Positions 1 through 64,000 of a stretch of DNA of 64,000 nt are shown in pieces. The position numbers were made by a program, and so were the translations under genes. How positions within the stretch are numbered: position 1 is the first letter of the stretch; each line of letters starts with the position of its first letter. Below the pieces are notes generated by a model, which was given only the letters and a program-made list of their open reading frames with translations, did no database searches and was not told the origin of the DNA. This stretch comes from a virus (lineage: Duplodnaviria > Caudoviricetes): positions 31,254-95,253 of IMG/VR virus record IMGVR_UViG_2600254917_000001. One strand, 5' to 3'.

Positions 1-2473
1 TCCCCTTCAGTTCAAGGGGTGCGTCCGACTGTTCGTAAGGGATGTAGGCGTTAAATGCGTCGTTATATTCTTGAACGAGATCCCCAATCTCATCGTGCTG
101 ACGGATCCAGTCATTAAAGCCGCTCTCAAGCAGGCGGATTCGCTCCATATACTGGTTGGCAAAGACGCCGCGGGGTTTATTGCCGTTGAGATAGCCTTCC
201 AGCTGAGCGAGGAAGGGATCCTTTTTCGAGACGCGCTTATAGACGGACTCCATTTGCCCGGTCTCTTTGTTTTTGCTGACGACGGTGCCGTATCGGTAGC
301 CAGCAAACACCCCTTCAGCGCCTTTGTACGACTGGTCTGAAACCAGGGTGCCGTTTTCGACCTGAATCTCTTTCACGTACTGCAGATCGGTGTACCCCTG
401 CTCGCGCAGGTATTCAAGAATGAGCGAGCGGTCGAACCATCGTGCGTTCATGTTGAAGTCGATAGAATCAACATCCGTCCATTTCCGCTTACGCTTAATC
501 TCCTCCAGTTGGCGTATGTAGTTTTGCTTGATAGCCTCGTTGTTCTCAACGCCGATAGCAGCCATCAGGCTTTTCGTCATCGCACTGATATCGCCGCTGG
601 TGGCGCGGTCCATAGGAACCAGGTGCCCATCACCGGTGATAGCGATCGTCTCATTGCTCGCCAGCATTGCCAGCAGCTCGTTGTCATCGTCAGGAGCATC
701 ACCGGTAAAGACTTCCCGAAACTCCTGGAGGTCAATGGGTACCAGGTCAATCTGGCTGAAGAGGTGGTTTACAACCTGAGACGCGTCTGACGAGTTGAAC
801 GCGAGAACGGGGCGGGTATCGAGCGTACCGGCAATGAGCGGCGCCAGCTCGCCATCTTCGGTGATAGCTGTTTTAAACTTCAGCCAGTCAGCAGCATTCT
901 TGCCCCGCACGCGTCCGGCTTTCCCTTTGCCCGGGTGCCCGTGCTTTTGGTACTCGGCTGAGACCATGCGGGCAATATCCTGCCGGACATCGTTAATATC
1001 GTTCTCAGGGTACCCTTGGGCCATCCAGTCCTGCATCACGGCGATACGGGAACCTATAAGCGCACCGCGGAAAACGCGCTCGCGAAGCTCTGCGGGCTGG
1101 CTGGCAGCAAACTGAATAGCATTTTTATGTGGGGCCGGTACGATTTCAGGAAAGCGGGAGTAAACGGCCTGCAACTGGGACCAGGAGAGCCCCATGACAG
1201 CTGCGGAATTTGTATCGGAGAACAGGGCCTGTAACTCTGTGTAGCTTCCGGCGCCGTACTGGGCAACATTGAGATCCTGCTTAGGGATAGAGTTATCCAG
1301 GACCCAACGCTCCCCGTCATAAATATGCCAACGATCGTTAATCAAGCGGCGATCACCTTCAACGGCCAGAATCACTGTTGGCTCGGTCACGCTGAGAAGG
1401 TCCCAGTTAATGCGGCTATGGAACTTGTTGAGAAGCTTCGTCTTGATCTCGCTGCTGGTGATAGTTTCGTTCTTAACGGTCATGCGATAGCCTTCCAGCA
1501 CCTCGCCGTGCACGAAACGTTTACCGTCTTGCTCAAACCATTTCCCGTTGATGTACGTGTCCCAGAGCACCATAGCTTTTTTGAGAAGCGTGTCCTTTTC
1601 TCCAACCATGCGCTGCGCGAGATCTTCTGGATGTTTACGCAAAACCCAGACATCTACAGCTGTGGCCGTGCCGTTCTCTTCAAACGTGCCGGAGGGGAGG
1701 CGATGAGCGCCAAGAAACTCCGCTTTGCGGGAGACCTGCAGGCGCAGCCGTTTATGAGAGCTACCGCTGGTCATGCCGTACGGAACGATGATGCAGACGT
1801 ACCCGCCAGGCTTGACCTTATCGAGCAGGCGCAGGATGAAGTAACGCCCGATATTGCGCTCACCAGCATAAGCCGGATCCATGTTCGCGAACTCGCCCCG
1901 GTTATCGCCAAACGGGACGTTACCCACTACCCCGTCAAAGATGTCATCCGGCGACGATGCAGCCAGCCTTTCGAACGCGCTGGTGGACACTTTGTCTTCA
2001 GGGTGGAGGAGGCGGTTAATACGACTGGAGATCGGACTGATTTCAGTCGCCGTCATGATAGCCCCAGCCGGTTTCGTTTCGTGGAATACGCCGGTGCCGG
2101 AGGATGGCTCAAGCCAGTTACCGGTTGGAGAGCCGTATAACTGCATCAGATCCCACATACCTTCCGCAACATATTGCGGTGTGTAATATTCGTGTTCATT
2201 TGCCCCAATACCGCCTTCCCCCGTATAGCGCGCCAGGATCTGACGCTGTTCGTCAGTAAGCAGCGTGCCATCCGGCAACTGGTTCAGCAGCTCGATAGCG
2301 GCGGCATTTGCCGTTTTACGCTCACGCTCAATCGACACACCGGCGCGCTTTGTGACGCCAAACGTGGCTGGTGCTCGTTTGATTGCTTGCATTAGCGCAC
2401 GGCAGACTTCGTCAACCGTTGTCGCTGATTCGATCATGTTTGTGGCGTTGTTAAGCGCCTTTGTCGTTCTCAT
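1..2473 (-). CDS. darB: DarB anti-restriction protein (N6-methyltransferase/helicase), runs off window start
   Basis: Hand translation from ATG at 2473 includes LLTDEQRQILARYTGEGGIG..EYYTP..LEPSSGTGVF..VVGNVPFG (MTase motifs I and IV), matching the P1 DarB N-terminus as I recall it; divergent from prt as in P1. Absent from the ORF track because the stop is outside the window. Confidence 0.9.
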   Translation of the reverse strand, partial: MRTTKALNNATNMIESATTVDEVCRALMQAIKRAPATFGVTKRAGVSIERERKTANAAAIELLNQLPDGTLLTDEQRQILARYTGEGGIGANEHEYYTPQYVAEGMWDLMQLYGSPTGNWLEPSSGTGVFHETKPAGAIMTATEISPISSRINRLLHPEDKVSTSAFERLAASSPDDIFDGVVGNVPFGDNRGEFANMDPAYAGERNIGRYFILRLLDKVKPGGYVCIIVPYGMTSGSSHKRLRLQVSRKAEFLGAHRLPSGTFEENGTATAVDVWVLRKHPEDLAQRMVGEKDTLLKKAMVLWDTYINGKWFEQDGKRFVHGEVLEGYRMTVKNETITSSEIKTKLLNKFHSRINWDLLSVTEPTVILAVEGDRRLINDRWHIYDGERWVLDNSIPKQDLNVAQYGAGSYTELQALFSDTNSAAVMGLSWSQLQAVYSRFPEIVPAPHKNAIQFAASQPAELRERVFRGALIGSRIAVMQDWMAQGYPENDINDVRQDIARMVSAEYQKHGHPGKGKAGRVRGKNAADWLKFKTAITEDGELAPLIAGTLDTRPVLAFNSSDASQVVNHLFSQIDLVPIDLQEFREVFTGDAPDDDNELLAMLASNETIAITGDGHLVPMDRATSGDISAMTKSLMAAIGVENNEAIKQNYIRQLEEIKRKRKWTDVDSIDFNMNARWFDRSLILEYLREQGYTDLQYVKEIQVENGTLVSDQSYKGAEGVFAGYRYGTVVSKNKETGQMESVYKRVSKKDPFLAQLEGYLNGNKPRGVFANQYMERIRLLESGFNDWIRQHDEIGDLVQEYNDAFNAYIPYEQSDAPLELKG

Positions 2474-2486
2474 AGGCTCACTCGTA

Positions 2487-2507
2487 GCGGTGCACAATTG
2501 CTAGATT
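2487..2507 (+). promoter_or_regulatory. Candidate late (Lpa-dependent) promoter GCGGTG-N9-TAGATT
   Basis: Same motif and spacing upstream of the endolysin, lydA and pacA. Confidence 0.5.
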
Positions 2508-2536
2508 TCTGCGCATGCTGTCAAAAAGGAACCGGT

Positions 2537-4267
2537 ATGAGTGAGCAAATTGGCGATGAAAAAAAGGGCGTGTTTAAAGCCCTGCGGCAGCTATTTGGCG
2601 GCAGCAAATCATCCGATCAGAGCGATTACGGTGCAGGCTATATCACCGGTGGCGCGGGCACGCTTGTTTCTATAAATGCGAGTAACTTCAAATTTGCTCA
2701 GAAAGATAACGATGGGACGAGTGCTGGTGGGTTTACCACGTGCGGCGCTGATATGTCCGATGACCTCAAACTGCCTGAAGATCGCTTCGCTAAATACCCG
2801 TTCCTTGAAGAAATGGCGAAGTTCCCAACGCTCTCTGACGCTATCGATATCCACCTTACGCACGCTTTGTCGACCGACAAAAAGACAAACCGCTCCTTCG
2901 CGATTACCGCCAAGCAGGGGAAGAACGAAAAGGAAACAAAGACGAACCAGGCGGTAGCAGAGGCCCTGGAAAACGAGCTGGGGCAAACCCTAAACGAACA
3001 GATGCCCGGTTGGGCAAAGGTGATGTGCATATACGGCGTGAACTATATCCGCCCGTATGGGGAACAGGGCGCCGGGATTAACTCCTTCGAGGGCAGCTAT
3101 TACACCCTCCCATGTTGGGTGCGAGAGTATGTACGCGGATCTGACCTCGCCGGTTTCACCAACGAGTGGTTCTGGCGCGGTGCTGAAAAAAACAAAATAC
3201 TCGCCGAGCCTTGGGCGCTGATTCCGCTGAAAATCCCGTATTGGGTTCCCAGCCGCACGATGATCCCGGTAACGACCGGCACCCAGGGTTATGCGTTAAT
3301 GGATGATCCCCTTGAGCGCGTGCCGATGGAGACTCAAAACTACGGCACCAGTCTGCTTGAAAACAGCTTCGGCCCGTACCAGAACCTTGTCAACGCCCTG
3401 AAGTCACTAAAGGCCAGCCGCAATAATGCCAGCAAAATAGACCGCCTGATCGGGGTAAACACAAGCAACCTCGATCCCGTTAACGCTGCGGCCTACATCA
3501 ACAGCATTACGACGGCGTTTAAACGAAACGCAGACATGATGAAAAAACGCGCTATCAGGGGTGGCTACACTCCTACCGTCGTTAACAACGTCATTCCGTT
3601 GATGGGCGACGGTGGGAAGGGGACGATGACCATCGATACACAGTCCACAACGGCGGATATTGGGCAGATCGAGGACATCATGTTTTATCTCCGCCAGCTG
3701 GCCGCCAGCGTCGGTCTCGATGTCACGCTTTTGGGCTGGGCGGATATGATGAGCGGCGGGTTGGGTGACGGCGGATTTTTCCGTACCTCGGTTCAAGCTG
3801 CGATGCGCGCGCAGTGGATTCGAAACGCCGTCAGCACATTCGTATACCGGGCAATAGACATCCATCTCGCGTGGAAAACCGGCAAAGTCTACCTGCCCGA
3901 AGATCGGCCCTACATCGTCCAATTCAACTCGCTTAATACTGCGATTCAGGAAGAAGAGCAGGCGGAGCAGGAAAGCCGCGCCAATTACGCCTCGATCATA
4001 ACGTCCATTCTCGACGCAGTACAAAACAGTCCCGCGTTGGCTGGCTCACAAACGTTTATGCGCCTGCTGTGCACTGACGTCCTCCATTTCAGCGAAACCG
4101 TGTCAGACGCGCTTATCAAGGAGCTGAAGGGGAAAGACGGCAGCGGCATGCCAAACGAGATAGACGACGAGCAACTACTGGAATCTTTACGTCGGCTTCC
4201 CCCAGAAGAACGGCAGCAACTCATATTTGAATGCGTGAGAAGCGCAGAGGAAGACTATGTCGCATAA
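2537..4267 (+). CDS. prt: Portal protein (P1 Prt-like)
   Basis: About 576 aa, AAGGA RBS before ATG 2537; darB-prt-pro synteny as in P1. Confidence 0.8.
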   Translation: MSEQIGDEKKGVFKALRQLFGGSKSSDQSDYGAGYITGGAGTLVSINASNFKFAQKDNDGTSAGGFTTCGADMSDDLKLPEDRFAKYPFLEEMAKFPTLSDAIDIHLTHALSTDKKTNRSFAITAKQGKNEKETKTNQAVAEALENELGQTLNEQMPGWAKVMCIYGVNYIRPYGEQGAGINSFEGSYYTLPCWVREYVRGSDLAGFTNEWFWRGAEKNKILAEPWALIPLKIPYWVPSRTMIPVTTGTQGYALMDDPLERVPMETQNYGTSLLENSFGPYQNLVNALKSLKASRNNASKIDRLIGVNTSNLDPVNAAAYINSITTAFKRNADMMKKRAIRGGYTPTVVNNVIPLMGDGGKGTMTIDTQSTTADIGQIEDIMFYLRQLAASVGLDVTLLGWADMMSGGLGDGGFFRTSVQAAMRAQWIRNAVSTFVYRAIDIHLAWKTGKVYLPEDRPYIVQFNSLNTAIQEEEQAEQESRANYASIITSILDAVQNSPALAGSQTFMRLLCTDVLHFSETVSDALIKELKGKDGSGMPNEIDDEQLLESLRRLPPEERQQLIFECVRSAEEDYVA

Positions 4268-5288
4268 AGCATTACGTACGGTCACTGACCGATTCAATAT
4301 CTTCAAAAATTCCCGCAAGCTGGGCGGGAACAAGCGTAATTACGTTCTGGCTGCAGTAAAGCAGCTCTTCGAAAGCGCTGAAACCCGCGAGTCAATGCAA
4401 CTGGGCGAACTGTATGGCTACTACGGCCATGGTCGCCGCCAGATGAACGGCCGTCTCGACATACCCGAAGTATCGGTGATGATGCTGGAAGGAAAGCCCG
4501 TGGTTATCGAGAACGTTCCGTCTAACAGGACTGTGGACGTTAGCATCGATGATGAGGGGACTGTAACGCATACGCAGGAAATTTTTGTCACTGACCCGGG
4601 CAAAATAGTATCAGGGCTGATTGATTCAAAGGCGGGCGGTTGGAGCTGGGCGATGGGTGGCGCGGAAGGGCGCCGGGTTATACCCCGCGAGTTTAGCGGC
4701 TTCGACTATGTAGGTGCCCCGAACTACATTAGCCTCGATCACCCCTCGTATTTGCTTGAATCGGGCTCCTCGCGTGCACAGCAGCGCGAAATGCTGCTGG
4801 AGTCACTGCAACGCCAAGGCTACACGCCGAACGCCGCCAAAATGATTTCAGAGCACTTTGACGCAATGCTGGATATGAATGTCGATATCTCATCCATGGA
4901 AGAGGATGTTTTATTGCTCGAAGGCCTGCTGGTGGAGAGTAATACAAAAATTAGTGATCTCGAATCTATGCGAAACGACCTCACTAAGACCGTCAGTGAA
5001 CTGGAAGAGAAAAACGCCTCCCGCCGTACGATGCTTCTCGAAGCCGTTTCAGCTTTACCTGTAAAGTTAAATGACGGCCAAATCGAAGCGTTGGTTAATT
5101 TGAACACTGCAGAAGATGCGAAAGTGGTTACCAAACTTTTTGAGAGCGTAATCAGAAGGAACTTTAAGGACCTACCACTGCGCAATAACGAACACAAATC
5201 ATTATCTGTACAAATGGATAACAGATTTGATATTCACAGCAAAAACATTGTCACCTTTTCCAATAACGACACGATATTGTTCAAATAA
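4257..5288 (+). CDS. pro: Prohead processing protease (P1 Pro-like)
   Basis: GELYGYYGHGRR and GGWSWA..GFDYV..PNY motifs; follows portal. Confidence 0.8.
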   Translation: MSHKALRTVTDRFNIFKNSRKLGGNKRNYVLAAVKQLFESAETRESMQLGELYGYYGHGRRQMNGRLDIPEVSVMMLEGKPVVIENVPSNRTVDVSIDDEGTVTHTQEIFVTDPGKIVSGLIDSKAGGWSWAMGGAEGRRVIPREFSGFDYVGAPNYISLDHPSYLLESGSSRAQQREMLLESLQRQGYTPNAAKMISEHFDAMLDMNVDISSMEEDVLLLEGLLVESNTKISDLESMRNDLTKTVSELEEKNASRRTMLLEAVSALPVKLNDGQIEALVNLNTAEDAKVVTKLFESVIRRNFKDLPLRNNEHKSLSVQMDNRFDIHSKNIVTFSNNDTILFK

Positions 5289-5434
5289 CCAGCACCGCCC
5301 AGATCGTTAAACGGTTTGGGCGGTCAAACCACTCCATCGCAACCCCTTTCAGCACCTGCCAATCAATAATCTCTGACCATTTTTATACCGCTTTATCATT
5401 GCGTTACAGAAAGCATGCGCCGCCACACTTACAA

Positions 5435-5451
5435 ATATCTCACTAAACATT
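5435..5451 (+). promoter_or_regulatory. Putative C1 operator ATATCTCACTAAACATT upstream of repL
   Basis: Member of a 17-bp repeat family; exact reverse-complement copy at 21997-22013. Confidence 0.7.
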
Positions 5452-5618
5452 TGATCATAAATCACGATCCGGTGTAGGATCCGATCGTCTTAAGAAACAA
5501 CAAAGGTTCCAGGTATATTCTGGGTAATAGAAAATAAAAAGGGCCAGCAAAATCGCTGACCCTTTGATGAATGTCATGTGTAACGAACATGCATTCTTTA
5601 CATCCAAATAAAATTAAC

Positions 5619-6647
5619 ATGACGATACTAATATCAAGAAACCCTCTTTGCAAGTCAAATAACAAAATTTCCGGCATCGGTTTAAAAAAAGTTATTGAAT
5701 CATTACCAACATCTATTGTTTCCAGGGCATCTAGAAGTATTCTCGTATGTATTTGCGAGGTAGCTGCCAGCAGTTCTGAATATAAGATCTTCAAATCTAA
5801 AAAACGCATGGCTCTGGAGTGCGGTGTCACCGTTGCGACAGTGCGCCGGAATCTGGACCTAGCGGTGAAAGCTGGCATCCTCACCCGTTCTTTTGTATTC
5901 GATGACGTCAAAGGGCAGTGTCCAACAGAGTATCAGTTCACTCGCGAGTTTATCGAGATAGCGCGCCTGGCATGCGACTTCATTGTTAGCAAAGCGAAGG
6001 ACGCTGCCGCTAAGCTCTCGGCACTCTATAGTCAGTTTGCTCTTCAACTATCAGCTGCACATCAGCCCGGGATGAGAATTGGCCAGCTGCTACGCCAGCG
6101 GTCAAAAGCTCATCGGGAAAAAGCTTTACAAGAAATACCCCCAGATCAAATTTCCCCTCCCCCCCATGATCATTTTGATCGGGAAATAGAGAAAGGTGTT
6201 GAAGTTGAGAAGGTTAAAACATATTCCCCAGCTCGCGCCGGGAAAGGGGTTTATGGCACTGTTAAAAAACTTAAGGACGCAGTAGCTGAGCGAGCAAAGA
6301 CCCGGTCCGCCGATCTTGCCGGGCGAAAAAACCAGGCCTATCAGGAGCGGGGGCAGGAGATTCAACGTATCGAATGTGAAGTACGGCGCCGTGCGTATAT
6401 CATGAACAAAGCCAGCGAAAGGGCCACCAGCACCACCTTCCCAACTGGACGTTTCAGTGAAGCAAACAAAGCCCACGAAGCGAATCGTGAACAAACGATC
6501 GCAGATTTGCATAGGGCGCAGGAAAGCGGCTTCAATCCGCTCTCGTTCATCGCTAATTTGCGCCAAAATTTGAGCCTCAAACGGAGAGAACCAACATGTT
6601 CACCGAACCAAGAATTATCTTCATGCTCGGATTCGCAGGAGGAGTAG
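5619..6647 (+). CDS. repL: Lytic replication initiator RepL
   Basis: SRASRSILVCICEVAASSSEYKI..HTH..YQFTREF resembles P1 RepL; PPDQISPPP segment and basic C-terminal half; start could be 5589. Confidence 0.75.
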   Translation: MTILISRNPLCKSNNKISGIGLKKVIESLPTSIVSRASRSILVCICEVAASSSEYKIFKSKKRMALECGVTVATVRRNLDLAVKAGILTRSFVFDDVKGQCPTEYQFTREFIEIARLACDFIVSKAKDAAAKLSALYSQFALQLSAAHQPGMRIGQLLRQRSKAHREKALQEIPPDQISPPPHDHFDREIEKGVEVEKVKTYSPARAGKGVYGTVKKLKDAVAERAKTRSADLAGRKNQAYQERGQEIQRIECEVRRRAYIMNKASERATSTTFPTGRFSEANKAHEANREQTIADLHRAQESGFNPLSFIANLRQNLSLKRREPTCSPNQELSSCSDSQEE

Positions 6648-6727
6648 CGTTCACTTACAGCTCCGTTTTGCTATCCCGGGCTTTAAAGCGCCGCGCCGAC
6701 CAGGCAAAACGGAACGGTAATTAGCAG

Positions 6728-7213
6728 TCATTTGGCAACGGTACCGCCTTTTGACTGATAAATCTGAATCACTTTCGCCATAGAAAACTCGTGCTGACCA
6801 TAACCGGCGCCAGGAAGCGAAGCCCAGATATTGCAGATTTTCTTAATGGCTGTTTCTATGTTCCCGTTCTCAATGTCAGACACCGCTTTTCGCTCTTTAA
6901 TGAGCTGTATGGCCCAACGGTCCTGTGACTCCGGACTGAAATCAGGAAGCAGCAGCTGAGCGCGGTAATGCTCCCAGTCCTTAACCAGATGTTGATAACG
7001 CCCCGACGCAGTAGAGCGCTGTCCCGCGTTATTGAAGATCTTACCTGGACGCCCGCCTGCAAATGGATGCGTGCTGTAGTCAGTAAAAATCTCTGCCTGG
7101 CCGTCAACGCCGGTGACGATGACGTCATAGCCATCATTCTTCGTTAGCTTGTTTGTAGAAGTGCCTTCAGTTACGGCAATTGTGTCCAATAAAGCCTTCA
7201 TGTTCGGATGCAT
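6728..7213 (-). CDS. Endolysin, lambda R-type lytic transglycosylase
   Basis: LDTIAVTEGT..GYDVIV..STASGRYQ..DFSPESQD..WASLPGAGYGQHE lambda-R family motifs. Confidence 0.9.
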   Translation of the reverse strand: MHPNMKALLDTIAVTEGTSTNKLTKNDGYDVIVTGVDGQAEIFTDYSTHPFAGGRPGKIFNNAGQRSTASGRYQHLVKDWEHYRAQLLLPDFSPESQDRWAIQLIKERKAVSDIENGNIETAIKKICNIWASLPGAGYGQHEFSMAKVIQIYQSKGGTVAK

Positions 7214-7410
7214 AATTTTCTCCTCAATTACAACCGATACCTTTCGAATCCGTTCATGCTATCCAAACTTCACCGCTCTCAGGCTCACCAAGTATGTTTA
7301 GAAAAAAAGATGTTTTTTAGCATTCGCCATGCATCTATAAAAATCATGAAATAATCATTTGATATGTATCTTGCATGCTTTTAAAATATCGAAAAACTAA
7401 GGAGGCAACG

Positions 7411-8052
7411 ATGCCAATTCTTGCAATTGCTCAGGGTAAGGGCGGAGTCGGTAAGACGACGACGAGCTTTAACGTCGCATGTGAGTTAAAGCCAATCAAC
7501 ACAGTTGATATCGACATCGCTGGTGGTATTTCCATCATCAACAACTTCCGTGCCGACAACAAAAAATTACCGATTACGATCCCCCAGACGACTGAAGAGC
7601 TCATTAATCTTCTCCGTGAAGGAGAGTCACCAGATAAGCTTGTTGTAGTAGACTGCGGTGGTTTTGACTCTCAGTTCACTCGTATCGCCATTGCAGCAGC
7701 TGACCTTGTGATTGCGCCAGCAAACGAGACATTCCTCGATCTGGTAGGGACACAGGAATTTAACCAGACGTTGCGTGAAATCAGCGATCAGGTAGGCAGA
7801 GAAATCGTCGGCTACGTGTTCTTCTGCAAAGTGCCGTCATCCAAAAAGCACTTCCCGAATATGGAAGACATGATCGCAAACTCTTCGAATTTGAAGTTGC
7901 TCGAACACCGCATAAGCGCGTTGAACGAACACCATATTAATCAGTTCCGTGGTCTTGGCGTTACTGAGCTCCCGGCAACAGCCAGCTCACGCGCAGGGAA
8001 AGAAGTGCGGGCATTATGCGAAGAAGTGCATCAGCTACTTCATCGCCAGTAA
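7411..8052 (+). CDS. parA: ParA-family partition ATPase (short, type Ib)
   Basis: Deviant Walker A KGGVGKTT and VVVDCGG; no N-terminal HTH. Confidence 0.9.
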   Translation: MPILAIAQGKGGVGKTTTSFNVACELKPINTVDIDIAGGISIINNFRADNKKLPITIPQTTEELINLLREGESPDKLVVVDCGGFDSQFTRIAIAAADLVIAPANETFLDLVGTQEFNQTLREISDQVGREIVGYVFFCKVPSSKKHFPNMEDMIANSSNLKLLEHRISALNEHHINQFRGLGVTELPATASSRAGKEVRALCEEVHQLLHRQ

Positions 8053-8064
8053 AGGAGTCATGTT

Positions 8065-8379
8065 ATGGCCAAACAGCCAAAAGTAAAAAACTGGGATTTG
8101 ATGAGTCGCATTGGCAGCTCCGCCCCGCTTAAAGAAAACGGGCAGAATTCAGCCCCAGCTGCAGAAACACCGGCCCCTGCAGCCGAACCAGCACCAGCAA
8201 AGACCGTTGAAGGCCCTAAGGTACAGCGCAAAATGCTTGCGGCTATGCCAACTGAGTACGTTGAAGCCCATGAGCAGCTGCGCGTAAGCGGCCGTACGGC
8301 GATGAACCTGTCTTCATACATCTATGAAGCAGTTCGTGAAAAGCTGCTGCGTGACGGTGCTTTTGAAGCGAAGAAGTAA
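8065..8379 (+). CDS. Small partition partner protein (ParG/RHH-like centromere binding)
   Basis: 104 aa directly after parA; disordered N-terminus and RHH-like C-terminus (MNLSSYIYEAVREKL). Confidence 0.65.
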   Translation: MAKQPKVKNWDLMSRIGSSAPLKENGQNSAPAAETPAPAAEPAPAKTVEGPKVQRKMLAAMPTEYVEAHEQLRVSGRTAMNLSSYIYEAVREKLLRDGAFEAKK

Positions 8380-8398
8380 CAGAAAAACATTCCACATA
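8380..8398 (+). repeat. Solitary iteron copy (incA-like)
   Basis: CAGAAAAACATTCCACATA matches the origin iteron consensus. Confidence 0.55.
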
Positions 8399-8426
8399 TG
8401 AGAAGAGCCGGGACACCGGCTCTTTT

Positions 8427-9032
8427 TTATTTTTTCTTGTCTTCTATTTGTTCAGAATCTGGCTGATCTTGTTCCCGTTCTGTACGCTTGGCGCGTCCAA
8501 TCGGATACTTCCGCAACACAAAGATGCAGGCTACAGCAACGATCACCCCTATGATGGTTATCGCCGCGCCATCATGGTCATTGATTGCTAAGTATGTGGC
8601 AGCAAAAATTGCCGCTAAGGTTGATATAACCCCACATACCTGGCCACGTCGATCACGGTTTACAGAAGCGTCTAACACTTTTTCTTCCATTCTCTGACGA
8701 TGCGCCATTTCCCTTTCAGTTAGACTGAAGATGCGATCAGCAGAGCCAGGTAAGATTTCTTCGTAATGCTTCAGATGTCGTGGATGCGGGAATGGGCCGG
8801 AGAAGGCCTCATGCGCAATCATGAGATGCTGAATTTCAGGGCGGTTCATTGATTCAAGAAAAACATGAGGTTTTGATAAAACCTCATGTGTAAATTCTTC
8901 GACCTCAGCTTCAGTGGTGCAAGCTTCAGCGGCTTGAAGGTCATCGCTTGGTTCTTTTGTAGAGTTCTGCGTATTTATCGAATGTGCATCCGCTTGATGT
9001 TGTGCTTCCATCTTCATAGACCTTATAACCAA
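8427..9032 (-). CDS. DUF2335-like membrane protein
   Basis: FSGPFPHP..YEEILPGSADRIF..E.EMAHR followed by two TM helices. Confidence 0.75.
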   Translation of the reverse strand: MVIRSMKMEAQHQADAHSINTQNSTKEPSDDLQAAEACTTEAEVEEFTHEVLSKPHVFLESMNRPEIQHLMIAHEAFSGPFPHPRHLKHYEEILPGSADRIFSLTEREMAHRQRMEEKVLDASVNRDRRGQVCGVISTLAAIFAATYLAINDHDGAAITIIGVIVAVACIFVLRKYPIGRAKRTEREQDQPDSEQIEDKKK

Positions 9033-9438
9033 ATTGCTCTAAAAATTTCTCTTTTATGGATTTTGTTGATTTCAATTTCTTGGTTAACTGTTCTTGAACA
9101 GTTCGTTCTTGAAGATCGCATACAGCTTTATTCCAGAATTTCTCTGCTGCATTGCACTCACCATCTCCGCGAGGCGTATTACGAATTTCGTTTACACTGC
9201 AGGTTTTATACTCACGCCCGTGATAAACCGGCTCGTAATGATTGAGGGCCTCGTAGAATACAAATACTCGGTTCAGGTCATCAGCTACAGTCTGCAGGTC
9301 TTGATGTAAGCAACTGGGATACCCTCGATGAGAATCAAGAATATGGTAATAATTGCTCGTTTTGGTGATTCCCAGAGGAGTACTGGCCTCGATCGCTTCA
9401 TCGAGATTGATGCTGTGTTTCTTCTTAAGAAGCGTCAT
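8941..9438 (-). CDS. Hypothetical protein
   Basis: 165-aa ORF with GAGGA RBS, between rep and the DUF2335 gene. Confidence 0.55.
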   Translation of the reverse strand: MTLLKKKHSINLDEAIEASTPLGITKTSNYYHILDSHRGYPSCLHQDLQTVADDLNRVFVFYEALNHYEPVYHGREYKTCSVNEIRNTPRGDGECNAAEKFWNKAVCDLQERTVQEQLTKKLKSTKSIKEKFLEQFGYKVYEDGSTTSSGCTFDKYAELYKRTKR

Positions 9439-9447
9439 AAATCCTCC

Positions 9448-10452
9448 TCACGCAGCTAATGCTTTTTTCCCGCGCTGCGAACGGACTTTGATTTCGTTCA
9501 GTACGTTCTTTTCCGCAATGCTGTCACCGATAATCTTATACCACCCTGCCAGCTTACGCAGATCAGGCACGCTTACTTTCTCTTGGACATCATATGCTGT
9601 CAATTTCTCCCTGTAATCAAGAAGAATCTTGATGCACTTACGCGCCCATTGTCCTTCCGCATCAGAACCTTTGGTGACGTGCGGACGACGAGGCAGGCGA
9701 GGGCGAACGGGTTTAACCGTTATTGGGGCCGACTCGTCGACGTAGGCAAACTTGATAGCCTTCACCGTGCGGCCCGCTTTGACCGGCTCCCAGATGACGG
9801 AAATGTCCGTCACCGCGTTGATACGGTCGAGGGCAGGCTGAAGTAATTTCTGCCTGAAGTCACGGTAATCCGAGTACTTATCGACAATTCCAGCCTTTTG
9901 CCTGATCCAGTCCAGCTCCAACGTGACCTCAATGGTGTCACCGTTTCGGTATGACCGAAGGTTGCGCGCTTTAATCAGCCAGCCATAAAGTCGGATAGAG
10001 AACGGCGTATCCAGGCGCGCCAGGTTCGTGAAGTTGAGCTTCGTGAAGTTTTCCTTCAGCTCGTACAGGTATGGAGCCACGTCCTGGCCGAAGCGAAGCA
10101 CAACTGCACTGTGATCGTCATTATTCACGTATTCGAGTCGCGAGAACCACGATAGCTGGACCGTACGTATCTTGCCGTTGCGATCGGGCTTATAGATAAC
10201 AACTGGCTTCTTCATCAAGCTTTCAGCTGCATCACGTAGTTGTCGGTGGCTGCTTGTCGGGTTAACGTTGTATATGCGTTGATAGTCCTTCGGCAACAGT
10301 CTGTATAACGTATCCGGCTGGGCCTTACGGCTGTCGATCTGCGACAGTGCCATGTTGAGCAGGCGCATCTCATCCAAGGTAACGCTATACGTCCCTTCGA
10401 GCAGATCGTTGCCTTGCACCACTGTGAGATTATTGTCCTGTTCCTGCGACAT
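9448..10452 (-). CDS. repA: Plasmid replication initiator, Rep_3 family
   Basis: VVQGNDLLEG.Y..TLDEMRLL, SIRLYGWL and YSDYRDFRQKLLQPALDRIN Rep_3 motifs; adjacent iteron array. Confidence 0.9.
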   Translation of the reverse strand: MSQEQDNNLTVVQGNDLLEGTYSVTLDEMRLLNMALSQIDSRKAQPDTLYRLLPKDYQRIYNVNPTSSHRQLRDAAESLMKKPVVIYKPDRNGKIRTVQLSWFSRLEYVNNDDHSAVVLRFGQDVAPYLYELKENFTKLNFTNLARLDTPFSIRLYGWLIKARNLRSYRNGDTIEVTLELDWIRQKAGIVDKYSDYRDFRQKLLQPALDRINAVTDISVIWEPVKAGRTVKAIKFAYVDESAPITVKPVRPRLPRRPHVTKGSDAEGQWARKCIKILLDYREKLTAYDVQEKVSVPDLRKLAGWYKIIGDSIAEKNVLNEIKVRSQRGKKALAA

Positions 10453-10469
10453 TGCACCCGCGCCCCGCA

Positions 10470-10882
10470 TACGTGGAAATTTCAATTAATTATTCCACAC
10501 AACAAGCGATCCTGCAAAGGCAAATGCCGTACATAACTTATTGGTTATGTAGAAGAAAACAAAAAAGATGGGGATAGGATCTTTTCACGTACAGGAAATC
10601 AATCCACATATATCAGGAAAAGTTTCCACATATGGTTCTAACGCTCTCACGATGAATACAGGAAAGTACTCCACGTATTGATAAAGACGCTGGAATATCG
10701 CGGCCTTGAAAGGGGGATGCCATCAGGAAAAAGCTCCACATTTAATGCAACAGAAAATTCCTCCACGTTAAGCTATTGATATAGCAAAAGTTATTCACAG
10801 AAAAAAACTCCACGTGGATCGTAAAAAGGATCCACGTGTGTCAGAAAAAGGATCCACACAGTACAGATAATCACTCCACATT
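10470..10882. repeat. Plasmid origin: about 9 direct iterons (CAGRAAANNNNTCCACRY-like), DnaA box, GATC sites
   Basis: Copies at about 10592, 10614, 10659, 10724, 10751, 10798, 10820, 10842, 10864; inverted copy near 10470; TTATTCACA at 10791; several GATC. Confidence 0.85.
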
Positions 10883-11039
10883 TAGGAGGTAAAGCTACTG
10901 ATTATTAAAGATTTTTTCGGCGATAAAAGGAAGTGGAAAGATGAACATTAACAAACGCTCTCGCGTTTGATCGAGGATCTAAAACATGAATGCATAAGAT
11001 CGCACCTCCTATCTGCCACCTTTAGCATCATGGTCAACG

Positions 11040-12371
11040 CTACGTAGCTCCCAAGTTAAAAAGTGTGCCCGGCTGCACTTCAGATAATCTTTTTTCTACT
11101 ATATCAATAACATCACTTAGCACCAGAGGCTCAACAGCAAACATATCATTAACAGCTGCCCCTGATTTTTTCAGCTCTTCGTTGATGACTTCTGCCATGA
11201 TCTTGAAGGCAGCTCCCATGCGCTTTGCAGATCTATTATTGCGACTGATGAAGATCGCTAGGGCTTTAACTTCATCCGACACATCCTCAAATAACCCTAA
11301 TTGCTGAACAAACTCTTCGACTGATTGTTCATTGCTCTTGGCCTGCCGAACGAGGTCAGCTGCGTCAACGAGCGAGCGTAACGCCTGTTTATCAAGGCTA
11401 TCTACAGCTTCGATTGATGAGCAAATATCACCAACAGTCTGCCGGTGAACTTCACCGGATAAATACTGCATATCGATAAAAGCTGGGGCTGCTACGTTCA
11501 AAGCCGTAAGGATATTGCGTATCTCGGGATCGGGTTCTTCCGCAACCAGCTTCACCAGCATTTCGTTTTTATAGGCTTTGGCAAATATGGCGTTTTGCAT
11601 TCTATCCAGCAGCTGGCGGGTAGGGCGCCCATCTGCTGTCACAAGTCCGGCTGTCGCCGTATCTCCAAGTGAAGCCAGGAACGCCTTGATAAAACCTTCG
11701 TTGGTTTTAGCCAACAGGTTGCCGTTCTCAGCCGGAGAAAAGAGGGCCATTACGTCGGGCGTCATATTCTCGGCGTCAGCATAGGCCTTTTCGCTCGCGG
11801 CCATATCCTGGAGATCTGATATGTTGCTGTCTTTGGCAAATTGCACGCGGTCGACGTTATCCAACCGTACCCGGACCAGGACCGGATTCTGCTTCGACGA
11901 GATATCGGAAGAGTTAATGCCGTAAAGGGTGGCGTTATCGATCAGATACTGCCGGTAGTTATCAGCTTTTCCTTCGGCGTACGCTTTTAGGATCCCCATC
12001 GTACGCCCGTTTCCTGATTCCACTACGTTGTCATGACCCACGATAGGGGAGCCGTGGCTCGATAAGCCTGAATCAGTCAGGCGCTGCGGCATAATGTTGT
12101 TCGAGATGGCGTTGACCTGCAGAATGCTGCTTTTACGCGTACGATCCCGCGGCTGAAGCTCTGGCGGGAAATTAGGGTTAATGCGGCCGTCGAGCATGTT
12201 GGACATGATCAGATCAGTGGCCTCAACCACTTTGAAAGCAGTCTTCACCTCTTTGCCTTTTGGTGTAACGATATAAGCGACTCGACCTGTGTGCGTCTGG
12301 GTAGCCGTAGTAAGCAACGAGAGCACTTCGGCTACGCTCTGAGCCAGTTCTATTTGTTGATAAATAACCAT
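11040..12371 (-). CDS. ddrB: DdrB (ParB-like domain) defence-against-restriction protein
   Basis: ELQPRDRTR..LTDSGLSSHG.PI....VESGNGRTMG characteristic of P1 DdrB. Confidence 0.85.
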   Translation of the reverse strand: MVIYQQIELAQSVAEVLSLLTTATQTHTGRVAYIVTPKGKEVKTAFKVVEATDLIMSNMLDGRINPNFPPELQPRDRTRKSSILQVNAISNNIMPQRLTDSGLSSHGSPIVGHDNVVESGNGRTMGILKAYAEGKADNYRQYLIDNATLYGINSSDISSKQNPVLVRVRLDNVDRVQFAKDSNISDLQDMAASEKAYADAENMTPDVMALFSPAENGNLLAKTNEGFIKAFLASLGDTATAGLVTADGRPTRQLLDRMQNAIFAKAYKNEMLVKLVAEEPDPEIRNILTALNVAAPAFIDMQYLSGEVHRQTVGDICSSIEAVDSLDKQALRSLVDAADLVRQAKSNEQSVEEFVQQLGLFEDVSDEVKALAIFISRNNRSAKRMGAAFKIMAEVINEELKKSGAAVNDMFAVEPLVLSDVIDIVEKRLSEVQPGTLFNLGAT

Positions 12372-12391
12372 AATAAATTTAACGTTATGTG

Positions 12392-12408
12392 ATATCCTAC
12401 TAAACAAT
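12392..12408 (+). promoter_or_regulatory. Putative C1 operator upstream of dnaB/ban
   Basis: ATATCCTACTAAACAAT; P1 ban is C1-controlled. Confidence 0.65.
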
Positions 12409-12489
12409 ATCAATATCATAATTGCACCGCTGCTGGTCATCCGCACGCGGGTGCGTATACTGCATAAAAAAACCGAGATGGTTGAAGTG

Positions 12490-13893
12490 ATGCCCGAACA
12501 ACAAAACGAGATATACCAGGCCCCGGCCGATCACCGCGTCGATGCCCTGAAGTCGCCACCGCACTCAATCGAAGCCGAGCAGGCGGTGCTGGGTGGTCTG
12601 ATGTTGGATAATGATCGTTGGGATGATGTCGCCGAGCGCGTCAGCGAGTCGGATTTTTATACCCGCGCTCACCGGAACATTTTCCGGCAGATGGGTACGC
12701 TTCAGAAAATGGGCTCACCCATCGACCTCGTTACTCTCGCTGAGGCTATCGAGCGCGCTGGCTTCATTGATTCAGTTGGCGGGTTCGCCTATCTTGCCGA
12801 ACTGAGCAAAAACACGCCCAGCGCGGCAAACATTCTCGCGTACGCTGATATCGTTCGTGAGCGCGCCGTCATTCGCTCGTTAATCAGCGTCGGCAATGAG
12901 ATCGTTAACGATGGTTTCAACCCAAAAGGGCGCACTGTAGACGCGCTGCTGGACGAAGCTGAAGCGCGGATATTCAACATCGCTGAACATCGCTCCAGCA
13001 ATGAAAGCGGTCCGAAGCGCATGACGCAAATGTTGACCGAGGTTGTGAATAAGATTGAAGAGCTCTATAGCAATCCTCACGATGGCGTGACGGGGCTCGA
13101 TACCGGATTTACCGACCTCAATAGAAAAACAGCAGGCCTTCAACCGTCGGACCTGATTATTGTCGCGGCGCGCCCGTCAATGGGTAAGACCGCATTTGCG
13201 ATGAACATATGCGAAAACGCCGCTATGTTGAACGATAAGCCGGTATTGGTTTTCAGTCTTGAAATGCCAGCAAACCAGCTCACGATGCGTATGTTGTCGT
13301 CGTTCTCGCGTGTCGATCTCACCCGCTTACGTACCGGTCAACTCGATGATGGAGACTGGGGACGTATCGCTACCTCGATGAAGATGCTATTGGAGAAAGA
13401 TAACATTCTCATCGACGACGCTTCCTCCCTGACGCCTGGCGAGCTGCGCGCACGTGCCCGCCGGGTCTACCGCGAGCACGGTGGGTTAAGCATGATCATG
13501 GTCGATTACCTTCAGCTCATGCAGGTGCCATCGCTATCTGACAACCGCACGCTCGAAATATCTGAGATATCCCGTTCTTTAAAGGCGCTGGCTAAAGAAT
13601 TGCAGGTTCCGGTGGTCGCTTTATCTCAGCTAAACCGTTCTCTGGAACAACGAGCGAATAAACGCCCGGTCAACTCCGATTTGAGGGAGTCAGGCTCAAT
13701 CGAGCAGGACGCCGATTTGATCATGTTCATTTACAGAGACGAGGTCTATAACGAGAACTCTGAATATAAGGGCGTGGCAGAAATTATTATCGGGAAGCAG
13801 AGAAATGGTCCGATCGGCACTGTACGCCTGACTTTCAACGGCAAGTATGCACGCTTTGATAACTACACCGGTCCGCAGTACGATGATGACTAA
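12490..13893 (+). CDS. dnaB: Replicative DNA helicase DnaB (Ban)
   Basis: PPHSIEAEQAVLG, AARPSMGKT, VDYLQLM, DLRESGSIEQDAD. Confidence 0.97.
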   Translation: MPEQQNEIYQAPADHRVDALKSPPHSIEAEQAVLGGLMLDNDRWDDVAERVSESDFYTRAHRNIFRQMGTLQKMGSPIDLVTLAEAIERAGFIDSVGGFAYLAELSKNTPSAANILAYADIVRERAVIRSLISVGNEIVNDGFNPKGRTVDALLDEAEARIFNIAEHRSSNESGPKRMTQMLTEVVNKIEELYSNPHDGVTGLDTGFTDLNRKTAGLQPSDLIIVAARPSMGKTAFAMNICENAAMLNDKPVLVFSLEMPANQLTMRMLSSFSRVDLTRLRTGQLDDGDWGRIATSMKMLLEKDNILIDDASSLTPGELRARARRVYREHGGLSMIMVDYLQLMQVPSLSDNRTLEISEISRSLKALAKELQVPVVALSQLNRSLEQRANKRPVNSDLRESGSIEQDADLIMFIYRDEVYNENSEYKGVAEIIIGKQRNGPIGTVRLTFNGKYARFDNYTGPQYDDD

Positions 13894-14167
13894 TGTAATT
13901 GTAACTTATTGAATTATATAGCCAGGCGGAATGTGTATAGTCTGGCTTAATGATTTTGGGCTCAGTATATTGATTTTGTTGAAAAAATAATCGAATTTTT
14001 CCTCCCTGAATTTACAATCGCTTAAGACTACGTCGTTTGTACGCTCATCTTTTTACTTTGTTCTGCATCAAAAAAACCGCAAACATGTTTGATGCGAAAC
14101 AGTTGTAAGTTCCCCTAAAATACCCAGCAGAACCAGATGGGACGCGCTTTCAGTGATGAGAGAGCAT

Positions 14168-14256
14168 AAAAAAAGCCCAACTGGTTTCGTTGGGCCTTTT
14201 TCATTTTTGGTACGGACTGGCGGGTCTGTACCGGATGAAACTGTCTTCATCTAACG
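14168..14256 (-). ncRNA. Putative type I antitoxin sRNA (AgrB-like)
   Basis: TTGATT-17-TATCAT promoter; 17 nt complementary to toxin leader 14407-14423; intrinsic terminator 14168-14201. Confidence 0.65.
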
Positions 14257-14498
14257 TTGCGAATGATATGCCCGGGTGATCCCAAAATCAACGGGGCGAG
14301 ATCATGAAATCGTTAGTGAAATTGTAAAGGCCTGGCGAGCGTGGAGTTTTTTTCACGCTCCTGGCTGGCGAGCGAAGTTTGCAAACCAGTGCTCCAACAA
14401 CGAGGGAACTGTCTTCATCTAACAGCGTTGGCAGGCCGTAGCGACGGGAAGTGTAAGAGTAAGCTACTGCTGTTCCTCTCGCAGTTTATGGAGGAACT

Positions 14499-14576
14499 AT
14501 GATCGACATTGACCATGTGATCTTAGCTCTGAACGCACTTCTAGTGTGTTTAGAGATAGCTAAAGCCTTCCTCTAA
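14499..14576 (+). CDS. DinQ-like type I toxin peptide (25 aa, MIDIDHVILALNALLVCLEIAKAFL)
   Basis: GGAGG RBS sequestered by GTTCCTC hairpin; hydrophobic; terminator follows. Confidence 0.65.
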   Translation: MIDIDHVILALNALLVCLEIAKAFL

Positions 14577-14713
14577 GGCTTATAGCGCCTTCAAGGCCAG
14601 AGCCAGTCTCTGGCCTTTTTTTATTCTGTATCAACATTTCAAATAGCCAAAAGCCGATAATCGAATCTCGAAAACTGTTAACTATATGTTTTAATTAATC
14701 ATTTGGTGAATAT

Positions 14714-15046
14714 ATGAAGGGATTTATATTAGCTTTGGCGGTACTTCTTCCAGTTAGTGCATTTGCAACAGATTACACCAAAGTTAACTGCACCAGCGAT
14801 AGCGCCCGTTCGATGTTATTAGAAGAATACAATCGGATGCTCAAGGAACATGCTCAAGACGTGTCTGTTGTTGATTTATATGATATGAAGATTATAAAGC
14901 AATCAGAAAAGACTTTGGTTTGTGAAGGCCTAATGGATTTTTCTACTGGTGAAACCGGGATTTCAGGGACATTTAGTTTGAAGGATAATTCTTTCGGTAA
15001 AGCTACGATCTTCGTTAAGCTGAATGTCGAAGATGAAGAAGAATGA
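14714..15046 (+). CDS. Exported hypothetical protein
   Basis: Signal peptide ending SAFA, two Cys, AT-rich. Confidence 0.65.
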   Translation: MKGFILALAVLLPVSAFATDYTKVNCTSDSARSMLLEEYNRMLKEHAQDVSVVDLYDMKIIKQSEKTLVCEGLMDFSTGETGISGTFSLKDNSFGKATIFVKLNVEDEEE

Positions 15047-15093
15047 TAGCGATACGCAAGTGCCGAATGTTCAGGCACTTGCGTAACGAGTCA

Positions 15094-15474
15094 CTATGCT
15101 GCCCGGGCAAACTTATCGGGATTGTTGCTTACCCAGGCAACCGCGCCTTTTTTAACTTCATCAAGGGAGATGTACTCGGGTTCGTACGCATCAATCTGCC
15201 TCAGTGTTTTAATGAAATCACTTGCCGGCACGGAAGAGAATACGCCCGCCTTAAAGTCAGTAACGATCTGTGGCTCTTCCCCTGCTGGTGGTTTACCCGG
15301 GGCCTCCGGTTCTGGCTTAGTCTCTTCATCTGCGCTGTAACCCAGTAGAATCAGGACTTCGTTAATCTGTTCGAGCAATTCAAGCAGATCGAGTCCTTTC
15401 GCGGTTGGGCGTTGTATGAGAAGGTCAACAAGTCGGTCCTGAAGGTCGAGCCGTTGGAGTGGTGATAAGCTCAT
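15094..15474 (-). CDS. ddrA: DdrA
   Basis: Resembles P1 DdrA; directly after darA. Confidence 0.75.
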   Translation of the reverse strand: MSLSPLQRLDLQDRLVDLLIQRPTAKGLDLLELLEQINEVLILLGYSADEETKPEPEAPGKPPAGEEPQIVTDFKAGVFSSVPASDFIKTLRQIDAYEPEYISLDEVKKGAVAWVSNNPDKFARAA

Positions 15475-15478
15475 CGTG

Positions 15479-17443
15479 TTACCCCTTTGCTATTTGCTGC
15501 ATAAGATCGCCCAAGTGCTGACTGGCCGTGTCAAACATATTCTGATACTGCTCCAGCACACCAGCGCCATCCAGAACGGCGTAAGCTTCACGAAGTTTCT
15601 TTAGATGCTCCTTTATCTCGGTTAGGCTGGCGTCAGTTAGCGCTGCGGCGCTCTGAATGGCTTCAAGGGCTGCAGTTACCTCTGCATTGTTGCCTGGTTC
15701 AACAGGGTCAGGTTTTTCCTCTTCCGGGTTCGGTATCGGTTCCGGCATTTCAGGATCTGGGGTTGAAGTGATGAAAATTGGCGTACCTTCAGACAGCGCA
15801 CCAGCAATTTGCTCTGTGTGGTAGCTGGCCATCTGAAATACATCTTCGTAACGGGCTTGATATGCCTCGTTTGAATAGATGATCTTGCCCGCTTCACTCA
15901 ATTTGTTTTCGGCCTCCCGCCACTCTTCCATGGTGGGCTGATTCGATAAATTGGCAACATAATTCAGATTTTGGAGAGCCAGTTTTAAGTCATCTGGCAT
16001 TTCATCAGGTATCAGGAAACGTTTTGGCTGGGGGAGCTCAATCCCACCTGCAGAAAACTCCTCCTGAAGCTCAACGAGGTGAGCATCCGCTTTATTCAGC
16101 TGGTCGATATACTGGTCAAGAACGTGGGCGCCTTGTAATGCGTAACGCTGCTGAAGGAGCTGCTTAGCAGCATTGTCGACGGCTTCAGAGCCGGACTTAA
16201 TTGTTAATGCATTGGCGCTGTCAATGGCAGCGAGCGCGGCGTCGATGATTGATTTAGTTGCATCGTTTGAAGCCATATCATTCGCCTTGTACTTATCAGC
16301 TTTCCCGTCACGATACAGCTTCAGCAGCTTCTTGGCTGTGTCCTGCATCGCTCCGCCTTGTGAGGATGGACTATCAATTTTATACACACCGCCATCCGGC
16401 GCAGTGATCGTCACCCAGCCAACAAGCTCACCATTTTTGTCTGCACTGTTCATTTGAATGACCGCGCCGTTTGAGAGGGTGTGTTGACCGCCCATCTGCA
16501 GGTTTTGGGTTACCTGGCGGGTTTTATCCTCAATATCAGGCTTAACCGTGACCGGTGCTGGTGGCTCTTTATCAGGTTCACGGTTCGGTAGCTGTGCCTT
16601 CATCTTGTCAATTTCAGTCTGTAGTGAAGCGTTAATGGATGCCTGCTTGTCTGCCAGCTTACGGTATTTATCGTACTCATTATCGAGCTCCACGCCGGTA
16701 GCGTTGAGCTGGTCTCCCTGGTCTACGAGTGCGCTAATTTGGCCTGCCAGCTCGGTGCTGGTGGCTTCAACTTCGTTAATATCGGCCAGCAGGCGGGCAT
16801 TTTTATCGCGGGAACGCTGGAATTTCTCAGAGTTTCGCTCAATCAGGTTAGACAGGATCTGCGTCGTCTGTTTTAACGACATGTCCCGGCCGCCCATCGG
16901 CACCACTGTATGAGTCACGTCGCGTTTATTGAGGAAAAAGCGAAACGCAACCAGCGTATCATTTGACGTGATTTTTGACGTGTCGCCAGTCGGCGAGTGG
17001 AAGACTATGGTAACCGTCTGGCCGTCGCTCAAGGGTATCTGAGCAGGGAGTAGGGCGATGCTGCCAAATCGGCGCGCTTTGCCAATCTCCGCCCCGCCCA
17101 GAACCCGACTACCGTCAGAAACAGAGGCGGCATCGGATACGCCTGCAGTAATCCCCGTTCCCGTGAGCGCCTCGTTCAGCGAACGAACAAAGGCGCGCAT
17201 GGTTTGCGAAATACGCGCACGGCTGGTGGTAATGGCTTCGAGTAACATACCAACAGACAGATCGAGGTCGGTATCGTAGAAATATAGCGATTCGAAATCG
17301 TTCATATCCCATGATTCAAGCAGAAGATGGTGCTGGCCATTTGATTGAAGCTCATCGAATCGCTGATCGCTCACCGCATAATTATGTAGGTCCATGCGGT
17401 CCCTGATCGTTATTGCGTCACGCATGCGCAAATTAGTTAGCAT
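15479..17443 (-). CDS. darA: DarA defence-against-restriction head protein
   Basis: MLLEAITT..LSDGQTVTIVFHSPTGD..LNKRDVTHTV.PMGGRDM DarA motifs; operon order. Confidence 0.9.
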   Translation of the reverse strand: MLTNLRMRDAITIRDRMDLHNYAVSDQRFDELQSNGQHHLLLESWDMNDFESLYFYDTDLDLSVGMLLEAITTSRARISQTMRAFVRSLNEALTGTGITAGVSDAASVSDGSRVLGGAEIGKARRFGSIALLPAQIPLSDGQTVTIVFHSPTGDTSKITSNDTLVAFRFFLNKRDVTHTVVPMGGRDMSLKQTTQILSNLIERNSEKFQRSRDKNARLLADINEVEATSTELAGQISALVDQGDQLNATGVELDNEYDKYRKLADKQASINASLQTEIDKMKAQLPNREPDKEPPAPVTVKPDIEDKTRQVTQNLQMGGQHTLSNGAVIQMNSADKNGELVGWVTITAPDGGVYKIDSPSSQGGAMQDTAKKLLKLYRDGKADKYKANDMASNDATKSIIDAALAAIDSANALTIKSGSEAVDNAAKQLLQQRYALQGAHVLDQYIDQLNKADAHLVELQEEFSAGGIELPQPKRFLIPDEMPDDLKLALQNLNYVANLSNQPTMEEWREAENKLSEAGKIIYSNEAYQARYEDVFQMASYHTEQIAGALSEGTPIFITSTPDPEMPEPIPNPEEEKPDPVEPGNNAEVTAALEAIQSAAALTDASLTEIKEHLKKLREAYAVLDGAGVLEQYQNMFDTASQHLGDLMQQIAKG

Positions 17444-18059
17444 TCAATTCGCCCTCCAGGTTAGCGAGCTGTGATTTTAACTGCCGGGTCATGGCGCGTT
17501 CCGTTTCCAGTCGGGCTTTTTCCTGATCCAGCTGACTGCGAACGCCAGCCTGGCGTGTCTGCTCCTCAGCGATGACCTTATTCAACGTCTCGACCTTTGC
17601 GTTGTTCGAAGCTGCAACCTCTTTGGCCTCGGAAAGACGTTGGACATTGGATTTAACCTGCGGTCTGGCCGTGAGTTTTTTTGTGGCGCCAGCAACCTTT
17701 TTCGCCAGGCTCTTGGCAAAAGCAGGTGCAGCCTGCTCAGCTGCGCGACCAATAATCTGTCCCATGGACGCGACGGTCTTCGCATGAGGAAGAGGCATCT
17801 TCTTGCCATTGATCGTGAAGCCAGAAATGTCGCCGGTGTCGTTAACCTGTAAAACGATCTCCTGCTGATCCTCAAGGTGTAGCGACACGGTTTTGACCGG
17901 AATACCATCTTTCTTAGTCGCTTTATTCGTTGAATCGACGGAAACGACGTCTGGGCCTGCTTTATTTATCGCCGTAATGAGGGTCTTCAGACCTTTTTCG
18001 TTGATCTGTTCAAAGTTCAGAACGGCGTACTGCTGTTTATTCGGCGCTGGCATGTTCAT
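17433..18059 (-). CDS. hdf: Hdf (DarA-fragment homolog)
   Basis: YAVLNFEQINEKGLK..KKDGIPVK..QVNDTGDI; between lydB and darA. Confidence 0.8.
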   Translation of the reverse strand: MNMPAPNKQQYAVLNFEQINEKGLKTLITAINKAGPDVVSVDSTNKATKKDGIPVKTVSLHLEDQQEIVLQVNDTGDISGFTINGKKMPLPHAKTVASMGQIIGRAAEQAAPAFAKSLAKKVAGATKKLTARPQVKSNVQRLSEAKEVAASNNAKVETLNKVIAEEQTRQAGVRSQLDQEKARLETERAMTRQLKSQLANLEGELNAN

Positions 18060-18501
18060 TACTCTCTGCGTTCAGCGTGTAAGTGCGTTCCACGTTGTCG
18101 ACGAACGGGAACAGGCGGTAGAAGGGATTCCAGTTCATAAAGGACTTGCCATGGATGACACGAACCTTTAATACCCATTCGCCACTGTGGCGTACCTGCG
18201 ATTTGTTGATCGCTAAATATTCTTCTTGGATGCCGCGAGACATGACCAGCGGCCGGGTTTTGCCCTGGATAACCAATACCGGGCGTTGCTTATCAATGAG
18301 CTGATACTGCACAACGCCGTCGTGTTTTGCGGCCTTCGTTTTGTAGCGGAGGGGAAACAAGAATTGATCACCGTCGTCAACAACATCACCCAGCGGGATA
18401 TCGTGTAATCTCAAGCGTCTCAGTCGCAGTATCAAGCGGTCTACTGCCAGCACACCTACAACAACTGCAAGACTTGATAAATGGCTTCCTAATTCGGTCA
18501 T
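18037..18501 (-). CDS. lydB: LydB (antiholin)-like protein
   Basis: N-terminal hydrophobic segment; position between holin and hdf. Confidence 0.65.
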   Translation of the reverse strand: MTELGSHLSSLAVVVGVLAVDRLILRLRRLRLHDIPLGDVVDDGDQFLFPLRYKTKAAKHDGVVQYQLIDKQRPVLVIQGKTRPLVMSRGIQEEYLAINKSQVRHSGEWVLKVRVIHGKSFMNWNPFYRLFPFVDNVERTYTLNAESNEHASAE

Positions 18502-18833
18502 TTCTTCCCTCCGTTGGTACTAAAGTGCGAGAGCCAGCGCTTAACAAACTCAACGCTGCCAGGCCCAACAAGAGCCATTACCTCGTCGCCATTGCTTGAA
18601 AGTAAAATAATTAACCCGTAGATCAGCTTTTCCGGCAGCTCGCGCCACTGGCCGATGAATGCGGTCAAGATGCCGACCATGATCGCCATCGTTATGTCTG
18701 CACCCAGCTCAAGCACGGTGGTTTTTTTACTGCCGTTTCTGACATCGCATAAGTAACCGCCCAGCCCACTCATAATTGATAGCGGGACGGCAAGCACGAC
18801 CTGCGGGAGCTCGCTGATAAAATTGATACTCAC
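18498..18833 (-). CDS. lydA: LydA holin
   Basis: Three TM segments, SGLGGYL.D motif; first gene of dar operon. Confidence 0.75.
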   Translation of the reverse strand: MSINFISELPQVVLAVPLSIMSGLGGYLCDVRNGSKKTTVLELGADITMAIMVGILTAFIGQWRELPEKLIYGLIILLSSNGDEVMALVGPGSVEFVKRWLSHFSTNGGKK

Positions 18834-19085
18834 GGTGCCTCCTTAGTTTTCGCCGGAGGCTAACTTAAATGCACCGCGCGGTGTATTTATGTGCAATGAG
18901 CTCGATTTAGGAATATGTAAAGGTTGATGCACATAAAATATGTATCTTATGCATTCAATATAAATCTAAGGTGCATTTGATAGGTGTATTTTGTGATTGC
19001 CACAAAATAATAAAGTGTTAGTATAGGATTATGTGTCGCCGTCCGCCGCTTGACCTTCATTAACGGCTTCGAGTAGCGTGATAAA

Positions 19086-19165
19086 GCACCAGCAAAATCT
19101 GGTGCCGGGATTGGCGTCCCGGAAATGGTTACAGGCGACACAGACGCGCCAGCGTCTTTTTTTTT
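19086..19165 (+). ncRNA. c4: C4 antisense RNA, copy 1 (loops TTGGCGT / GTTACAGG)
   Basis: GCACCAGCAAAATCTGGTGC-CGGGA..TCCCG scaffold, terminator-like 3' end; TTGACC..TAGCGT promoter. Confidence 0.85.
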
Positions 19166-19194
19166 GTGTCAGTGCTCTTGCACACCTATAGAAT

Positions 19195-19330
19195 TATGGT
19201 GGCTCGGGCAGGGCCACCGAAAGGTGGGCCGGTTTCCTGTAACGCCGGTTACGCCAACCCTGTTCGGGCCATCACCATGAATTGGCGTTCGTGTTGATGG
19301 TTATCATGACCGTTACAGGAGACTGCCTTC
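19195..19330 (+). promoter_or_regulatory. C4 target leader (a/b elements), copy 1
   Basis: CCTGTAAC and ACGCCAA complementary to C4-1 loops; sense copies TTGGCGT and GTTACAGG before the RBS. Confidence 0.8.
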
Positions 19331-19810
19331 ATGGCTACCACCCCTACCCAAACTCAGCCGTCATCTGACGAACTGGCCTACTTGGCACTTAACGCGCTGC
19401 GTTTCTCGATGTACATCAGCCTGTCAGATCCGGCCTGCGCTGAAGCATTAGCAACACGAATCCTTTTAACCAATCCATCAGAAAATCATTCCACATTAAG
19501 CGACAACCAGCTCCAGCTCGATGCCGTAAAGCGCGCGATATGGCGCGCATGGGATATGTCACCGGTTGTCACAGACTACCGCCGTGCATGGCTGCAGGAC
19601 GACGATCTGGACCTGTCACCAGACGATGCGCTTCCCGTTCTCTTTGCGAAGTTCTCTCAGCTGCGTACGTTGATCAGCTGCGCAGAAAAGCTGCTGGAGC
19701 CGCTCGGCAGCAATACGTATCTCGAAGACGTGCGCCAGCTGCTCGGAACCGCGTCGGACATTGCTGGTGGCGCGCTCGTCATGTCAGTGTTTGATGGGGA
19801 GGCAGCATGA
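19331..19810 (+). CDS. Conserved first gene of C4-controlled operon (Icd position), copy 1
   Basis: 159 aa, closely paralogous to 33588 and 61487 ORFs. Confidence 0.75.
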   Translation: MATTPTQTQPSSDELAYLALNALRFSMYISLSDPACAEALATRILLTNPSENHSTLSDNQLQLDAVKRAIWRAWDMSPVVTDYRRAWLQDDDLDLSPDDALPVLFAKFSQLRTLISCAEKLLEPLGSNTYLEDVRQLLGTASDIAGGALVMSVFDGEAA

Positions 19811-20118
19811 AATCTATCCACGTAAACTTTCATGGTACCGAGCTGTTTATCATCGAGCACAACGGCGAACCGTATACACCGATGAAACCGATCGTTGAAG
19901 GAATGGGGCTGGACTGGAAAAGTCAGTTGGTTAAGTTTAACAAGCGGTTTAACTCAACTATGGTGGAAATCACCATGGTTGCAGCAGACGATAAATCCCG
20001 CGGTATGATCTGTCTTCCGCTGCGCAAGCTTGTTGCGTGGCTAAACAGCATTAGCGCGAACAAAGTAAAGCCGGAGCTACGAAACCGCCTGCTGCAATGC
20101 CAGGAGGGTATCGCATGA
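19807..20118 (+). CDS. Phage antirepressor N-terminal domain protein (P22 Ant N-like)
   Basis: VNFHGTELF..HNGEPYTPMKPIVEGMGLDWKSQ..CLPLRKL.AWL.SI..NKV. Confidence 0.8.
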   Translation: MKSIHVNFHGTELFIIEHNGEPYTPMKPIVEGMGLDWKSQLVKFNKRFNSTMVEITMVAADDKSRGMICLPLRKLVAWLNSISANKVKPELRNRLLQCQEGIA

Positions 20119-20855
20119 TGCTGGCAACCGAAGTGCGAATGACAAGCAGGGAGATTGCCGAACTAACGGGTAAACGACACCCAGATGTGAAGCGTGATAT
20201 CGACACTATGCTCGTTGAGCTCAATGAAGATGTGAGCAATTTTGCTCACATCTACTTGGACAGCATGAACCGGCAGCAAACTGAGTTCAGTCTCGATCGC
20301 CTGCATGTTGAATGCCTTCTTATGGGCTACAGTGCAACCCTGCGCATGAAGGTCCTTAAGCGCCTGAAAGAGCTCGAATCGCTCCAACAAGATGCGCCGG
20401 TGCCGTCGGTCCCCAGCAGCGCAGCCGACACGATCGCAGCTGGCGGAGCTCTGCTGGAAGTGAGCAGAAAATTACTCCACATATCGGATAGCAGCGTGCT
20501 CGCGGGGCTACGCAAACTGCAAAGCGCAGCTGGGCTGCCGGACCTGCTCCCGGGTTACGCCATCGATGCACCACCGTCCGCCACGGGCGGCAGCAGTGAG
20601 CCAACGGCGAGCCTTCGCCAGCTGCTGGTGGAGAACGGGGTGAAGATGTCCGCGCAAAAAGCGTATGCCCGCCTGGCGGAGCTGGGGATTGTCGAGCAGA
20701 AGACGCGGACCAGCACCCGCGGCGAAAAGCATTACTGGTGCCTGACGGCCAAGGGCATGGAGTACGGCAAGAACCTGACCGCGCCGGGGAACCCCCGCGC
20801 TACCCAGCCGCACTTCTTCACTTCGCGTTTCACTAGACTGGTTGAGCAGCTGTAA
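20115..20855 (+). CDS. Rha-family antirepressor-like protein, copy 1
   Basis: MTSREIAELTGKRHPDVKRDI Rha domain plus shared C-terminus GKNLTAPGNPRATQPHF. Confidence 0.8.
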   Translation: MMLATEVRMTSREIAELTGKRHPDVKRDIDTMLVELNEDVSNFAHIYLDSMNRQQTEFSLDRLHVECLLMGYSATLRMKVLKRLKELESLQQDAPVPSVPSSAADTIAAGGALLEVSRKLLHISDSSVLAGLRKLQSAAGLPDLLPGYAIDAPPSATGGSSEPTASLRQLLVENGVKMSAQKAYARLAELGIVEQKTRTSTRGEKHYWCLTAKGMEYGKNLTAPGNPRATQPHFFTSRFTRLVEQL

Positions 20856-20979
20856 TCAGTGAATGGTGCCGGGCTTAGGAGTAACGAAGCCCGGCCTTCG
20901 TAAATTAAACTGGTAGGTTGAAAGGCAAGGGCAAGTTGGCCAATATGGGCTGTTGATAATTCATAAGGAGAATGCCGTA

Positions 20980-21693
20980 ATGGATTGGCCCAAAAAGTAT
21001 AACGGAATTGGTGATACTGTTCGCCGTGCCGCATTAAATGAATTTGATGTCGAAGCCATACTGAAAACAACTTTACTCCCTGGACAGCAAAAGACCGCTT
21101 ATCACGGAGGCCTGATAACTACTGATTATTATGTATTTCAATTTCAATCCATCACTCATCCAAATCAGTCAGGATCATTTTGTTGTGGCGAACATGCTGC
21201 TCAAGGGTGGTTCAACTTAACATTCCAAAACACGGAATTGATCCCCTCTTACAACCCCATTACTGGAGCCAGCAGGGGCGGCGGGGCTGGTGGTGGAAAT
21301 GGCGGGAACGGGAACGTCCAAAACCCTGTAAACAGGGATATGCGTAACCTGATAAAGTGTCTTATGACTTACATTTCCTTCACAGACAACACGCTCAACA
21401 GTTCTGGTGGTGAGTCAAGCGCAGTAAGAGTGTTGAATGGTCTCCTACAGAACATAAATAATCCTCCAACTGTTTCTCAAATCCGAAGCGTGAACACCAT
21501 TCTTGCAAAAACTTTTCAAAATGCTAAATATGTAGCGCTTAATATTAAAACCTATTCTGACTTGGTTGCGCATAAAGAACAACAACACGGCGTCACTATT
21601 AAGAAAATAAATGTAGCTCCTTTCAATTTGCACATTCAGAATAACAGGAATAATAGTCCAACATACACCTACCCACATCCGGCATCATTCTAA
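20980..21693 (+). CDS. Hypothetical protein (AT-rich accessory gene)
   Basis: AAGGAG RBS; FCCGEHAA motif and Gly-rich linker. Confidence 0.65.
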   Translation: MDWPKKYNGIGDTVRRAALNEFDVEAILKTTLLPGQQKTAYHGGLITTDYYVFQFQSITHPNQSGSFCCGEHAAQGWFNLTFQNTELIPSYNPITGASRGGGAGGGNGGNGNVQNPVNRDMRNLIKCLMTYISFTDNTLNSSGGESSAVRVLNGLLQNINNPPTVSQIRSVNTILAKTFQNAKYVALNIKTYSDLVAHKEQQHGVTIKKINVAPFNLHIQNNRNNSPTYTYPHPASF

Positions 21694-21996
21694 ACATTGT
21701 GTGCAGGTGGTGGTTCAAGCGACCCACCACCTATGCATACCCGCATTATCCTCATATTTTATGCATCTCAAGTGCTTACATGATATGCATTATAAATGCA
21801 TATTGAATGCATTAGTGCTTGTTTTCATTTCTTTAAATAATAAACCAATCCTCATTCATTCTTGTATTCAATTAGTCAATGGGCCAGGTGCCTTCATTTA
21901 TTGACTTTAATCATCTTTTATTCTGAAACCCCCGCTTCCCCACACAAAAAAGCTTTGTTTTTTTTGCCCTGTTTGCATAATGACCTCACCGAAGAT

Positions 21997-22013
21997 AATG
22001 TTTAGTGAGATAT
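21997..22013 (-). promoter_or_regulatory. Putative C1 operator at start of early operon
   Basis: Identical to the 5435 operator (reverse complement). Confidence 0.7.
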
Positions 22014-22027
22014 TATAAGAGGGTGAA

Positions 22028-22210
22028 ATGTCAGCCAAAAACAATCTCTTGGCTTCGCGTGATTTTGTGAAGCAAAAACAACATGTAAACGTACGTGTTA
22101 AGAAGTCAACCATTCTTGGTGTTCTTTCGCGTCTGGTTTTACTTGCTCCTGCAATCTTTCTTTGTGTCTTTTTTATGATGGCTGTTTACGAGCATGCCAT
22201 TGGTCTTTGA
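22028..22210 (+). CDS. Small membrane hypothetical protein
   Basis: GAGG RBS; C-terminal TM segment. Confidence 0.5.
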   Translation: MSAKNNLLASRDFVKQKQHVNVRVKKSTILGVLSRLVLLAPAIFLCVFFMMAVYEHAIGL

Positions 22211-22422
22211 TTCAAACGGCGCAATGAGGTAGCGCTAATCCGTTCTTTAAAAATCAGGAAAAAGAGGTCGCTATGTCAAGTGAGTATAATTTAACTACCG
22301 CGTTTCAGGGCGTTCAACCGCATGCACTTATCTGGTTTATTGCATATTACGCAGGGAAACAGAGTGGGAAACGGTCGAAAAGAAAGAAGCGCGGTCATTC
22401 ACGGAAAGCATAATACTCGAAA

Positions 22423-22665
22423 ATGCGTTTATTAAATAAATGTGTGAAAGGGACAGTGCAGCATGAAGCTGCGGCCCTTGCCTTAAGTGAGCATTTCAAA
22501 AAATACGGCAACTACGGTATTTCCGAGCGTACTTACACATACAGGGTTCGAATTAAAGGCGAGATCGTTTCTATTCGAATAGTTAACTCAACCCGTTCAT
22601 ATGTTGCTCACCCCAGTAATGGTGCACGCAGGCTTGTAAGACTGTGGGAGGAAAATCGCGCCTGA
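22423..22665 (+). CDS. Phage hypothetical protein
   Basis: 80 aa in co-directional early operon. Confidence 0.55.
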   Translation: MRLLNKCVKGTVQHEAAALALSEHFKKYGNYGISERTYTYRVRIKGEIVSIRIVNSTRSYVAHPSNGARRLVRLWEENRA

Positions 22666-23102
22666 GCATTGGCGCGTCGCAGCTAACAGACAGGGCGCTT
22701 TGGTACCCCTCCGTGTTTCTCCATGCACGCCTGAGCGTCCTGCCTGTTATCTGCGTTGCAGTTAACAAGCACTTGAAACCACTTAATCTACAGGGAAGCG
22801 GGTCAGTGGCCCGATATCTGCAAAGGCTTAAACACTGGAGCAGTACAGAACTGGAACTGTATTACCGACTCAGCGCCAGCCGGGGCGTTACCCGGCATTT
22901 TTCTTCAAAAGGAATAGCCAAATGGAACTTCTTAAAGCTGCCGGTCAGGCTGCGACATGCATTTTCATTGTCATGATCGCTATGTTTTTCACAATTCAGT
23001 TTCATTAACTGCGAGCCTGGTTGACCACGATGTATTAGCCGATCCTGCTGGCGTTTTGAAGGTCGAACAGGGACTTAATTCCCATACAGGAATAGTTAGA
23101 AA

Positions 23103-23711
23103 ATGGCCCAAAAGGTAAAAAAGCCGCTAAAGGCGTTTCGGATTGATGGTTATGAATACTGCATCATTCGATTCCATTCACATGCTCTCGCCGCAAGGCG
23201 GGAAGGGGCTGAAGAGTTGGAGGATGATTTCGATTCAGTGACGTGCAAACGTGCCCCAGAGTTTGATTCATACGCGCCTCTGGGGAGAGTGCCTCGCAAA
23301 GCCCTGGTGGAGGTTCATGGCTGGTGGCAGGAATGCACATATTGTTCAAGCCATGTTTCAGAGGATAACGCGGACCGTGTTTGGTCAGCTGACGATGAGC
23401 AAGTCTATTGCTCCCCTCTGTGTATGCACAGTGATGCCATTCGTGAAGAAGCTGATCGTTCTGAAAAACTTAAAAGGGAGGCGGAGGAGGCCGAGGCCAT
23501 TGAACTGACCAAAGCAAAGTTTAAAGGGATTGAAAACGTTGTTGCGTACAGCCGGTGCCATCCTCTCCGTGTCTCCTTTTCCTTCCCGGGCGGGATAGGC
23601 CGGGTCACATGGGAGCCTGGCGCACCTTCGGTTAGCATAGTGCCGTCTGATAGTGCCGCCTGGCGCATGTTTATGCAAACGCAGCATCAGGAAGGTAAAA
23701 AGGAGGCGTAA
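23103..23711 (+). CDS. Phage hypothetical protein with Cys motifs
   Basis: GWWQECTYC and YCSPLC; RBS present. Confidence 0.65.
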   Translation: MAQKVKKPLKAFRIDGYEYCIIRFHSHALAARREGAEELEDDFDSVTCKRAPEFDSYAPLGRVPRKALVEVHGWWQECTYCSSHVSEDNADRVWSADDEQVYCSPLCMHSDAIREEADRSEKLKREAEEAEAIELTKAKFKGIENVVAYSRCHPLRVSFSFPGGIGRVTWEPGAPSVSIVPSDSAAWRMFMQTQHQEGKKEA

Positions 23712-23713
23712 GT

Positions 23714-23935
23714 ATGGCCATTCGAAGTCAACCGCCTGATGGTATTAAGCAGAAGGCGAAGCGTCTTCTTCAGCTATACAGGGAGCGACTTAAGATCCCA
23801 AGAAAGTCGAAAAAGATGGCTTACCTTTCATTCGAAGTTGGCCCCAGATGGCGTTTGTTGTCGAAAGATAACGGCCAACACTGGTCGTTGCTCAGTCACT
23901 CTGAATACAACATGGCCATTAACGGAAAACGATGA
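23714..23935 (+). CDS. ParE-like small protein
   Basis: LSFEVGPRWRLLSKDNG..W.LLSHSEYN; AGGAGG RBS. Confidence 0.55.
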   Translation: MAIRSQPPDGIKQKAKRLLQLYRERLKIPRKSKKMAYLSFEVGPRWRLLSKDNGQHWSLLSHSEYNMAINGKR

Positions 23936-24168
23936 CTTATTCAGTCAAATCCCGCTGCCGTTCTTCCCTCTCCCGATTGCAAAACTCCCATGGACATGAT
24001 TACCGCTGGCACGTCGATTGTCAGTGTCATGTTTGCTGTGTTTGCGGTACTGCAGAGCACCGTAATGGGACGTTTTTGTATGTCGGGAAGTATTCAAAAA
24101 CTGAACCGCCATGCGAAGGAAACCATCTTGGAAGGCTGAACTGGTTAGCGCAGGCCAAAGATGGTTAG
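23932..24168 (+). CDS. Cys/His-rich hypothetical protein
   Basis: ATGA coupling with upstream gene. Confidence 0.5.
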   Translation: MTYSVKSRCRSSLSRLQNSHGHDYRWHVDCQCHVCCVCGTAEHRNGTFLYVGKYSKTEPPCEGNHLGRLNWLAQAKDG

Positions 24169-24183
24169 CAGATAAGGACAGCT

Positions 24184-24498
24184 ATGCACACTATTCATCC
24201 TGGAAAGTTATACATTGCCAATTCCCATTACAGCGAGTTCCCGGACGTGCTTGTCACTCTGGAGCTTTGCCGCGCCTGCGCGCGCCTTGAAGGTCGAAAG
24301 ATCGCTGCATCTTTGCAGGCCTGTGCCTTGGCATTAATGGCACGCGTCGAGAATGAGGCGCTTCGGAACACCCTTGAAACCATGAGCACTAGCCGCTTCC
24401 CCGAATCGCAGATCACGCGAATACGTGGATGCATTTCCCGTATGGAATCGGTGGCTGGGCGCAAACTCAACGAGATAAAGAGGATGAACGTACGGTGA
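24184..24498 (+). CDS. Phage hypothetical protein
   Basis: AAGGA RBS; coupled to next gene. Confidence 0.6.
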   Translation: MHTIHPGKLYIANSHYSEFPDVLVTLELCRACARLEGRKIAASLQACALALMARVENEALRNTLETMSTSRFPESQITRIRGCISRMESVAGRKLNEIKRMNVR

Positions 24499-25202
24499 AA
24501 GAAAAACCGATATTTTTTTCTGAAGAAATGGTCCAGGCCGTTCTGGCCGGTAGGAAAACCCAGACGCGCAGACCGGTAAAGTTCAAGTTCCGGGATGGCC
24601 GTCGCGATGCAAGTACGCTTCAAGTAGGTAACTACCGCACTGGCCATCCTCGTTCCGGTTTTGTCCTGCGTAGTGGTAATGGTGGATGCTGGCAGGATGT
24701 TACTCACCCGCTTCAGTGCCCGTATGGAAATAAAGGCGATCGTCTGTGGGTGCGCGAGACCTGGAGCGATGTGAATTATGACGGCTCTGAAGCCATTGCC
24801 TACCGTGCTGACAGTGGAGTGAACCTGCTTTCGGATGACATAACCTTCCTGGATGACGTTGGTGTTTTCAACCCCCACGACGAGCGGCTGGCAAAGCTGC
24901 ATTTCGGTAACTGGTACCAGGATCTTATTGCAGGCACCGAAGGCAGGTGGCGACCGTCTATCCACATGCCGCGTTGGGCCTCCCGCATCCAGCTGGAAAT
25001 AACAAACGTTCGAATCGAGCGGCTCAAGCATGTCCCGCGTGAGGGAGTGATTGCTGAGGGCTATCCCGTTGAGCGCCTGGAGTGGGCGAACGAATACGAT
25101 CCCTTCATCTGGTTCAAGGAGCTATGGGGGGCGATTTACGGGGATAAGCACTGGGACACGAACCCTTGGGTGTGGGTTGTCGAGTTCCGGAGGTGCGAAT
25201 GA
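24495..25202 (+). CDS. ASCH-like phage protein
   Basis: KPIFFSEEMVQAVLAGRKTQTRR..CPYG..GDRLWVRETW..WRPSIHMPRWASRI..NPWVWVVEF. Confidence 0.75.
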   Translation: MKEKPIFFSEEMVQAVLAGRKTQTRRPVKFKFRDGRRDASTLQVGNYRTGHPRSGFVLRSGNGGCWQDVTHPLQCPYGNKGDRLWVRETWSDVNYDGSEAIAYRADSGVNLLSDDITFLDDVGVFNPHDERLAKLHFGNWYQDLIAGTEGRWRPSIHMPRWASRIQLEITNVRIERLKHVPREGVIAEGYPVERLEWANEYDPFIWFKELWGAIYGDKHWDTNPWVWVVEFRRCE

Positions 25203-25417
25203 TACCGCTGCCTACATGCCCGAAGTGTGGCCTTCAGGCCCAGATCCGGTTGCGTGAGCGCGGTATGAACATGGGTAGCAGTGAGCTTCGTTGCCCGGAG
25301 GGCCACTTCAGAGTGGGGACGAGTTTCCACTCAGGCATGAAAAACTGGGCTCGTAACTGGCTACTGGAAGAGTGGGAAAAAAAAGTGAAGGAAGCTGCGG
25401 AGGCTAACAATGCATGA
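25199..25417 (+). CDS. Small zinc-ribbon-like protein
   Basis: CPKCG..CPEGH; ATGA coupling. Confidence 0.55.
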   Translation: MIPLPTCPKCGLQAQIRLRERGMNMGSSELRCPEGHFRVGTSFHSGMKNWARNWLLEEWEKKVKEAAEANNA

Positions 25418-26879
25418 TGACAATGTATTAAAGGGATTTTTAAGGGACGTCAGCTCCCACACCATGACGATTATCAGAGATGACGGTTTTTACCGTCATC
25501 TTTCGTTTGGGCGCCCGGGAAGCAGCATTTACCGCTTCGACCTGGTCAGCTGGCCTGGTTATCTCTGCATGACCGGCGACATGGGAACGTGGACGTTCAG
25601 CCGTATCACCGACATGTTTGACTTCTTCGGCGGCGCATTTGAGCGAGGTATCAACCCGCGCTACTGGTCGGAAAAGCTGGAGGCCGGTTCCGGTTGTCCA
25701 CGCGATGAGATCGCAAAAGAGTGGGATGAACAGGCCTACTGCCAGCGTCTCGATTACATCCTGAAGGAGTGGTGTGAAGAGCATGCCCCTGGCAAAGGCG
25801 CGCCAAAGGACCGGATAAAAGAGTTCCACTATAAACGGAAGCATACGGAGGACATCATCCGCCAGATGAAAGAGGTCAGCTATTCAGAGATGGATGCCTA
25901 TGCCGCGTATGCGAGCGTGGACGATCCTGACGGTGTGCTGACCGACTTCTGGGAATCCACCTTCAAAGTCTGGTCAATACACTTCCTTTGGGCCTGCTAT
26001 GCGATCCAGTGGGGTATCAGCCGGTACAAGAACAATAAAATAGCGTTATCCGCGATGGATAAGTTCCTCGCGATCGGGAGCGCTGCCGGTGCCGAATACG
26101 GCGAGGCTTATCCCGTTCTCGTGCAGCAGGCCATATCTCGTTTACTGCGCGGCGAACTGAAAACCTATCGCAACGGTCTCACCATCGGCTTTGCAAGGGA
26201 TCACAGTGGTGTATGTGAGGTATGGGGCCGCGATGCCCGCGACTATGAAGGGAAGGTAATCGCGCGTCGTCTCGTGGCGTGCTGGAATGCTTGCAAGGGG
26301 TTGCCGACCGGCGAACTGGAAAGCGTGGGCTTAACCGGGGCTCTGGGTAATGAGCTGCTTAAACTGGACCGACTGGAGACATTGCGCCAGGATCTTATCG
26401 AACTGCGCGAATGCTTCAAGGAAGCTGGTCTCCCGATAAACCGTAACCAACCTCATAGCGTTGACAGCGTGGATAAGGCGAGTCCCCAGTTGCAGCCGGG
26501 CCAATATGCCATTTACTACCTGGACAATTCCATTGGCGAACATGACCGGTACCACCGATTAGCCACCCTTGATATCGACGGCAAATGGGAGGATGAGGAC
26601 GGCCGGGAGTTGCTGCAGTATGAAGGCGATCAAATATTGAGCGTCTGGCCGCTGTTCGAGTCCGCCGACCTGATGAATATGGCTCAGCTGGTGGATGAAG
26701 CTTCCTCAATGCGAGAAAGCTTTATCAGCTATCTGATATCAGAAAACTTAAAGAACAAGCCTGACGTTGACCAGGATGTCCTCTATACCCATTGCGCGAA
26801 GTGGGTTGACGCGATGTGCCATACGCCTTTGCTGCTACGCATTATCGAAACTGCTAAATCGGTAGAAGAGAAACCCTGA
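25410..26879 (+). CDS. Multidomain phage hypothetical protein
   Basis: 489 aa; RDDGFYRHL..FDLVSWPGYLCMTGDMG N-terminal domain common in phages. Confidence 0.7.
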   Translation: MHDDNVLKGFLRDVSSHTMTIIRDDGFYRHLSFGRPGSSIYRFDLVSWPGYLCMTGDMGTWTFSRITDMFDFFGGAFERGINPRYWSEKLEAGSGCPRDEIAKEWDEQAYCQRLDYILKEWCEEHAPGKGAPKDRIKEFHYKRKHTEDIIRQMKEVSYSEMDAYAAYASVDDPDGVLTDFWESTFKVWSIHFLWACYAIQWGISRYKNNKIALSAMDKFLAIGSAAGAEYGEAYPVLVQQAISRLLRGELKTYRNGLTIGFARDHSGVCEVWGRDARDYEGKVIARRLVACWNACKGLPTGELESVGLTGALGNELLKLDRLETLRQDLIELRECFKEAGLPINRNQPHSVDSVDKASPQLQPGQYAIYYLDNSIGEHDRYHRLATLDIDGKWEDEDGRELLQYEGDQILSVWPLFESADLMNMAQLVDEASSMRESFISYLISENLKNKPDVDQDVLYTHCAKWVDAMCHTPLLLRIIETAKSVEEKP

Positions 26880-27015
26880 GCGCAGACAGGCAGCGTTTGA
26901 GATAAGCCCCGGCATGAGTCTTCAACCCAGGCTTTCCTTTTCAGCCCCGATCATCATTTCTTTATCGATTCCTCTTTTCAATTTCAGCCAGGCGCGATGC
27001 GCCAGGAGCATCCTT

Positions 27016-27852
27016 ATGTCCAAAAAAGGTCAAACCTTCACTATCAACATGTGGCGTCCAGATCCTGAAGAGACGGCGAACATGTGGAAACTTTTCCACA
27101 GCGCGGAGCGAGTACAGGATCGTTGGTCAATAAACACGGTACCTCAAATTGCTGAGGAGCTGGCTTCCACGAACCTCTCCCGCGAGGAAAAATTGTTTCT
27201 ACTGCGCGCCTGGCAAATGCTGGTGGATGACAAAGCAGGCTTCGGACGCTTCATGGGGGCCTTTGATTGCTATGTCCACAATGTCCAGGATCCTACTGCT
27301 GAGTACGTGGCATATAAGCCTGAGCTTAAGGCGTGTATTGAAGACGGTCTGATCTTTGAGGAGGTGCTGGAGGCTTACCAGGGCGCTCAGCAGCGCATCA
27401 TAGAGCTGGAGGCGCTCACTTATTACCTTAAATTGCCGGATGAGCTCGACTTCGACTGTGAGTATGAGCGCGGCGGCCATAGTCCCTCTGATGAGCCGTT
27501 CCTGCGCGGGTGCGTAGAGGGCTGGAATCTGGCGATTGGAAAAGTAAGCCAACTCAATGGTGCCACTGGCCAACGACCAACCGCCTGGTACACCGACGAT
27601 CATAAAACAGATAAATCGGCCACAACCTACGATCCTGCTGTCGCGTTGCGCTGGAAGTCAAAGAGCTGGCCAGTCACTCCGCTCTATGAAAACCCACCAG
27701 CTCAGCTATCACCGGCTTTTACAGGCGATTATTTGGATGAACAGCGTGCGGCCGTCATCGAGAGTGTTGCTTCAAAGCGCTGGGGTGTCGGCTATGTATT
27801 TGATGGGCTGTTGGCCATCGCCAACAAGCTCCGGCATGGGGTGGGGCATTAA
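27016..27852 (+). CDS. Mosaic phage early hypothetical protein
   Basis: AGGAG RBS; AQQRIIELEA and PLY..PP segments typical of mosaic early proteins. Confidence 0.6.
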   Translation: MSKKGQTFTINMWRPDPEETANMWKLFHSAERVQDRWSINTVPQIAEELASTNLSREEKLFLLRAWQMLVDDKAGFGRFMGAFDCYVHNVQDPTAEYVAYKPELKACIEDGLIFEEVLEAYQGAQQRIIELEALTYYLKLPDELDFDCEYERGGHSPSDEPFLRGCVEGWNLAIGKVSQLNGATGQRPTAWYTDDHKTDKSATTYDPAVALRWKSKSWPVTPLYENPPAQLSPAFTGDYLDEQRAAVIESVASKRWGVGYVFDGLLAIANKLRHGVGH

Positions 27853-27949
27853 ATTCTTGCCAAAAAATGGGGGCTATTCATGGGATTTCATTGATAACTT
27901 TAGGGAAAAGATGTTTCATTGGTGCACAGGTTAACTATGGAGAGTTTAA

Positions 27950-28660
27950 ATGTCTTGGGTATGCCCGCACTGCGATACGGCTGCAATTGTCGATGATGAA
28001 GATATTGAAATTAATTATTTTGACTTGAAGTCAGGAGAATATGATTTCCGATTTACTACTATGGGTATAACTTGCCCGAATCCAGCATGTGCAAAAGCTT
28101 GCATTTGGATGAGCAAAGAGACATTGGTTTATTATGCCGGAGAACTTAAGCCTGCTATGGGTACAAAATCGACATGGCCTATCGTTCCTTCTGGTAAGAA
28201 AGAACGAGCGAAACCCTATCCGGAGTATATACCGCAATCTGTTTTGGAAGATTACAGAGAAGCTTGCGCTATTGTGGAGCTTTCACCAAAAGCTTCGGCA
28301 ACTCTTGCTAGAAGGTGCTTACAAGGGATGATCCGTGGGTTCTGGAAAGTTGAAGCAGACACACTTAACAAAGAAATTTTGGCAATTCAGGACAAGGTTG
28401 ACCCAGTTGTCTGGGATGCAATAGACAGTGTCAGGAAGGTAGGTAACATCGGCGCTCATATGGAGAAAAACATAGACGTCATTGTTGATGTCAGCCCTGA
28501 TGAAGCCAATTTGCTGATCGAAATGATTGAAATGCTAATTGAAGATTGGTACATCGCTCGTCATGAAAAACAAGAGAAGCTAAAGCGGATAAAGGAAGTA
28601 GCTGCTGAAAAAGCAGCAGCGAGGAAGGTTAAACCTGATGAAAAAGCTGATAATAGCTAG
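27950..28660 (+). CDS. DUF4145 (HEPN-like) protein with N-terminal Zn ribbon
   Basis: CPHC..CPNPAC; DYREA..SPKASATLARRCLQ; RKVGNIGAH. Confidence 0.8.
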   Translation: MSWVCPHCDTAAIVDDEDIEINYFDLKSGEYDFRFTTMGITCPNPACAKACIWMSKETLVYYAGELKPAMGTKSTWPIVPSGKKERAKPYPEYIPQSVLEDYREACAIVELSPKASATLARRCLQGMIRGFWKVEADTLNKEILAIQDKVDPVVWDAIDSVRKVGNIGAHMEKNIDVIVDVSPDEANLLIEMIEMLIEDWYIARHEKQEKLKRIKEVAAEKAAARKVKPDEKADNS

Positions 28661-29000
28661 TTTGTTGTTTGTCGCATCAGCTTCTGTAGCAGCTGATGCA
28701 ACAGTTAAATCAATGGCGCATGCAACTTATATGTGCGGTGAGAGCGGCTTAGTTGTAAAAACTACTGGCCTAACTGCAAGCATCGACGGCGTGAGCGATT
28801 ACAAAATGTACGCAAGTGATAATCAACCAGCATCTGATACCCTTCCTGGTTTCGTTAGCGTCTCATATCGGTCTGCGACCAATGAAAGCAACTGGTTTTC
28901 ATTATCATTGACTAAAAAAAGCGAATACATCTCCCTCACAAACGTCAATAAATCAAAAGGCTTAGAGCAGATTGGACTTTCTTGCCAGATTGTTGAGTAA
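28638..29000 (+). CDS. Exported hypothetical protein
   Basis: Signal peptide MKKLIIASLLFVASASVAA. Confidence 0.6.
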   Translation: MKKLIIASLLFVASASVAADATVKSMAHATYMCGESGLVVKTTGLTASIDGVSDYKMYASDNQPASDTLPGFVSVSYRSATNESNWFSLSLTKKSEYISLTNVNKSKGLEQIGLSCQIVE

Positions 29001-29065
29001 GATCTGGCAAGTGCCTTTCTGTGAAGTGATGAAATTTTATTCATTCTTAAATGGGAGTGGAATGT

Positions 29066-29524
29066 ATGGCTAACGAAAGGCTTTTGATTCCGCAAGATGC
29101 TGGCTACTTCCATGCTCTTGGTTTGGCGGCTGTCGCTTTTGCTCGTCTGGAATGGGATGCTGTTTGGTGCTGCGAAAGGCTTCAAAAAGGTTACATATCA
29201 ACAATTGAACCTAAGAAGAAGACCGCGGGGTTCATTGCTAGAGATCTTGAAGCGTTATTCGGCCGAATTTCAGATCACACGCTTCGCCAAAAAGTAGAAC
29301 CTTTTGCTACAGAGTTTATTGCTATCGTTCTTGATCGTAACGCACTTTTCCACGGCAAACCTGGAACGACAAAAGAATCTGATCAGAGGCTTTTCCGCTC
29401 AGGTATACCTTGGTCAATCCAGGATGTTAATGACTTTGCTGACCGGTGCACGCGGGCAGGTGCTCCACTCAATGCGCTCCTTTACGATGAGCTCAAGGAA
29501 AACTGCACCGTTGCGCTTAACTAG
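29066..29524 (+). CDS. Hypothetical protein with HEPN-like RxxxxH motif
   Basis: ALG.AAV.FARLEW and RNALFHG; terminator at about 29563-29597. Confidence 0.55.
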   Translation: MANERLLIPQDAGYFHALGLAAVAFARLEWDAVWCCERLQKGYISTIEPKKKTAGFIARDLEALFGRISDHTLRQKVEPFATEFIAIVLDRNALFHGKPGTTKESDQRLFRSGIPWSIQDVNDFADRCTRAGAPLNALLYDELKENCTVALN

Positions 29525-29749
29525 TAATTATCCTATTAAAACGTGATTAATCAGTTACTTTGACCCCCAGTTTGATTTCTTCACTGGGGGTTTTTTATTG
29601 GTTTATTTTCGGAGAGATTCAAACGCAGCGGAGGAACATAGTAAAAAACTGGAATGATGGCCGTAAAAATGAAAACTCGACAATAAATTGTACGAAAACA
29701 GTGATTATTATTCAGGGATTAAATACGCAAGGAGAGAGGAAGGGAAGTA

Positions 29750-30178
29750 ATGGACAACGATTTTAACCGCGTGCTGTTTGAGGAGATGTTACGGCAAACC
29801 TATCGTAACGCATCTGGTAAGAAGGCAACGCGCCAGATGATTGAAGACCTCCGCCTCAGTCCGCCCAAGGAAGGATATTCAGATCCGAGCATGAATTTTC
29901 TGTGGCTTGGCTGGTGTGCGGCGCATGAGTTGTTTCGTAGCGCGCCGGTGCACATGTTTAAGGAACTATCGCCGCAGAATATCCCCCCAGCTGAAGAAGA
30001 TTTTCTGAGCTATTACGAAAAACCTGGCAAGTACTACGTGCTACGGATGAGCGAAACCCATACGTTCTGCCTTGCCCATACCCCCGCAGTGGATGCTCCC
30101 GTTCCCATGCCAGATCCCTCGCACTGGATGTCGTTATCCGAAAATACGCCTCACTTCGAGGTCGGGCTCGTACACTAA
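29750..30178 (+). CDS. Hypothetical protein
   Basis: 142-aa ORF with RBS. Confidence 0.55.
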   Translation: MDNDFNRVLFEEMLRQTYRNASGKKATRQMIEDLRLSPPKEGYSDPSMNFLWLGWCAAHELFRSAPVHMFKELSPQNIPPAEEDFLSYYEKPGKYYVLRMSETHTFCLAHTPAVDAPVPMPDPSHWMSLSENTPHFEVGLVH

Positions 30179-30300
30179 ACCTACACCGCTTTAAACCTAC
30201 CCGTTCAACCGCCCCGTGCTGAAAAGCGCGGGCGGGGTTGTTGACAGGCCTGCATTACCCATGCAGAGCGCCTGACAGGAATTTAAGAGAAGAATCACCA

Positions 30301-30624
30301 ATGAAGAAATTGCACAGCATGATCAGCATTGCGGTGTGCCTAAACAAACACACCGCGAATGGCCAGCCCCTCCGCGTCTCGGATATGAGCAAACATATCG
30401 GTCTGTCGATCTCATGCATCGAGGGCTACCTCCAACCCCTAAAAGCTGCGGGTATTGTCGATAGTACCCGCGGTCCGAACGGCGGTTACTGGCTTGTCCG
30501 TAACGATCTGACCGTCACCGAGCTCTATCTGGCCGGTAACGAGAAGGAAGATGCATTTGCACCTATCTACGATGCATTGTCTCGGGTCAATCTGTCAGCG
30601 TTCAGCGAGGCCGTGTATGGCTGA
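30301..30624 (+). CDS. Rrf2-family HTH transcriptional regulator
   Basis: LKAAGIVDSTRGPNGGYWL signature. Confidence 0.8.
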   Translation: MKKLHSMISIAVCLNKHTANGQPLRVSDMSKHIGLSISCIEGYLQPLKAAGIVDSTRGPNGGYWLVRNDLTVTELYLAGNEKEDAFAPIYDALSRVNLSAFSEAVYG

Positions 30625-30886
30625 TCTGAAGGTTGTGCCATTTAAGGCCTGCGATAACTCTGTGCATGATCGTGACGAGATCATTCGTAAGCTGGAGGAG
30701 TGCCTGGCATTCGTCAAAGAGGAGGGAAGCGATCAGGTTGCCCGGGCTATGGCTGTCGTCTTGCTAACGGATGGACCTGCTGGTGGCCTTCTCAGCTGCT
30801 GGCATAACGGTAAAGAGAACCATGAAATGCTCGGCGCCATTGAGTCGCTGAAGGTCGATTTTGTGCACGCATGCATATCGCTATGA
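30617..30886 (+). CDS. Phage hypothetical protein
   Basis: MADLKVVPFK start, coupled to the Rrf2 gene. Confidence 0.55.
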   Translation: MADLKVVPFKACDNSVHDRDEIIRKLEECLAFVKEEGSDQVARAMAVVLLTDGPAGGLLSCWHNGKENHEMLGAIESLKVDFVHACISL

Positions 30887-30899
30887 AGAGGAAACAACA

Positions 30900-31539
30900 A
30901 TGAGTGATTTACATCTGATCCTGACCACGACTCAGCGAGAAGTGCTTGATTCGTTCACAAGGAATTTCGAAGGTCTGCCTAACTGCCGTATTCACCAGGG
31001 CTTCTATCAGGAATTACGAAAACATGACGCGGTGGTTTCACCGGCAAACAGTTTTGGCCTGATGGATGGCGGTTTCGATCTGGTGCTCACGCAGCGCTTC
31101 GGGGAACAGCTCATGAAGCGCGTCATGATGCATATCGATGAGCATTACCTCGGCGAGCAGCCTGTAGGAACCGCGTTCGTTATTGAAACCGGGCATCCAT
31201 ATACCCCCTGGCATGGTCCATGCCCCGACTATGCGTGTGCCAGAGCTGGTGGCCGGTACAGACGTCGCGTACCGCTCAACTTGGGCCGCGCTGATTGGGA
31301 TCCATAACCACAACCTGCAGGCTGACGCCGACAAGCAAATTAAGAGCGTTGTCTTTACCGGAATGGGCGCTGGTTGCGGGGAAATGCCTCCGGAAAGTGT
31401 GGGCCAGCAAATGGCGCTGGCGTGGGCGCGCTATCATGAAGTATTGAGCGGAACGGCTTACAACGGGATGAGCCGCTGGCAGATGGCCATTAATATTCAA
31501 CGGCGAGTAATTAGTGCCGTGGTTGGGGTTGAGCAGTAG
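30900..31539 (+). pseudogene. Macrodomain (ADP-ribose binding/hydrolase) gene with a +1 frameshift
   Basis: DAVVSPANSFGLMDGGFD..EQPVGTA in one frame, HAPTMRVP..GMGAGCG in another; shift near 31212. Confidence 0.75.
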
Positions 31540-31736
31540 TTGGCCCGCTTCTCTGCAACTGTGGTTGCCAAGAGCGCAGATGATGCGCTTAGAGCTAACC
31601 TTTCTTCGGTAGCTCGTTTTATGACAGGGCGGCTTCTGCGGGCTCTATTACCTTCGGTCAATGATTGCATTTCTCCGACCCTCCACTGGATGTTAAAAGG
31701 GGAGGTGGTGCCTCCCCTTTACTTACGTTTCCGCTA

Positions 31737-31832
31737 TCAGTCGAAATACTGGCGGATCAATTCCAAAACAGCAATCATCGCTTCTGCAAGCGCGATCACT
31801 CCTTTGAGAATAATGATTAGTTTACTAATCAT
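31737..31832 (-). CDS. DinQ-like type I toxin (31 aa, MISKLIIILKGVIALAEAMIAVLELIRQYFD)
   Basis: Resembles DinQ (LELIR); GGAG RBS in hairpin; terminator about 31695-31720. Confidence 0.7.
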   Translation of the reverse strand: MISKLIIILKGVIALAEAMIAVLELIRQYFD

Positions 31833-32126
31833 CCGTTACTCCACTACGTGGAGGGAGTGCGCCGTTGCCTGCTCATGGACGCCTGGCACAACGGTGTCCC
31901 CTAAAAATGTCAGTTAATAGATAGCACCCCTCCTGCCAGAGCCCTCTGTAGCGGCACCACCCGTTTACAGAGCCAGGACTTTCATATCATTCATGCAGCG
32001 CAGAATGCAGGAGATCGACTAACTATAAAGCTAACCCCCTGATTATACTCTCAAGAAAGAGCACGGGTAAATCGTGAAGGGAACATTCGGGTTGCATGAA
32101 CGTGATGGAGGGCGTATTCTTTGATT

Positions 32127-32215
32127 GTTAGTTAATAGAGAGCACTCCTCCAGCCAGGGCACTCCACCTCGGCACTGGAACTGCAAAAACCCGACCTCAC
32201 CAGTCGGGTTTTTTG
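32127..32215 (+). ncRNA. Putative antitoxin sRNA (AgrB-like)
   Basis: TTGCAT-17-TATTCT promoter; 27/31-nt match to 31909-31939 (antisense to toxin leader); terminator. Confidence 0.7.
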
Positions 32216-32240
32216 CATTATAAAGCAGCTCAATCTCAGT

Positions 32241-32321
32241 ATGGTGTCTCGGGCAGGGCCACCGAAAGGTGGGCCGGATGTCGCCGCGCCGGTTGTTGCA
32301 ACCCTGTTCGAGTCACCGCCA
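32241..32321 (+). promoter_or_regulatory. Orphan C4-target-like hairpin element
   Basis: Near-identical scaffold to 33451-33533, without adjacent C4 or downstream operon. Confidence 0.6.
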
Positions 32322-32330
32322 GCGATAAAC

Positions 32331-33140
32331 TCACTTAGTAATAAAGAGCTGTAGAAAAGCTGCAGCAGCGCTCCCTGCGGCAGCGATTGCGGCGAATAAA
32401 GTAGCCCAAAACATTTGGCGCTGTTGTTTGCTGTTATCGCGATGTCGGCGGTTCTGGAGCTGGTATTCGGCTTGAGTTGAGAAGGCTTTACCTGTTGGTC
32501 TGTACCCCGTAATGGGTTCCCTTGTTAGTTCCCCGCCATCAACGAACGAGTCAAGGGCCAGTGTCAGCTCACGCTTGATTTGCTCTTTCTTCGGATGTTC
32601 CTGCCATCGATGCGAATGGATCTGCGTGGCTATCTGGCTTATTCCAAAAGAATGGCCATCCTTGATGTAGAGTGCAATGGCAACGTCTAAAACGCGCATT
32701 CGGTCTTTGACGCTTGGCTCCTGGCTGTTAAAGCGGTGCTGCTGCACTTCATCATTCTGCTGGTCCTTTTCGATGCCTGAGATTACTTTTTGGTGATCTT
32801 TACTATCCAATTCTTGTAAATCATCGAATTCAATTCGGTAGCCACGAAAGTAATGTGTTCCATACACCTGAGCAGGTGTTATGTCGACGATATTCAGACG
32901 GGCAGGGATGCGAAAAGACTCGGCCTGGGGATCGTATTCTAAGACATCGATGTTATTACCATCCATGCCCGTGAAAAGGTATCCATCGCCATTTTCGCCC
33001 CCACGGATATAGACCTCATACATGTCAGCATCACGCAATGCAGAACGAGACAGGGAAAACCGATCAGGAGTGTTTTTCTCGTTGAAAATTGGGAGCCACT
33101 TCTTTACCAGATCCTCTTTACGCCACTTATGCCACCACAT
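32331..33140 (-). CDS. Hypothetical protein with wHTH-like region and C-terminal membrane anchor
   Basis: 269 aa; hydrophobic tail WATLFAAIAAAGSAAAAFLQLF. Confidence 0.65.
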   Translation of the reverse strand: MWWHKWRKEDLVKKWLPIFNEKNTPDRFSLSRSALRDADMYEVYIRGGENGDGYLFTGMDGNNIDVLEYDPQAESFRIPARLNIVDITPAQVYGTHYFRGYRIEFDDLQELDSKDHQKVISGIEKDQQNDEVQQHRFNSQEPSVKDRMRVLDVAIALYIKDGHSFGISQIATQIHSHRWQEHPKKEQIKRELTLALDSFVDGGELTREPITGYRPTGKAFSTQAEYQLQNRRHRDNSKQQRQMFWATLFAAIAAAGSAAAAFLQLFITK

Positions 33141-33343
33141 ATTGCTACGCCCCGTTCCGTTTGATATCGGTTAATCATAGCACTGCATTGAATAGCCACA
33201 AAATACCTACATCATACATATGGTAAATGCATATCAGATGTATGTTGTAAGCATTTTATGAAACGTTTAGTATAGTATCGCTTTTGATGTCGCCGTTTCA
33301 GAAATCCTTGACGCTACTCCGGTTAATCAGGTAGCGTATTGAT

Positions 33344-33420
33344 GCGCCAGCAAAATCTGGCGCCGGGATTGAGACCCCGGAAATACACATGGCGACACAG
33401 ACGCGCCCGCGTCTTTTTTT
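33344..33420 (+). ncRNA. c4: C4 antisense RNA, copy 2 (loops TTGAGAC / ACACATGG)
   Basis: Same scaffold as copy 1; targets GTCTCAA and CCGTGTGT at about 33490-33512. Confidence 0.85.
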
Positions 33421-33587
33421 GTGTCAGCGCCTGCGCGCACCTATAGAATAATGGTGGCTCGGGCAGGGCCACCGAAAGGTGGGCCGGTTTCCGTGTGTGC
33501 CGGTAGTCTCAACCCTGTTCGAGTCACCACCAGCGAGCTTGAGACCTCCGGTGGTGATCTTCAAAATTACACACGGAGACTGCCATC

Positions 33588-34067
33588 ATGGCTACCATCC
33601 CTACCCAGACTTTACCCTCAGACAGCCAGCTATCCTCTCTGGCGCTTAACGCGCTGCGCGCATCGATGTTCCTGAGCATCTCAGATCCTGCGTGTGCAGA
33701 AACACTGGCCGCGCGTTTACTGGCAACCGGCAATACAGAAAATCTCTCCACATTAAGCGAGGCACAGCTCCAGCTGGATGCTGTTAAGCGCGCTATCTGG
33801 CGTGCGTGGGATATGTCACCGACACTGGTGGACTATCGCCGTGCCTGGCTGCTTGACGACGATCTGGACCTGTCGTCGGAAGAAGCGTTTCCCGTACTCC
33901 ATGCGAAGTTCTCACAGTTGCGTACGCTAATCAGCTGCGCGGAAAAGCTGTTGGAGCCACTGGGCACCAACACGTACCTGGAAGACGTGCGCCAGCTGCT
34001 CGGTACCGCCTCCGACATCGCTGGTGGCGCGCTGGCCATGGCTGTGTTTGACGAGGTGGCCGCATGA
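33588..34067 (+). CDS. Conserved first gene of C4-controlled operon, copy 2
   Basis: Paralog of 19331 ORF. Confidence 0.75.
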   Translation: MATIPTQTLPSDSQLSSLALNALRASMFLSISDPACAETLAARLLATGNTENLSTLSEAQLQLDAVKRAIWRAWDMSPTLVDYRRAWLLDDDLDLSSEEAFPVLHAKFSQLRTLISCAEKLLEPLGTNTYLEDVRQLLGTASDIAGGALAMAVFDEVAA

Positions 34068-34822
34068 ACCTTTCAAATAACGAGGTAGGCTTCATCGACA
34101 GCCAGGATCTATTGAAAATGGTAAACCTGGCACGTAAGCAAAGCGGTGAGAAGTCGATCAGGAACAATGATTTTATCAGCCGCGTAAAGGATGAATTGGA
34201 TGGTGAGACCTACGAAATTTTCGTAGGTCGTAAAAATGGTGCAGAGATAGAACAGGTCTCAATGTCCTTCAAGCAAGCCCTGCGAGTCGCCGCGCGCGAA
34301 TCAAAGGCCGTCCGCCGTACGCTGGTGGATAAGCTGGAGTCGATGCAGCAACCCGCGCATGCGCCGGTACCAGCACTTACCACCAGCACCGCCGATACGA
34401 TCGCTGCGGGCGTGGCATTGCTGGATGGCACCAGAAAATTACTCCACATATCGGATAGCAGCGTGCTCGCGGCCCTGCGCAAACTGCAAAGCGCAGCTGG
34501 GCTACCTGACCTGCTTCCTGGCTATGCGGTCGACGCGCCGCTGTCCGCCACGGGCGGCAGCAGTGAGCCAACATCGAGCCTTCGCCAGCTGCTTGCCGAG
34601 CACGGCGTTACGCTGTCACCGCAAAAAGCGTATGCCCGCCTCGTGGAGCTGGGGATTGTCGAGCAGAAGACGCGAACCAGCACCAGGGGCGAGAAACATT
34701 ACTGGTGCCTGACGGCCAGGGGGCTGGAGTACGGTAAAAACCTGACGTCGCCAGGCAATCCGCGCGCCACGCAGCCGCACTTTTACGATCATCGGTTCGA
34801 CCAGCTGGTGGCGTTGATGTAA
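34064..34822 (+). CDS. Antirepressor-like protein, copy 2 (different N-terminal domain)
   Basis: IDSQDLLKMVNLARK..RVAARESKAVRR N-domain plus shared C-terminal domain. Confidence 0.75.
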   Translation: MNLSNNEVGFIDSQDLLKMVNLARKQSGEKSIRNNDFISRVKDELDGETYEIFVGRKNGAEIEQVSMSFKQALRVAARESKAVRRTLVDKLESMQQPAHAPVPALTTSTADTIAAGVALLDGTRKLLHISDSSVLAALRKLQSAAGLPDLLPGYAVDAPLSATGGSSEPTSSLRQLLAEHGVTLSPQKAYARLVELGIVEQKTRTSTRGEKHYWCLTARGLEYGKNLTSPGNPRATQPHFYDHRFDQLVALM

Positions 34823-34939
34823 CGCACCGCCTGAGAGACGGGAATAGCCTACAGGTGAACGGCTATTCCCATGAATGACAGGCGAAAAAAAACCGCCCCC
34901 GAAGGCGCGGCTAAAAACTGTCTAAGACCGTTTTTTGGG

Positions 34940-35065
34940 TTACTTGGTCTGAGTAATAACGTTGACCTGGAAGGTATTACCGGAGATGTTAATCCCTGGG
35001 CCTTCGGAGGCAACGAACGACTTCAGAACAACGAGCAACACCACCGTTAAGATGGAATTTCTCAT
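34940..35065 (-). CDS. TimP-like type I toxin (41 aa)
   Basis: MRNSILTVVLLVVLKSFVASEGPGINISGNTFQVNVITQTK; AAGGAG RBS in GCTCC hairpin. Confidence 0.6.
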   Translation of the reverse strand: MRNSILTVVLLVVLKSFVASEGPGINISGNTFQVNVITQTK

Positions 35066-35513
35066 TTCTTCGCTCCTTTGTGGGAGCTATGTGGCGCTGC
35101 TTAATTTGAGTTTCCCGCAATGCCAACGACAAGCAGTGTCAACTTACGAGTCTTCATAGCAGAGTTTATCGGGATCTCCGGCAAGCTCAACCAGGGGTTC
35201 CTAATCCCCGACCATTGACCGTGTATTACGAGAACAGTTGGCGGCTTCCGCCGTCGGTAATCGTGTCTGGAAAAAGTCATTACTTGATCCAACCACATGA
35301 TCAGATAGTTCATAAGCTCATTAGCTACATAACATATCTATCAATTTACCAAGACCAATGGTCAAAACGTTTCTCATCAATACGTCTGCTCAGACAAAAA
35401 GATGACGAATCAAGAGTATAAAAAAACAATACCCTAAACAAGGGATCGATCAGATTAATCTGCTTCCACGCATAGTTTTATTGATAATTGATGATTCTTC
35501 GTACACAATGAGG

Positions 35514-35600
35514 GTGTCAACTTACGAGTCTTTATGGCTTGCCCGCGCTGCTCCTAACAGCCCGGGGGAAGAAACCGCCTCCCTAAGGCGGTTTCTTTTT
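35514..35600 (+). ncRNA. Putative antitoxin sRNA (TimR-like)
   Basis: TTGATA-17-CACAAT promoter; 19-nt exact repeat of 35136-35154; terminator. Confidence 0.65.
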
Positions 35601-35664
35601 GTCTGAACCCCTCCAGTATTTTCTCTTCATTCCGACCGTATGTTCTGCTCATCCGGAGTTCTCA

Positions 35665-35892
35665 ATGCGAGTTATTAGCTATACCTGAGCCAGCCAAAAC
35701 TTGTCGGCGGCTATGCTGCAAACAACAGAAGATCATGCACCGGTTCTCATCGTCAACCAGAACGGCGTGTCATGCGTACTGATGTCGCTGGATGAGTACA
35801 ACTCTCTTGAGGAAACTGCATACCTGATGCGCTCCCCGGCGAACGCCAAACGCCTGTTGAGCTCTATCGAGAGCCTGAAAGCTGGTGGCTAA
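35665..35892 (+). pseudogene. yefM: YefM/Phd antitoxin remnant
   Basis: [37 protein letters not shown]; in-frame TGA at codon 8; no yoeB follows. Confidence 0.8.
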
Positions 35893-36021
35893 AGTCAGTT
35901 CTGACCCGATAGAGTACTCAACGCGGGCTATTTTCTGATTTTTTAGAAAGTGGTACCTATCCGTTACCCCTGGCAACCATAAGTGTTTAACCTTGCCCTT
36001 ATTTGATTAAGGGATTATGCA

Positions 36022-36474
36022 ATGGATACTGTAGAGGAACTTGGCGGGACGTATTTCTATCACGGGAATGAGAACGTAACCCCACAGGAGCTATTTTTGC
36101 TGATATTTGTGGAGGGTTTGGCGAACCATCTGGGCGTAACGGTAGAGACTGCTGCAACAATCCTGGCAGGGCAACCTATTCTACCCAAGCGTAAGGTGCT
36201 GGGCGCGTCTGGTTCGCGTACAAGTATCGCCTCCAAGTTAGCGCGGCGCATTTTAAAGGGAGTCCGCTTTCCTGAAGGCGTGAGGGTGGAGACCATTATC
36301 GGTATGGGAAAAAAACGATACACAAATAAGGTTGGAGCGGTAGTGGGAAGGGCCGTTCCCTATATTGGCTATGCCCAGGCAGTCATCATCTTTGCCCTTG
36401 TGGCCAAAGAAACCAGAACCAAGTACAACCTCATAGCCCGACCGAAAGATCGGATTGCCTGGACCTACTTCTAA
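36022..36474 (+). CDS. STM2901-family protein
   Basis: MDTVEELGGTYFY..GQPILP..TSIAS..VGRAVPYIG. Confidence 0.7.
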   Translation: MDTVEELGGTYFYHGNENVTPQELFLLIFVEGLANHLGVTVETAATILAGQPILPKRKVLGASGSRTSIASKLARRILKGVRFPEGVRVETIIGMGKKRYTNKVGAVVGRAVPYIGYAQAVIIFALVAKETRTKYNLIARPKDRIAWTYF

Positions 36475-36791
36475 TGTTGTTGCCAGATGAGCAAGAGTTT
36501 CTAAATTACATCACTGAAAACTACAGTGAGCGTAAGCAACCCGCCAGGAAGGATTGGACATTTCAGGAGCATTTCAACCTCGTTCCTGAAGACCTGGAGG
36601 ATATGCTGCTCGACCTTTTCAACCGGTATGGAATCGAGCACAGCAACTTTGTCATGGACAACTACTTTGAGCCGGAGCTCTTTTGGTTTCAGTTCGGGCT
36701 TAGAAAGAAGTTTCGCGATCGTCAGTACAAGCCGCTAACGCTCGAAATGATTATCGAGTCTGCCAAGGCGGGACGCTGGCTGTATGACTAA
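36474..36791 (+). CDS. DUF1493-family protein
   Basis: C-terminal PLTLEMIIESAKAGRWLYD. Confidence 0.75.
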   Translation: MLLPDEQEFLNYITENYSERKQPARKDWTFQEHFNLVPEDLEDMLLDLFNRYGIEHSNFVMDNYFEPELFWFQFGLRKKFRDRQYKPLTLEMIIESAKAGRWLYD

Positions 36792-36815
36792 GGGGCTTTG
36801 CGCCCCCTACGTTCT

Positions 36816-37298
36816 CTACGCAGACTGGCGTTCGTTCCAGGCATCACTGAAGATGATATTCCCGTCGTTATGCTTCCAGGTGATCTTCTCGTAACGCAAC
36901 TCCACCGTCTCCATATGGTTTTCGTTCGGGTTATCCCCGGGTGCCATTGCAGGGGAGATAGAAACGATCTGTACACCTTCAAGTAGCATGTTGAAGTACT
37001 CCTCCTCCTGCCCATGGTAGTTGATCCGGTACCATTTTATTTCTGCTGATACCAGTTTCTGGCCGGTAGCTACTGCCTTATAGAGGTACGGGCTTGAGCA
37101 ATCGAACTCTTTAATGATCAGCATAGGCGAGTGCATACGTGTACCGGTTATTTTTCCGGTGGCGTCATCGGTTGGGATCGTGAGGTTGTGGTGGAACCCT
37201 TTGACCTCGATACTGCATTCTCTGTCCTGGACATCAACTCCGCCTTTAATTAATGCGCCGCCGTCGTCCTTTAGCCATAAGTAAGCTGGTATAGCCAT
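36816..37298 (-). CDS. hcp: Type VI secretion tube protein Hcp (orphan)
   Basis: MAIPAYLWLKDDGG..TGTRMHSP..KEFDCSSPYL..HMETVELRYEKITW. Confidence 0.92.
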   Translation of the reverse strand: MAIPAYLWLKDDGGALIKGGVDVQDRECSIEVKGFHHNLTIPTDDATGKITGTRMHSPMLIIKEFDCSSPYLYKAVATGQKLVSAEIKWYRINYHGQEEEYFNMLLEGVQIVSISPAMAPGDNPNENHMETVELRYEKITWKHNDGNIIFSDAWNERQSA

Positions 37299-37302
37299 TT
37301 CC

Positions 37303-37578
37303 CTATTTCCTTATCTCGTTGAATAACGTCATTGTCAGGAGATATATAACCGTCGTAATGAGAAGAATGGTCATCATTCCGATGTAGGTATAAATCTCGT
37401 ATAAACTGTCCTGGCCTATCTCGTCTGGCCCATACAACATCTCGCAAATACGGTTAGACCAGATATAGCTAAACCACCCGTCAGCGGGCCCCAGCGCGCG
37501 CCCTACAGGGAGGGATAATGCGATAAAGTAGACCGTCTTCACCGCTCTACGAACAAGTGTCGGCATTACCATCGTCAA
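37303..37578 (-). CDS. Small two-TM membrane protein upstream of hcp
   Basis: Hydrophobic N- and C-terminal segments. Confidence 0.55.
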   Translation of the reverse strand: MTMVMPTLVRRAVKTVYFIALSLPVGRALGPADGWFSYIWSNRICEMLYGPDEIGQDSLYEIYTYIGMMTILLITTVIYLLTMTLFNEIRK

Positions 37579-37605
37579 TCACCTCTTTCCATACTTGGAC
37601 CATGT

Positions 37606-38046
37606 TTACCGACCGTTTATCTCACCATTGGACTGGATGTTCGGCATGGCCTGCATCTTCTCGACAGGGTTCGAACATTCGTAAGAGCGTATTGGTCTCA
37701 TCGGTTGGTCATCGGCATTCAGCCACTCAGAGGTGAGAACGGCAGGCTGACCGTCATCGTACGTATACAGGTTGTATAAGCCATAAGTTCCGCCCATTTC
37801 GGGGTAGGCAACGAATCGAGTCTTGATAACGGGCGAGCCCATCATTTCTATACGTTCAATTTTTATGTGATCCATCTTGGACGGCCCGCCCTTGGTCGGG
37901 ATGTTATCGATAAAGATAGCCCCTTTTTTATCGAAGACAGTCACCTTCAACTTCTCGCACTTCAGCTCAATCGAGTGATCTTTCGCTGCGTTCCCTGCTA
38001 CCGGCACCAGCAGCGCTAATGCCATTACTGCGCTTGAAAACCTCAT
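37606..38046 (-). CDS. Exported hypothetical protein
   Basis: Signal peptide, two Cys. Confidence 0.6.
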   Translation of the reverse strand: MRFSSAVMALALLVPVAGNAAKDHSIELKCEKLKVTVFDKKGAIFIDNIPTKGGPSKMDHIKIERIEMMGSPVIKTRFVAYPEMGGTYGLYNLYTYDDGQPAVLTSEWLNADDQPMRPIRSYECSNPVEKMQAMPNIQSNGEINGR

Positions 38047-38192
38047 TCCTTTTCCTTCCATCACTGTGTCAATTCACTCCAGCGTATGCCCACACCTGGT
38101 ATGGAAGTTAAAACCAGATCATGTTTACTGCCTGCCGTTGTTACTTTCAGATAATGACCAGGCAATTTTTAATCAAATGAAGGAGTTAGCTC

Positions 38193-38588
38193 ATGAAAGT
38201 TCCAGAAAAGTATCGTGTTAAATCCGGCCCACTTAGCACCACTGCAGAAGATGGCAATAACGGCCTGTTTGTCATCCCCCGCGGGAACGGCTCGAAGCAG
38301 AGCCTGACGGTCATCTCCAGCGACGGCGGCGATTGGGAACACGTCTCTGTTTCAATGAAGGACCGCATGCCGACGTGGGAGGACATGGATTACATCAAAG
38401 GCCTCTTCTGGGATCCGACTGAGGCCGTGATGCAGTTGCACGTGCCTGAAGCGCGGCATATCAACAATCACCCGTTCTGCCTTCATCTCTGGCGCCCAGT
38501 TGCTGGTGGTATTCCAATGCCGCCTCAGTTCATGGTTGGCCTGCCCGGTGCGGAGTGGTGCGCGCCTGCTGGTGAGCCGAACAAATGA
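38193..38588 (+). CDS. Conserved phage hypothetical protein
   Basis: WEHVSVS..RMPTWEDM..VMQLH..HPFCLHLWRP; AGGAG RBS. Confidence 0.7.
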   Translation: MKVPEKYRVKSGPLSTTAEDGNNGLFVIPRGNGSKQSLTVISSDGGDWEHVSVSMKDRMPTWEDMDYIKGLFWDPTEAVMQLHVPEARHINNHPFCLHLWRPVAGGIPMPPQFMVGLPGAEWCAPAGEPNK

Positions 38589-39175
38589 GCCGCAACCTGT
38601 TTTCTGTGGAGTGGCTGGAAGGGCATAAGCAACGTATGGCTTCCTCCGGCCGTAAACGTAAAGACGATATAACGGTCATGAAGGGAGAGCGGGTGCTGTG
38701 TGAAAGCTATAACCGGTTATCACAATCGCCTCACCTCAAGGCGCTCAACATTCTGGAGCGTAACCCGCGCTTACTGGAAGGCAACGCCGAGCATTACGAG
38801 CAAGTGCGGATCCTCTGGCATTTCGAACAGCACAACCCCGCGCTTTATGCGCTGCTACACGCCACACCGAACGGTGGTCAGCGTAGCAAGGCTACGGCCG
38901 GAAAAATGAAGGCGGAAGGGCAAAAGGCTGGTTACCCGGATATGTCGTTAGATAGTCCTCGCGGCGCGTATCACGGTATGCGTTTAGAGCTCAAATTTGG
39001 CAAAAACAGGGTCTCCGAAGACCAGAAGAAGTGGCTGAGGACGCTTGATGCCGAAGGGTATTACTGCGCTGTCGCATATGGCCATGCTGAGGCCATTTCA
39101 CTGCTGGTGGGGTACTGGAACCTGTCAGCAAGTGCAAAAATGCCTGATTACAAGACAGATCATCTCTGGAGGTGA
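38585..39175 (+). CDS. VRR-NUC domain nuclease
   Basis: HATPNGG..KAEGQKAGYPDM..LELK..SEDQKKW. Confidence 0.85.
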   Translation: MSRNLFSVEWLEGHKQRMASSGRKRKDDITVMKGERVLCESYNRLSQSPHLKALNILERNPRLLEGNAEHYEQVRILWHFEQHNPALYALLHATPNGGQRSKATAGKMKAEGQKAGYPDMSLDSPRGAYHGMRLELKFGKNRVSEDQKKWLRTLDAEGYYCAVAYGHAEAISLLVGYWNLSASAKMPDYKTDHLWR

Positions 39176-39211
39176 GACTTTTTTGGTCAAAAAAATACTC
39201 GCAAGATAATT

Positions 39212-39228
39212 AATGTTTAGTAAAGTAT
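39212..39228 (-). promoter_or_regulatory. Putative C1 operator upstream of lpa operon
   Basis: Reverse complement ATACTTTACTAAACATT. Confidence 0.65.
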
Positions 39229-39264
39229 CATTATTGATTGGGTGCAATATTTGAGATCGCAGGT

Positions 39265-39477
39265 ATGTTTTTCAAGCCAAAATATCATTTTTATCTTTAC
39301 GTCTTTCATAGTGACGGCCAGCTCGTCGAAGCAACCCTCTGCTATAAAAAAAACGTCATAACCAGCCCGCGTTTGATAGAAGCTAAGCGTAAAGCCGGTG
39401 TGTCTGATACCGCTGTCATAATGAACATTTCATATTTGGGACGAATGACGAGGCAAGATTATGAGCTCGTCCTATGA
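39265..39477 (+). CDS. Small hypothetical protein
   Basis: NISYLGRMT motif; overlaps lpa start. Confidence 0.5.
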   Translation: MFFKPKYHFYLYVFHSDGQLVEATLCYKKNVITSPRLIEAKRKAGVSDTAVIMNISYLGRMTRQDYELVL

Positions 39478-39901
39478 GTCACTGGTGAGTAAGATAACCT
39501 CTAAAGAAATTTCTGATGTGATGCTTGAGCTACGCCAATGGTTCAATGCTCGTGAGCTGGCCGATTTATTAAGACGCCGTTATCCTTGCCGTAAGGTTGA
39601 GGTTAATGACGTCTACAAACGGCTTGTAGAGTTCAGCGAGTCTTCTAACGCCCATTGTGAAGTTGATATGTCAGTTCGGCCACGCCGGTTCCGGTTGCGC
39701 TCTATCCGGGCCGAGTATTTCAATGAGCTACGCCGCCAACTGTTGCGCAAAGGTGTCGCTGAGTGGGAGGTTAATAGCCTGCTGGGGAATGGTGCGCTAA
39801 CTGAGGAGGAAGTAATAAATAGCTGGAAGTACGCCCATGATATGTGGGATGCGATGTACCGCCGTAATCGCACGTGTCGTCAGAGTGTAGCGAGCAAATA
39901 A
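39461..39901 (+). CDS. lpa: Late promoter activator Lpa
   Basis: KITSKEISDVM..ARELA..YP..DVYKRL..RPRRF resembles P1 Lpa; upstream of pacA. Confidence 0.8.
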   Translation: MSSSYESLVSKITSKEISDVMLELRQWFNARELADLLRRRYPCRKVEVNDVYKRLVEFSESSNAHCEVDMSVRPRRFRLRSIRAEYFNELRRQLLRKGVAEWEVNSLLGNGALTEEEVINSWKYAHDMWDAMYRRNRTCRQSVASK

Positions 39902-39902
39902 C

Positions 39903-40322
39903 TCAGCTTTTGCCGTGCTTAGCCAGGCGCTCAAGAGCCGCTTTCAGTTCTTCAGGAGCGTCCTGGGCGACATACTCCAGCACCGCAGCGCTATCAGCAC
40001 CTAAAACGCTGACATACCCTCTTTTTCCTGTTTCTTTCCCAACGTCATTGTTAATCCGCACCTCGATCGCCAGAAGAGATGGTAATAAGCCGTTCTTCAG
40101 CTCGCGCTCCATTTTTGGCAGCGCCTGGCGCAGTCGCAGCTGCCAGGCTGGGCTGGCCACTTCAAGTATCAGCGTCGCGTCACGATAGTTGGCAACGCGA
40201 AACCATGGGGCGAGCGATGCTGGTGCCACCTTTTTTATGGCACTATCCAACCGCAACAACTTAGCAGCGCGCGCCTGTATGCGTTGCAGCTGCTCCCCTT
40301 CCTGATCACCAGTCGAACTCAT
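39903..40322 (-). CDS. dciA: DciA (DUF721) helicase loader homolog
   Basis: LAPWFRVANYRDATLILEVASPAWQLRLR..LPSLLAIEVRIN..PEELKAALERLA matches gammaproteobacterial DciA as I recall it. Confidence 0.8.
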   Translation of the reverse strand: MSSTGDQEGEQLQRIQARAAKLLRLDSAIKKVAPASLAPWFRVANYRDATLILEVASPAWQLRLRQALPKMERELKNGLLPSLLAIEVRINNDVGKETGKRGYVSVLGADSAAVLEYVAQDAPEELKAALERLAKHGKS

Positions 40323-40715
40323 TGAAACTAGTCCTTATTTTTGCTTAAAGCCAGCGAAACGATCACGGCCAGGAATGCAGTTTGTGTGCTGATCACATGC
40401 ATCCAGTGATCTGATCACCGGGGTGGAGTTTGGATATGATCGCCTGCGTTGTAGCATTATAGCGAGTATAAGCAGTGTCTGACGACAAGCAGGGTTGGCC
40501 TTTTCACATTGAAAACTACACACAAATGGCACTCGATACAGGAGTGTCCATTGCTGCGTATGCTGAAATGTACGGGCTCAACCCGAATACATGCCGCCGC
40601 TACCTCCGCAAACCGAACGACACACCGCAGGCAAAACCCGCCCAAAAAACTACAAAAAAAGGCCTGATCACTGATCGGGCAGATGATCTCTTCTCCGATA
40701 AAAAGGAGATCAAAC
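40300..40715. other. Putative pac region (clustered TGATCA/G-type Dam sites)
   Basis: About 10 GATC, mostly TGATCA/TGATCG, upstream of and within 5' pacA. Confidence 0.55.
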
Positions 40716-41704
40716 AGAAGCGGTCAAAAGACCGGCAGAAGAAAAACACTGACTTAGGGGAAGTGAAGGGGCACGAGCGCACGTTGGCGGGCGGAAAAGC
40801 AATATTCGACGCCAACGGCAAGTTGATCAAATTCACGAGAGCCCCGCGTGGGTCTATCGACACCCAGTTCAAGCCTGGTAACAAGGCCAACCGCAATCCG
40901 ATTCTTCACGGCGCCTACGTCACTCCGACTGACCAGGATATCGCTCAGGCTCAACACCTGATTGAAAGCGGCATCATGGAGTCGATAGACGAGTACCTCA
41001 TCTCACATAACCTCGCCCACCTGTTACTTATCAGCCGCAGCCGCGACCGCTCGCTTGAAATTTTCGACGAGCAGGAGCGTGAGCTGGTGATGGTCAATCA
41101 AGGGGGAAAGCGCAAGAAGAAAGATGACGATGATGGTCCGGTTCGTGATGAAGTGCCGCCGGAGTTCAAAAAGCTCTCAATGCTGGTGAACGCCTCTGAA
41201 GCGATAGCCAGTATCACCCGAAACATATCGTCGGTGCGGCAGGTCCTGGATAAACGCCGCAAGGAAGCCGAGAAGCGAGATCTCGATGGTGAATATCGCG
41301 AGGCGATTGTTGATGCATTCCGGCTGCAGGAGCTGCATAACTGGACAGCACTGGAAACGGCCGTATTCATCGAGCGCCAGGGCTTTAAAGTCCCGGCTAC
41401 CCTGGCCCTTATCGTTCAAAATGAACTGAAATTACCGCCACCAGCTGATGATACGAGCAATGTTGATGAGGAGCAGCTTGATAAAGAGGCTCGTGCGTAC
41501 CGAGACAAGCAGCGTGCAGCCGAGGAATTCAGAACTAACCGGCGTAAAGATGTGTCGGAGATCGTTGATAAGCGCGGGTATGGCGATATCGATGAGAACG
41601 GCCAACAGCGCGCGGACCTGGACTACGGCTATGACGAAGAGGACGGTGAAGAGTGGGATGATGAAGAGGAAGACCAGTGGAACGCTGATGAGGGTTCTGC
41701 GTAA
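40475..41704 (+). CDS. pacA: Terminase small subunit PacA
   Basis: [28 protein letters not shown] motif, acidic tail; precedes pacB. Confidence 0.85.
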
Positions 41705-43203
41705 TGGCTCACGGTCGCAAAAAGATAAGGTGCGTCACGTCAGATCCTCGTTGGTATGAGCTGGTCCGTAAGTACCGATACCAGTGGGGGCTTGCTGCAG
41801 TGCAGCTCTTCGGTAAAACGCCTACCTGGCAGCAAGACCTGATACTCGACTCAGTACAAGATTCCGGCAGCCGAACGACGGTTTCATCCGGCCACGGTAC
41901 CGGTAAATCGGATATGGCCAGCATCATGGTTATGCTGTTCCTAATCCTCTTCCCACATGCCCGCGTTGTGCTGGTTGCGACGAAAATCGGGCAGGTCCGT
42001 AACGGTATTTTCAAATACATGCGGCAAAACTGGGCTGAGTGTACGAAGCGCTATCCGTGGCTGGCGGAGTACTTCATCCTTACCGACACTGCGTTTTACG
42101 AGCGCACCCAAAAAGGCTCGTGGGAAGTTGTGGCGAAGGGTTTCCGTCTGGGGAATGAGGAAGCCCTTGCCGGTGAGCATGCAAAGCATCTTTTCTACAT
42201 CATTGACGAAGCCTCAGGGGTATCTGATAAGGCGATCGGCGTTATCAAAGGGGCGCTGACGCAGGAAGACAACCGCCTCTTACTCACCTCACAGCCTACT
42301 CGCCCGAGCGGCCACTTCTACGATAGCCATCACTCGCTTAAACGCACTCCAGCCTATCCTGAGGGCTATAACGCGATCGTTCTCAACAGTGAAGAGTCAC
42401 CGCTTGTCACCCTGAACTTTATCAAAGAGAAGCTGGCCGAGTATGGTGGGCGTGATAGCCCTGAATACATGATCAAGGTACTCGGTAGGTTCCCGTCGAT
42501 GTCGAACGAGTTCCTGTTAGGGCTTGATGAATGTGAGCGAGCTGCACGGCGCCCAATTCGGCTTAAAAAGGGTTGGGGATGGGTGGCATGTTGTGACGTC
42601 GGGAACGGCCGAGACAGTTCCGTGCTTTCCATATTCAAAATATCCGGTAACCGTAACCGGCGTCGCGTGATACCGCACCGCGTCATTGAATATGCGGGTA
42701 CCATCGACGCTGTGAAGTTCGCCGACGTGATCGTTGCTGAGTGCCGCGCCGACGTATACCCGAATATAAGCATTGTGATCGATGGGGATGGTATCGGTCA
42801 TAACACAGCTACGCTGGTGGAACGCGCAGGGCTGCAGGTGCAGCGCATACGATGGGGGAAACGTATGCACAGCAAGCAAGATAAGAGCAGATTTATCAAT
42901 CAGCGCGCCTATGCAAATATCGCAGCTCGTGACGCACTGCGCAGCGGGCGGTTACGGCTCGATCCTCAGTCCAAAGTAGTGCAGCAGGCATCAAAGATAC
43001 CGGCATCCCTTAATGAGCTGGGGCAATGGGTCATTATGAAGAAAGAGGTTATGCGCCAGAAGTTCAATATAAAATCACCCGACGTCTGGGACACGTATTG
43101 CTTTGCATTCCTGGCGAACTACGTCCCGGCCAACCAGGACGCGTATTATGACGATGATAGAGAAGAGGCTATGCGCCGGTACCTCAAAGGGCAAGCCGCT
43201 TAA
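41704..43203 (+). CDS. pacB: Terminase large subunit PacB
   Basis: SGHGTGKS Walker A, IIDEA Walker B, KSPDVWD. Confidence 0.92.
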
Positions 43204-44015
43204 GCTTTCTGTTGCTTGGCCTTTTCTTGCTTACGCTTAGCCACCAGCTTACGCTGAGCTTTGCGTACGTTCTCGCGGCGCATCTCAGCACGCAGCCGTT
43301 CTTCATAATCAGCAGTGATCGCGTCAACGATCTCAAGGTCATAAAGCTTACGGCTCTGCATAGCAATGCACGGAACAGGCTCCACCTGGTCATATACCGA
43401 ATAGCGCAACTGGGGCGTTGAGAGCTCCACGCCAGTTGAATCGAGATTCTTTTCACGAATGAACATGCCGTGCGCGCTGACGTGTACCGTTTCGCGCTTC
43501 GACTGACCGACAACGTAAAGATAAACCTGCATATCACGGTAGCCACCTTGGCGCGCACGGAAGCGATGGTCGGGATCATATTTCCCGAACCGCTCTTTCT
43601 CTTCCATGAGCGCATCAAGCAACTCGTTATCGCCGTCCTTTTTAGCCCTTTTGATCGCCATGTCTATGCGCTTAAGGACATCGGTCGTAATGTAGTTTCT
43701 TACTACGGTCGCTGTATTGAAGGTGATGCGTGCGCCGCGCACGTTCTCATGTATGAACGGTATGGGGTAAAGATCTGAAGAGCTGCGCGGAAAGCGTTTG
43801 TCGTCGTAAGAGCTGAGCTCTTCAACAAGTGCTTTCCACTTCTCAATGCGGGCAACCCAAGTCATGTATTCTGCTTCAGAAACGATAACGACCGGTCGAG
43901 ATGCAACACCGGTTTCATCGACATCGGCAAACCTGGCACTTTTATGAGCAGCTTTCAGGAACTCACTTTTGTGCTGGAGGAATTGCTTATAAGTAGCTTC
44001 AACCGATGGTGACAT
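43200..44015 (-). CDS. c1: C1 primary repressor
   Basis: [27 protein letters not shown] resemble P1 C1; convergent with pacB as in P1. Confidence 0.8.
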
Positions 44016-44119
44016 ATTACCCGCATAAATTAATAAGGCCGTGATGATGGCTGTATTATAAGCGCTCCACTTACTAAGGGAACCCCTAATACCGAAGATT
44101 TAAGCACGAAAGCGAAGGT

Positions 44120-44332
44120 TTAGGTGTGATTTGACTTATAGATTGCTTGAATGTGTTTGCGTAGTTTGAGGCGGCAATCACACTTGCCCTGACATCCACA
44201 GAAGTACGAACCGGCATAGAGACGGTCGGTTAAAGCACTAATAAGTTTTCGGTCATTGATCAAAAGAAACATGTCACGGCGGAGACGTTCGAGGTACGAA
44301 TAATCGATTCTTTTCATTGTATTTGTCGTCAT
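44120..44332 (-). CDS. Small protein at the coi position
   Basis: 70 aa upstream of c1, operator at 44338-44354; CxCxxxCxC motif. Confidence 0.45.
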   Translation of the reverse strand: MTTNTMKRIDYSYLERLRRDMFLLINDRKLISALTDRLYAGSYFCGCQGKCDCRLKLRKHIQAIYKSNHT

Positions 44333-44524
44333 GAATAACTCTTTAGTGTGATATTACTTTGTTAAGCGTTAAAAATGTTGTCCTTGGTAACATTTCTCGG
44401 ACAAGTACCATTCAGATCTATCTTTCTGGCCCCGTCTACGCCTACACGGCTAATCATTCTCTTGAGTTCCATTCATGAAACATATGGTAACGCACGTTAC
44501 TAACGTCAAACGCAAGAAAAACTT

Positions 44525-44558
44525 AAAAAGTAATATAATGGCACTTATATTACTTTAG
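44525..44558. other. lox-type recombination site AAAAAGTAATATA-ATGGCACT-TATATTACTTTAG
   Basis: 13-8-13 geometry, arms 11/13 inverted match with inner TATA; lies between c1 and cre. Confidence 0.8.
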
Positions 44559-44661
44559 GGGTTAGAATGAGAGGGGGAATTGCATGTGCGCTACGTGAAA
44601 TCTGGCGTACTGAGCCTGCCAAAAATTAAAAGAATTTACGTAGCGTCACCTTGTTTGCAGC

Positions 44662-45711
44662 TTGAATGGACTGAAATTGAATAAAATTACGCCTGTCGTA
44701 CCCGGAAAACATGAGGTCAGCACGGTAGTTCAGGGTGTCGATGCTGCTATTGCAGAAAATCTGCGCAAGTTTGTCGAGGACCGTGAAGCCTATTCATCAA
44801 AGACCTGGACTCAACTTGAGCACGTTTTTCGCGCTTGGGGCCGTTGGTGCTGGGAACGAAACTATCCGCTATTGCCGATCCACCCGGGCCACCTCAGAGA
44901 ATACGTCCTTCATCTGGCAAATCACTACAGCGTCAATTCTGTGACACTTCATATGTCTCTGCTCGCTATGCTCCAGCAACAGGCACAGCTCGTTCCGGCC
45001 AACAACCATCCTGACGTAAAGCGGGCAATGAAGAAAGTGCGCCGGTTGTCTGCCGAGAACGGCGAATACACCGGCCAGGCTATTCCGTTTTCGATTCACG
45101 ATCTGCGTACGGTCGCACTGGTCTGGCAAGATTCTGACGACATAGCTGATGTCAGAAACCTGGCTTTTCTTGCGGTCTCGTATCATACGCTGCTTCGAAT
45201 TTCTGAAGTTTCACGCTTCAGAGTGAAGGATTTTCAACCTTTGGCGAACGGTATGTCTACGCTATTCGTGGGTAGGACAAAGACCAACCTCTCTGGCGAC
45301 GGTACAGTCAAAGCTCTCGGTAAGTGGGCGACGCAGCTGGTTCAAAACTGGATAACAAAATCAGGGCTGGATGAATGGCCGGATGCCATTCTCTTCTCTC
45401 CGGTACACCGTGGCGGCCGAGTGCGGATCACAACAAGCCCCATGGCGATAAAAAATCTGGAGCCCATCTATCATGCGGCCTGGTACGCGCTGAATACTGA
45501 TCCTGCTGAGACACAAAATGGCCGTTATGCAACATGGACCGGACACAGCGCCCGTGTCGGTGCAGCATGCGACATGGCCGAGCGAGGCGTGAGTCTCCCC
45601 CAGATAATGCGAGAAGGGGGCTGGAAGAAGCCTGAAACGGTATTGCGGTACATCCGCCGTAAAGAGGCTTTTAGTTCAGCCATGCTCGACATAACAGATG
45701 AAGAAAGTTAA
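44662..45711 (+). CDS. cre: Cre-like tyrosine recombinase
   Basis: YHTLLRISE, RTKT, WTGHSARVGAA.DMA, GGW, VLRYIR catalytic residues; exact start uncertain. Confidence 0.92.
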   Translation: MNGLKLNKITPVVPGKHEVSTVVQGVDAAIAENLRKFVEDREAYSSKTWTQLEHVFRAWGRWCWERNYPLLPIHPGHLREYVLHLANHYSVNSVTLHMSLLAMLQQQAQLVPANNHPDVKRAMKKVRRLSAENGEYTGQAIPFSIHDLRTVALVWQDSDDIADVRNLAFLAVSYHTLLRISEVSRFRVKDFQPLANGMSTLFVGRTKTNLSGDGTVKALGKWATQLVQNWITKSGLDEWPDAILFSPVHRGGRVRITTSPMAIKNLEPIYHAAWYALNTDPAETQNGRYATWTGHSARVGAACDMAERGVSLPQIMREGGWKKPETVLRYIRRKEAFSSAMLDITDEES

Positions 45712-45865
45712 GTTCCGCTCCATATATTAATGATCACACACTAAACGTTTATTATCTTGCTTTGAGCAAAATTCAGCCTAAAATACGTAGTAAGCAAGCT
45801 GATCCTATCTACTTCCAACACCCTTCAGGGCCACTTCGGTGGCCCTTTTTTTTTGGTGAAAAACT

Positions 45866-46507
45866 ATGGCGAATAGAAAAATCCTGGCGGTATGCCTGTC
45901 GACTAAACAGCCCGCATACGCGACCGCTGCGTGGCTTGATGAGCACCTGGGCATACTTGACTTTAAGCCGTTACCCCCGCAGCGCAGCAAACTCGATGCC
46001 GCACTACTCCCTCTCCTTGAAGAGCATAAGAAGGACGGCTATCACATGATTATCGACGATGCTAGCGAGCGTATTAGCAGGCGTTACGGCATTCCGTTCC
46101 GTCTCAGCAATCTCGATAATCACGGTCGCCCTATGCTCATTTCTTCACTTGAGCTCTATAAGGAACTTCAGAACCAGGCAGCGATCACTTATCCGAAGGG
46201 ACTGCAAGGCATGTTTAGCGTTCCGGAGTCGATTGTCGATGAAGATACTGATCCACGCGGGAACACGATATTCCGCATCGACTGGGCCAGCATCACCACA
46301 CAGCATGTTTTAACCCTCCTTTGCGTGCAGGGTACCACTTACAACCAGGTTGGCAGTGCAGAGTACATTAATGCGATGGTTTGTGATAACACACTAAACA
46401 ATAATTCGAATCCATATAGCCCCCTTAGCGCTGTCATCTCTGACTATGAGCGGAGGAGTATTGAGAACATTGGCTCAGAGATGACCGGCAAGAAAGGGAT
46501 CCTATGA
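45866..46507 (+). CDS. mat: Probable Mat (particle maturation) protein
   Basis: PESIVD..RIDW..I..QHVL.LLC..T.Y resembles a P1 virion-related protein I recall as Mat; downstream of cre. Confidence 0.5.
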   Translation: MANRKILAVCLSTKQPAYATAAWLDEHLGILDFKPLPPQRSKLDAALLPLLEEHKKDGYHMIIDDASERISRRYGIPFRLSNLDNHGRPMLISSLELYKELQNQAAITYPKGLQGMFSVPESIVDEDTDPRGNTIFRIDWASITTQHVLTLLCVQGTTYNQVGSAEYINAMVCDNTLNNNSNPYSPLSAVISDYERRSIENIGSEMTGKKGIL

Positions 46508-46833
46508 GCGAGTATTCGAGGCTTGATGACCGTGTCGTAAATGATGCGGTCATCCGCACATATCTATATAGAGACATCACACAACGCGTGGCGGGCAATG
46601 ACAGTGAGCTGATCACCCGGTGCGTTCTAGAAGACGAGGAATACCGGCCGGACCTGCTGGCGTTTCGGGTTTACGGTTCTGGTGGGCATACGCTGAGATG
46701 GTTGGTCTCGCTGGTGGCCGGGAACGAAACTGAAGATTTGCCCCTTCCTGTTGGCGAAACACTGGCTCTTCCCCCTTTAGCATGGGTGCGTGAACGCATC
46801 CGGCACTGGTCTACTGTTGCGGAGCTGGAGTAA
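46504..46833 (+). CDS. Baseplate protein (P1 gp26-like)
   Basis: EYRPDLLAFRVYG..LRWLV; first of the 26-25-7-24-6-5 block. Confidence 0.7.
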   Translation: MSEYSRLDDRVVNDAVIRTYLYRDITQRVAGNDSELITRCVLEDEEYRPDLLAFRVYGSGGHTLRWLVSLVAGNETEDLPLPVGETLALPPLAWVRERIRHWSTVAELE

Positions 46834-48038
46834 TGGCTGCGGTTGAACAAGACAGCGCAGGCCGCTGGCTAACAGCAGGATTAAGCCCGCGTTCGTTTAA
46901 CACAATCTTTAATAAGATTCAGAAAGCACAGCGCAGTAACCGGCGCGGCGCCCGCCGCACGTTAACGCCTGGCATGTTGCATAACAAGGAGCTGGAGAAG
47001 TTTCTTCAGCTGGGGAAAAAGAAAGAAGGGACGTTTTTCACCGCCGACGATATGAAGCAATTCATAGAACGGCGTAAGACACATCGTTCTACTTTCGCCA
47101 GCGACGTCCCGGGCATTACATGGTCGCAACTCGCCGCTCAGTCAACAAAGGCTGACATCGACCGCGCGAGCAACCGGGTTGATGACGGTACCGGCATAAA
47201 AAAGGCCATGTTCATTGGCATCCAGCATGATCTAGCCATGGTCAATGTCGCTGCGTCTGACGTTTCCAAGCACCAAAATCACCGCGTTCGCATTCGTTTT
47301 GAGACCTGGGACCAGGCTGTTGAGAAAGCAGCAAATCCCGAAGCCGATATCAACAAAATCACACGCAAAATGTGCGCCGACCGCGTCTCTATCGACTGTG
47401 ATTGCGGCCGTCATCAGTACTGGTTCCGCTATATGGCCACAGCAGGTAATTACTGTGTCGCCCCACCAAAAGAATATGCCTTCCCGAAAATTCGGAACCC
47501 AGATCTGAAGGGGGTCGCGTGTAAGCACGTCCTGCACGCAATGAATCGCTTTCAGTCCCGAACCTGGCAGATGCAGCTGGCGACGCAGCTGAGGAAAAGC
47601 GCGAAACGGGTAAGTTTCGGCGATGATGCGAAGAAGACCTCTCGGTTCTTTTCCGAAGAGGAAATGGCCGCAATGGCCCGCAACCGGCGCAATACGATAG
47701 ATCAGGGCGCTTTACGTAAAGCGTTCGAGCAGTATCAGCGCAACCAGGACAACTTCAGTAAATCGATGAAGGGAAATAAGCAAGCGGTCGAGAAGCTTAG
47801 ATCCTCCCTCAAGAAGTCCAGAACACTCAGCCAGCAGCAGAAAAAAGCCCTTAAAGAAGCTCAGGAGCGAGAAAAAAAGCTCATACAGGAGCGGGATGCG
47901 GCCAAGAAGCTGCTGCAGGACCAACTGAAGGTCAAAAAGAACTCTTTTATCGACGCGCTGCGCATGGCCGGCAAAACAAAAGCAGAGGCAGAGGACATGT
48001 TTAAACAATGGCTTGAGCAGCAGATGAGGACACAATGA
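46833..48038 (+). CDS. Tail-associated protein (P1 gp25-like, SWIM-type Cys/His)
   Basis: DCDCGRHQYW.RY..P.IRNP.L.GVACKH. Confidence 0.7.
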   Translation: MAAVEQDSAGRWLTAGLSPRSFNTIFNKIQKAQRSNRRGARRTLTPGMLHNKELEKFLQLGKKKEGTFFTADDMKQFIERRKTHRSTFASDVPGITWSQLAAQSTKADIDRASNRVDDGTGIKKAMFIGIQHDLAMVNVAASDVSKHQNHRVRIRFETWDQAVEKAANPEADINKITRKMCADRVSIDCDCGRHQYWFRYMATAGNYCVAPPKEYAFPKIRNPDLKGVACKHVLHAMNRFQSRTWQMQLATQLRKSAKRVSFGDDAKKTSRFFSEEEMAAMARNRRNTIDQGALRKAFEQYQRNQDNFSKSMKGNKQAVEKLRSSLKKSRTLSQQQKKALKEAQEREKKLIQERDAAKKLLQDQLKVKKNSFIDALRMAGKTKAEAEDMFKQWLEQQMRTQ

Positions 48039-48748
48039 CTCGTATTTCTTTCGATGATTTCTTTCAATCACCACCAGATCCGGTTACGCCGCTGCCGCCA
48101 ATACAGACAACCGAGCAAGTCGTAACCTCAGAGCTGGTGGCCGAAGATAACCCCCCGGGAGCTGGGGAAGAGCAGCAGGACGAGATTCTTCCTTCTCCCT
48201 CTGGTCCCGTCGTTCCTGCAGGCGCAGGTCAGCAAAGTTTCGACAGCGCGCGCCGACGCTACGAGGGGCACTCACCGCTTAATGATCTCGTCCGGGAGGA
48301 TTGGATCAAGGTGATAGAGATAAGCCCTGACCGCTTTGATGCCCTTCTCTATCGTGCGATCCCACCAGCCGAACCGGCATCGGAACAGAAGGGCTATGAA
48401 CAGAACATGGTTGGCGTTCTTTCCGTCCACCAGCAGGAGCTGTCATACGATTCGCCGGTATGGGTGCCGGTGCTGGACTGCCCTGACGAAATGCAGGAGT
48501 TTAACACCGTCGACAGTGACGACGATGGCGTCGGCGTGCCTGATAGCGTCCTGATACTACGTATCGGCTCGACCGGTATCCCGCGCGGTTCGATCCTTGA
48601 GTTTGAAGAAGAGATAAACAACGGCGAATATCGCCGCGCCTGGTGGTACGTCCTGGACATTCACAACTACGGTACAGTGGGCGTAGGTAGCCTGTACTAC
48701 TGCGTTCCATGCCGCTCATTTGAAGGGATTCTCGATGGCTCTGCTTAA
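48035..48748 (+). CDS. Tail protein (P1 gp7-like)
   Basis: Synteny; RAWWYV..GSLYYCVP C-terminus. Confidence 0.6.
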   Translation: MTRISFDDFFQSPPDPVTPLPPIQTTEQVVTSELVAEDNPPGAGEEQQDEILPSPSGPVVPAGAGQQSFDSARRRYEGHSPLNDLVREDWIKVIEISPDRFDALLYRAIPPAEPASEQKGYEQNMVGVLSVHQQELSYDSPVWVPVLDCPDEMQEFNTVDSDDDGVGVPDSVLILRIGSTGIPRGSILEFEEEINNGEYRRAWWYVLDIHNYGTVGVGSLYYCVPCRSFEGILDGSA

Positions 48749-49514
48749 CCCTACCCTACTCGCCCGTCTATATAGCGAGCATCTTGAGCCCACCGGCGTT
48801 CGTGAGGTTTCTGATCTCAATGACGTTGACGTGGCATTTTGCAATAACCTGCTTAGAGCCTTTGAAGGCGTGGTGGTTTCGGACCTCAGGCGAGAAACGA
48901 AGCCATTCCATGCCTGGTTAAACCGGGCCCCTTCGGATCAGATCATCTTCGGCGAGTTTGACGATGTTCCGAGCTTTCTTGACGCTTATCAGAAGAGCGG
49001 AACGGGGCGTAACCAGGAGGCTGGCACGCGCAACACGTTGGCTCTGCCGATCATAAATGTCAGCCGTTCCGTCGACTTTTCACTCTATACCGGCGAGATC
49101 ACCCGCGACATGCCCTGGTGTGCAACCTTGGTTAACGTCGACAAAGAAACGTACGCCGTTTTGAGCAAAACACACGCTGAGATAAGTTACAACGTCACGA
49201 TTATCAGTGATGAACGCTACACGTTAAGCCGGATGAGCACCACGTTGGGATCGTGGCTATGTTTGCTGGCGACGCACGGCGTGACGAACTTTACGGCCAA
49301 AACGAAGCTGGCAGAAGCTGATATTGAACTGGGGGTAGAGTTAACTGACCCAAAAAGCGTGATGTTCAGCAATGTGTCCCTTCCCCAATCTGAGAACCGG
49401 ATTTATGCCACGCAAGCGATGATTACGGTCGTTGCTGACGTAATGGTCGCCTACGGCGTGAAATCTTCAACGCGGCGCATAAACGTGAAAATGGGGGTGA
49501 ACGATGGCCGATAA
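48735..49514 (+). CDS. Tail/baseplate protein (P1 gp24-like)
   Basis: Synteny; LPIINVSRS motif. Confidence 0.55.
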   Translation: MALLNPTLLARLYSEHLEPTGVREVSDLNDVDVAFCNNLLRAFEGVVVSDLRRETKPFHAWLNRAPSDQIIFGEFDDVPSFLDAYQKSGTGRNQEAGTRNTLALPIINVSRSVDFSLYTGEITRDMPWCATLVNVDKETYAVLSKTHAEISYNVTIISDERYTLSRMSTTLGSWLCLLATHGVTNFTAKTKLAEADIELGVELTDPKSVMFSNVSLPQSENRIYATQAMITVVADVMVAYGVKSSTRRINVKMGVNDGR

Positions 49515-50487
49515 GCAGCAGCTGTTTCTGCAAAAGCTCAGCATAAATGGTCACGATATCCCGCTTGAGCTTCTGGTCACATTCGCTTATATCGAGGCCA
49601 GTGACCTTTCAGGGCCGCAAATGATAGCGACCTTACGCGATATGACCGGCACGCTGGTGGACAACGTAGGACTCAAAGAGGGGGCAATTTGCGTATGCAA
49701 CATGGGTGATCCGGATGGATTAGGCGGCGTTTTATTTCAGGAGACGTTTCATGTAGTGCGGGCACCCGCGATGCAGGACCAGGTAACCATCATGGCGTTC
49801 GCTAAAAACGTATTCGACATGAAGCAACCTGCCGGTGCCGCGCGATTCTTTAATGACCGCGGCGCAGCAACGGTCATCGCAGCTTTATCGCCAGGCGTGA
49901 AGCTGGAGGCCGACTGCTTTAAACGTCAAGGGACCTGGCATCTGAACAACGGGCAGACCCCTTCACAACTGTTCAGGGAGATCGCGCGAGATCACGGTGC
50001 CTTGTTATTCAGCTGCCGGGGTAAGCTGCACGCCAAAAGCCTGGCGAACCTCGGCCGCGCGCGAGGTGCACTGCGCTATGAGGTCAACAACCCCAAAGCA
50101 GAGTACACGCTGTCCCACTTCGCCAACGTCAGCAGTGATTATGAATACACGCACGCGCATGTCACGCGGCCAGTCGGATATTCAATGACCGATGGCTACA
50201 GGGTTGCTCAGGGAGAACGGAATCAGCCCGTATCACTTTATCCAGTCTCGATCCAAGGTGCGTTGAATAACCAGAACAAGTACCTGCAACCTCTTTTCGA
50301 CGCTGAGTGTGCGGGTAATGGCGCCCTTATGCCCGGTGTGGTTCTCGATGTCATTGTTAACCGGTATAGCGATGAAAACCCGATCGATGAATCGCTTCCC
50401 CCGCGAATGATCATTGACCGCGTTACCCACTATCAGGACCGCTTCAGCTATCAATGCCGCATCATTTTAGGAGGAGTAAGACCATGA
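49504..50487 (+). CDS. Baseplate hub/tail protein (P1 gp6-like)
   Basis: Precedes spike gene; GNGALMPG..IDRVTH. Confidence 0.6.
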   Translation: MADKQQLFLQKLSINGHDIPLELLVTFAYIEASDLSGPQMIATLRDMTGTLVDNVGLKEGAICVCNMGDPDGLGGVLFQETFHVVRAPAMQDQVTIMAFAKNVFDMKQPAGAARFFNDRGAATVIAALSPGVKLEADCFKRQGTWHLNNGQTPSQLFREIARDHGALLFSCRGKLHAKSLANLGRARGALRYEVNNPKAEYTLSHFANVSSDYEYTHAHVTRPVGYSMTDGYRVAQGERNQPVSLYPVSIQGALNNQNKYLQPLFDAECAGNGALMPGVVLDVIVNRYSDENPIDESLPPRMIIDRVTHYQDRFSYQCRIILGGVRP

Positions 50488-51263
50488 ATGGAAAATTAAC
50501 CGGTTGTTACCGCGCGCGTGTTGTCGATGTAAAGCACCCGAAAAGCCTCATGATGGCCAAAGTGAGTGTAGACGCGTTGTGGCATGGTGTACCAGATGAT
50601 GCCTGCCCCTGGGCTGAGTACAATCTTGAGATCGGCGGTGCGTTTGCCCCATGCAAAATCGGAGACTTGGTCTGGGTGGACTTTCCGTATGAAGGGGACT
50701 CTCGGCGACCGCGTATAATCGGAGCCTGTCAGGATGCACCTGGTGGCGAGCCTAATGTCCCACCGGAGAGCTGGGGCGGTGCTGATGCGTATCAACCTCC
50801 TGAAATTGATGATGCACCGCCGTTGCGCGAGCTTAAGCCGACGGAAGATTATGTGTATAACCGCAATGGTCTACTTGAGATACGAACGGGAGGCGGTGGC
50901 TGGAGTGTTACTCACCTTGCTAGTGATACGACGATGGGCATGAACGAGAACGGGCAGATATTCATTATTAGCTCGCAGAACGTGTTTGTTCAGGGCGCAA
51001 CCGGCGTAAAAGTGAAATCAGGGGCAGACCTTGAACTGGAAGCAGCAGGGGATATCAAATTGAAAGCGGGTGGAATGGTCGAGTCGACAGCTGGTAGCGA
51101 CACAGAATTTAAATCCGTAGGCTCATTTAGCGTCAACAGCGGACAGAACACCAAAATAATTTCTGAGGGCTCATTTAGTGCCACCAGCGGGAAAAACACT
51201 GAGATCATATCGGGCATGTCATTCAATTCGACGAGTAAGCTCGTCACTTTCATGCAGGGATAG
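50484..51263 (+). CDS. Baseplate spike (gp5/gpV-like)
   Basis: YRARVVDV..PWAEY..GDLVWVDF..GDSRRPRI OB fold plus beta-helix-like repeats. Confidence 0.8.
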   Translation: MNGKLTGCYRARVVDVKHPKSLMMAKVSVDALWHGVPDDACPWAEYNLEIGGAFAPCKIGDLVWVDFPYEGDSRRPRIIGACQDAPGGEPNVPPESWGGADAYQPPEIDDAPPLRELKPTEDYVYNRNGLLEIRTGGGGWSVTHLASDTTMGMNENGQIFIISSQNVFVQGATGVKVKSGADLELEAAGDIKLKAGGMVESTAGSDTEFKSVGSFSVNSGQNTKIISEGSFSATSGKNTEIISGMSFNSTSKLVTFMQG

Positions 51264-51296
51264 AAGCAGAAGCTGGCTCTCACCAGCTTCTGATTG

Positions 51297-51407
51297 TTAC
51301 AAAATTAAAGGTAATGCAACGATCCCGAGAATAACTAAAGCGAATACTATTGTTAAGACCTGCGCAGTTACTGATGCCTTTAAAAAAGCACCAAATACAT
51401 CTGCCAT
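51297..51407 (-). CDS. Hydrophobic 36-aa peptide, candidate type I toxin
   Basis: MADVFGAFLKASVTAQVLTIVFALVILGIVALPLIL; AGGAG RBS paired by CTCCTAT; terminator about 51268-51291. Confidence 0.55.
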   Translation of the reverse strand: MADVFGAFLKASVTAQVLTIVFALVILGIVALPLIL

Positions 51408-51491
51408 AAAGCTCTCCTATAAAATTCAGGGCATAGGAGCACCGCCGTACAATCGGTTGACGCGGATTTACCCGACGGGTAATATCTCTAT

Positions 51492-51594
51492 TGACTTATA
51501 TGCCACCAATTCCAAAGCGGTGCATAGTTTCGAGACAATTTGCGGTTGTCCTCGAAGTTGAAAAAGAATCTGATTGCGTCAGGTTCTTTTTTTT
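51492..51594 (+). ncRNA. Candidate cis-antisense antitoxin sRNA
   Basis: TTGACG-17-TAATAT promoter; terminator 51561-51594. Confidence 0.5.
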
Positions 51595-51744
51595 CGCCTC
51601 AACAAGTTGATAAGGCCTTCATTCACTGACATTTCTATGCTTTGCCAGTGAATGTGCAAAGTTTACCATTTCCGCGGAGTGGCATGCATTGCTAATTGGG
51701 CAAAAAAAACAAATATTTACCATAACACACTGATATAAATGGAA

Positions 51745-52425
51745 TTATTTTTGTGATTTCTTCTCTATCTTTTGTTTTTTGGGGATTTTTTCACCAATTG
51801 ACTGTAGATTGTCAGTGTTTAAAAAAGCTCTTTGTATGAAGCTTTCAAGTACGTTCAATAATTTTTTAAATTCCTCTTCGGTGGGATGCCAACCTCTATG
51901 AGCAGCAGCGCTTCCGGCCTCGGTTACAATCATTAACTGTTTGCGCTCTTCAGTTCCGATAAATCCCTTTTCGAAAGCCAGCGAAACCTTCTTTACCATC
52001 GGATTGCCACTTTCTATATCTAATGCCTCAGTCGCACAATCGAAAGCCGTTCTTAAGCCAATCGAGGCCAAAATATACGATTCTCTTTCGTACGCTTCAT
52101 AAACCTCACTTAAGATCCGATACAGACGCTTATCTTTCAAATAGACTTGGTCCAGCCATTCAGGTTTTGCCTTTGGTGAGTCAGGGGTTGGAAAAGTAAC
52201 TATTTCGTAATCGACCTTATCGTGCGTGATACCTTCAGTGTCCCATGATTTTCTTAGATAAAAGATTGTGTTACACCCACAGCATTCAAGCAGCAAATGG
52301 TCAACTTCCCCATAAACACTGTTCCCGTCAAAATCTTGTTCCCATGTCTGTTCTTTTCTACCAATAACATCGGTATTGCACTCGCGGTGGCATGAAGGAC
52401 ATGGGGCTTTATAGTCGCCAGACAT
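51745..52425 (-). CDS. DUF4145 protein with Zn ribbon
   Basis: CPSC..CCGC; LASIGLRTAFD; AGSAAAHRG. Confidence 0.75.
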   Translation of the reverse strand: MSGDYKAPCPSCHRECNTDVIGRKEQTWEQDFDGNSVYGEVDHLLLECCGCNTIFYLRKSWDTEGITHDKVDYEIVTFPTPDSPKAKPEWLDQVYLKDKRLYRILSEVYEAYERESYILASIGLRTAFDCATEALDIESGNPMVKKVSLAFEKGFIGTEERKQLMIVTEAGSAAAHRGWHPTEEEFKKLLNVLESFIQRAFLNTDNLQSIGEKIPKKQKIEKKSQK

Positions 52426-52479
52426 TCTTATTACCTGGTTAGGTTATTAATGTAAAAAACCGGCATTAGCCGGTTTTCC

Positions 52480-52815
52480 TCAAGCCTGAATAAGGCGTTT
52501 GAACAGCAACTGCTGTATATCTTGCCGGTGCGCCAGAACGGCATGCGCTGTTACCGTGGTGCCGTCAACCGAATACAGCACCCGGTAGCCACTTGCGCTG
52601 TTAAACTCACGGTACTTCGCACACCCTATTTTCACCAGCTCAGGGCAAATCTGGCACCCCAGCGGGAACTGGCCGACAGTCTTTTCAAACTGTTCAATAA
52701 TCCCCTCAATCACCGGCCTGGGCTCTACATCAGCACGGCGGAGGAAACTCACTATATCTTCTAAGCAATACTTTGCAGTGAGCGTGTACTCAAAACTTAA
52801 CGGGCGGTTTTCCAT
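52480..52815 (-). CDS. RelE/ParE-family toxin
   Basis: YREFN..GYRVLY..HRQDIQQLL; follows antitoxin. Confidence 0.8.
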   Translation of the reverse strand: MENRPLSFEYTLTAKYCLEDIVSFLRRADVEPRPVIEGIIEQFEKTVGQFPLGCQICPELVKIGCAKYREFNSASGYRVLYSVDGTTVTAHAVLAHRQDIQQLLFKRLIQA

Positions 52816-52844
52816 GTAATGTCCTTGGGTTACGCCAGCGCCCC

Positions 52845-53078
52845 TTACCCCCCGATACCGTCCAGTAACTGTTCTCTTGAAAATACTTTGCCCTCGGCCT
52901 TGTCTCTTTCTGACAGGGTGAGTAGCTTCAAAAGTGCTATGGCGTTCTCGCGCTCCTGCTGCTGGTCATAAGACTCAATGACATAGGCGGGAACACCATT
53001 TTGGGTTACCAGGATCGGCTCGGAGAGATCGAGCGTGGCTGCGTTTTTTTTAACGTAGCTGATGGTTTCAACTTTCAT
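52845..53078 (-). CDS. Phd/YefM-family antitoxin
   Basis: [24 protein letters not shown]. Confidence 0.85.
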
Positions 53079-53099
53079 GGACGTGATCTCTCGCTATGT

Positions 53100-53167
53100 C
53101 TGTTGTTTCTGTTGTTTCTGTTGTTTCTGTTATTTCTGTTGTTTCCGGTATTTCGGTTGTTTCTGGT
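53100..53167. repeat. 9-bp tandem repeat (CTGTTGTTT), about 7 degenerate units
   Basis: Seen directly between the predicted TA promoter and the antitoxin start. Confidence 0.85.
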
Positions 53168-53370
53168 ATGTCACAGTTTGAATATAGACCATATTTAGAC
53201 CGCACTCAAGGACAATCCATTTTGTATTCAAAGTGAGCAATTGATAGGCCTCTCCAAAAAATTTACAAACACTACAAACTCAACGCCGATAAAAACTTAG
53301 TAACGAAGCGGTTATGAAGTAGCCAAGGTAAACAAGCCAGCCATCTTGATCAACGCCATAGTTAAAACTA

Positions 53371-53386
53371 CTGTATATAAAAACAG
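53371..53386 (+). promoter_or_regulatory. LexA (SOS) box CTGTATATAAAAACAG
   Basis: CTG-N10-CAG consensus upstream of umuD. Confidence 0.9.
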
Positions 53387-53403
53387 TGATAAAGGTTTAC
53401 ATC

Positions 53404-53823
53404 ATGGAATTCTACCGACCAGCAGAGTTACGCGAAATTATTGCTCTCCCACTTTTCAGTGACTTAGTGCAGTGCGGATTCCCTAGCCCCGCGGCTGATT
53501 ACGTTGAACAGCGCATCGATCTCAATGAGTTGCTAGTCGCTCACCCCAGCTCGACCTATTTCGTCAAAGCCGCGGGTGATTCAATGATCGAGGGAGGCAT
53601 TAATGACGGTGATCTGCTGGTGGTGGATAGTTCGCGAACAGCTGAACATGGAGATATCGTTATCGCTGCGGTTGAAGGGGAATTCACTGTTAAACGTCTG
53701 CAGCTGCGGCCGACCGTGCAACTTAATCCGATGAACAGCGCCTACAGTCCGATTGTTGTAGGCAGCGAAGACACTCTGGACGTCTTTGGTGTTGTGACTT
53801 TCATCGTTAAATCGGCGAGTTGA
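53404..53823 (+). CDS. umuD: UmuD
   Basis: [20 protein letters not shown]. Confidence 0.95.
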
Positions 53824-53825
53824 GA

Positions 53826-55094
53826 ATGTTTGCGCTCTGTGATGTGAATTCGTTCTACGCATCATGCGAGACGGTGTTCCGGCCTGATTTAAAAGGGCGA
53901 CCAGTGGTCGTTCTATCAAATAACGATGGCTGTGTGATAGCTCGAAGCGCTGAAGCAAAGGCCGCTGGGATAGCTATGGGGGAGCCATTTTTCAAGCAAA
54001 AAGATCTCTTCCGCCGCGCTGGGGTTATTTGCTTCAGCTCCAATTATGAGCTCTATGCAGACATGAGCCAGCGAGTAATGACGACGCTTGAGGAAATGAG
54101 CCCCCGCGTCGAAATTTACAGTATCGATGAAGCCTTTTGTGATCTGGCCGGAGTGCGAAACTGCCGAGACCTGACTGACTTTGGTAAAGAAATCCGAGCT
54201 ACGGTTCTGAAGCGTACACACCTTACCGTTGGTGTTGGCATTGCACAGACCAAAACCCTCGCTAAACTCGCCAACCACGCAGCAAAAAAATGGCAAAAGC
54301 AGACGGGTGGCGTTGTGGATCTGTCGAACGTCGATCGCCAGCGCCGGTTGATGTCTATCGTTCCCGTAGAGGATGTTTGGGGTGTCGGCAGACGCATCAG
54401 CAAGAAGCTTAACGCAATGGGCATCAAAACTGCTCTGGACCTCTCAGAACAGAGCACGTGGATTATCAGAAAGCACTTCAATGTTGTGCTGGAGCGCACG
54501 GTCCGGGAACTGCGCGGCGAGCCATGTTTGGAACTGGAAGAGTTCGCGCCGGTGAAACAAGAGATCGTCTGTTCCCGTTCCTTCGGTGAGCGCATCACTG
54601 AGTACGAAGAAATGCGCCAGGCGATATGTTCATATGCAGCTCGTGGGGCAGAAAAGCTACGAGGGGAACATCAGTACTGCAGGTACATATCGGCATTTGT
54701 GAAAACTTCCCCGTTCGCCTTGAACGAGCCATATTACGGCAATAGCGCATCGGTAAGGCTGCTCACACCAACGCAAGATAGCCGCGACATCATAAACGCC
54801 GCGACGCGTTGCCTGGACACCATCTGGAAAGATGGCCATCGATACCAAAAGGCTGGGATCATGCTCGGTGATTTTTTCAGCCAAGGGGTTGCCCAGCTTA
54901 ATCTCTTTGACGACAACGCCCCAAGAGGGGATAGCGCGCAACTGATGAATGTTATCGACCAGCTCAACGCAAAGGGGGGGAAAGGTACGCTCTACTTTGC
55001 TGGGCAAGGCATTCAGCAGAAGTGGCAGATGAAGCGTGAGATGTTATCACCACGTTATACCACCCGAATTAATGATGTGTTATGTGTGCGTTAG
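53826..55094 (+). CDS. umuC: UmuC Y-family polymerase
   Basis: [23 protein letters not shown]. Confidence 0.95.
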
Positions 55095-55184
55095 TTCGCA
55101 TGATTAATCACCGATTCCTTGTGTTCAAAACGAAAAAAAACTAACATAAAATCTGCTTAACGCAACACAGGGTATCTAAACAGT

Positions 55185-55853
55185 ATGGATGACATTAAAC
55201 AACAGATTGATGATGTTCTTACAGCAGCCTTTAGCAGGGAGTTTTGGCTGGATCTGCATGAGGAGCTATCAATAACCTATGCAGCCTGCCAAGCCGTAGC
55301 AACAGGTAATACGCTGAAGCTGGGGGAACCAGAACTCATTAGAACTAGAGCGCAAATTAGACATTACGGCTTAAACTCAGCCTTAAGAAGAGCCGCTCAA
55401 CGTTCTGGCTATGCTTCATTCGACGCCGAGACCAATCCCAAAGGTGAAAACTATGTGATTGTAAGTTCTCAAGGTGTCCGGGCAAGCCGGATTGGTGTAA
55501 ATCACAACAAACTAGATATAAAAGCAGCAAAACATCGTTCTTTGTTAGCGGAGCTCAACCAAGACCTTGAAGGGTTCACTCCTGATATGTTCAACTTGGT
55601 CTCCCAAAAAAGTCCTGCGGAAGAAAGAGGCAGCTTAGGGGTGCTTTTTTTAAACGTTAATCCACCTCTTAACGTTGGGCAAGACAGAATGCTTGACTTA
55701 AGGGTGGTGGTTCCTTTCACAAATTTGAAAGGCTCTCACTATAATCGTTCGATTGGTGAGATCCTGGGGCTCTATGCTGTCGAAAGGGAAGTTGTCATTC
55801 CTGACTTGGCGATTCCAGTATTGAGGAAGCGTCTACGGGAACAAGAAGGTTAA
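55185..55853 (+). CDS. Hypothetical protein, partner of HTH-metallopeptidase
   Basis: 222 aa, 12 bp upstream of the peptidase gene. Confidence 0.65.
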   Translation: MDDIKQQIDDVLTAAFSREFWLDLHEELSITYAACQAVATGNTLKLGEPELIRTRAQIRHYGLNSALRRAAQRSGYASFDAETNPKGENYVIVSSQGVRASRIGVNHNKLDIKAAKHRSLLAELNQDLEGFTPDMFNLVSQKSPAEERGSLGVLFLNVNPPLNVGQDRMLDLRVVVPFTNLKGSHYNRSIGEILGLYAVEREVVIPDLAIPVLRKRLREQEG

Positions 55854-55865
55854 CTTGGTGATTTT

Positions 55866-57086
55866 ATGAGAGTGGGTATTTCTGGATTCCAACCAGAGCG
55901 TCTAACACAATTACGAGAGGCTAGAGGATTGTCAAAAATCAGCCTCGGACGGTTAGTTGAGCGCTCTCCCTCGACAGTTACGAAGTGGGAAAATGGAAGT
56001 CATTCTCCTGATGCAGAGGTGTTGACTCTGCTCGGCCGGGTGTTGAACTGCCCTGTTGCATGGTTCACTAAGCCATTGCATGAGAAGGAGAATAACCCAG
56101 TCTTTTTTAGAACGCTGTCAACGACGGCGAAGGATCTTTGCATCGCTTCAGAAAAGTACATGGAGTGGTTACAAGAAGCAGCAAACTTTCTTCAAGAGTA
56201 CTTGGACTTACCTGCAGTAAATGTCCCGAGTATTCAAGTAGATGATTACCGAGCGATAGACGATGAGACTATTGAGGTAATGGCAGCTAAATGCCGAGAA
56301 ACATGGGGGCTAGGAATTGCTCCAGTAAGTGATTTAACTCTTGTGCTAGAGAATGCTGGAATTATTTGCTCTCGCTTCGAGCAAGGTAGTGCAATGATGG
56401 ATGGATATTCGCAGTGGAACGAGGCTGAGAAGAGACCTTATATCATCCTTGCTACAGATAAAGATAATTATTACAGAAGCAGATTCGATGCTGCCCATGA
56501 ACTGGGACATATCGTCTTGCATCGCAATATTAAGCGATTAGACAATGTTAACTTTAAGCCCATTGAGGAACAGGCACATAAGTTTGCAGCTTGTTTCATG
56601 TTACCAGAAGAATCATTTTCAATTGAGTTACCCCCATACCCTACCTTGGAAAATTTTGTGTCATTGAAAGCGCGATGGGGTATGTCGGCACAGTCGATGA
56701 TTCATCGTGCCAAATCGCTTGAACTCATCTCACCTATTGAGTATCAACGTTTGTACAAGAGTGTCTCAGCCCGGGGATGGCGAAAAGGAGAACCGCTAGA
56801 TGATCTTCGTAAGCCGGAGTCAGTGAGACTTCTTCCGCGTTGCGTCAATCTTTTAATTGATGCAGGCGTATTTACTAAAAGCCAGCTTTTGGAAGGGTTA
56901 TGTATGTCAAGATCTGATGTTGAGGACCTCTTTTCTCTTCCTCGGGGATATTTGACAGAGTCCAAAATCATGGAGTTAGAAAGTCGTATAAAAATAAAAA
57001 ATACGCATTTTTCAGACGAAAAGACCATAGTCAATGACAATACTCGCAAAACAAATGTTGTTGACTTATTCAAAGATAGTAAATAA
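55866..57086 (+). CDS. XRE-HTH plus ImmA/IrrE Zn metallopeptidase
   Basis: LREARGLS..VTKWENG HTH; RFDAAHELGH; EEQAHKFAACFM.P. Confidence 0.9.
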   Translation: MRVGISGFQPERLTQLREARGLSKISLGRLVERSPSTVTKWENGSHSPDAEVLTLLGRVLNCPVAWFTKPLHEKENNPVFFRTLSTTAKDLCIASEKYMEWLQEAANFLQEYLDLPAVNVPSIQVDDYRAIDDETIEVMAAKCRETWGLGIAPVSDLTLVLENAGIICSRFEQGSAMMDGYSQWNEAEKRPYIILATDKDNYYRSRFDAAHELGHIVLHRNIKRLDNVNFKPIEEQAHKFAACFMLPEESFSIELPPYPTLENFVSLKARWGMSAQSMIHRAKSLELISPIEYQRLYKSVSARGWRKGEPLDDLRKPESVRLLPRCVNLLIDAGVFTKSQLLEGLCMSRSDVEDLFSLPRGYLTESKIMELESRIKIKNTHFSDEKTIVNDNTRKTNVVDLFKDSK

Positions 57087-57148
57087 TTAGCGTGCTAGGG
57101 TATTAATATCCTAGCATAATCTTTTTTGTGTACATGGACTAATTATAG

Positions 57149-57910
57149 ATGGGAAAAACAACAGAATCTTTTTCTGAAGGGAAGTTTAAAAATACTATAG
57201 AACCTGCATTTTGTGAAAGGTGTAGAAGAGAGACAAAACATTCAATAGTTACTTCTTATGAACTTATAGGTCAAGAAGAATGTGGCCCCCATTGTTATAC
57301 CATTGACTGGCGAGACTCATATCAAGTTATCCAATGTCGCGGATGCGAAGAGCTTTCTTTTAGGAAAGAAAGCTGGTTTTCAGAAGATATGGGTTATATG
57401 GGAGATGATGATTTCTTTGATGGTAAAACGATTACACTTTATCCTAAACGTTCAGCGACAACCAGAACACCAAAGGATTTTTTAGAAGTACCTAGAAAAC
57501 TTCGCAATCTTTACATTGAGTCAATAGACACTTTCAACAATGACTCTTATATTCTAACAGCAGCAGGATTGAGAGCATTAATTGAGGGTTTGTGTGCCGA
57601 ACTTAATATTAAGGACGGGCCAGTTGAGCGAACAGAAAAAGGTATCACTAAAATTGTAAGGGCTCGAAACTTAGAAGGAAAAATCGCAGGCCTGAAAGAA
57701 AAAGGTATTCTTACTGCAGCTGGAGCTGTCTTCCTAAATGAACATAGATTCATGGGTAATGAAGCAGTGCATTCTCTAAGAAAACCGTCCCGAGAAGATA
57801 TATCATTGGCATTTGATCTTATTGAACATTGTTTCGATACTATCTTCGAAATGCCCGCTAAGGCAAGTGAATTAGTAGAGTCTCGAAAAAGACGCTCTGG
57901 CACTGAGTGA
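57149..57910 (+). CDS. DUF4145 protein with Zn ribbon
   Basis: CERC..CRGC; AAGLRALIE; RFMGNEAVH. Confidence 0.8.
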   Translation: MGKTTESFSEGKFKNTIEPAFCERCRRETKHSIVTSYELIGQEECGPHCYTIDWRDSYQVIQCRGCEELSFRKESWFSEDMGYMGDDDFFDGKTITLYPKRSATTRTPKDFLEVPRKLRNLYIESIDTFNNDSYILTAAGLRALIEGLCAELNIKDGPVERTEKGITKIVRARNLEGKIAGLKEKGILTAAGAVFLNEHRFMGNEAVHSLRKPSREDISLAFDLIEHCFDTIFEMPAKASELVESRKRRSGTE

Positions 57911-57978
57911 AGGTACTATCTGCGTACAATGACTTATATCTATTTTTGTTAAACATCAAGGAATACAGAGTTTTTGTA

Positions 57979-58452
57979 ATGAACCAAATTAATGAAATAA
58001 AGAAAATAACAACTTCGACTCAAATGAGAATGTCACTCAAAACGCAAAAACGAATAGAAAGAACAATGCTTTTGACATCTTTATTTATGGTTTTATTCAT
58101 TATTGCAGCTGAAAAATATACAATACCTCACTTTCAAACCTTGATTTCAATCACCATAACTACCAGCGTAGCATCTATATACTTGTTATTTATTTACCTT
58201 CAGTACGGTAGGCAACCAGAAAACCAAAAACGATTAAAGGCTTACATCGATGCATTTGCCAATGCATTAGCACTATTTGCTATAATTGTTACATTTATAT
58301 CTTTTGTTGTATATGGGAAAGCCAGCGCATTATACACTTCATTAGCCTCAACACCATCGCCGGAAGTAATTTTTGGCGTTATTATAGGTGTGTTGTCTTC
58401 ACGAGTCCTATTTCCTTTCTGGGACTTACACTCTAAATATAAAAAAAACTGA
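57979..58452 (+). CDS. Four-TM membrane protein
   Basis: Four hydrophobic segments; very AT-rich. Confidence 0.6.
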   Translation: MNQINEIKKITTSTQMRMSLKTQKRIERTMLLTSLFMVLFIIAAEKYTIPHFQTLISITITTSVASIYLLFIYLQYGRQPENQKRLKAYIDAFANALALFAIIVTFISFVVYGKASALYTSLASTPSPEVIFGVIIGVLSSRVLFPFWDLHSKYKKN

Positions 58453-58502
58453 CAACTTTCAACTGGCTCCCCGTGGCACTAGCATTTTTATTATTTAAAA
58501 TG

Positions 58503-59180
58503 CTAACGAACAATGGGGTCTATCAACTTGGACCCTTGGTTCCTTGGGTTCCCGATCGCCTGCGAAATAGGATACCAAATAAATTTATCAGCAGAGATTC
58601 CCCCACTCGCTACAAGCTCACTTGCGGCATCACTGCTGGTGGACCGGCTCATCCAGGCGAGGGCCGCATCAGGCGCCAGCACGACAGGCCTGCGGTCATG
58701 AATATCCACCAGCCCCTGGTCCGCAGCCGCGGTAACAATGACAAATCCCTCGTTCTCGTCTCCGCGATCGAAAGGCGCGCTGCCGATACAGGCAAAAAAG
58801 AGCGGCTGGCCATCTTTTCGGTGAATGAAGTACGGTTGCTTCTTATCCCCTTCCCTTTTCCATTCATACCAGCCATCCGAGAAGCATATTGCCCGGCCGT
58901 TCTCCCAGAGATGTTTGAACATGGGCTTAGTGGCGGCGGTTTCTCCCCTGGCGTTGATAAGTGCAGGCTTGTTCCACCAGCTGGGTGCATATCCCCAATG
59001 GACAGGATCAAGGTGCAGTTCGTCGTCCCGTTCATTCAGCAGCAAAACCCGGGTGCCCGGCGCAACGTTATACAGCCCAATTGGCTCGGGATCGCGAGGA
59101 ATGGAGCTGGTGGCCTGTTCGTCGGCGAGTAAAGCCAAGTAGTCATCTCGTGACATTGACTGGGCGAAGCGTCCACACAT
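58503..59180 (-). CDS. yedK: SRAP/YedK abasic-site protecting protein
   Basis: MCGRF N-terminus, INARGET, GWYEW, IHDRRPV. Confidence 0.92.
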   Translation of the reverse strand: MCGRFAQSMSRDDYLALLADEQATSSIPRDPEPIGLYNVAPGTRVLLLNERDDELHLDPVHWGYAPSWWNKPALINARGETAATKPMFKHLWENGRAICFSDGWYEWKREGDKKQPYFIHRKDGQPLFFACIGSAPFDRGDENEGFVIVTAAADQGLVDIHDRRPVVLAPDAALAWMSRSTSSDAASELVASGGISADKFIWYPISQAIGNPRNQGSKLIDPIVR

Positions 59181-59320
59181 AGAAAACCTCCAGAAACCGT
59201 ATTATAGGAAGTATAGTCACTTGCTGGTGGTCCAATATCTGAATGGGCAGGGATTGCTCGCTTACAGACACACCCGGAAGGTATAATTGCTATAGGACAA
59301 AAGAAAAAGGGCGACATGAA

Positions 59321-59896
59321 GTGAGCTTTCTATCTACACGGCAAATCCATGAGCACTGTCTTGCCACTACACAAGAGGCTATTGAAACTATTGGGTGGAC
59401 CAATATCTCTGTGGGCATACTGAGTGAAGAAGATAAACGCGAACTCGAAGAAGCTGATTTTGACAGTCCCCTGGACTGGCGTTGGGCGATGCAGGCTTAT
59501 AGCGGCAATGCTGATGACGGAATACTGGATATCACTTTAAAGCTGATCGACCGCGACGAGCCAGAACTGCTACAGGGAGTCATAATTTGTAAGTACGACA
59601 CTCGGCGTGACCAATTTTCAATTTGCATGTTAGAAAACTTCATTTCATTTGAAGAAACTGATCTGACTGGCAAGGTGTTAATCATTGCTCTTATTTACGC
59701 GACTACCTTCTGCCAGATCGCTGAACTTGACGATGTTTACATTCAAGACCCGACTGAAGATGCAAAACCACGTTATAGAAGTTACGGGTTTGCTCAGGTA
59801 TGGAATGACCACGATAAGATGTCGGCCGATGTACGCGACATACTCGACACCATACGAATGAAGGTAAATGGCATTGACCCTGATGACGAATGGTAA
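59321..59896 (+). CDS. Acidic hypothetical protein, possibly GNAT-like
   Basis: ICMLENF..LTGKVL..VYIQDP..YRSYGF pattern; start uncertain. Confidence 0.55.
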   Translation: MSFLSTRQIHEHCLATTQEAIETIGWTNISVGILSEEDKRELEEADFDSPLDWRWAMQAYSGNADDGILDITLKLIDRDEPELLQGVIICKYDTRRDQFSICMLENFISFEETDLTGKVLIIALIYATTFCQIAELDDVYIQDPTEDAKPRYRSYGFAQVWNDHDKMSADVRDILDTIRMKVNGIDPDDEW

Positions 59897-59983
59897 CCAA
59901 CATAAGCAGTCGACTGGCTGTTTGTTTAATGAACGCAATTGTTATAAAATTAGTCATGAAGGCTCTAGCCAGAGAGGTTAAAT

Positions 59984-60154
59984 ATGAATAAGCAAAATAA
60001 AAGAATCACCCCTGATAAAGCTATGGCTGCCGCGAAATGTTCACTCGACTTCTGGACTTCCATCGACGGCAACAAGCTTGCCAAGGTTGGCCGGAAGGAA
60101 AAAGACATGGATATGGTCGGGCCGAAGAAAGGCGTAAAGCCAGTAAGCCTCTGA
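59984..60154 (+). CDS. Small basic protein (56 aa)
   Basis: GAGG RBS, MNKQNKRITPDKAM; terminator about 60182-60208. Confidence 0.5.
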   Translation: MNKQNKRITPDKAMAAAKCSLDFWTSIDGNKLAKVGRKEKDMDMVGPKKGVKPVSL

Positions 60155-60243
60155 TAATATGCATCATACCGTTCAATAAGTAAGGCTCCCACTGGGAGCC
60201 TTTTTTATTCGTTAAAGCCGTTCCACAGCGGCCACAACATCCA

Positions 60244-61011
60244 TTACAGTAGATTCGCCAGCTCAACGAAACAGCGCTGGTAGAAGTGCGGCTGTGTAGC
60301 CCGCGGATTACCCGGCGCGGTTAGATTCTTGCCATATTGCAGCCCGGTCTCCGTAAAGCACCAATAGTGCTTTTCCCCACGCGTGCTGCTTCTGGTCTTC
60401 TGCTCGACAATCCCCAGCTCCGCCAGGCGTGCGTACGCTTTCTGCGAGGAGAGCTTAATACCACGTTCTGTTAGAAGCTGGCGCAGGCTGGCCGTTGGCT
60501 CGCTACTGCCGCCAGTAGCATCGGGCGGCGCGTCTATAGCGTAACCCGGGAGGAGATCCGGAAGGCCTGCAGCGCTCTGCAACTTGCGCAGCCCGGCAAG
60601 GACGCTGCTATCAGATAGGTGGAGTAATTTCCTGCTCCCATCCAGCAGCGCGACGCCCGCGGCAATCGTGTCGACCGTACTGGTGGTCGGAGCTGGAGTA
60701 TTATTTGTCGTAGTACCGTAAATCACTGCCTCAAGTTCACGCAGTCGCTTCAGTACCTTCATGCGCAAAGTCGCGCTGTAGCCCATAAGCAGGCATTCGA
60801 CATGCAAGCGGTCGAGATAATATTCTCTTCGTGTACGGTTCATTGTGTCTTGGTATGGAACTACATTTTTAGAGATATCCCCAATGCTGGGGTTATCTCT
60901 GTAAAGTTCTTCCATCATGTTATCAATGTCTCGAACAACATGATCGTGGCGCTTACCTGTTAGATTCGCTATCTCTCGGCTACCCATACGCACATCAGTT
61001 GAGAGCATCAT
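60244..61011 (-). CDS. Rha-family antirepressor-like protein, copy 3
   Basis: MGSREIANLTGKRHDHVVRDI plus shared C-terminal domain. Confidence 0.8.
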   Translation of the reverse strand: MMLSTDVRMGSREIANLTGKRHDHVVRDIDNMMEELYRDNPSIGDISKNVVPYQDTMNRTRREYYLDRLHVECLLMGYSATLRMKVLKRLRELEAVIYGTTTNNTPAPTTSTVDTIAAGVALLDGSRKLLHLSDSSVLAGLRKLQSAAGLPDLLPGYAIDAPPDATGGSSEPTASLRQLLTERGIKLSSQKAYARLAELGIVEQKTRSSTRGEKHYWCFTETGLQYGKNLTAPGNPRATQPHFYQRCFVELANLL

Positions 61012-61487
61012 GCCGCCACCTCCTCAAACACACGCATGCTCATCGCGCCACCAGCTATGTCGCCCGCAGTGCCCAGCAGCTGGCGCACGTCCTCAAGAAA
61101 CGCGTTGGTACCGAGCGGTTCAAGGATCCGCCGCGCGCATCTTATAAGCGTACGCAGCTGGCTAAACTTCGCGAACAGAACGGGAAGAGCCTCTTCAGGC
61201 GTTAGGTCTAGGTCATCGTCAAACAGATACGCGTGCCGGAAATCGGCCAACCTTGGTGCCGTATCCCACGCGCGCCAGATAGCGCGCTTGATCGCATCGA
61301 GCTGCAGCTGGTTGTTGCTGAGAGTGGAATCCGTTGCTGGTGGAGCGGTTAGAAGAATACGTGTGGCCAATGCTTCGACACAGACCGGGTCAGTGATGCT
61401 CAGGAACATTGATGCGCGCAGCGCGTTGAGGGCAAGTGCAGATAGCTGACTATCTGAAGGTAAAGTCTGGGTAGGGATGGTAGCCAT
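61008..61487 (-). CDS. Conserved first gene of C4-controlled operon, copy 3
   Basis: Paralog of 19331 and 33588 ORFs. Confidence 0.75.
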   Translation of the reverse strand: MATIPTQTLPSDSQLSALALNALRASMFLSITDPVCVEALATRILLTAPPATDSTLSNNQLQLDAIKRAIWRAWDTAPRLADFRHAYLFDDDLDLTPEEALPVLFAKFSQLRTLIRCARRILEPLGTNAFLEDVRQLLGTAGDIAGGAMSMRVFEEVAA

Positions 61488-61650
61488 GATGGCAGTCTCC
61501 TTGTGCTGGGTAAACCTCACCACAGAAGAGGCTAATCTTGCTGGTGGTGAGCTGAACAGGGTTAGCCTTACCGGTGCACAAGGTTCCCGGCGCGGATTTC
61601 TCCGCCCCTGCCCAACCCACCATAATTCAGGCGAGCGTTGGCGCTGACAA

Positions 61651-61730
61651 CAAAAAAGACGCTGGCGCGTCTATATGTCGCCTTGTGCATTTCCGGGAGG
61701 CTAATCCCGACACCAGATTTTGCTGGTGCC
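61651..61730 (-). ncRNA. c4: C4 antisense RNA, copy 3 (loops TTAGCCT / TGCACAAGG)
   Basis: Same scaffold; targets AGGCTAA and CCTTGTGCA in the downstream leader. Confidence 0.85.
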
Positions 61731-61793
61731 CTTATACGCTACAAGACCAAAACGGCCGTAGCAAGGCTTTTTTACAAGGCAAGACGCTGGCGA

Positions 61794-61993
61794 ATATCAT
61801 ACTAAACATTTTTTTAAATGCATAGTAAGGATACGCATCAGGCATGCATTAAAAATGCATTATAAGCACTTTTCATAATCACAATATGCATATGATGTAC
61901 ACACCTATAATTCTGTAAAGTAATTAAGCAGTTCAAAATAGCTTCATTTACGCCCTCGCCACCTTTATCATCAGTGATATCCTACTAAACATT
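61794..61993 (+). promoter_or_regulatory. Two putative C1 operators (61794-61810, 61977-61993) in a divergent promoter region
   Basis: ATATCATACTAAACATT and ATATCCTACTAAACATT. Confidence 0.7.
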
Positions 61994-62010
61994 AATTTTG
62001 TGATGGGGTT

Positions 62011-62292
62011 ATGGCTGACTACATCGAACATGGAATTGATCGCCGCATCCTGAAGCAGCTCGTCGCCGCACACCGCATTAAGCGCGTCGTGCTGCTGGGA
62101 ACCGCAACTGAAAACAAGATCCTGTATTCAGCACAGATAGAGCTGAAGACATCTCCTCTAAAACATCACGTCACAGGAAAGAACGGCGAGAAGCGAGTAT
62201 GGGCAATAGCCGGTCACGCACTCGACTTCTTATTCAAGCTCGGCATTTCTGAGATCGACGTCATTTTCGTGAACGGGGCTCACAATGAGTAA
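62011..62292 (+). CDS. Hypothetical protein upstream of rdgC
   Basis: 93 aa, overlaps rdgC start. Confidence 0.55.
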   Translation: MADYIEHGIDRRILKQLVAAHRIKRVVLLGTATENKILYSAQIELKTSPLKHHVTGKNGEKRVWAIAGHALDFLFKLGISEIDVIFVNGAHNE

Positions 62293-63193
62293 CTTTTTTA
62301 GTAACTGCTGCATTTACACCATTTCCCGCGACATGACATTCCCCCCAGCTGAAGAGCTGGAAAAACTCCTGGCTAAATATGCCTTTAATCCGTGTGGTCC
62401 CAACGAGATTGCCTCTACGGGCTGGTTCGCTCCAGTTCCATGCGGAACGTTACTTCATCACCCCATCGGCAAAGGGGTTATGCTCCAGCATCGGCGCGAA
62501 GCGAAGATCATCCCCCCTGCGTACATTCGCGAAATGACGGCGAAACGGATCGAGCAAATTCAGAACGCCGAAGGGCGCCCGCTCAAAAATGCAGAGAAGC
62601 GAGTTATCAAGGATGACGTGATCATCACGCTGATACCTCGTGCCTTTACCCGCATCATTGCCACCAGCATCTGGGTAGACGTGGAGAGCTGCCGTATATG
62701 GGTGGACTCTGCAAGCTCAAAACGCGCTGAAGATTGCCTTGCACTGCTTCGCAAAACACTTGGCTCACTGCCAGTGGTGCCCCTCACCATTGAAAATCCA
62801 GTGGAGCTTACACTGACAGAGTGGCTACGTGCTGGTGGCGCGCCGCGTTCATTCACGTTCGGTGAGGTGGCTGAAATGAAGTCCTTACTGGACGACGGTG
62901 GTATCGTTCGGTGTAAGAAGGTCGAGCTGGAAAGCGATGAAATCAAAACACACCTGGAAGCCGGTAAGCTCGTTACAAAGCTGGCCCTCGACTACATCGA
63001 CCGTGTTAGCTTCGTCGTTACCGATAGCGCCACGCTAACGCATCTGAAGTTCGCCGACGAGCTTCACGAGCAGAACGGAGATGTTGAGGAAGAAATGTCC
63101 CGCTTTGACGCCGACATGGTGTTAATGACAGCGGAGCTATCCGCGCTCCTTAAAGCTCTGGTGATCAGCTTAGGCGGAGAGGCGGAACGGTGA
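62285..63193 (+). CDS. rdgC: Recombination-associated protein RdgC (HrdC)
   Basis: LIPRAF, SSKRAEDCLALLRKTLGSLPV, HLEAGKLVTKLAL, RFDAD..LM. Confidence 0.92.
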   Translation: MSNFFSNCCIYTISRDMTFPPAEELEKLLAKYAFNPCGPNEIASTGWFAPVPCGTLLHHPIGKGVMLQHRREAKIIPPAYIREMTAKRIEQIQNAEGRPLKNAEKRVIKDDVIITLIPRAFTRIIATSIWVDVESCRIWVDSASSKRAEDCLALLRKTLGSLPVVPLTIENPVELTLTEWLRAGGAPRSFTFGEVAEMKSLLDDGGIVRCKKVELESDEIKTHLEAGKLVTKLALDYIDRVSFVVTDSATLTHLKFADELHEQNGDVEEEMSRFDADMVLMTAELSALLKALVISLGGEAER

Positions 63194-64000
63194 GGAATTT
63201 AACTTACGGCTCTGTATGCAGCGGCATTGAAGCGGCAAGCGTGGCGTGGGAACCGCTAGGGTTCACTCCAAAATGGTTTGCTGAAATTGAGCCGTTCCCG
63301 TGCGCAGTACTTGCAGAGCGCTGGCCCGGTATTCCCAATCTGGGGGATATGACCGTGATAGCCGAGCGCATCAGGGCGAAAGAGATCTCAGCCCCGGATA
63401 TCCTCGTCGGCGGTACCCCTTGCCAATCCTATTCAATCGCAGGCCTACGCGCTGGCCGTAAGGATCCGCGCGGCGCCCTAACCTTTTCCTATCTGGATTT
63501 AGCCAATGCAATCGACGAAGCACGAAGAGAAGACAACAAACCACCAGCAGTTGCTGTCTGGGAAAACGTTCCAGGAGTCTTATCTGACAAAGACAACGCC
63601 TTCGGACAGTTCCTTGCCGGCCTGGCTGGCGAAGATGCAGAGTTCGAACCTGGTTCACGACCTGAACGAGGAAAAAGCAGCCGTTACTGGCGCTGGAATG
63701 AAAAAACCCATAAGCATGTTGCATGCTGGCCGCAGCGCGGTTGTGTTTATGGACCACAGCGCAAAGTGGCCTGGCGAGTCCTCGATGCCCAATACTATGG
63801 AGTGGCACAACGACGCAAACGTGTGTTTGTTGTCGCAAGTGCTGGAGACGGGTTCGATCCCACAGAAGTATTATTTGAGTTCGAAGGCATGCGCAGGGAT
63901 ATTGCGCCGAGCCGAGGCACGGAAAAGGCGGTTGCCGCACTTACTGCAAGCGGCGTTGGAGTCCGTGGTGCAGACGACAATCAAGCACAAGCAGGACACA
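63190..64000 (+). CDS. dmt: C5-cytosine DNA methyltransferase (P1 Dmt position), runs off window end
   Basis: YGSVCSGIEAA, GGTPCQ, WENVPG, QRRKRVF; missed by the ORF track. Confidence 0.88.
   Translation, partial: MRNLTYGSVCSGIEAASVAWEPLGFTPKWFAEIEPFPCAVLAERWPGIPNLGDMTVIAERIRAKEISAPDILVGGTPCQSYSIAGLRAGRKDPRGALTFSYLDLANAIDEARREDNKPPAVAVWENVPGVLSDKDNAFGQFLAGLAGEDAEFEPGSRPERGKSSRYWRWNEKTHKHVACWPQRGCVYGPQRKVAWRVLDAQYYGVAQRRKRVFVVASAGDGFDPTEVLFEFEGMRRDIAPSRGTEKAVAALTASGVGVRGADDNQAQAGH

What the first reader, a model, noticed from the sequence alone, without database searches (positions are those of the whole stretch)
19013..61810. Three orthogonal C4-RNA/antirepressor (ImmI-like) switches in one phage-plasmid
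Seen: three cassettes (about 19.0-20.9 kb +, 33.3-34.8 kb +, 61.8-60.2 kb -) share the layout operator, promoter with -10 TAGCGT, C4 RNA, target leader, a paralogous 159-aa gene, then an antirepressor-like gene. The RNA scaffold is conserved, but the recognition loops differ and co-vary with their own targets: TTGGCGT/ACGCCAA + GTTACAGG/CCTGTAAC; TTGAGAC/GTCTCAA + ACACATGG/CCGTGTGT; TTAGCCT/AGGCTAA + TGCACAAGG/CCTTGTGCA. Known: P1 and P7 each carry one immI, and heteroimmunity comes from such loop differences. Inference: this element runs a three-key RNA lock. It could silence incoming relatives of three C4 types, and a resident rival would need all three C4 specificities to silence it.
Basis: partly seen in the sequence, partly recalled or inferred. 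Interest (0 to 1): 0.9.

Follow-up and report, generated by a model that had tools for sequence, protein, structure and literature searches.

The report
Six C4 RNAs in one phage-plasmid
A distant relative of phage P1 carries four complete copies of the known P1-type switch in which a small antisense RNA locks an antirepressor gene, each copy with its own address code, plus two extra lock RNAs without a gene; the design is known and stacking of such copies proved common in phage databases, so this is a rich example and not a new kind of system.

Summary
Rfam finds C4 antisense RNA and an IsrK-type RNA in all three cassettes. Each is followed by a paralogous 159-aa gene and an antirepressor-type gene.

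The two recognition boxes co-vary at three places per cassette: decoy RNA, C4 and mRNA leader. Predicted cognate pairing is -23.6 to -27.0 kcal/mol; non-cognate is -6 to -17.

The count of three is too low:
- The 95-kb record holds a fourth complete cassette outside the window.
- It also holds two orphan C4 RNAs with no target in the element, one at window 32237-32323.
- That makes six C4 and four IsrK-type RNAs.
- The fourth cassette shares its a-box with cassette 1, so orthogonality is not complete.

The element is a distant P1 relative, with a C1 homologue, a P1-like gene order and a dispersed 17-bp operator-like motif.

Of 42 C4-positive viral contigs, 15 carry two or more C4 genes and 3 carry three or four, all differently keyed where I checked. 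This scan had already reported such stacks on other DNA. I found no paper describing multi-keyed cassettes within one phage.

Verdict: a real, probably functional multi-specificity immunity set and a new member of a known kind. The "lock" function is untested.

The parts
18997..19027 (+). Cassette 1: degenerate copy of the dispersed 17-bp operator-like motif, overlapping a sigma-70-like promoter (TTGCCA-16-TAGTAT)
   Evidence: Promoter scan. Motif family. This copy has more than 3 mismatches to the consensus but keeps the TTAGTAT core.
19050..19078 (+). Cassette 1: promoter TTGACC-N17-TAGCGT, ending 7 nt before the isrK-type RNA
   Evidence: Sequence. GTAGCGT is invariant in all four cassettes and in the E. 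kobei homologues.
19086..19162 (+). Cassette 1: isrK-type decoy RNA with a1 (TTGGCGT, 19111) in a hairpin loop, b1 (GTTACAGG, 19128) and an intrinsic terminator
   Evidence: RF01394, 79.5 bits. Terminator. Box positions.
19192..19279 (+). Cassette 1: C4 antisense RNA; b' loop CCTGTAAC, a' strand ACGCCAA
   Evidence: RF01695, 80.3 bits, full-length match. Loops parsed.
19280..19330 (+). Cassette 1: target leader with a2 (19282) and b2 (19312), b2 overlapping the Shine-Dalgarno sequence of the 159-aa gene
   Evidence: Cognate a+b duplex energy -27.0 kcal/mol.
19331..19810 (+). Cassette 1: 159-aa gene in the position of P1 icd
   Evidence: No Pfam or PHROG family. No similarity to P1 Icd. dN/dS 0.13-0.26 among paralogues.
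19807..20118 (+). Cassette 1 only: 103-aa P22 antirepressor N-terminal domain protein
   Evidence: PF10547, E = 5e-33. phrog_524 anti-repressor Ant.
20115..20855 (+). Cassette 1: 246-aa antirepressor-type protein with a Rha N-domain and the C-terminal domain shared by all four cassettes
   Evidence: PF09669. phrog_129 and phrog_10324. Alignment.
32237..32323 (+). Orphan C4 RNA (oA): a' TTGTTGCAA, b' loop ATGTCGCCGCG. It has no isrK, no leader and no ORF, and lies just after a terminator and convergent with a 269-aa gene.
   Evidence: RF01695, 60.8 bits. Canonical fold, z = -3.7. No a+b target in the genome. Same a' as a cassette of E. kobei plasmid NZ_CP156932.1.
33262..33278 (+). Cassette 2: 17-bp operator-like motif
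   Evidence: 3 mismatches.
33308..33337 (+). Cassette 2: promoter TTGACG-N18-TAGCGT
   Evidence: Sequence. Alignment.
33344..33419 (+). Cassette 2: isrK-type decoy RNA; a1 TTGAGAC (33369), b1 ACACATGG (33385)
   Evidence: RF01394, 76.5 bits. Box positions.
33447..33534 (+). Cassette 2: C4 antisense RNA; b' CCGTGTGT, a' GTCTCAA
   Evidence: RF01695, 80.1 bits.
33535..33587 (+). Cassette 2: leader; a2 (33539) in a hairpin loop, b2 ACACACGG (33569) at the Shine-Dalgarno sequence
   Evidence: Fold. Cognate energy -26.0 kcal/mol.
33588..34067 (+). Cassette 2: 159-aa gene; its stop overlaps the next start (ATGA)
34064..34822 (+). Cassette 2: 252-aa antirepressor-type protein. The N-terminal ~105 aa are 54% identical to residues 106-212 of P1 Ant1; the C-terminal domain is the shared one.
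   Evidence: E = 1e-32. phrog_1726 and phrog_129.
43200..44015 (-). Context: homologue of the P1 C1 repressor, the presumed target of the antirepressors and presumed binder of the 17-bp motif
   Evidence: 28% identity to P1 C1 over 239 aa, E = 2e-25. It lies between a terminase-like gene and a Cre-like recombinase, as in P1.
60244..61011 (-). Cassette 3: 255-aa antirepressor-type protein with a Rha N-domain and the shared C-terminal domain
   Evidence: PF09669, E = 2e-14.. Alignment.
61008..61487 (-). Cassette 3: 159-aa gene
61488..61539 (-). Cassette 3: leader; a2 TTAGCCT (61529), b2 GCACAAGG (61499)
   Evidence: Cognate energy -23.6 kcal/mol.
61540..61627 (-). Cassette 3: C4 antisense RNA; b' CCTTGTGC(A), a' AGGCTAA. 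Hairpin 1 shows compensatory changes.
   Evidence: RF01695, 71.6 bits.
61652..61729 (-). Cassette 3: isrK-type decoy RNA; a1 (61698), b1 TGCACAAGG (61681)
   Evidence: RF01394, 75.3 bits.
61736..61810 (-). Cassette 3: perfect 17-bp operator-like motif (61794-61810) and -10 TAGCGT (61736-61741)
   Evidence: 0 mismatches. Sequence.

Best explanation
The 95-kb element is a distant P1-type phage-plasmid. It carries four self-contained immI-type operons and two stand-alone C4 genes.

Order of parts in each operon:
- a copy of a dispersed 17-bp motif, probably the operator of the element's C1 homologue;
- a promoter with -10 TAGCGT;
- a short terminated IsrK-type RNA that carries copies (a1, b1) of the target boxes;
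- the C4 antisense RNA, probably cut out of read-through transcripts;
- a leader whose boxes a2 and b2 (b2 over the ribosome-binding site) pair with the a' strand and b' loop of C4;
- a 159-aa gene;
- a translationally coupled antirepressor-type gene.

Inferred working. In the lysogen each C4 blocks translation of its own 159-aa gene, and through coupling its own antirepressor. The IsrK-type RNA acts as a mimic that can titrate C4 when the promoter fires. Because the boxes differ, each lock answers mainly to its own key.

Expected consequences. As a resident, the element would silence antirepressor genes of incoming relatives that carry any of its codes. As an invader, it would still make antirepressor unless the resident covers all its codes.

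Shown here: the RNA families, their anatomy, three-way co-variation of the boxes, predicted cognate preference, intact genes under purifying selection, and C1 and Ant homology.

Inferred: processing, repression, the decoy role, antirepressor activity against C1, and the ecological pay-off.
For: RNA families:
- Rfam C4 and isrK score above gathering in every cassette.

Anatomy and homology:
- The layout is the same as annotated P1 immI: Oc4, P2c4/P1c4, a1, b1, c4, a2, b2, icd, ant.
- C1 homologue, E = 2e-25, in the P1-syntenic place.
- The cassette 2 antirepressor is 54% identical to the central domain of P1 Ant1.
- Rha and P22_AR_N domains occur in the others.

Co-variation and pairing:
- Boxes co-vary at three sites per cassette and are unique in the genome.
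- Box columns are enriched for variation (p = 5e-6).
- Cognate a+b energy is -23.6 to -27.0 kcal/mol; non-cognate is -6.0 to -17.3.
- All 15 C4 RNAs parsed from five elements rank their own leader first.

Selection and layout:
- The 159-aa paralogues have dN/dS 0.13-0.26 and dS 0.4-1.1.
- Stop and start overlap (ATGA) between the 159-aa gene and ant.
- Cassettes 2 and 3 are followed by convergent genes, so they are closed units.

Operator-like motif:
- The 17-bp motif has 10 hits in the window against 0.25 expected, and 12 in the genome.

Published mechanism:
- C4 blocks ant translation and underlies P1/P7 heteroimmunity (PMC12197685, PMC5320573).
- IsrK in trans activates translation of the coupled orf45-anrP, and a processed C4-position RNA, STnc1160, exists (PMC4825925).
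Against: - No expression, processing or interaction data.
- Cassette 1 and the fourth cassette share the a-box, and cassette 2's C4 has -15.4 kcal/mol on cassette 3's leader. Cross-talk cannot be excluded.
- All four antirepressor-type proteins share a more than 85% identical C-terminal half. The outputs may therefore be redundant, and it is not shown that any of them binds C1.
- The 159-aa protein has no known family. Its role beyond translational coupling is unknown.
- The duplex energies ignore intramolecular structure and kinetics.
Confidence: 0.6

Rival explanations
1. Insulated paralogous circuits with different outputs. The cassettes exist because their antirepressor-type proteins do different jobs or answer to different inputs. 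Their N-domains differ: a P1-Ant-like domain in cassettes 2 and 4, Rha in 1 and 3, and an extra P22_AR_N protein in 1. They might, for instance, attack repressors of other prophages in the cell. On this view the distinct RNA codes serve only to stop the paralogous circuits from interfering with each other, not to widen immunity.
For: - Two unrelated N-terminal domain types, plus an extra P22_AR_N gene in cassette 1.
- Operator and promoter quality differs between cassettes. The 17-mer is degenerate in cassette 1 and perfect in cassette 3. The internal TAGAAT promoter is absent in cassette 3.
- The duplications are old, with dS up to 1.1.
Against: - The C-terminal half is nearly identical in all four proteins, which suggests a common partner.
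- The orphan C4 genes have no circuit to insulate.
- Equivalent cassettes in three related elements keep one box and change the other. That pattern fits between-element discrimination better.
Confidence: 0.25
2. Passive accumulation. The C4/IsrK-antirepressor module is a widespread recombining cassette. Copy number reflects mosaic history, not selection for several keys, and the orphans are remnants of cassettes that lost their genes.
For: - The module occurs in hundreds of plasmid and phage records.
- Stacks of 2-4 copies are common.
- The same a-codes recur in unrelated phages. TTGGCGT is in at least six cassettes, and both orphan a' strands match cassettes elsewhere.
- One E. kobei homologue has lost the ATG of its 159-aa gene.
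- Venturini et al. noted an extra icd-ant homologue set in the P1-like plasmid pSvP1 (PMC6906374).
Against: - All four cassettes are intact and under purifying selection.
- All six C4 RNAs keep full-length, high-scoring folds.
- No two complete cassettes in this element share both boxes.
Confidence: 0.15

Closest known systems
immI operon of phages P1 and P7 (Oc4/Op51, P51a/b, a1 b1, c4 RNA, a2 b2, icd, ant1/ant2)
   Same: - Same order of parts.
- Same RNA family, RF01695.
- b2 lies over the ribosome-binding site of a coupled upstream ORF.
- A C1-type repressor is encoded in the P1-syntenic place.
- The antirepressors of cassettes 2 and 4 share the central Ant1/Ant2 domain.
- Box differences as the basis of heteroimmunity is established for P1/P7 (PMC12197685, PMC5320573).
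   Different: - P1 has one C4 gene; this element has six.
- The coupled ORF is a 159-aa protein unrelated to Icd.
- The a1/b1 segment is a separate terminated IsrK-type RNA.
- The antirepressors have a different C-terminal domain, and in two cassettes a Rha N-domain.
- The operator sequence differs from P1's.
Gifsy-1 isrK - orf45 (STnc1160) - anrP locus of Salmonella (Hershko-Shalev et al. 2016, PMC4825925)
   Same: - A terminated IsrK RNA (RF01394 match at 75-80 bits) is followed by read-through into a C4-position RNA.
- A short coupled ORF and an antirepressor-like gene follow.
- Complementarity between IsrK and the downstream RNA is part of the mechanism.
   Different: - Gifsy-1 has a single locus.
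- In Gifsy-1 the coupled ORF (45 aa) overlaps the C4-position RNA; here a separate 159-aa gene follows the leader.
- That paper explains activation by alternative mRNA structures and does not treat the downstream RNA as C4. The decoy reading used here is my inference.
Tandem and dispersed multi-C4 cassettes in lambdoid prophages and P1-type plasmids
   Same: - Two to four C4 cassettes per element, each with its own a/b code and cognate targets. Examples are IMG/VR contigs G027 (4 copies) and G003 (3), phage PPyecE_EH1910 LC567835.1 (2) and pEA4_97 (3).
   Different: - Those are mostly head-to-tail arrays with a 650-850 nt period and short ORFs.
- Here the cassettes are dispersed over a 95-kb P1-like genome, carry the 159-aa gene, and are accompanied by two orphan C4 genes.
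- Six C4 genes is the highest count I saw.
C4-like Group 1 sRNAs of Acinetobacter baumannii (Weiss et al. 2016, PMC5320573)
   Same: Many C4-fold RNAs in one genome that differ in the a' region. The authors raise the idea that they target incoming phage.
   Different: Those are chromosomal sRNAs without adjacent antirepressor cassettes. Here four of six sit in complete cognate operons on a phage-plasmid.
P4 CI RNA with seqA/seqC
   Same: A processed immunity RNA with complementary sites upstream and downstream. PMC4825925 notes this as a structural relative of IsrK.
   Different: P4 CI causes transcription termination of replication genes, and no antirepressor is involved. Not tested here.

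Membership tests
C4 antisense RNA (Rfam RF01695) | Covariance-model score above the gathering threshold over the full model | tested here: met
   Six matches at 60.8-80.3 bits against a gathering score of 45, all covering model positions 1-87.
C4 antisense RNA (Rfam RF01695) | The b' loop and a' single strand are complementary to b2 (over the ribosome-binding site) and a2 of the downstream mRNA | tested here: met
   Met for the four cassette C4 RNAs: 7-nt a pairs and 8-11-nt b pairs. Not met for the two orphans, which have no cognate target in the genome.
C4 antisense RNA (Rfam RF01695) | Released from a longer precursor by RNase P | not testable with these tools
   The 5' ends carry the ATGGTGG context (GGT), as at the P1 site described in PMC5320573. 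No RNA data could be obtained.
isrK / c4-a1b1 RNA (Rfam RF01394) | Covariance-model score above gathering, with a terminator hairpin and U-run | tested here: met
   Four matches at 75.3-79.5 bits against a gathering score of 50. Terminator found.
isrK / c4-a1b1 RNA (Rfam RF01394) | Carries copies of the target boxes (a1 = a2, b1 ~ b2) of the adjacent C4 | tested here: met
   a1 is identical to a2 in all four cassettes. b1 matches b2 over 8-9 nt, with one G-U in cassette 2.
P1-type immI operon | C1-type repressor in the genome and a C1 operator at the operon promoter | tested here: inconclusive
   A C1 homologue is present. A dispersed 17-bp motif lies upstream of the cassettes. Binding is not tested, and the copy at cassette 1 is degenerate.
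P1-type immI operon | icd as the translationally coupled ORF | tested here: not met
   The 159-aa protein has no similarity to P1 Icd and no Pfam or PHROG family. It keeps the position and the ATGA overlap.
P1-type immI operon | Ant1/Ant2-type antirepressor | tested here: inconclusive
   Cassettes 2 and 4 match the central domain of Ant1 (54% identity, E = 1e-32) but have a different C-terminal domain. Cassettes 1 and 3 have a Rha N-domain and only a weak match (E = 2e-4).
P1-like phage-plasmid | P1-type gene set and order | tested here: met
   pacB-like terminase, then the C1 homologue, then a Cre-like recombinase. The closest plasmid (85% DNA identity) encodes Rep, ParA, portal, head-processing protein, a 6.8-kb helicase gene, DnaB, a Phd/RelE-type pair and UmuDC-like genes. 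There is no near-identical DNA match to any phage record.

The most novel reading that the evidence does not exclude
The orphan C4 genes may be a stand-alone RNA immunity repertoire. On this reading they are locks kept without a gene of their own, to silence antirepressor (or decoy) RNAs of rival elements.

Leads:
- Orphan oA carries exactly the a' strand of a cassette in the related E. kobei plasmid NZ_CP156932.1. Its b' loop pairs with the conserved GGCGACA(U/C) stretch of IsrK-type RNAs; predicted energy on that rival's IsrK-type RNA is -21.7 kcal/mol.
- Orphan oB carries the a' strand of a cassette in an unrelated provirus, together with a generic anti-Shine-Dalgarno b' loop (UUCUCC).

If true, phage-plasmids would widen superinfection immunity by collecting guide-like RNAs against competitors' codes.
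Probability: 0.15. Interest if true: 0.7.

Novelty: new member of a known kind. Interest (0 to 1): 0.4.

Why it matters
P1/P7 heteroimmunity is the textbook case of immunity specificity set by a few bases of an antisense RNA. This element, its two E. kobei relatives and the tandem arrays in proviruses show that natural phages often stack several differently keyed copies. As far as I could find, no paper analyses this. If the keys are truly independent, three things follow:
- Immunity groups among P1-like phage-plasmids, which carry resistance genes in Enterobacteriaceae, would be combinatorial instead of single-valued.
- That would help explain which elements can coexist or displace each other.
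- The cassettes would be a ready-made set of natural orthogonal RNA repressor, decoy and target triplets for circuit design.

The finding is an incremental extension of a known mechanism.

Tried and rejected
1. RNAduplex on whole RNAs gave uniformly strong energies, because it pairs scaffold stems. I replaced it with box-only energies.
2. The BLAST copy-number estimate gave 646 plasmid records with 697 places and 296 phage records with 299 places. This suggested that nearly all elements have one copy. Infernal on whole contigs showed that BLAST misses diverged neighbours, so I withdrew that conclusion.
3. The MAFFT alignment of 11 cassettes (A4) split the b2 boxes with gaps. I therefore did not use the count of structure pairs and counted pairs by anchored parsing instead.
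4. The 159-aa family:
   - No Pfam or PHROG hit.
   - No relatives in IMG/VR or GTDB representative genomes by the search for related loci.
   - No E. coli complete genome carries it.
   - AlphaFold2 gave mean pLDDT 50, all-helical, too poor for a fold search.
   - ESM Atlas gave nothing.
5. A PDB profile search with the antirepressor alignment gave no significant hit.
6. The 69-aa ORF in the coi position has no similarity to P1 Coi.
7. An ATGCAT-type box search gave 52 hits against 33-47 in shuffles. The excess is weak, although clusters lie next to cassettes. I did not pursue it.

Full report
**What is there**

An Rfam scan of the window finds the C4 antisense RNA family (RF01695) at 19192-19279 (+), 33447-33534 (+) and 61540-61627 (-). 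All are full-length matches at 71.6-80.3 bits against a gathering score of 45. About 30 nt upstream of each lies a match to isrK (RF01394) at 75-80 bits.

Each RNA pair is followed by a leader, a 159-aa ORF and an antirepressor-type gene whose start overlaps the stop of the 159-aa ORF. I call them K1, K2 and K3.

- The segment between the promoter and C4 is a separate, terminated IsrK-type RNA that carries the a1/b1 copies of the target boxes.
- There is a fourth C4 in the window, at 32237-32323 (+, 60.8 bits).

**The whole element**

The window is positions 31254-95253 of a 95,253-bp virus record, estimated 95% complete. Searching that record gives six C4 and four isrK matches. Outside the window, at record positions about 14.4-15.9 kb (-), lies a fourth complete cassette, K4. 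Just upstream of it, at 16124-16207 (-), is a second C4 without an isrK, leader or ORF.

The element therefore has four complete cassettes and two orphan C4 genes:
- oA lies in the window.
- oB lies outside it.

Both orphans fold into the canonical three-helix C4 shape, with z-scores of -3.7 and -4.5.

**Recognition boxes**

| Cassette | a-box | b-box |
|---|---|---|
| K1 | TTGGCGT | GTTACAGG |
| K2 | TTGAGAC | ACACACGG (decoy copy ACACATGG, one G-U) |
| K3 | TTAGCCT | GCACAAGG |
| K4 | TTGGCGT (same as K1) | GTATACGA |

- In every cassette the same pair of boxes appears in the IsrK-type RNA, as the complement in C4 (b' in the loop of hairpin 2, a' in the single strand after it), and in the leader. 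There, b2 overlaps the Shine-Dalgarno sequence.
- Each b-box occurs in the 95-kb genome only at its own three sites.
- From the isrK 5' end to the start codon, 35 of 45 box columns vary among the four cassettes against 83 of 208 scaffold columns (Fisher p = 5e-6).

Duplex energies restricted to the boxes:

| Pairing | a+b energy, kcal/mol |
|---|---|
| Cognate (all four) | -23.6 to -27.0 |
| Non-cognate (range) | -6.0 to -17.3 |
| K1 with K4 (shared a-box) | -16.4 and -17.3 |
| K2 C4 on K3 leader | -15.4 |

The same crude measure gives P1's own cognate pair only -19.0. Cross-talk for the K1/K4 and K2/K3 pairs therefore cannot be excluded.

I parsed 15 C4 RNAs from this element, two E. kobei plasmids, a lambdoid phage, P1 and a P1-type plasmid. 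Every one ranks its own leader first.

**The proteins**

- The 159-aa paralogues are 70-89% identical.
- They have dN/dS of 0.13-0.26 at dS of 0.4-1.1, so they are old copies kept as proteins.
- They match no Pfam or PHROG family and are not similar to P1 Icd.
- Only 20 clusters of this family exist among 5.8 billion proteins, on contigs of about 86-109 kb where long.
- A structure prediction was too poor to use (pLDDT 50).

The last genes share a C-terminal half that is more than 85% identical (phrog_129). Their N-domains differ:
- K1 and K3 have Rha (PF09669).
- K2 and K4 have a domain 54% identical to residues 106-212 of P1 Ant1.
- K1 has an extra 103-aa P22_AR_N protein.

K2 and K3 are followed by convergent genes, so they are closed operons and not leaders of longer ones.

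**What the element is**

Its nearest relatives are two non-mobilizable Enterobacter kobei plasmids: NZ_CP156932.1 (95.8 kb) and NZ_CP104726.1 (109 kb), at about 85% DNA identity. No phage record is close.

The annotated plasmid has a P1-like gene set: Rep, ParA, portal, head-processing protein, a 6.8-kb helicase gene, tail and baseplate genes, Dam, a tyrosine recombinase, terminase, DnaB, a Phd/RelE-type pair and UmuDC-like genes.

In the window, a 270-aa protein at 43200-44012 (-) is 28% identical to P1 C1 (E = 2e-25). It lies between the terminase-like gene and a Cre-like recombinase, as c1 does in P1.

A 17-bp motif, AATGTTTAGTAKGATAT, occurs 10 times in the window against 0.25 expected, and 12 times in the genome. 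Its positions include:
- upstream of K2, K3 and K4;
- upstream of orphan oB;
- between the C1 homologue and the recombinase.

K1 has only a degenerate copy. The motif overlaps a sigma-70-like promoter. This matches the P1 picture of a dispersed asymmetric 17-bp C1 operator, with Oc4 at tandem c4 promoters. Binding is not tested.

**How it probably works**

P1's record annotates Oc4, two promoters, a1, b1, c4, a2, b2, icd and ant1/ant2 in that order. Published work establishes three points:
- C4 pairs with the ant mRNA around the ribosome-binding site, and box differences underlie P1/P7 heteroimmunity (PMC12197685, PMC5320573).
- C4 is cut from a precursor by RNase P (PMC5320573, citing Hartmann et al. 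1995).
- In Gifsy-1, IsrK terminates partially, read-through gives the operon mRNA and a processed C4-position RNA, and IsrK in trans activates translation of the coupled orf45-anrP (PMC4825925).

From these I infer the following for each cassette here. C4 blocks translation of the 159-aa gene and, through coupling, of the antirepressor. The IsrK-type RNA, which carries the same boxes as the leader, can titrate C4 when the promoter is derepressed.

With four codes, the element as a resident would silence incoming antirepressor genes of up to four (or six) specificities. As an invader it would escape a resident that lacks any one of its codes. It remains an inference.

**Is multi-C4 rare?**

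My first estimate from BLAST suggested one copy per record. Notes from earlier runs of this scan claimed that stacking is common, so I tested this with Infernal:
- P1 has one C4.
- Three P1-type plasmids have one each, and pEA4_97 has three, two of which share a code.
- The two E. kobei relatives have three each, at positions equivalent to K1, K2 and K4.

I also searched 50 IMG/VR contigs picked by a C4-core DNA pattern. Forty-two were C4-positive:

| C4 genes per contig | Contigs |
|---|---|
| 1 | 27 |
| 2 | 12 |
| 3 | 2 |
| 4 | 1 |

- The 4-copy contig and one of the two 3-copy contigs are tandem arrays. Of the cassettes my parser recovered (3 of 4 in the 4-copy array, all 3 in the other), each has cognate sites downstream and most have them upstream too. 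All b codes are distinct; two cassettes of the 4-copy array share an a code.
- Multi-keyed stacks are therefore common. Six C4 genes in one element is the largest number I saw, and dispersed cassettes with the 159-aa gene are specific to this small clade.

In the searchable literature I found:
- P1/P7 and Gifsy-1 single loci;
- a note of an extra icd-ant homologue set in pSvP1 (PMC6906374);
- many C4-like sRNAs with differing a' regions in Acinetobacter baumannii, with the suggestion that they might target phage (PMC5320573);
- the motif discovery paper (PMC2864571).

None of these analyses several differently keyed cassettes within one phage.

**Evolution of the codes**

- The K1-equivalents of the three related elements keep b (GTTACAGG) but have three different a-boxes: TTGGCGT, TTGCAAC and TTCGAAC.
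- The K2-equivalents keep a (TTGAGAC) and differ in b.
- The K4-equivalents keep b and differ in a. In NZ_CP156932.1 the ATG of the 159-aa gene is ATC.
- The same a-codes recur in unrelated phages.

Codes therefore look like a limited set of alleles reshuffled between elements. This fits selection for discrimination, but it also fits simple recombination.

**The orphans**

Neither orphan has an a+b target in this genome.
- The a' strand of oA equals that of the K1-equivalent of NZ_CP156932.1.
- The b' loop of oA is not anti-Shine-Dalgarno. It pairs with the conserved GGCGACA(U/C) of IsrK-type RNAs, giving -21.7 kcal/mol on that plasmid's IsrK-type RNA but only -9.8 on its leader.
- The a' strand of oB equals that of a cassette in an unrelated provirus. 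Its b' loop, UUCUCC, is a generic anti-Shine-Dalgarno sequence.

These are leads for an immunity-only role. They are equally compatible with the orphans being remnants of lost cassettes.

**Verdict**

The mechanism is that of P1 immI and Gifsy-1 isrK. The multi-key reading is plausible but untested, and orthogonality is incomplete. The arrangement is common in sequence databases though apparently undescribed in papers. I rate it a new member of a known kind, of moderate interest.

Noticed in passing
window 5435, 12392, 21682, 21997, 33262, 39212, 44338, 46386, 61794, 61977 (17-mers): A dispersed asymmetric 17-bp motif, AATGTTTAGTAKGATAT, has 10 hits against 0.25 expected. It probably marks the regulon of the C1 homologue at 43200-44012 (-). 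One copy lies between that gene and the Cre-like recombinase.
   Followed up: partly
window 18874-18976, 21761-21801, 61685-61891; record 15999-16456: Clusters of (A/G)TGCA(T/C)-type boxes lie in the AT-rich DNA beside the cassettes. The genome-wide excess is weak (52 hits against 33-47 in shuffles).
   Followed up: partly
L022 (NZ_CP156932.1 about 25386-25560): In the K4-equivalent cassette of this E. kobei plasmid the start codon of the 159-aa gene reads ATC, and the annotation shows shorter ORFs. The cassette looks as if it is decaying, while its C4 and its a2/b2 boxes remain matched.
   Followed up: no
L160 (IMG/VR contig G027, 39500-43400) and L161 (G003, 9000-11500): These are head-to-tail arrays of four and three C4 cassettes with a period of about 650-850 nt. 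Of the cassettes parsed (3 of 4 and 3 of 3), each has its own b code and cognate sites in the leader, and two in the 4-copy array share an a code. Each is followed by an ORF that begins MAT(I/T/V)PT, like the 159-aa gene.
   Followed up: partly
window 32237-32323: The b' loop of orphan C4 oA (AUGUCGCC) is complementary to the conserved GGCGACA(U/C) segment just 3' of b1 in IsrK-type RNAs of several elements (-13 to -14.6 kcal/mol). In the predicted fold this loop is partly self-paired.
   Followed up: partly
L013/L019 (NZ_CP021957.1, 4839-4926 + and 11700-11787 -): A linear Klebsiella plasmid record has two equal-scoring C4 copies in inverted orientation 7 kb apart. This may be an inverted duplication or an assembly artefact.
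   Followed up: no
L025/L026 (NZ_CP156932.1 39293-39577 and 68646-69128): The related phage-plasmid is annotated with a PAAR-domain protein and an Hcp-family type VI secretion protein. The region equivalent to the Hcp gene lies within the stretch matched by window 18000-38000.
   Followed up: no
window 19166-19194: A sigma-70-like promoter (GTGTCA-17-TAGAAT) lies directly before C4 in K1. It is conserved in K2 and K4 but lost in K3 through a 3-nt gap. C4 may therefore have its own promoter in some cassettes, in addition to read-through from the isrK promoter.
   Followed up: partly
window 44120-44329 (-): A 69-aa ORF sits in the position of P1 coi, between the C1 homologue and the recombinase. 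It has no detectable similarity to Coi and no PHROG family.
   Followed up: partly

What the first reader, a model, noticed from the sequence alone, without database searches (positions are those of the whole stretch)
44525..45711. Candidate new Cre/lox pair
Seen: a 34-bp 13-8-13 site, AAAAAGTAATATA-ATGGCACT-TATATTACTTTAG, about 100 bp upstream of a Cre homolog with intact catalytic residues, where loxP sits in P1 (between the c1 region and cre). The arms differ from loxP, rox, VloxP, SloxP, vox, nox and pox as I recall them, so it may be an orthogonal recombinase tool. A partial arm (ATATTACTTT) recurs at about 44351.
Basis: partly seen in the sequence, partly recalled or inferred. Interest (0 to 1): 0.75.

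Follow-up and report, generated by a model that had tools for sequence, protein, structure and literature searches.

The report
New Cre/lox-type pair on Enterobacter phage-plasmid
A P1-like phage-plasmid of Enterobacter carries its own version of the Cre/loxP system, a Cre-family recombinase with a previously unnamed 34-bp target just upstream; it is a credible but untested new member of a well-known and already heavily mined family.

Summary
A 34-bp 13-8-13 site lies at 44525-44558 (AAAAAGTAATATA-ATGGCACT-TATATTACTTTAG). Its inner 11 bp per arm are perfectly symmetric, and it is the only such repeat in 64 kb. It sits 118 bp before a 344-aa Cre homologue (44677-45711, TTG start). The protein aligns end to end with P1 Cre (E 5.5e-65; 36% identity to Cre, 44% to Dre) and keeps all six catalytic residues.

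The gene order matches P1/D6: terminase genes, c1-like repressor, small ORF, site, recombinase. The site is a conserved island in otherwise diverged intergenic DNA of relatives (E. kobei plasmids, one base changed). Sixteen other Cre homologues carry their own 13-8-13 site at the same place, with different, co-varying arms and an invariant ATA/TAT next to the spacer.

The half-site differs by 5 bases from loxP, 4-5 from rox, and at least 3 from every other relative collected. It was absent from the searchable literature, but a supplementary table of about 500 predicted pairs (PMC10250229) could not be read.

Activity and orthogonality are untested. This is a new member of a known kind. The scan has noted similar Cre/Dre-type pairs on other phage-plasmids.

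The parts
44525..44558 (+). lox-type 13-8-13 recombination site. Left arm 44525-44537, asymmetric spacer ATGGCACT 44538-44545, right arm 44546-44558.
   Evidence: (I6). One base changed in the E. kobei plasmids while the upstream flank is diverged. Homologous conserved island in L009. Family-wide site alignment A5.
44677..45711 (+). Cre-family tyrosine recombinase, 344 aa from a TTG start. The ORF is open from the TTG at 44662.
   Evidence: phmmer against PDB Cre gives E 5.5e-65 over residues 27-346. Pfam PF00589. 44.3% identity to Dre and 35.6% to Cre. Catalytic residues invariant. The exact protein is on record from Enterobacter hormaechei.
44589..44645 (+). Conserved inverted repeat between the site and the recombinase gene, probably a cre promoter or leader element.
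   Evidence: the repeat finder I4. Matches P1 coordinates 109-176 at about 80% identity. In P1 the -10 of promoter P3cre lies in the left arm. Consensus fold of 18 pairs and z-score -4.4. The function is inferred.
44334..44350 (-). Operator-like 17-mer directly upstream of the 70-aa ORF. A second copy at 45737-45753 brackets the lox-recombinase module.
   Evidence: 4 matches in the window against 0.44 expected. In P1, C1 operators occupy comparable places. Assignment as a C1-type operator is inferred.
44351..44360 (+).
   Evidence: (D18). Conserved 9 of 10 in E. kobei but not in L009. Compatible with chance.
44120..44332 (-). 70-aa Cys-rich ORF at the position of coi/imc in P1. No similarity to P1 Coi.
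   Evidence: A homologous 68-aa ORF occupies the same place in L009. No BLASTP alignment to P1 Coi. No Pfam or PHROG match.
43200..44015 (-). C1-like repressor gene.
   Evidence: tblastn gives 28% identity over 84% of its length to P1 C1, E 7e-19. phrog_1678.
40475..43203 (+). pacA/pacB-like terminase genes upstream of the immunity region.
   Evidence: PHROG terminase families. The same order occurs in the E. kobei plasmids, D6 and P1.
45827..45846 (+). Terminator-like hairpin with a T-run after the recombinase gene.

Best explanation
The 34-bp inverted repeat is the cognate lox-type target of the adjacent Cre-family tyrosine recombinase of a P1/D6-like phage-plasmid of the Enterobacter cloacae complex.

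Inferred mechanism, by analogy with Cre/loxP: one recombinase monomer binds each 13-bp arm, and two sites synapse in a tetramer. Tyr330 (Cre Y324) cleaves at the edges of the 8-bp spacer, and the strands are exchanged in two steps through a Holliday junction. The asymmetric spacer ATGGCACT gives the site its direction.

Inferred biological role: circularise terminally redundant phage DNA after infection, and resolve plasmid-prophage multimers so that the low-copy plasmid is inherited.

Shown here: the site, the homology, the catalytic residues, the synteny and the comparative conservation. Inferred: binding, cleavage positions, activity and role.
For: 1. The protein is Cre-like over its whole length: E 5.5e-65 against solved Cre structures, with all six catalytic residues kept.

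2. The site is statistically unusual. It is the only perfect 11-8-11 repeat in 64 kb, against 0.05 expected.

3. The layout matches P1 and D6: terminase genes, c1-like gene, small ORF, site, recombinase. rox lies 152 bp before dre in D6; this site lies 118 bp before its gene.

4. Selection on the site is visible.
- In two E. kobei plasmids (recombinase 87% identical, region 76% identical in DNA), the 34 bp differ at one base while the DNA just upstream is unalignable.
- In L009 (68% protein identity), the site and the leader motif are the only conserved islands in the intergenic region.
- A 99%-identical variant in a public run carries the same A-to-G change at 44529 as E. kobei.

5. The family pattern is consistent. 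Sixteen other Cre homologues (Cre, Dre, Rahnella, Xenorhabdus, Edaphovirga, metagenomic) each have a best 13-8-13 repeat 110-320 bp upstream.
- In alignment A5, the ATA/TAT next to the spacer is invariant in 17 of 17 sites.
- The arms differ and co-vary: 91% of cells paired, and 9 of 13 pairs show double changes.

6. The site has the T at position 7 and the (T)ATA next to the spacer reported for active Cre-type sites (PMC10250229).

7. The residues at Cre selectivity positions K43, R259 and G263 are T, K and P here. That fits a different target.
Against: - No recombination product was observed. Contigs of four public runs show no joints at the site, which is uninformative.
- The relatives' sites were picked by scanning for inverted repeats, so the pairing statistics are partly built in. 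Only the invariant inner triplet, the shared spacer motif and the constant position are independent of that choice.
- In L009 the left arm matches the right at only 8 of 13 positions, so symmetry is not strictly maintained in the clade.
- In the published screen, only 8 of 17 comparably predicted pairs were active in E. coli (PMC10250229).
Confidence: 0.85

Rival explanations
1. The pair is real but not new or not orthogonal. It may already be listed among published predicted Cre-type pairs, or the site may be recombined by Dre, Panto or another known enzyme, or this enzyme may act on their sites.
For: - PMC10250229 generated about 500 predicted recombinase/target pairs using criteria this site meets: 13-bp arms, 8-bp spacer, up to 2 asymmetries, within 1 kb of the gene. 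That table is not held as text.
- The same paper reports Dre acting on a site with four half-site mismatches to rox. This half-site is 4-5 mismatches from rox and 3 from the Rahnella-type site.
Against: - The site strings do not occur together with 'recombinase' in any searchable paper.
- 'Enterobacter' does not occur in the main text of PMC10250229.
- All database names for the protein cluster are generic.
- The recombinase forms its own clade apart from Cre, Dre and the Pantoea/Xenorhabdus groups.
Confidence: 0.3
2. The palindrome is mainly a regulatory element, either an operator for a dimeric regulator or part of a promoter of the immunity/cre region, and the recombinase acts elsewhere or not at all.
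For: - A sigma-70-like match overlaps the site.
- In P1 the lox region is packed with promoters, a LexA box and C1 operators.
- The degenerate left arm in L009 shows that symmetry is not always kept.
Against: - The promoter-like match is no more frequent than in shuffles.
- The exact 13-8-13 geometry, the invariant ATA/TAT and the same position relative to the recombinase gene recur across 17 loci with unrelated arm sequences.
- No other lox-like repeat lies within 900 bp upstream or 600 bp downstream of the gene.
- A distinct operator-like 17-mer already exists nearby.
Confidence: 0.05
3. The site and gene are relics. The architecture is preserved but the pair is inactive or too weak to matter.
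For: - The start codon is TTG with a weak ribosome-binding site.
- About half of the predicted pairs failed in E. coli assays.
Against: - The ORF is intact and the catalytic residues are invariant across a clade spanning 50-98% identity.
- The site is under visible constraint.
- The elements are complete, roughly 86-109 kb circular plasmids or complete phage records.
Confidence: 0.08
4. The site is a chance AT-rich palindrome.
For: - The intergenic region is AT-rich, at 39% GC.
- The core pattern also hits AT-rich giant-virus and endosymbiont DNA at control level.
Against: - Only 0.05 such repeats are expected per 64 kb.
- The site is conserved in diverged relatives.
Confidence: 0.01

Closest known systems
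Dre/rox of phage D6
   Same: Closest characterised enzyme: 44.3% identity over residues 31-333. Same layout of pacB, c1, site, recombinase with no cra gene in between. rox lies 152 bp before dre, against 118 bp here. Both sites have an inner ATA/TAT and a TTAG outer end on the right arm.
   Different: The half-site differs at 4-5 of 13 positions and the spacer differs. The spacer's ATG end points the other way relative to the gene. The protein belongs to a separate clade.
Cre/loxP of phage P1
   Same: Full-length homology (E 5.5e-65) with an identical catalytic set. Both sites have 13-8-13 geometry and lie between the immunity region and the recombinase gene. Both share a conserved inverted repeat between site and gene.
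   Different: Identity is 35.6%. The half-site differs at 5 of 13 positions (5, 6, 8, 9 and one outer position). There is no cra ORF. The selectivity residues K43, R259 and G263 are T, K and P here.
Mined Cre-type pairs (Vika/vox, Nigri/nox, Panto/pox, VCre/VloxP, SCre/SloxP, YR1-YR12; PMC4957104, PMC3082901, PMC10250229)
   Same: This pair meets the discovery logic and criteria those studies used. The site shows the T at position 7 and the (T)ATA motif reported for active sites.
   Different: It comes from an unsampled clade found in Enterobacter hormaechei, E. kobei and E. coli phage-plasmids. Identity with any of their sites could not be checked, because the sequences are in figures or supplements that are not held.

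Membership tests
Cre-type tyrosine site-specific recombinase | Catalytic residues R-K-H-R-W-Y (Cre R173, K201, H289, R292, W315, Y324) | tested here: met
   R179, K207, H295, R298, W321 and Y330 are invariant in alignments A2 and A3.
Cre-type tyrosine site-specific recombinase | Homology to Cre over both the N-terminal DNA-binding domain and the C-terminal catalytic domain, at a length of about 340 aa | tested here: met
   Residues 27-346 align to Cre 20-340 with E 5.5e-65. The protein is 344 aa.
lox-type target site | Two 13-bp inverted repeats around an asymmetric 8-bp spacer, with at most two asymmetric positions | tested here: met
   11 of 13 positions are complementary and the spacer is non-palindromic.
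lox-type target site | Intergenic, next to the recombinase gene, at the place occupied by loxP or rox in P1/D6-like elements | tested here: met
lox-type target site | Sequence features shared by active Cre-type sites (T at position 7, (T)ATA next to the spacer) | tested here: met
   for the criterion. In alignment A5, ATA/TAT is invariant and T7 is present here.
Cre/lox-type system | Recombination between two sites by the recombinase alone, with the crossover in the spacer | not testable with these tools
   This needs a reporter assay. Contigs of public runs show no joints, which says nothing either way.
Known pairs loxP and rox (identity test) | The same half-site sequence | tested here: not met
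   5 mismatches to loxP (L034 35-68) and 4-5 to rox (L027 1409-1442).
P1/D6-like phage-plasmid | pacA/pacB terminase, C1-type repressor, tail genes, and circular plasmid relatives of about 90-110 kb | tested here: met

The most novel reading that the evidence does not exclude
The pair is active without host factors in heterologous cells and is mutually orthogonal to Cre, Dre, VCre, SCre, Vika, Nigri, Panto and the YR series. That would add an independent channel for multiplex genome engineering from a Cre clade not yet sampled.
Probability: 0.3. Interest if true: 0.45.

Novelty: new member of a known kind. Interest (0 to 1): 0.3.

Why it matters
Each independent Cre-type pair adds a channel for combinatorial genome engineering, such as lineage tracing, logic circuits and cassette exchange. 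It also adds a data point on how these enzymes read DNA.

This one comes from a separate clade, has a distinct half-site, and differs at the three known Cre selectivity positions. It also has unusually good comparative support.

The gain is incremental. The principle, the discovery route and hundreds of predicted pairs are already published. For phage biology, the finding simply shows that Enterobacter P1-like phage-plasmids keep the P1 strategy for circularisation and dimer resolution.

Tried and rejected
The sites of the 98% (E. hormaechei), 74% (E. coli) and 47-50% relatives could therefore not be fetched from their contigs.
- Single-protein scans of genome contigs with P0001 and of viral contigs with P0004 found nothing. 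The metagenome scan gave only distant relatives.
- The E. coli complete-genome search gave only a D6-like relative with 44% identity and its own site.
- The core pattern in viral contigs hit only giant-virus MAGs and one other record. I took these as chance AT-rich matches and did not follow them.
- The search for a loxB-like chromosomal site was inconclusive. The window's genome is the virus record alone. In 401 Enterobacteriaceae genomes there was no exact match, and hits at two mismatches or fewer were mostly in tiny AT-rich genomes, at the level of the reversed-pattern control.
- Read laying on four runs showed no joints or loose ends at the site, which is uninformative. The rows for the 93%-identical contig were cut off, so its site sequence could not be read.
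- Literature: the site strings were not found. No supplementary text is held for PMC10250229. The target sequences of nox, pox and the YR sites are only in figures.
- The 70-aa ORF was compared with P1 Coi and gave no alignment, so it is not called coi.
- The partial arm at 44351 was considered as an accessory binding site. This was not supported: it is at chance level and is absent in L009.
- No structure prediction was run, because the sequence match to solved Cre structures is already decisive.

Full report
**What is there**

The window is the last 64 kb of a 95,253-bp IMG/VR virus record. The inner 11 positions of the arms are perfectly complementary; with the first and last spacer bases this makes 12 (I6). 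The two outermost positions differ. It is the only perfect 11-8-11 repeat in the window, and 60 first-order Markov simulations of 64 kb gave a mean of 0.05.

Downstream, an ORF runs from 44662 to 45711. The identical protein on record starts at the TTG at 44677 (344 aa), as do its homologues. That leaves 118 bp between site and gene.

**The protein**

- It matches solved Cre structures over residues 27-346 with E 5.5e-65, and Pfam PF00589.
- By tblastn it is 44.3% identical to Dre of phage D6 and 35.6% to P1 Cre.
- The residues equivalent to Cre R173, K201, H289, R292, W315 and Y324 are present. They are invariant in a clade spanning 50-98% identity.
- At the three positions reported as key for Cre target selectivity (K43, R259, G263; PMC10250229 discussion), this protein has T, K and P.
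- In a FastTree of 62 family members, the protein and its six nearest relatives form their own clade. It is separate from Cre, Dre and the Pantoea/Xenorhabdus groups (midpoint root, supports not inspected).
- The exact protein and its 90% cluster come from Enterobacter hormaechei and carry only generic names.

**Context**

The gene order is two terminase genes (40475-43203), a C1-like repressor on the minus strand (28% identity to P1 C1), a 70-aa Cys-rich ORF, the site, then the recombinase. This matches the annotated P1 and D6 records, in which lox or rox lies between the immunity region and cre or dre.

The 70-aa ORF is not similar to P1 Coi. It does have a homologue at the same place in a relative. 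The nearest complete relatives are circular, non-mobilizable 96-kb and 109-kb plasmids of E. kobei that carry phage tail genes. The element is therefore a phage-plasmid.

**Comparative evidence**

- E. kobei plasmids: the recombinase is 87% identical and the region 76% identical in DNA. The 34 bp differ at one base (position 5 of the left arm, A to G), while the 40 bp just upstream cannot be aligned.
- A 99%-identical variant in a public run carries the same A-to-G change.
- L009: this is a complete 86.6-kb record with 68% protein identity. The homologous 34 bp and a leader motif are the only conserved islands in the intergenic region. However, its left arm matches its right arm at only 8 of 13 positions, and no better site exists in that record.
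- More distant homologues: in Edaphovirga, an unnamed enterobacterium, Xenorhabdus, Rahnella, an E. coli plasmid, three metagenomic contigs, D6 and P1, the best 13-8-13 repeat lies 110-320 bp upstream of the gene. The exception is one Photorhabdus locus, which has none.
- The 17 sites aligned (A5): the three bases on either side of the spacer (ATA and TAT) are invariant. The arms otherwise differ and co-vary, with 91% of cells complementary and 9 of 13 pairs showing double changes.
- Caveat: the sites were chosen as inverted repeats, so the complementarity is partly built in. The invariant triplets, the constant location and the recurring spacer motif were not selected for.
- Spacer: ATGGNACT recurs in several genera (ATGGGACT in Rahnella, Edaphovirga and Xenorhabdus). 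In P1, D6 and three other loci, the ATG end of the spacer points the other way relative to the gene.

**How different is the site?**

The half-site differs from loxP at 5 of 13 positions and from rox at 4-5. It differs by at least 3 from every relative outside its own clade; the nearest is the Rahnella type at 3. pox is reported to differ from rox at one repeat position (PMC4957104), so it cannot be identical either.

Literature searches for the site strings found nothing relevant. The main catalogue, about 500 predicted pairs in a supplementary table of PMC10250229, is not held as text. This site meets that paper's search criteria. The same paper shows that Dre and other enzymes accept sites with up to about four half-site mismatches, and that 8 of 17 predicted pairs were active. 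Orthogonality and activity therefore remain open.

**Mechanism**

By homology, the enzyme should work as Cre does. Two monomers bind per site, and two sites form a tetrameric synapse. Tyr330 cleaves at the spacer edges, and the strands are exchanged in two steps through a Holliday junction. The asymmetric spacer sets the direction.

The likely roles are circularisation of terminally redundant virion DNA and resolution of plasmid multimers. A cluster of TGATCA/G hexamers in and before the pacA-like gene, about 4 kb upstream, would place the site near a P1-like pac site. That reading is inference only.

**Surroundings**

A 15-18-bp inverted repeat at 44589-44645 is shared with P1 at about 80% identity, at P1 coordinates 109-176. 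There, the -10 of promoter P3cre lies in its left arm. It folds well (z-score -4.4) and keeps its pairing across P1, E. kobei and this element. It is probably a promoter or leader element controlling the recombinase.

An operator-like 17-mer occurs four times in the window against 0.44 expected. Two inverted copies bracket the lox-recombinase module.

The partial arm at 44351 abuts one of these copies. It is at chance level and is absent from L009.

**Verdict**

This is a new member of a known kind, better supported than a bare prediction but not surprising. The scan has reported comparable Cre/Dre-type pairs on other phage-plasmids.

Noticed in passing
window 44589-44645; P1 NC_005856 109-176 (L028): A 15-18-bp inverted repeat with a ~27-nt loop lies between the lox site and the recombinase gene. 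Its sequence is conserved between this element, the E. kobei plasmids and P1, although the recombinases are only 36% identical. Apart from the P3cre -10 in its left arm, it is unannotated in the P1 record. D6 keeps only the right arm.
   Followed up: partly
window 44334-44350 (-), 45737-45753 (+), 46390-46406 (+), 61798-61814 (+): A 17-mer (CACACTAAA, 3 variable bases, TTATT) occurs 4 times against 0.44 expected. Two inverted copies bracket the lox-recombinase module. It is a candidate operator of the C1-like repressor.
   Followed up: partly
alignment A5 (17 sites from window, L001, L009-L020, L027, L030-L032, L034): The spacer motif ATGGNACT is shared across genera whose arms differ. The ATG end of the spacer faces the recombinase gene in some lineages (P1, D6, L010, L030, L032) and faces away in the others.
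   Followed up: partly
L009 2861-2894 (IMGVR_UViG_2585427591, complete record): The homologous site has an intact right arm, but its left arm matches at only 8 of 13 positions. No better site exists in the record. It is either a naturally lopsided target or a decaying one.
   Followed up: partly
window 40304-40438 and 40666-40708: These are the densest GATC clusters in the window, with TGATCA/G hexamers in and just before the pacA-like gene. They resemble the Dam-methylated hexamers of the P1 pac site, about 4 kb from the lox-type site.
   Followed up: no
window 44667: The recombinase uses a TTG start with a weak ribosome-binding site. Three public-run variants and the E. kobei plasmids carry G instead of T at 44667, which strengthens the purine run before the start.
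   Followed up: no
window 28670-28703, 20224-20257, 51263-51296: Three other 13-8-13-like inverted repeats (11-12 of 13 complementary) are GC-richer and not next to a recombinase gene. They are probably hairpins or terminators.
   Followed up: no
window 44120-44332 (-); L009 2452-2658 (-): A conserved 68-70-aa protein with a C-x-C-x3-C-x-C motif sits at the position of coi/imc in P1. It has no family match and no similarity to Coi.
   Followed up: partly
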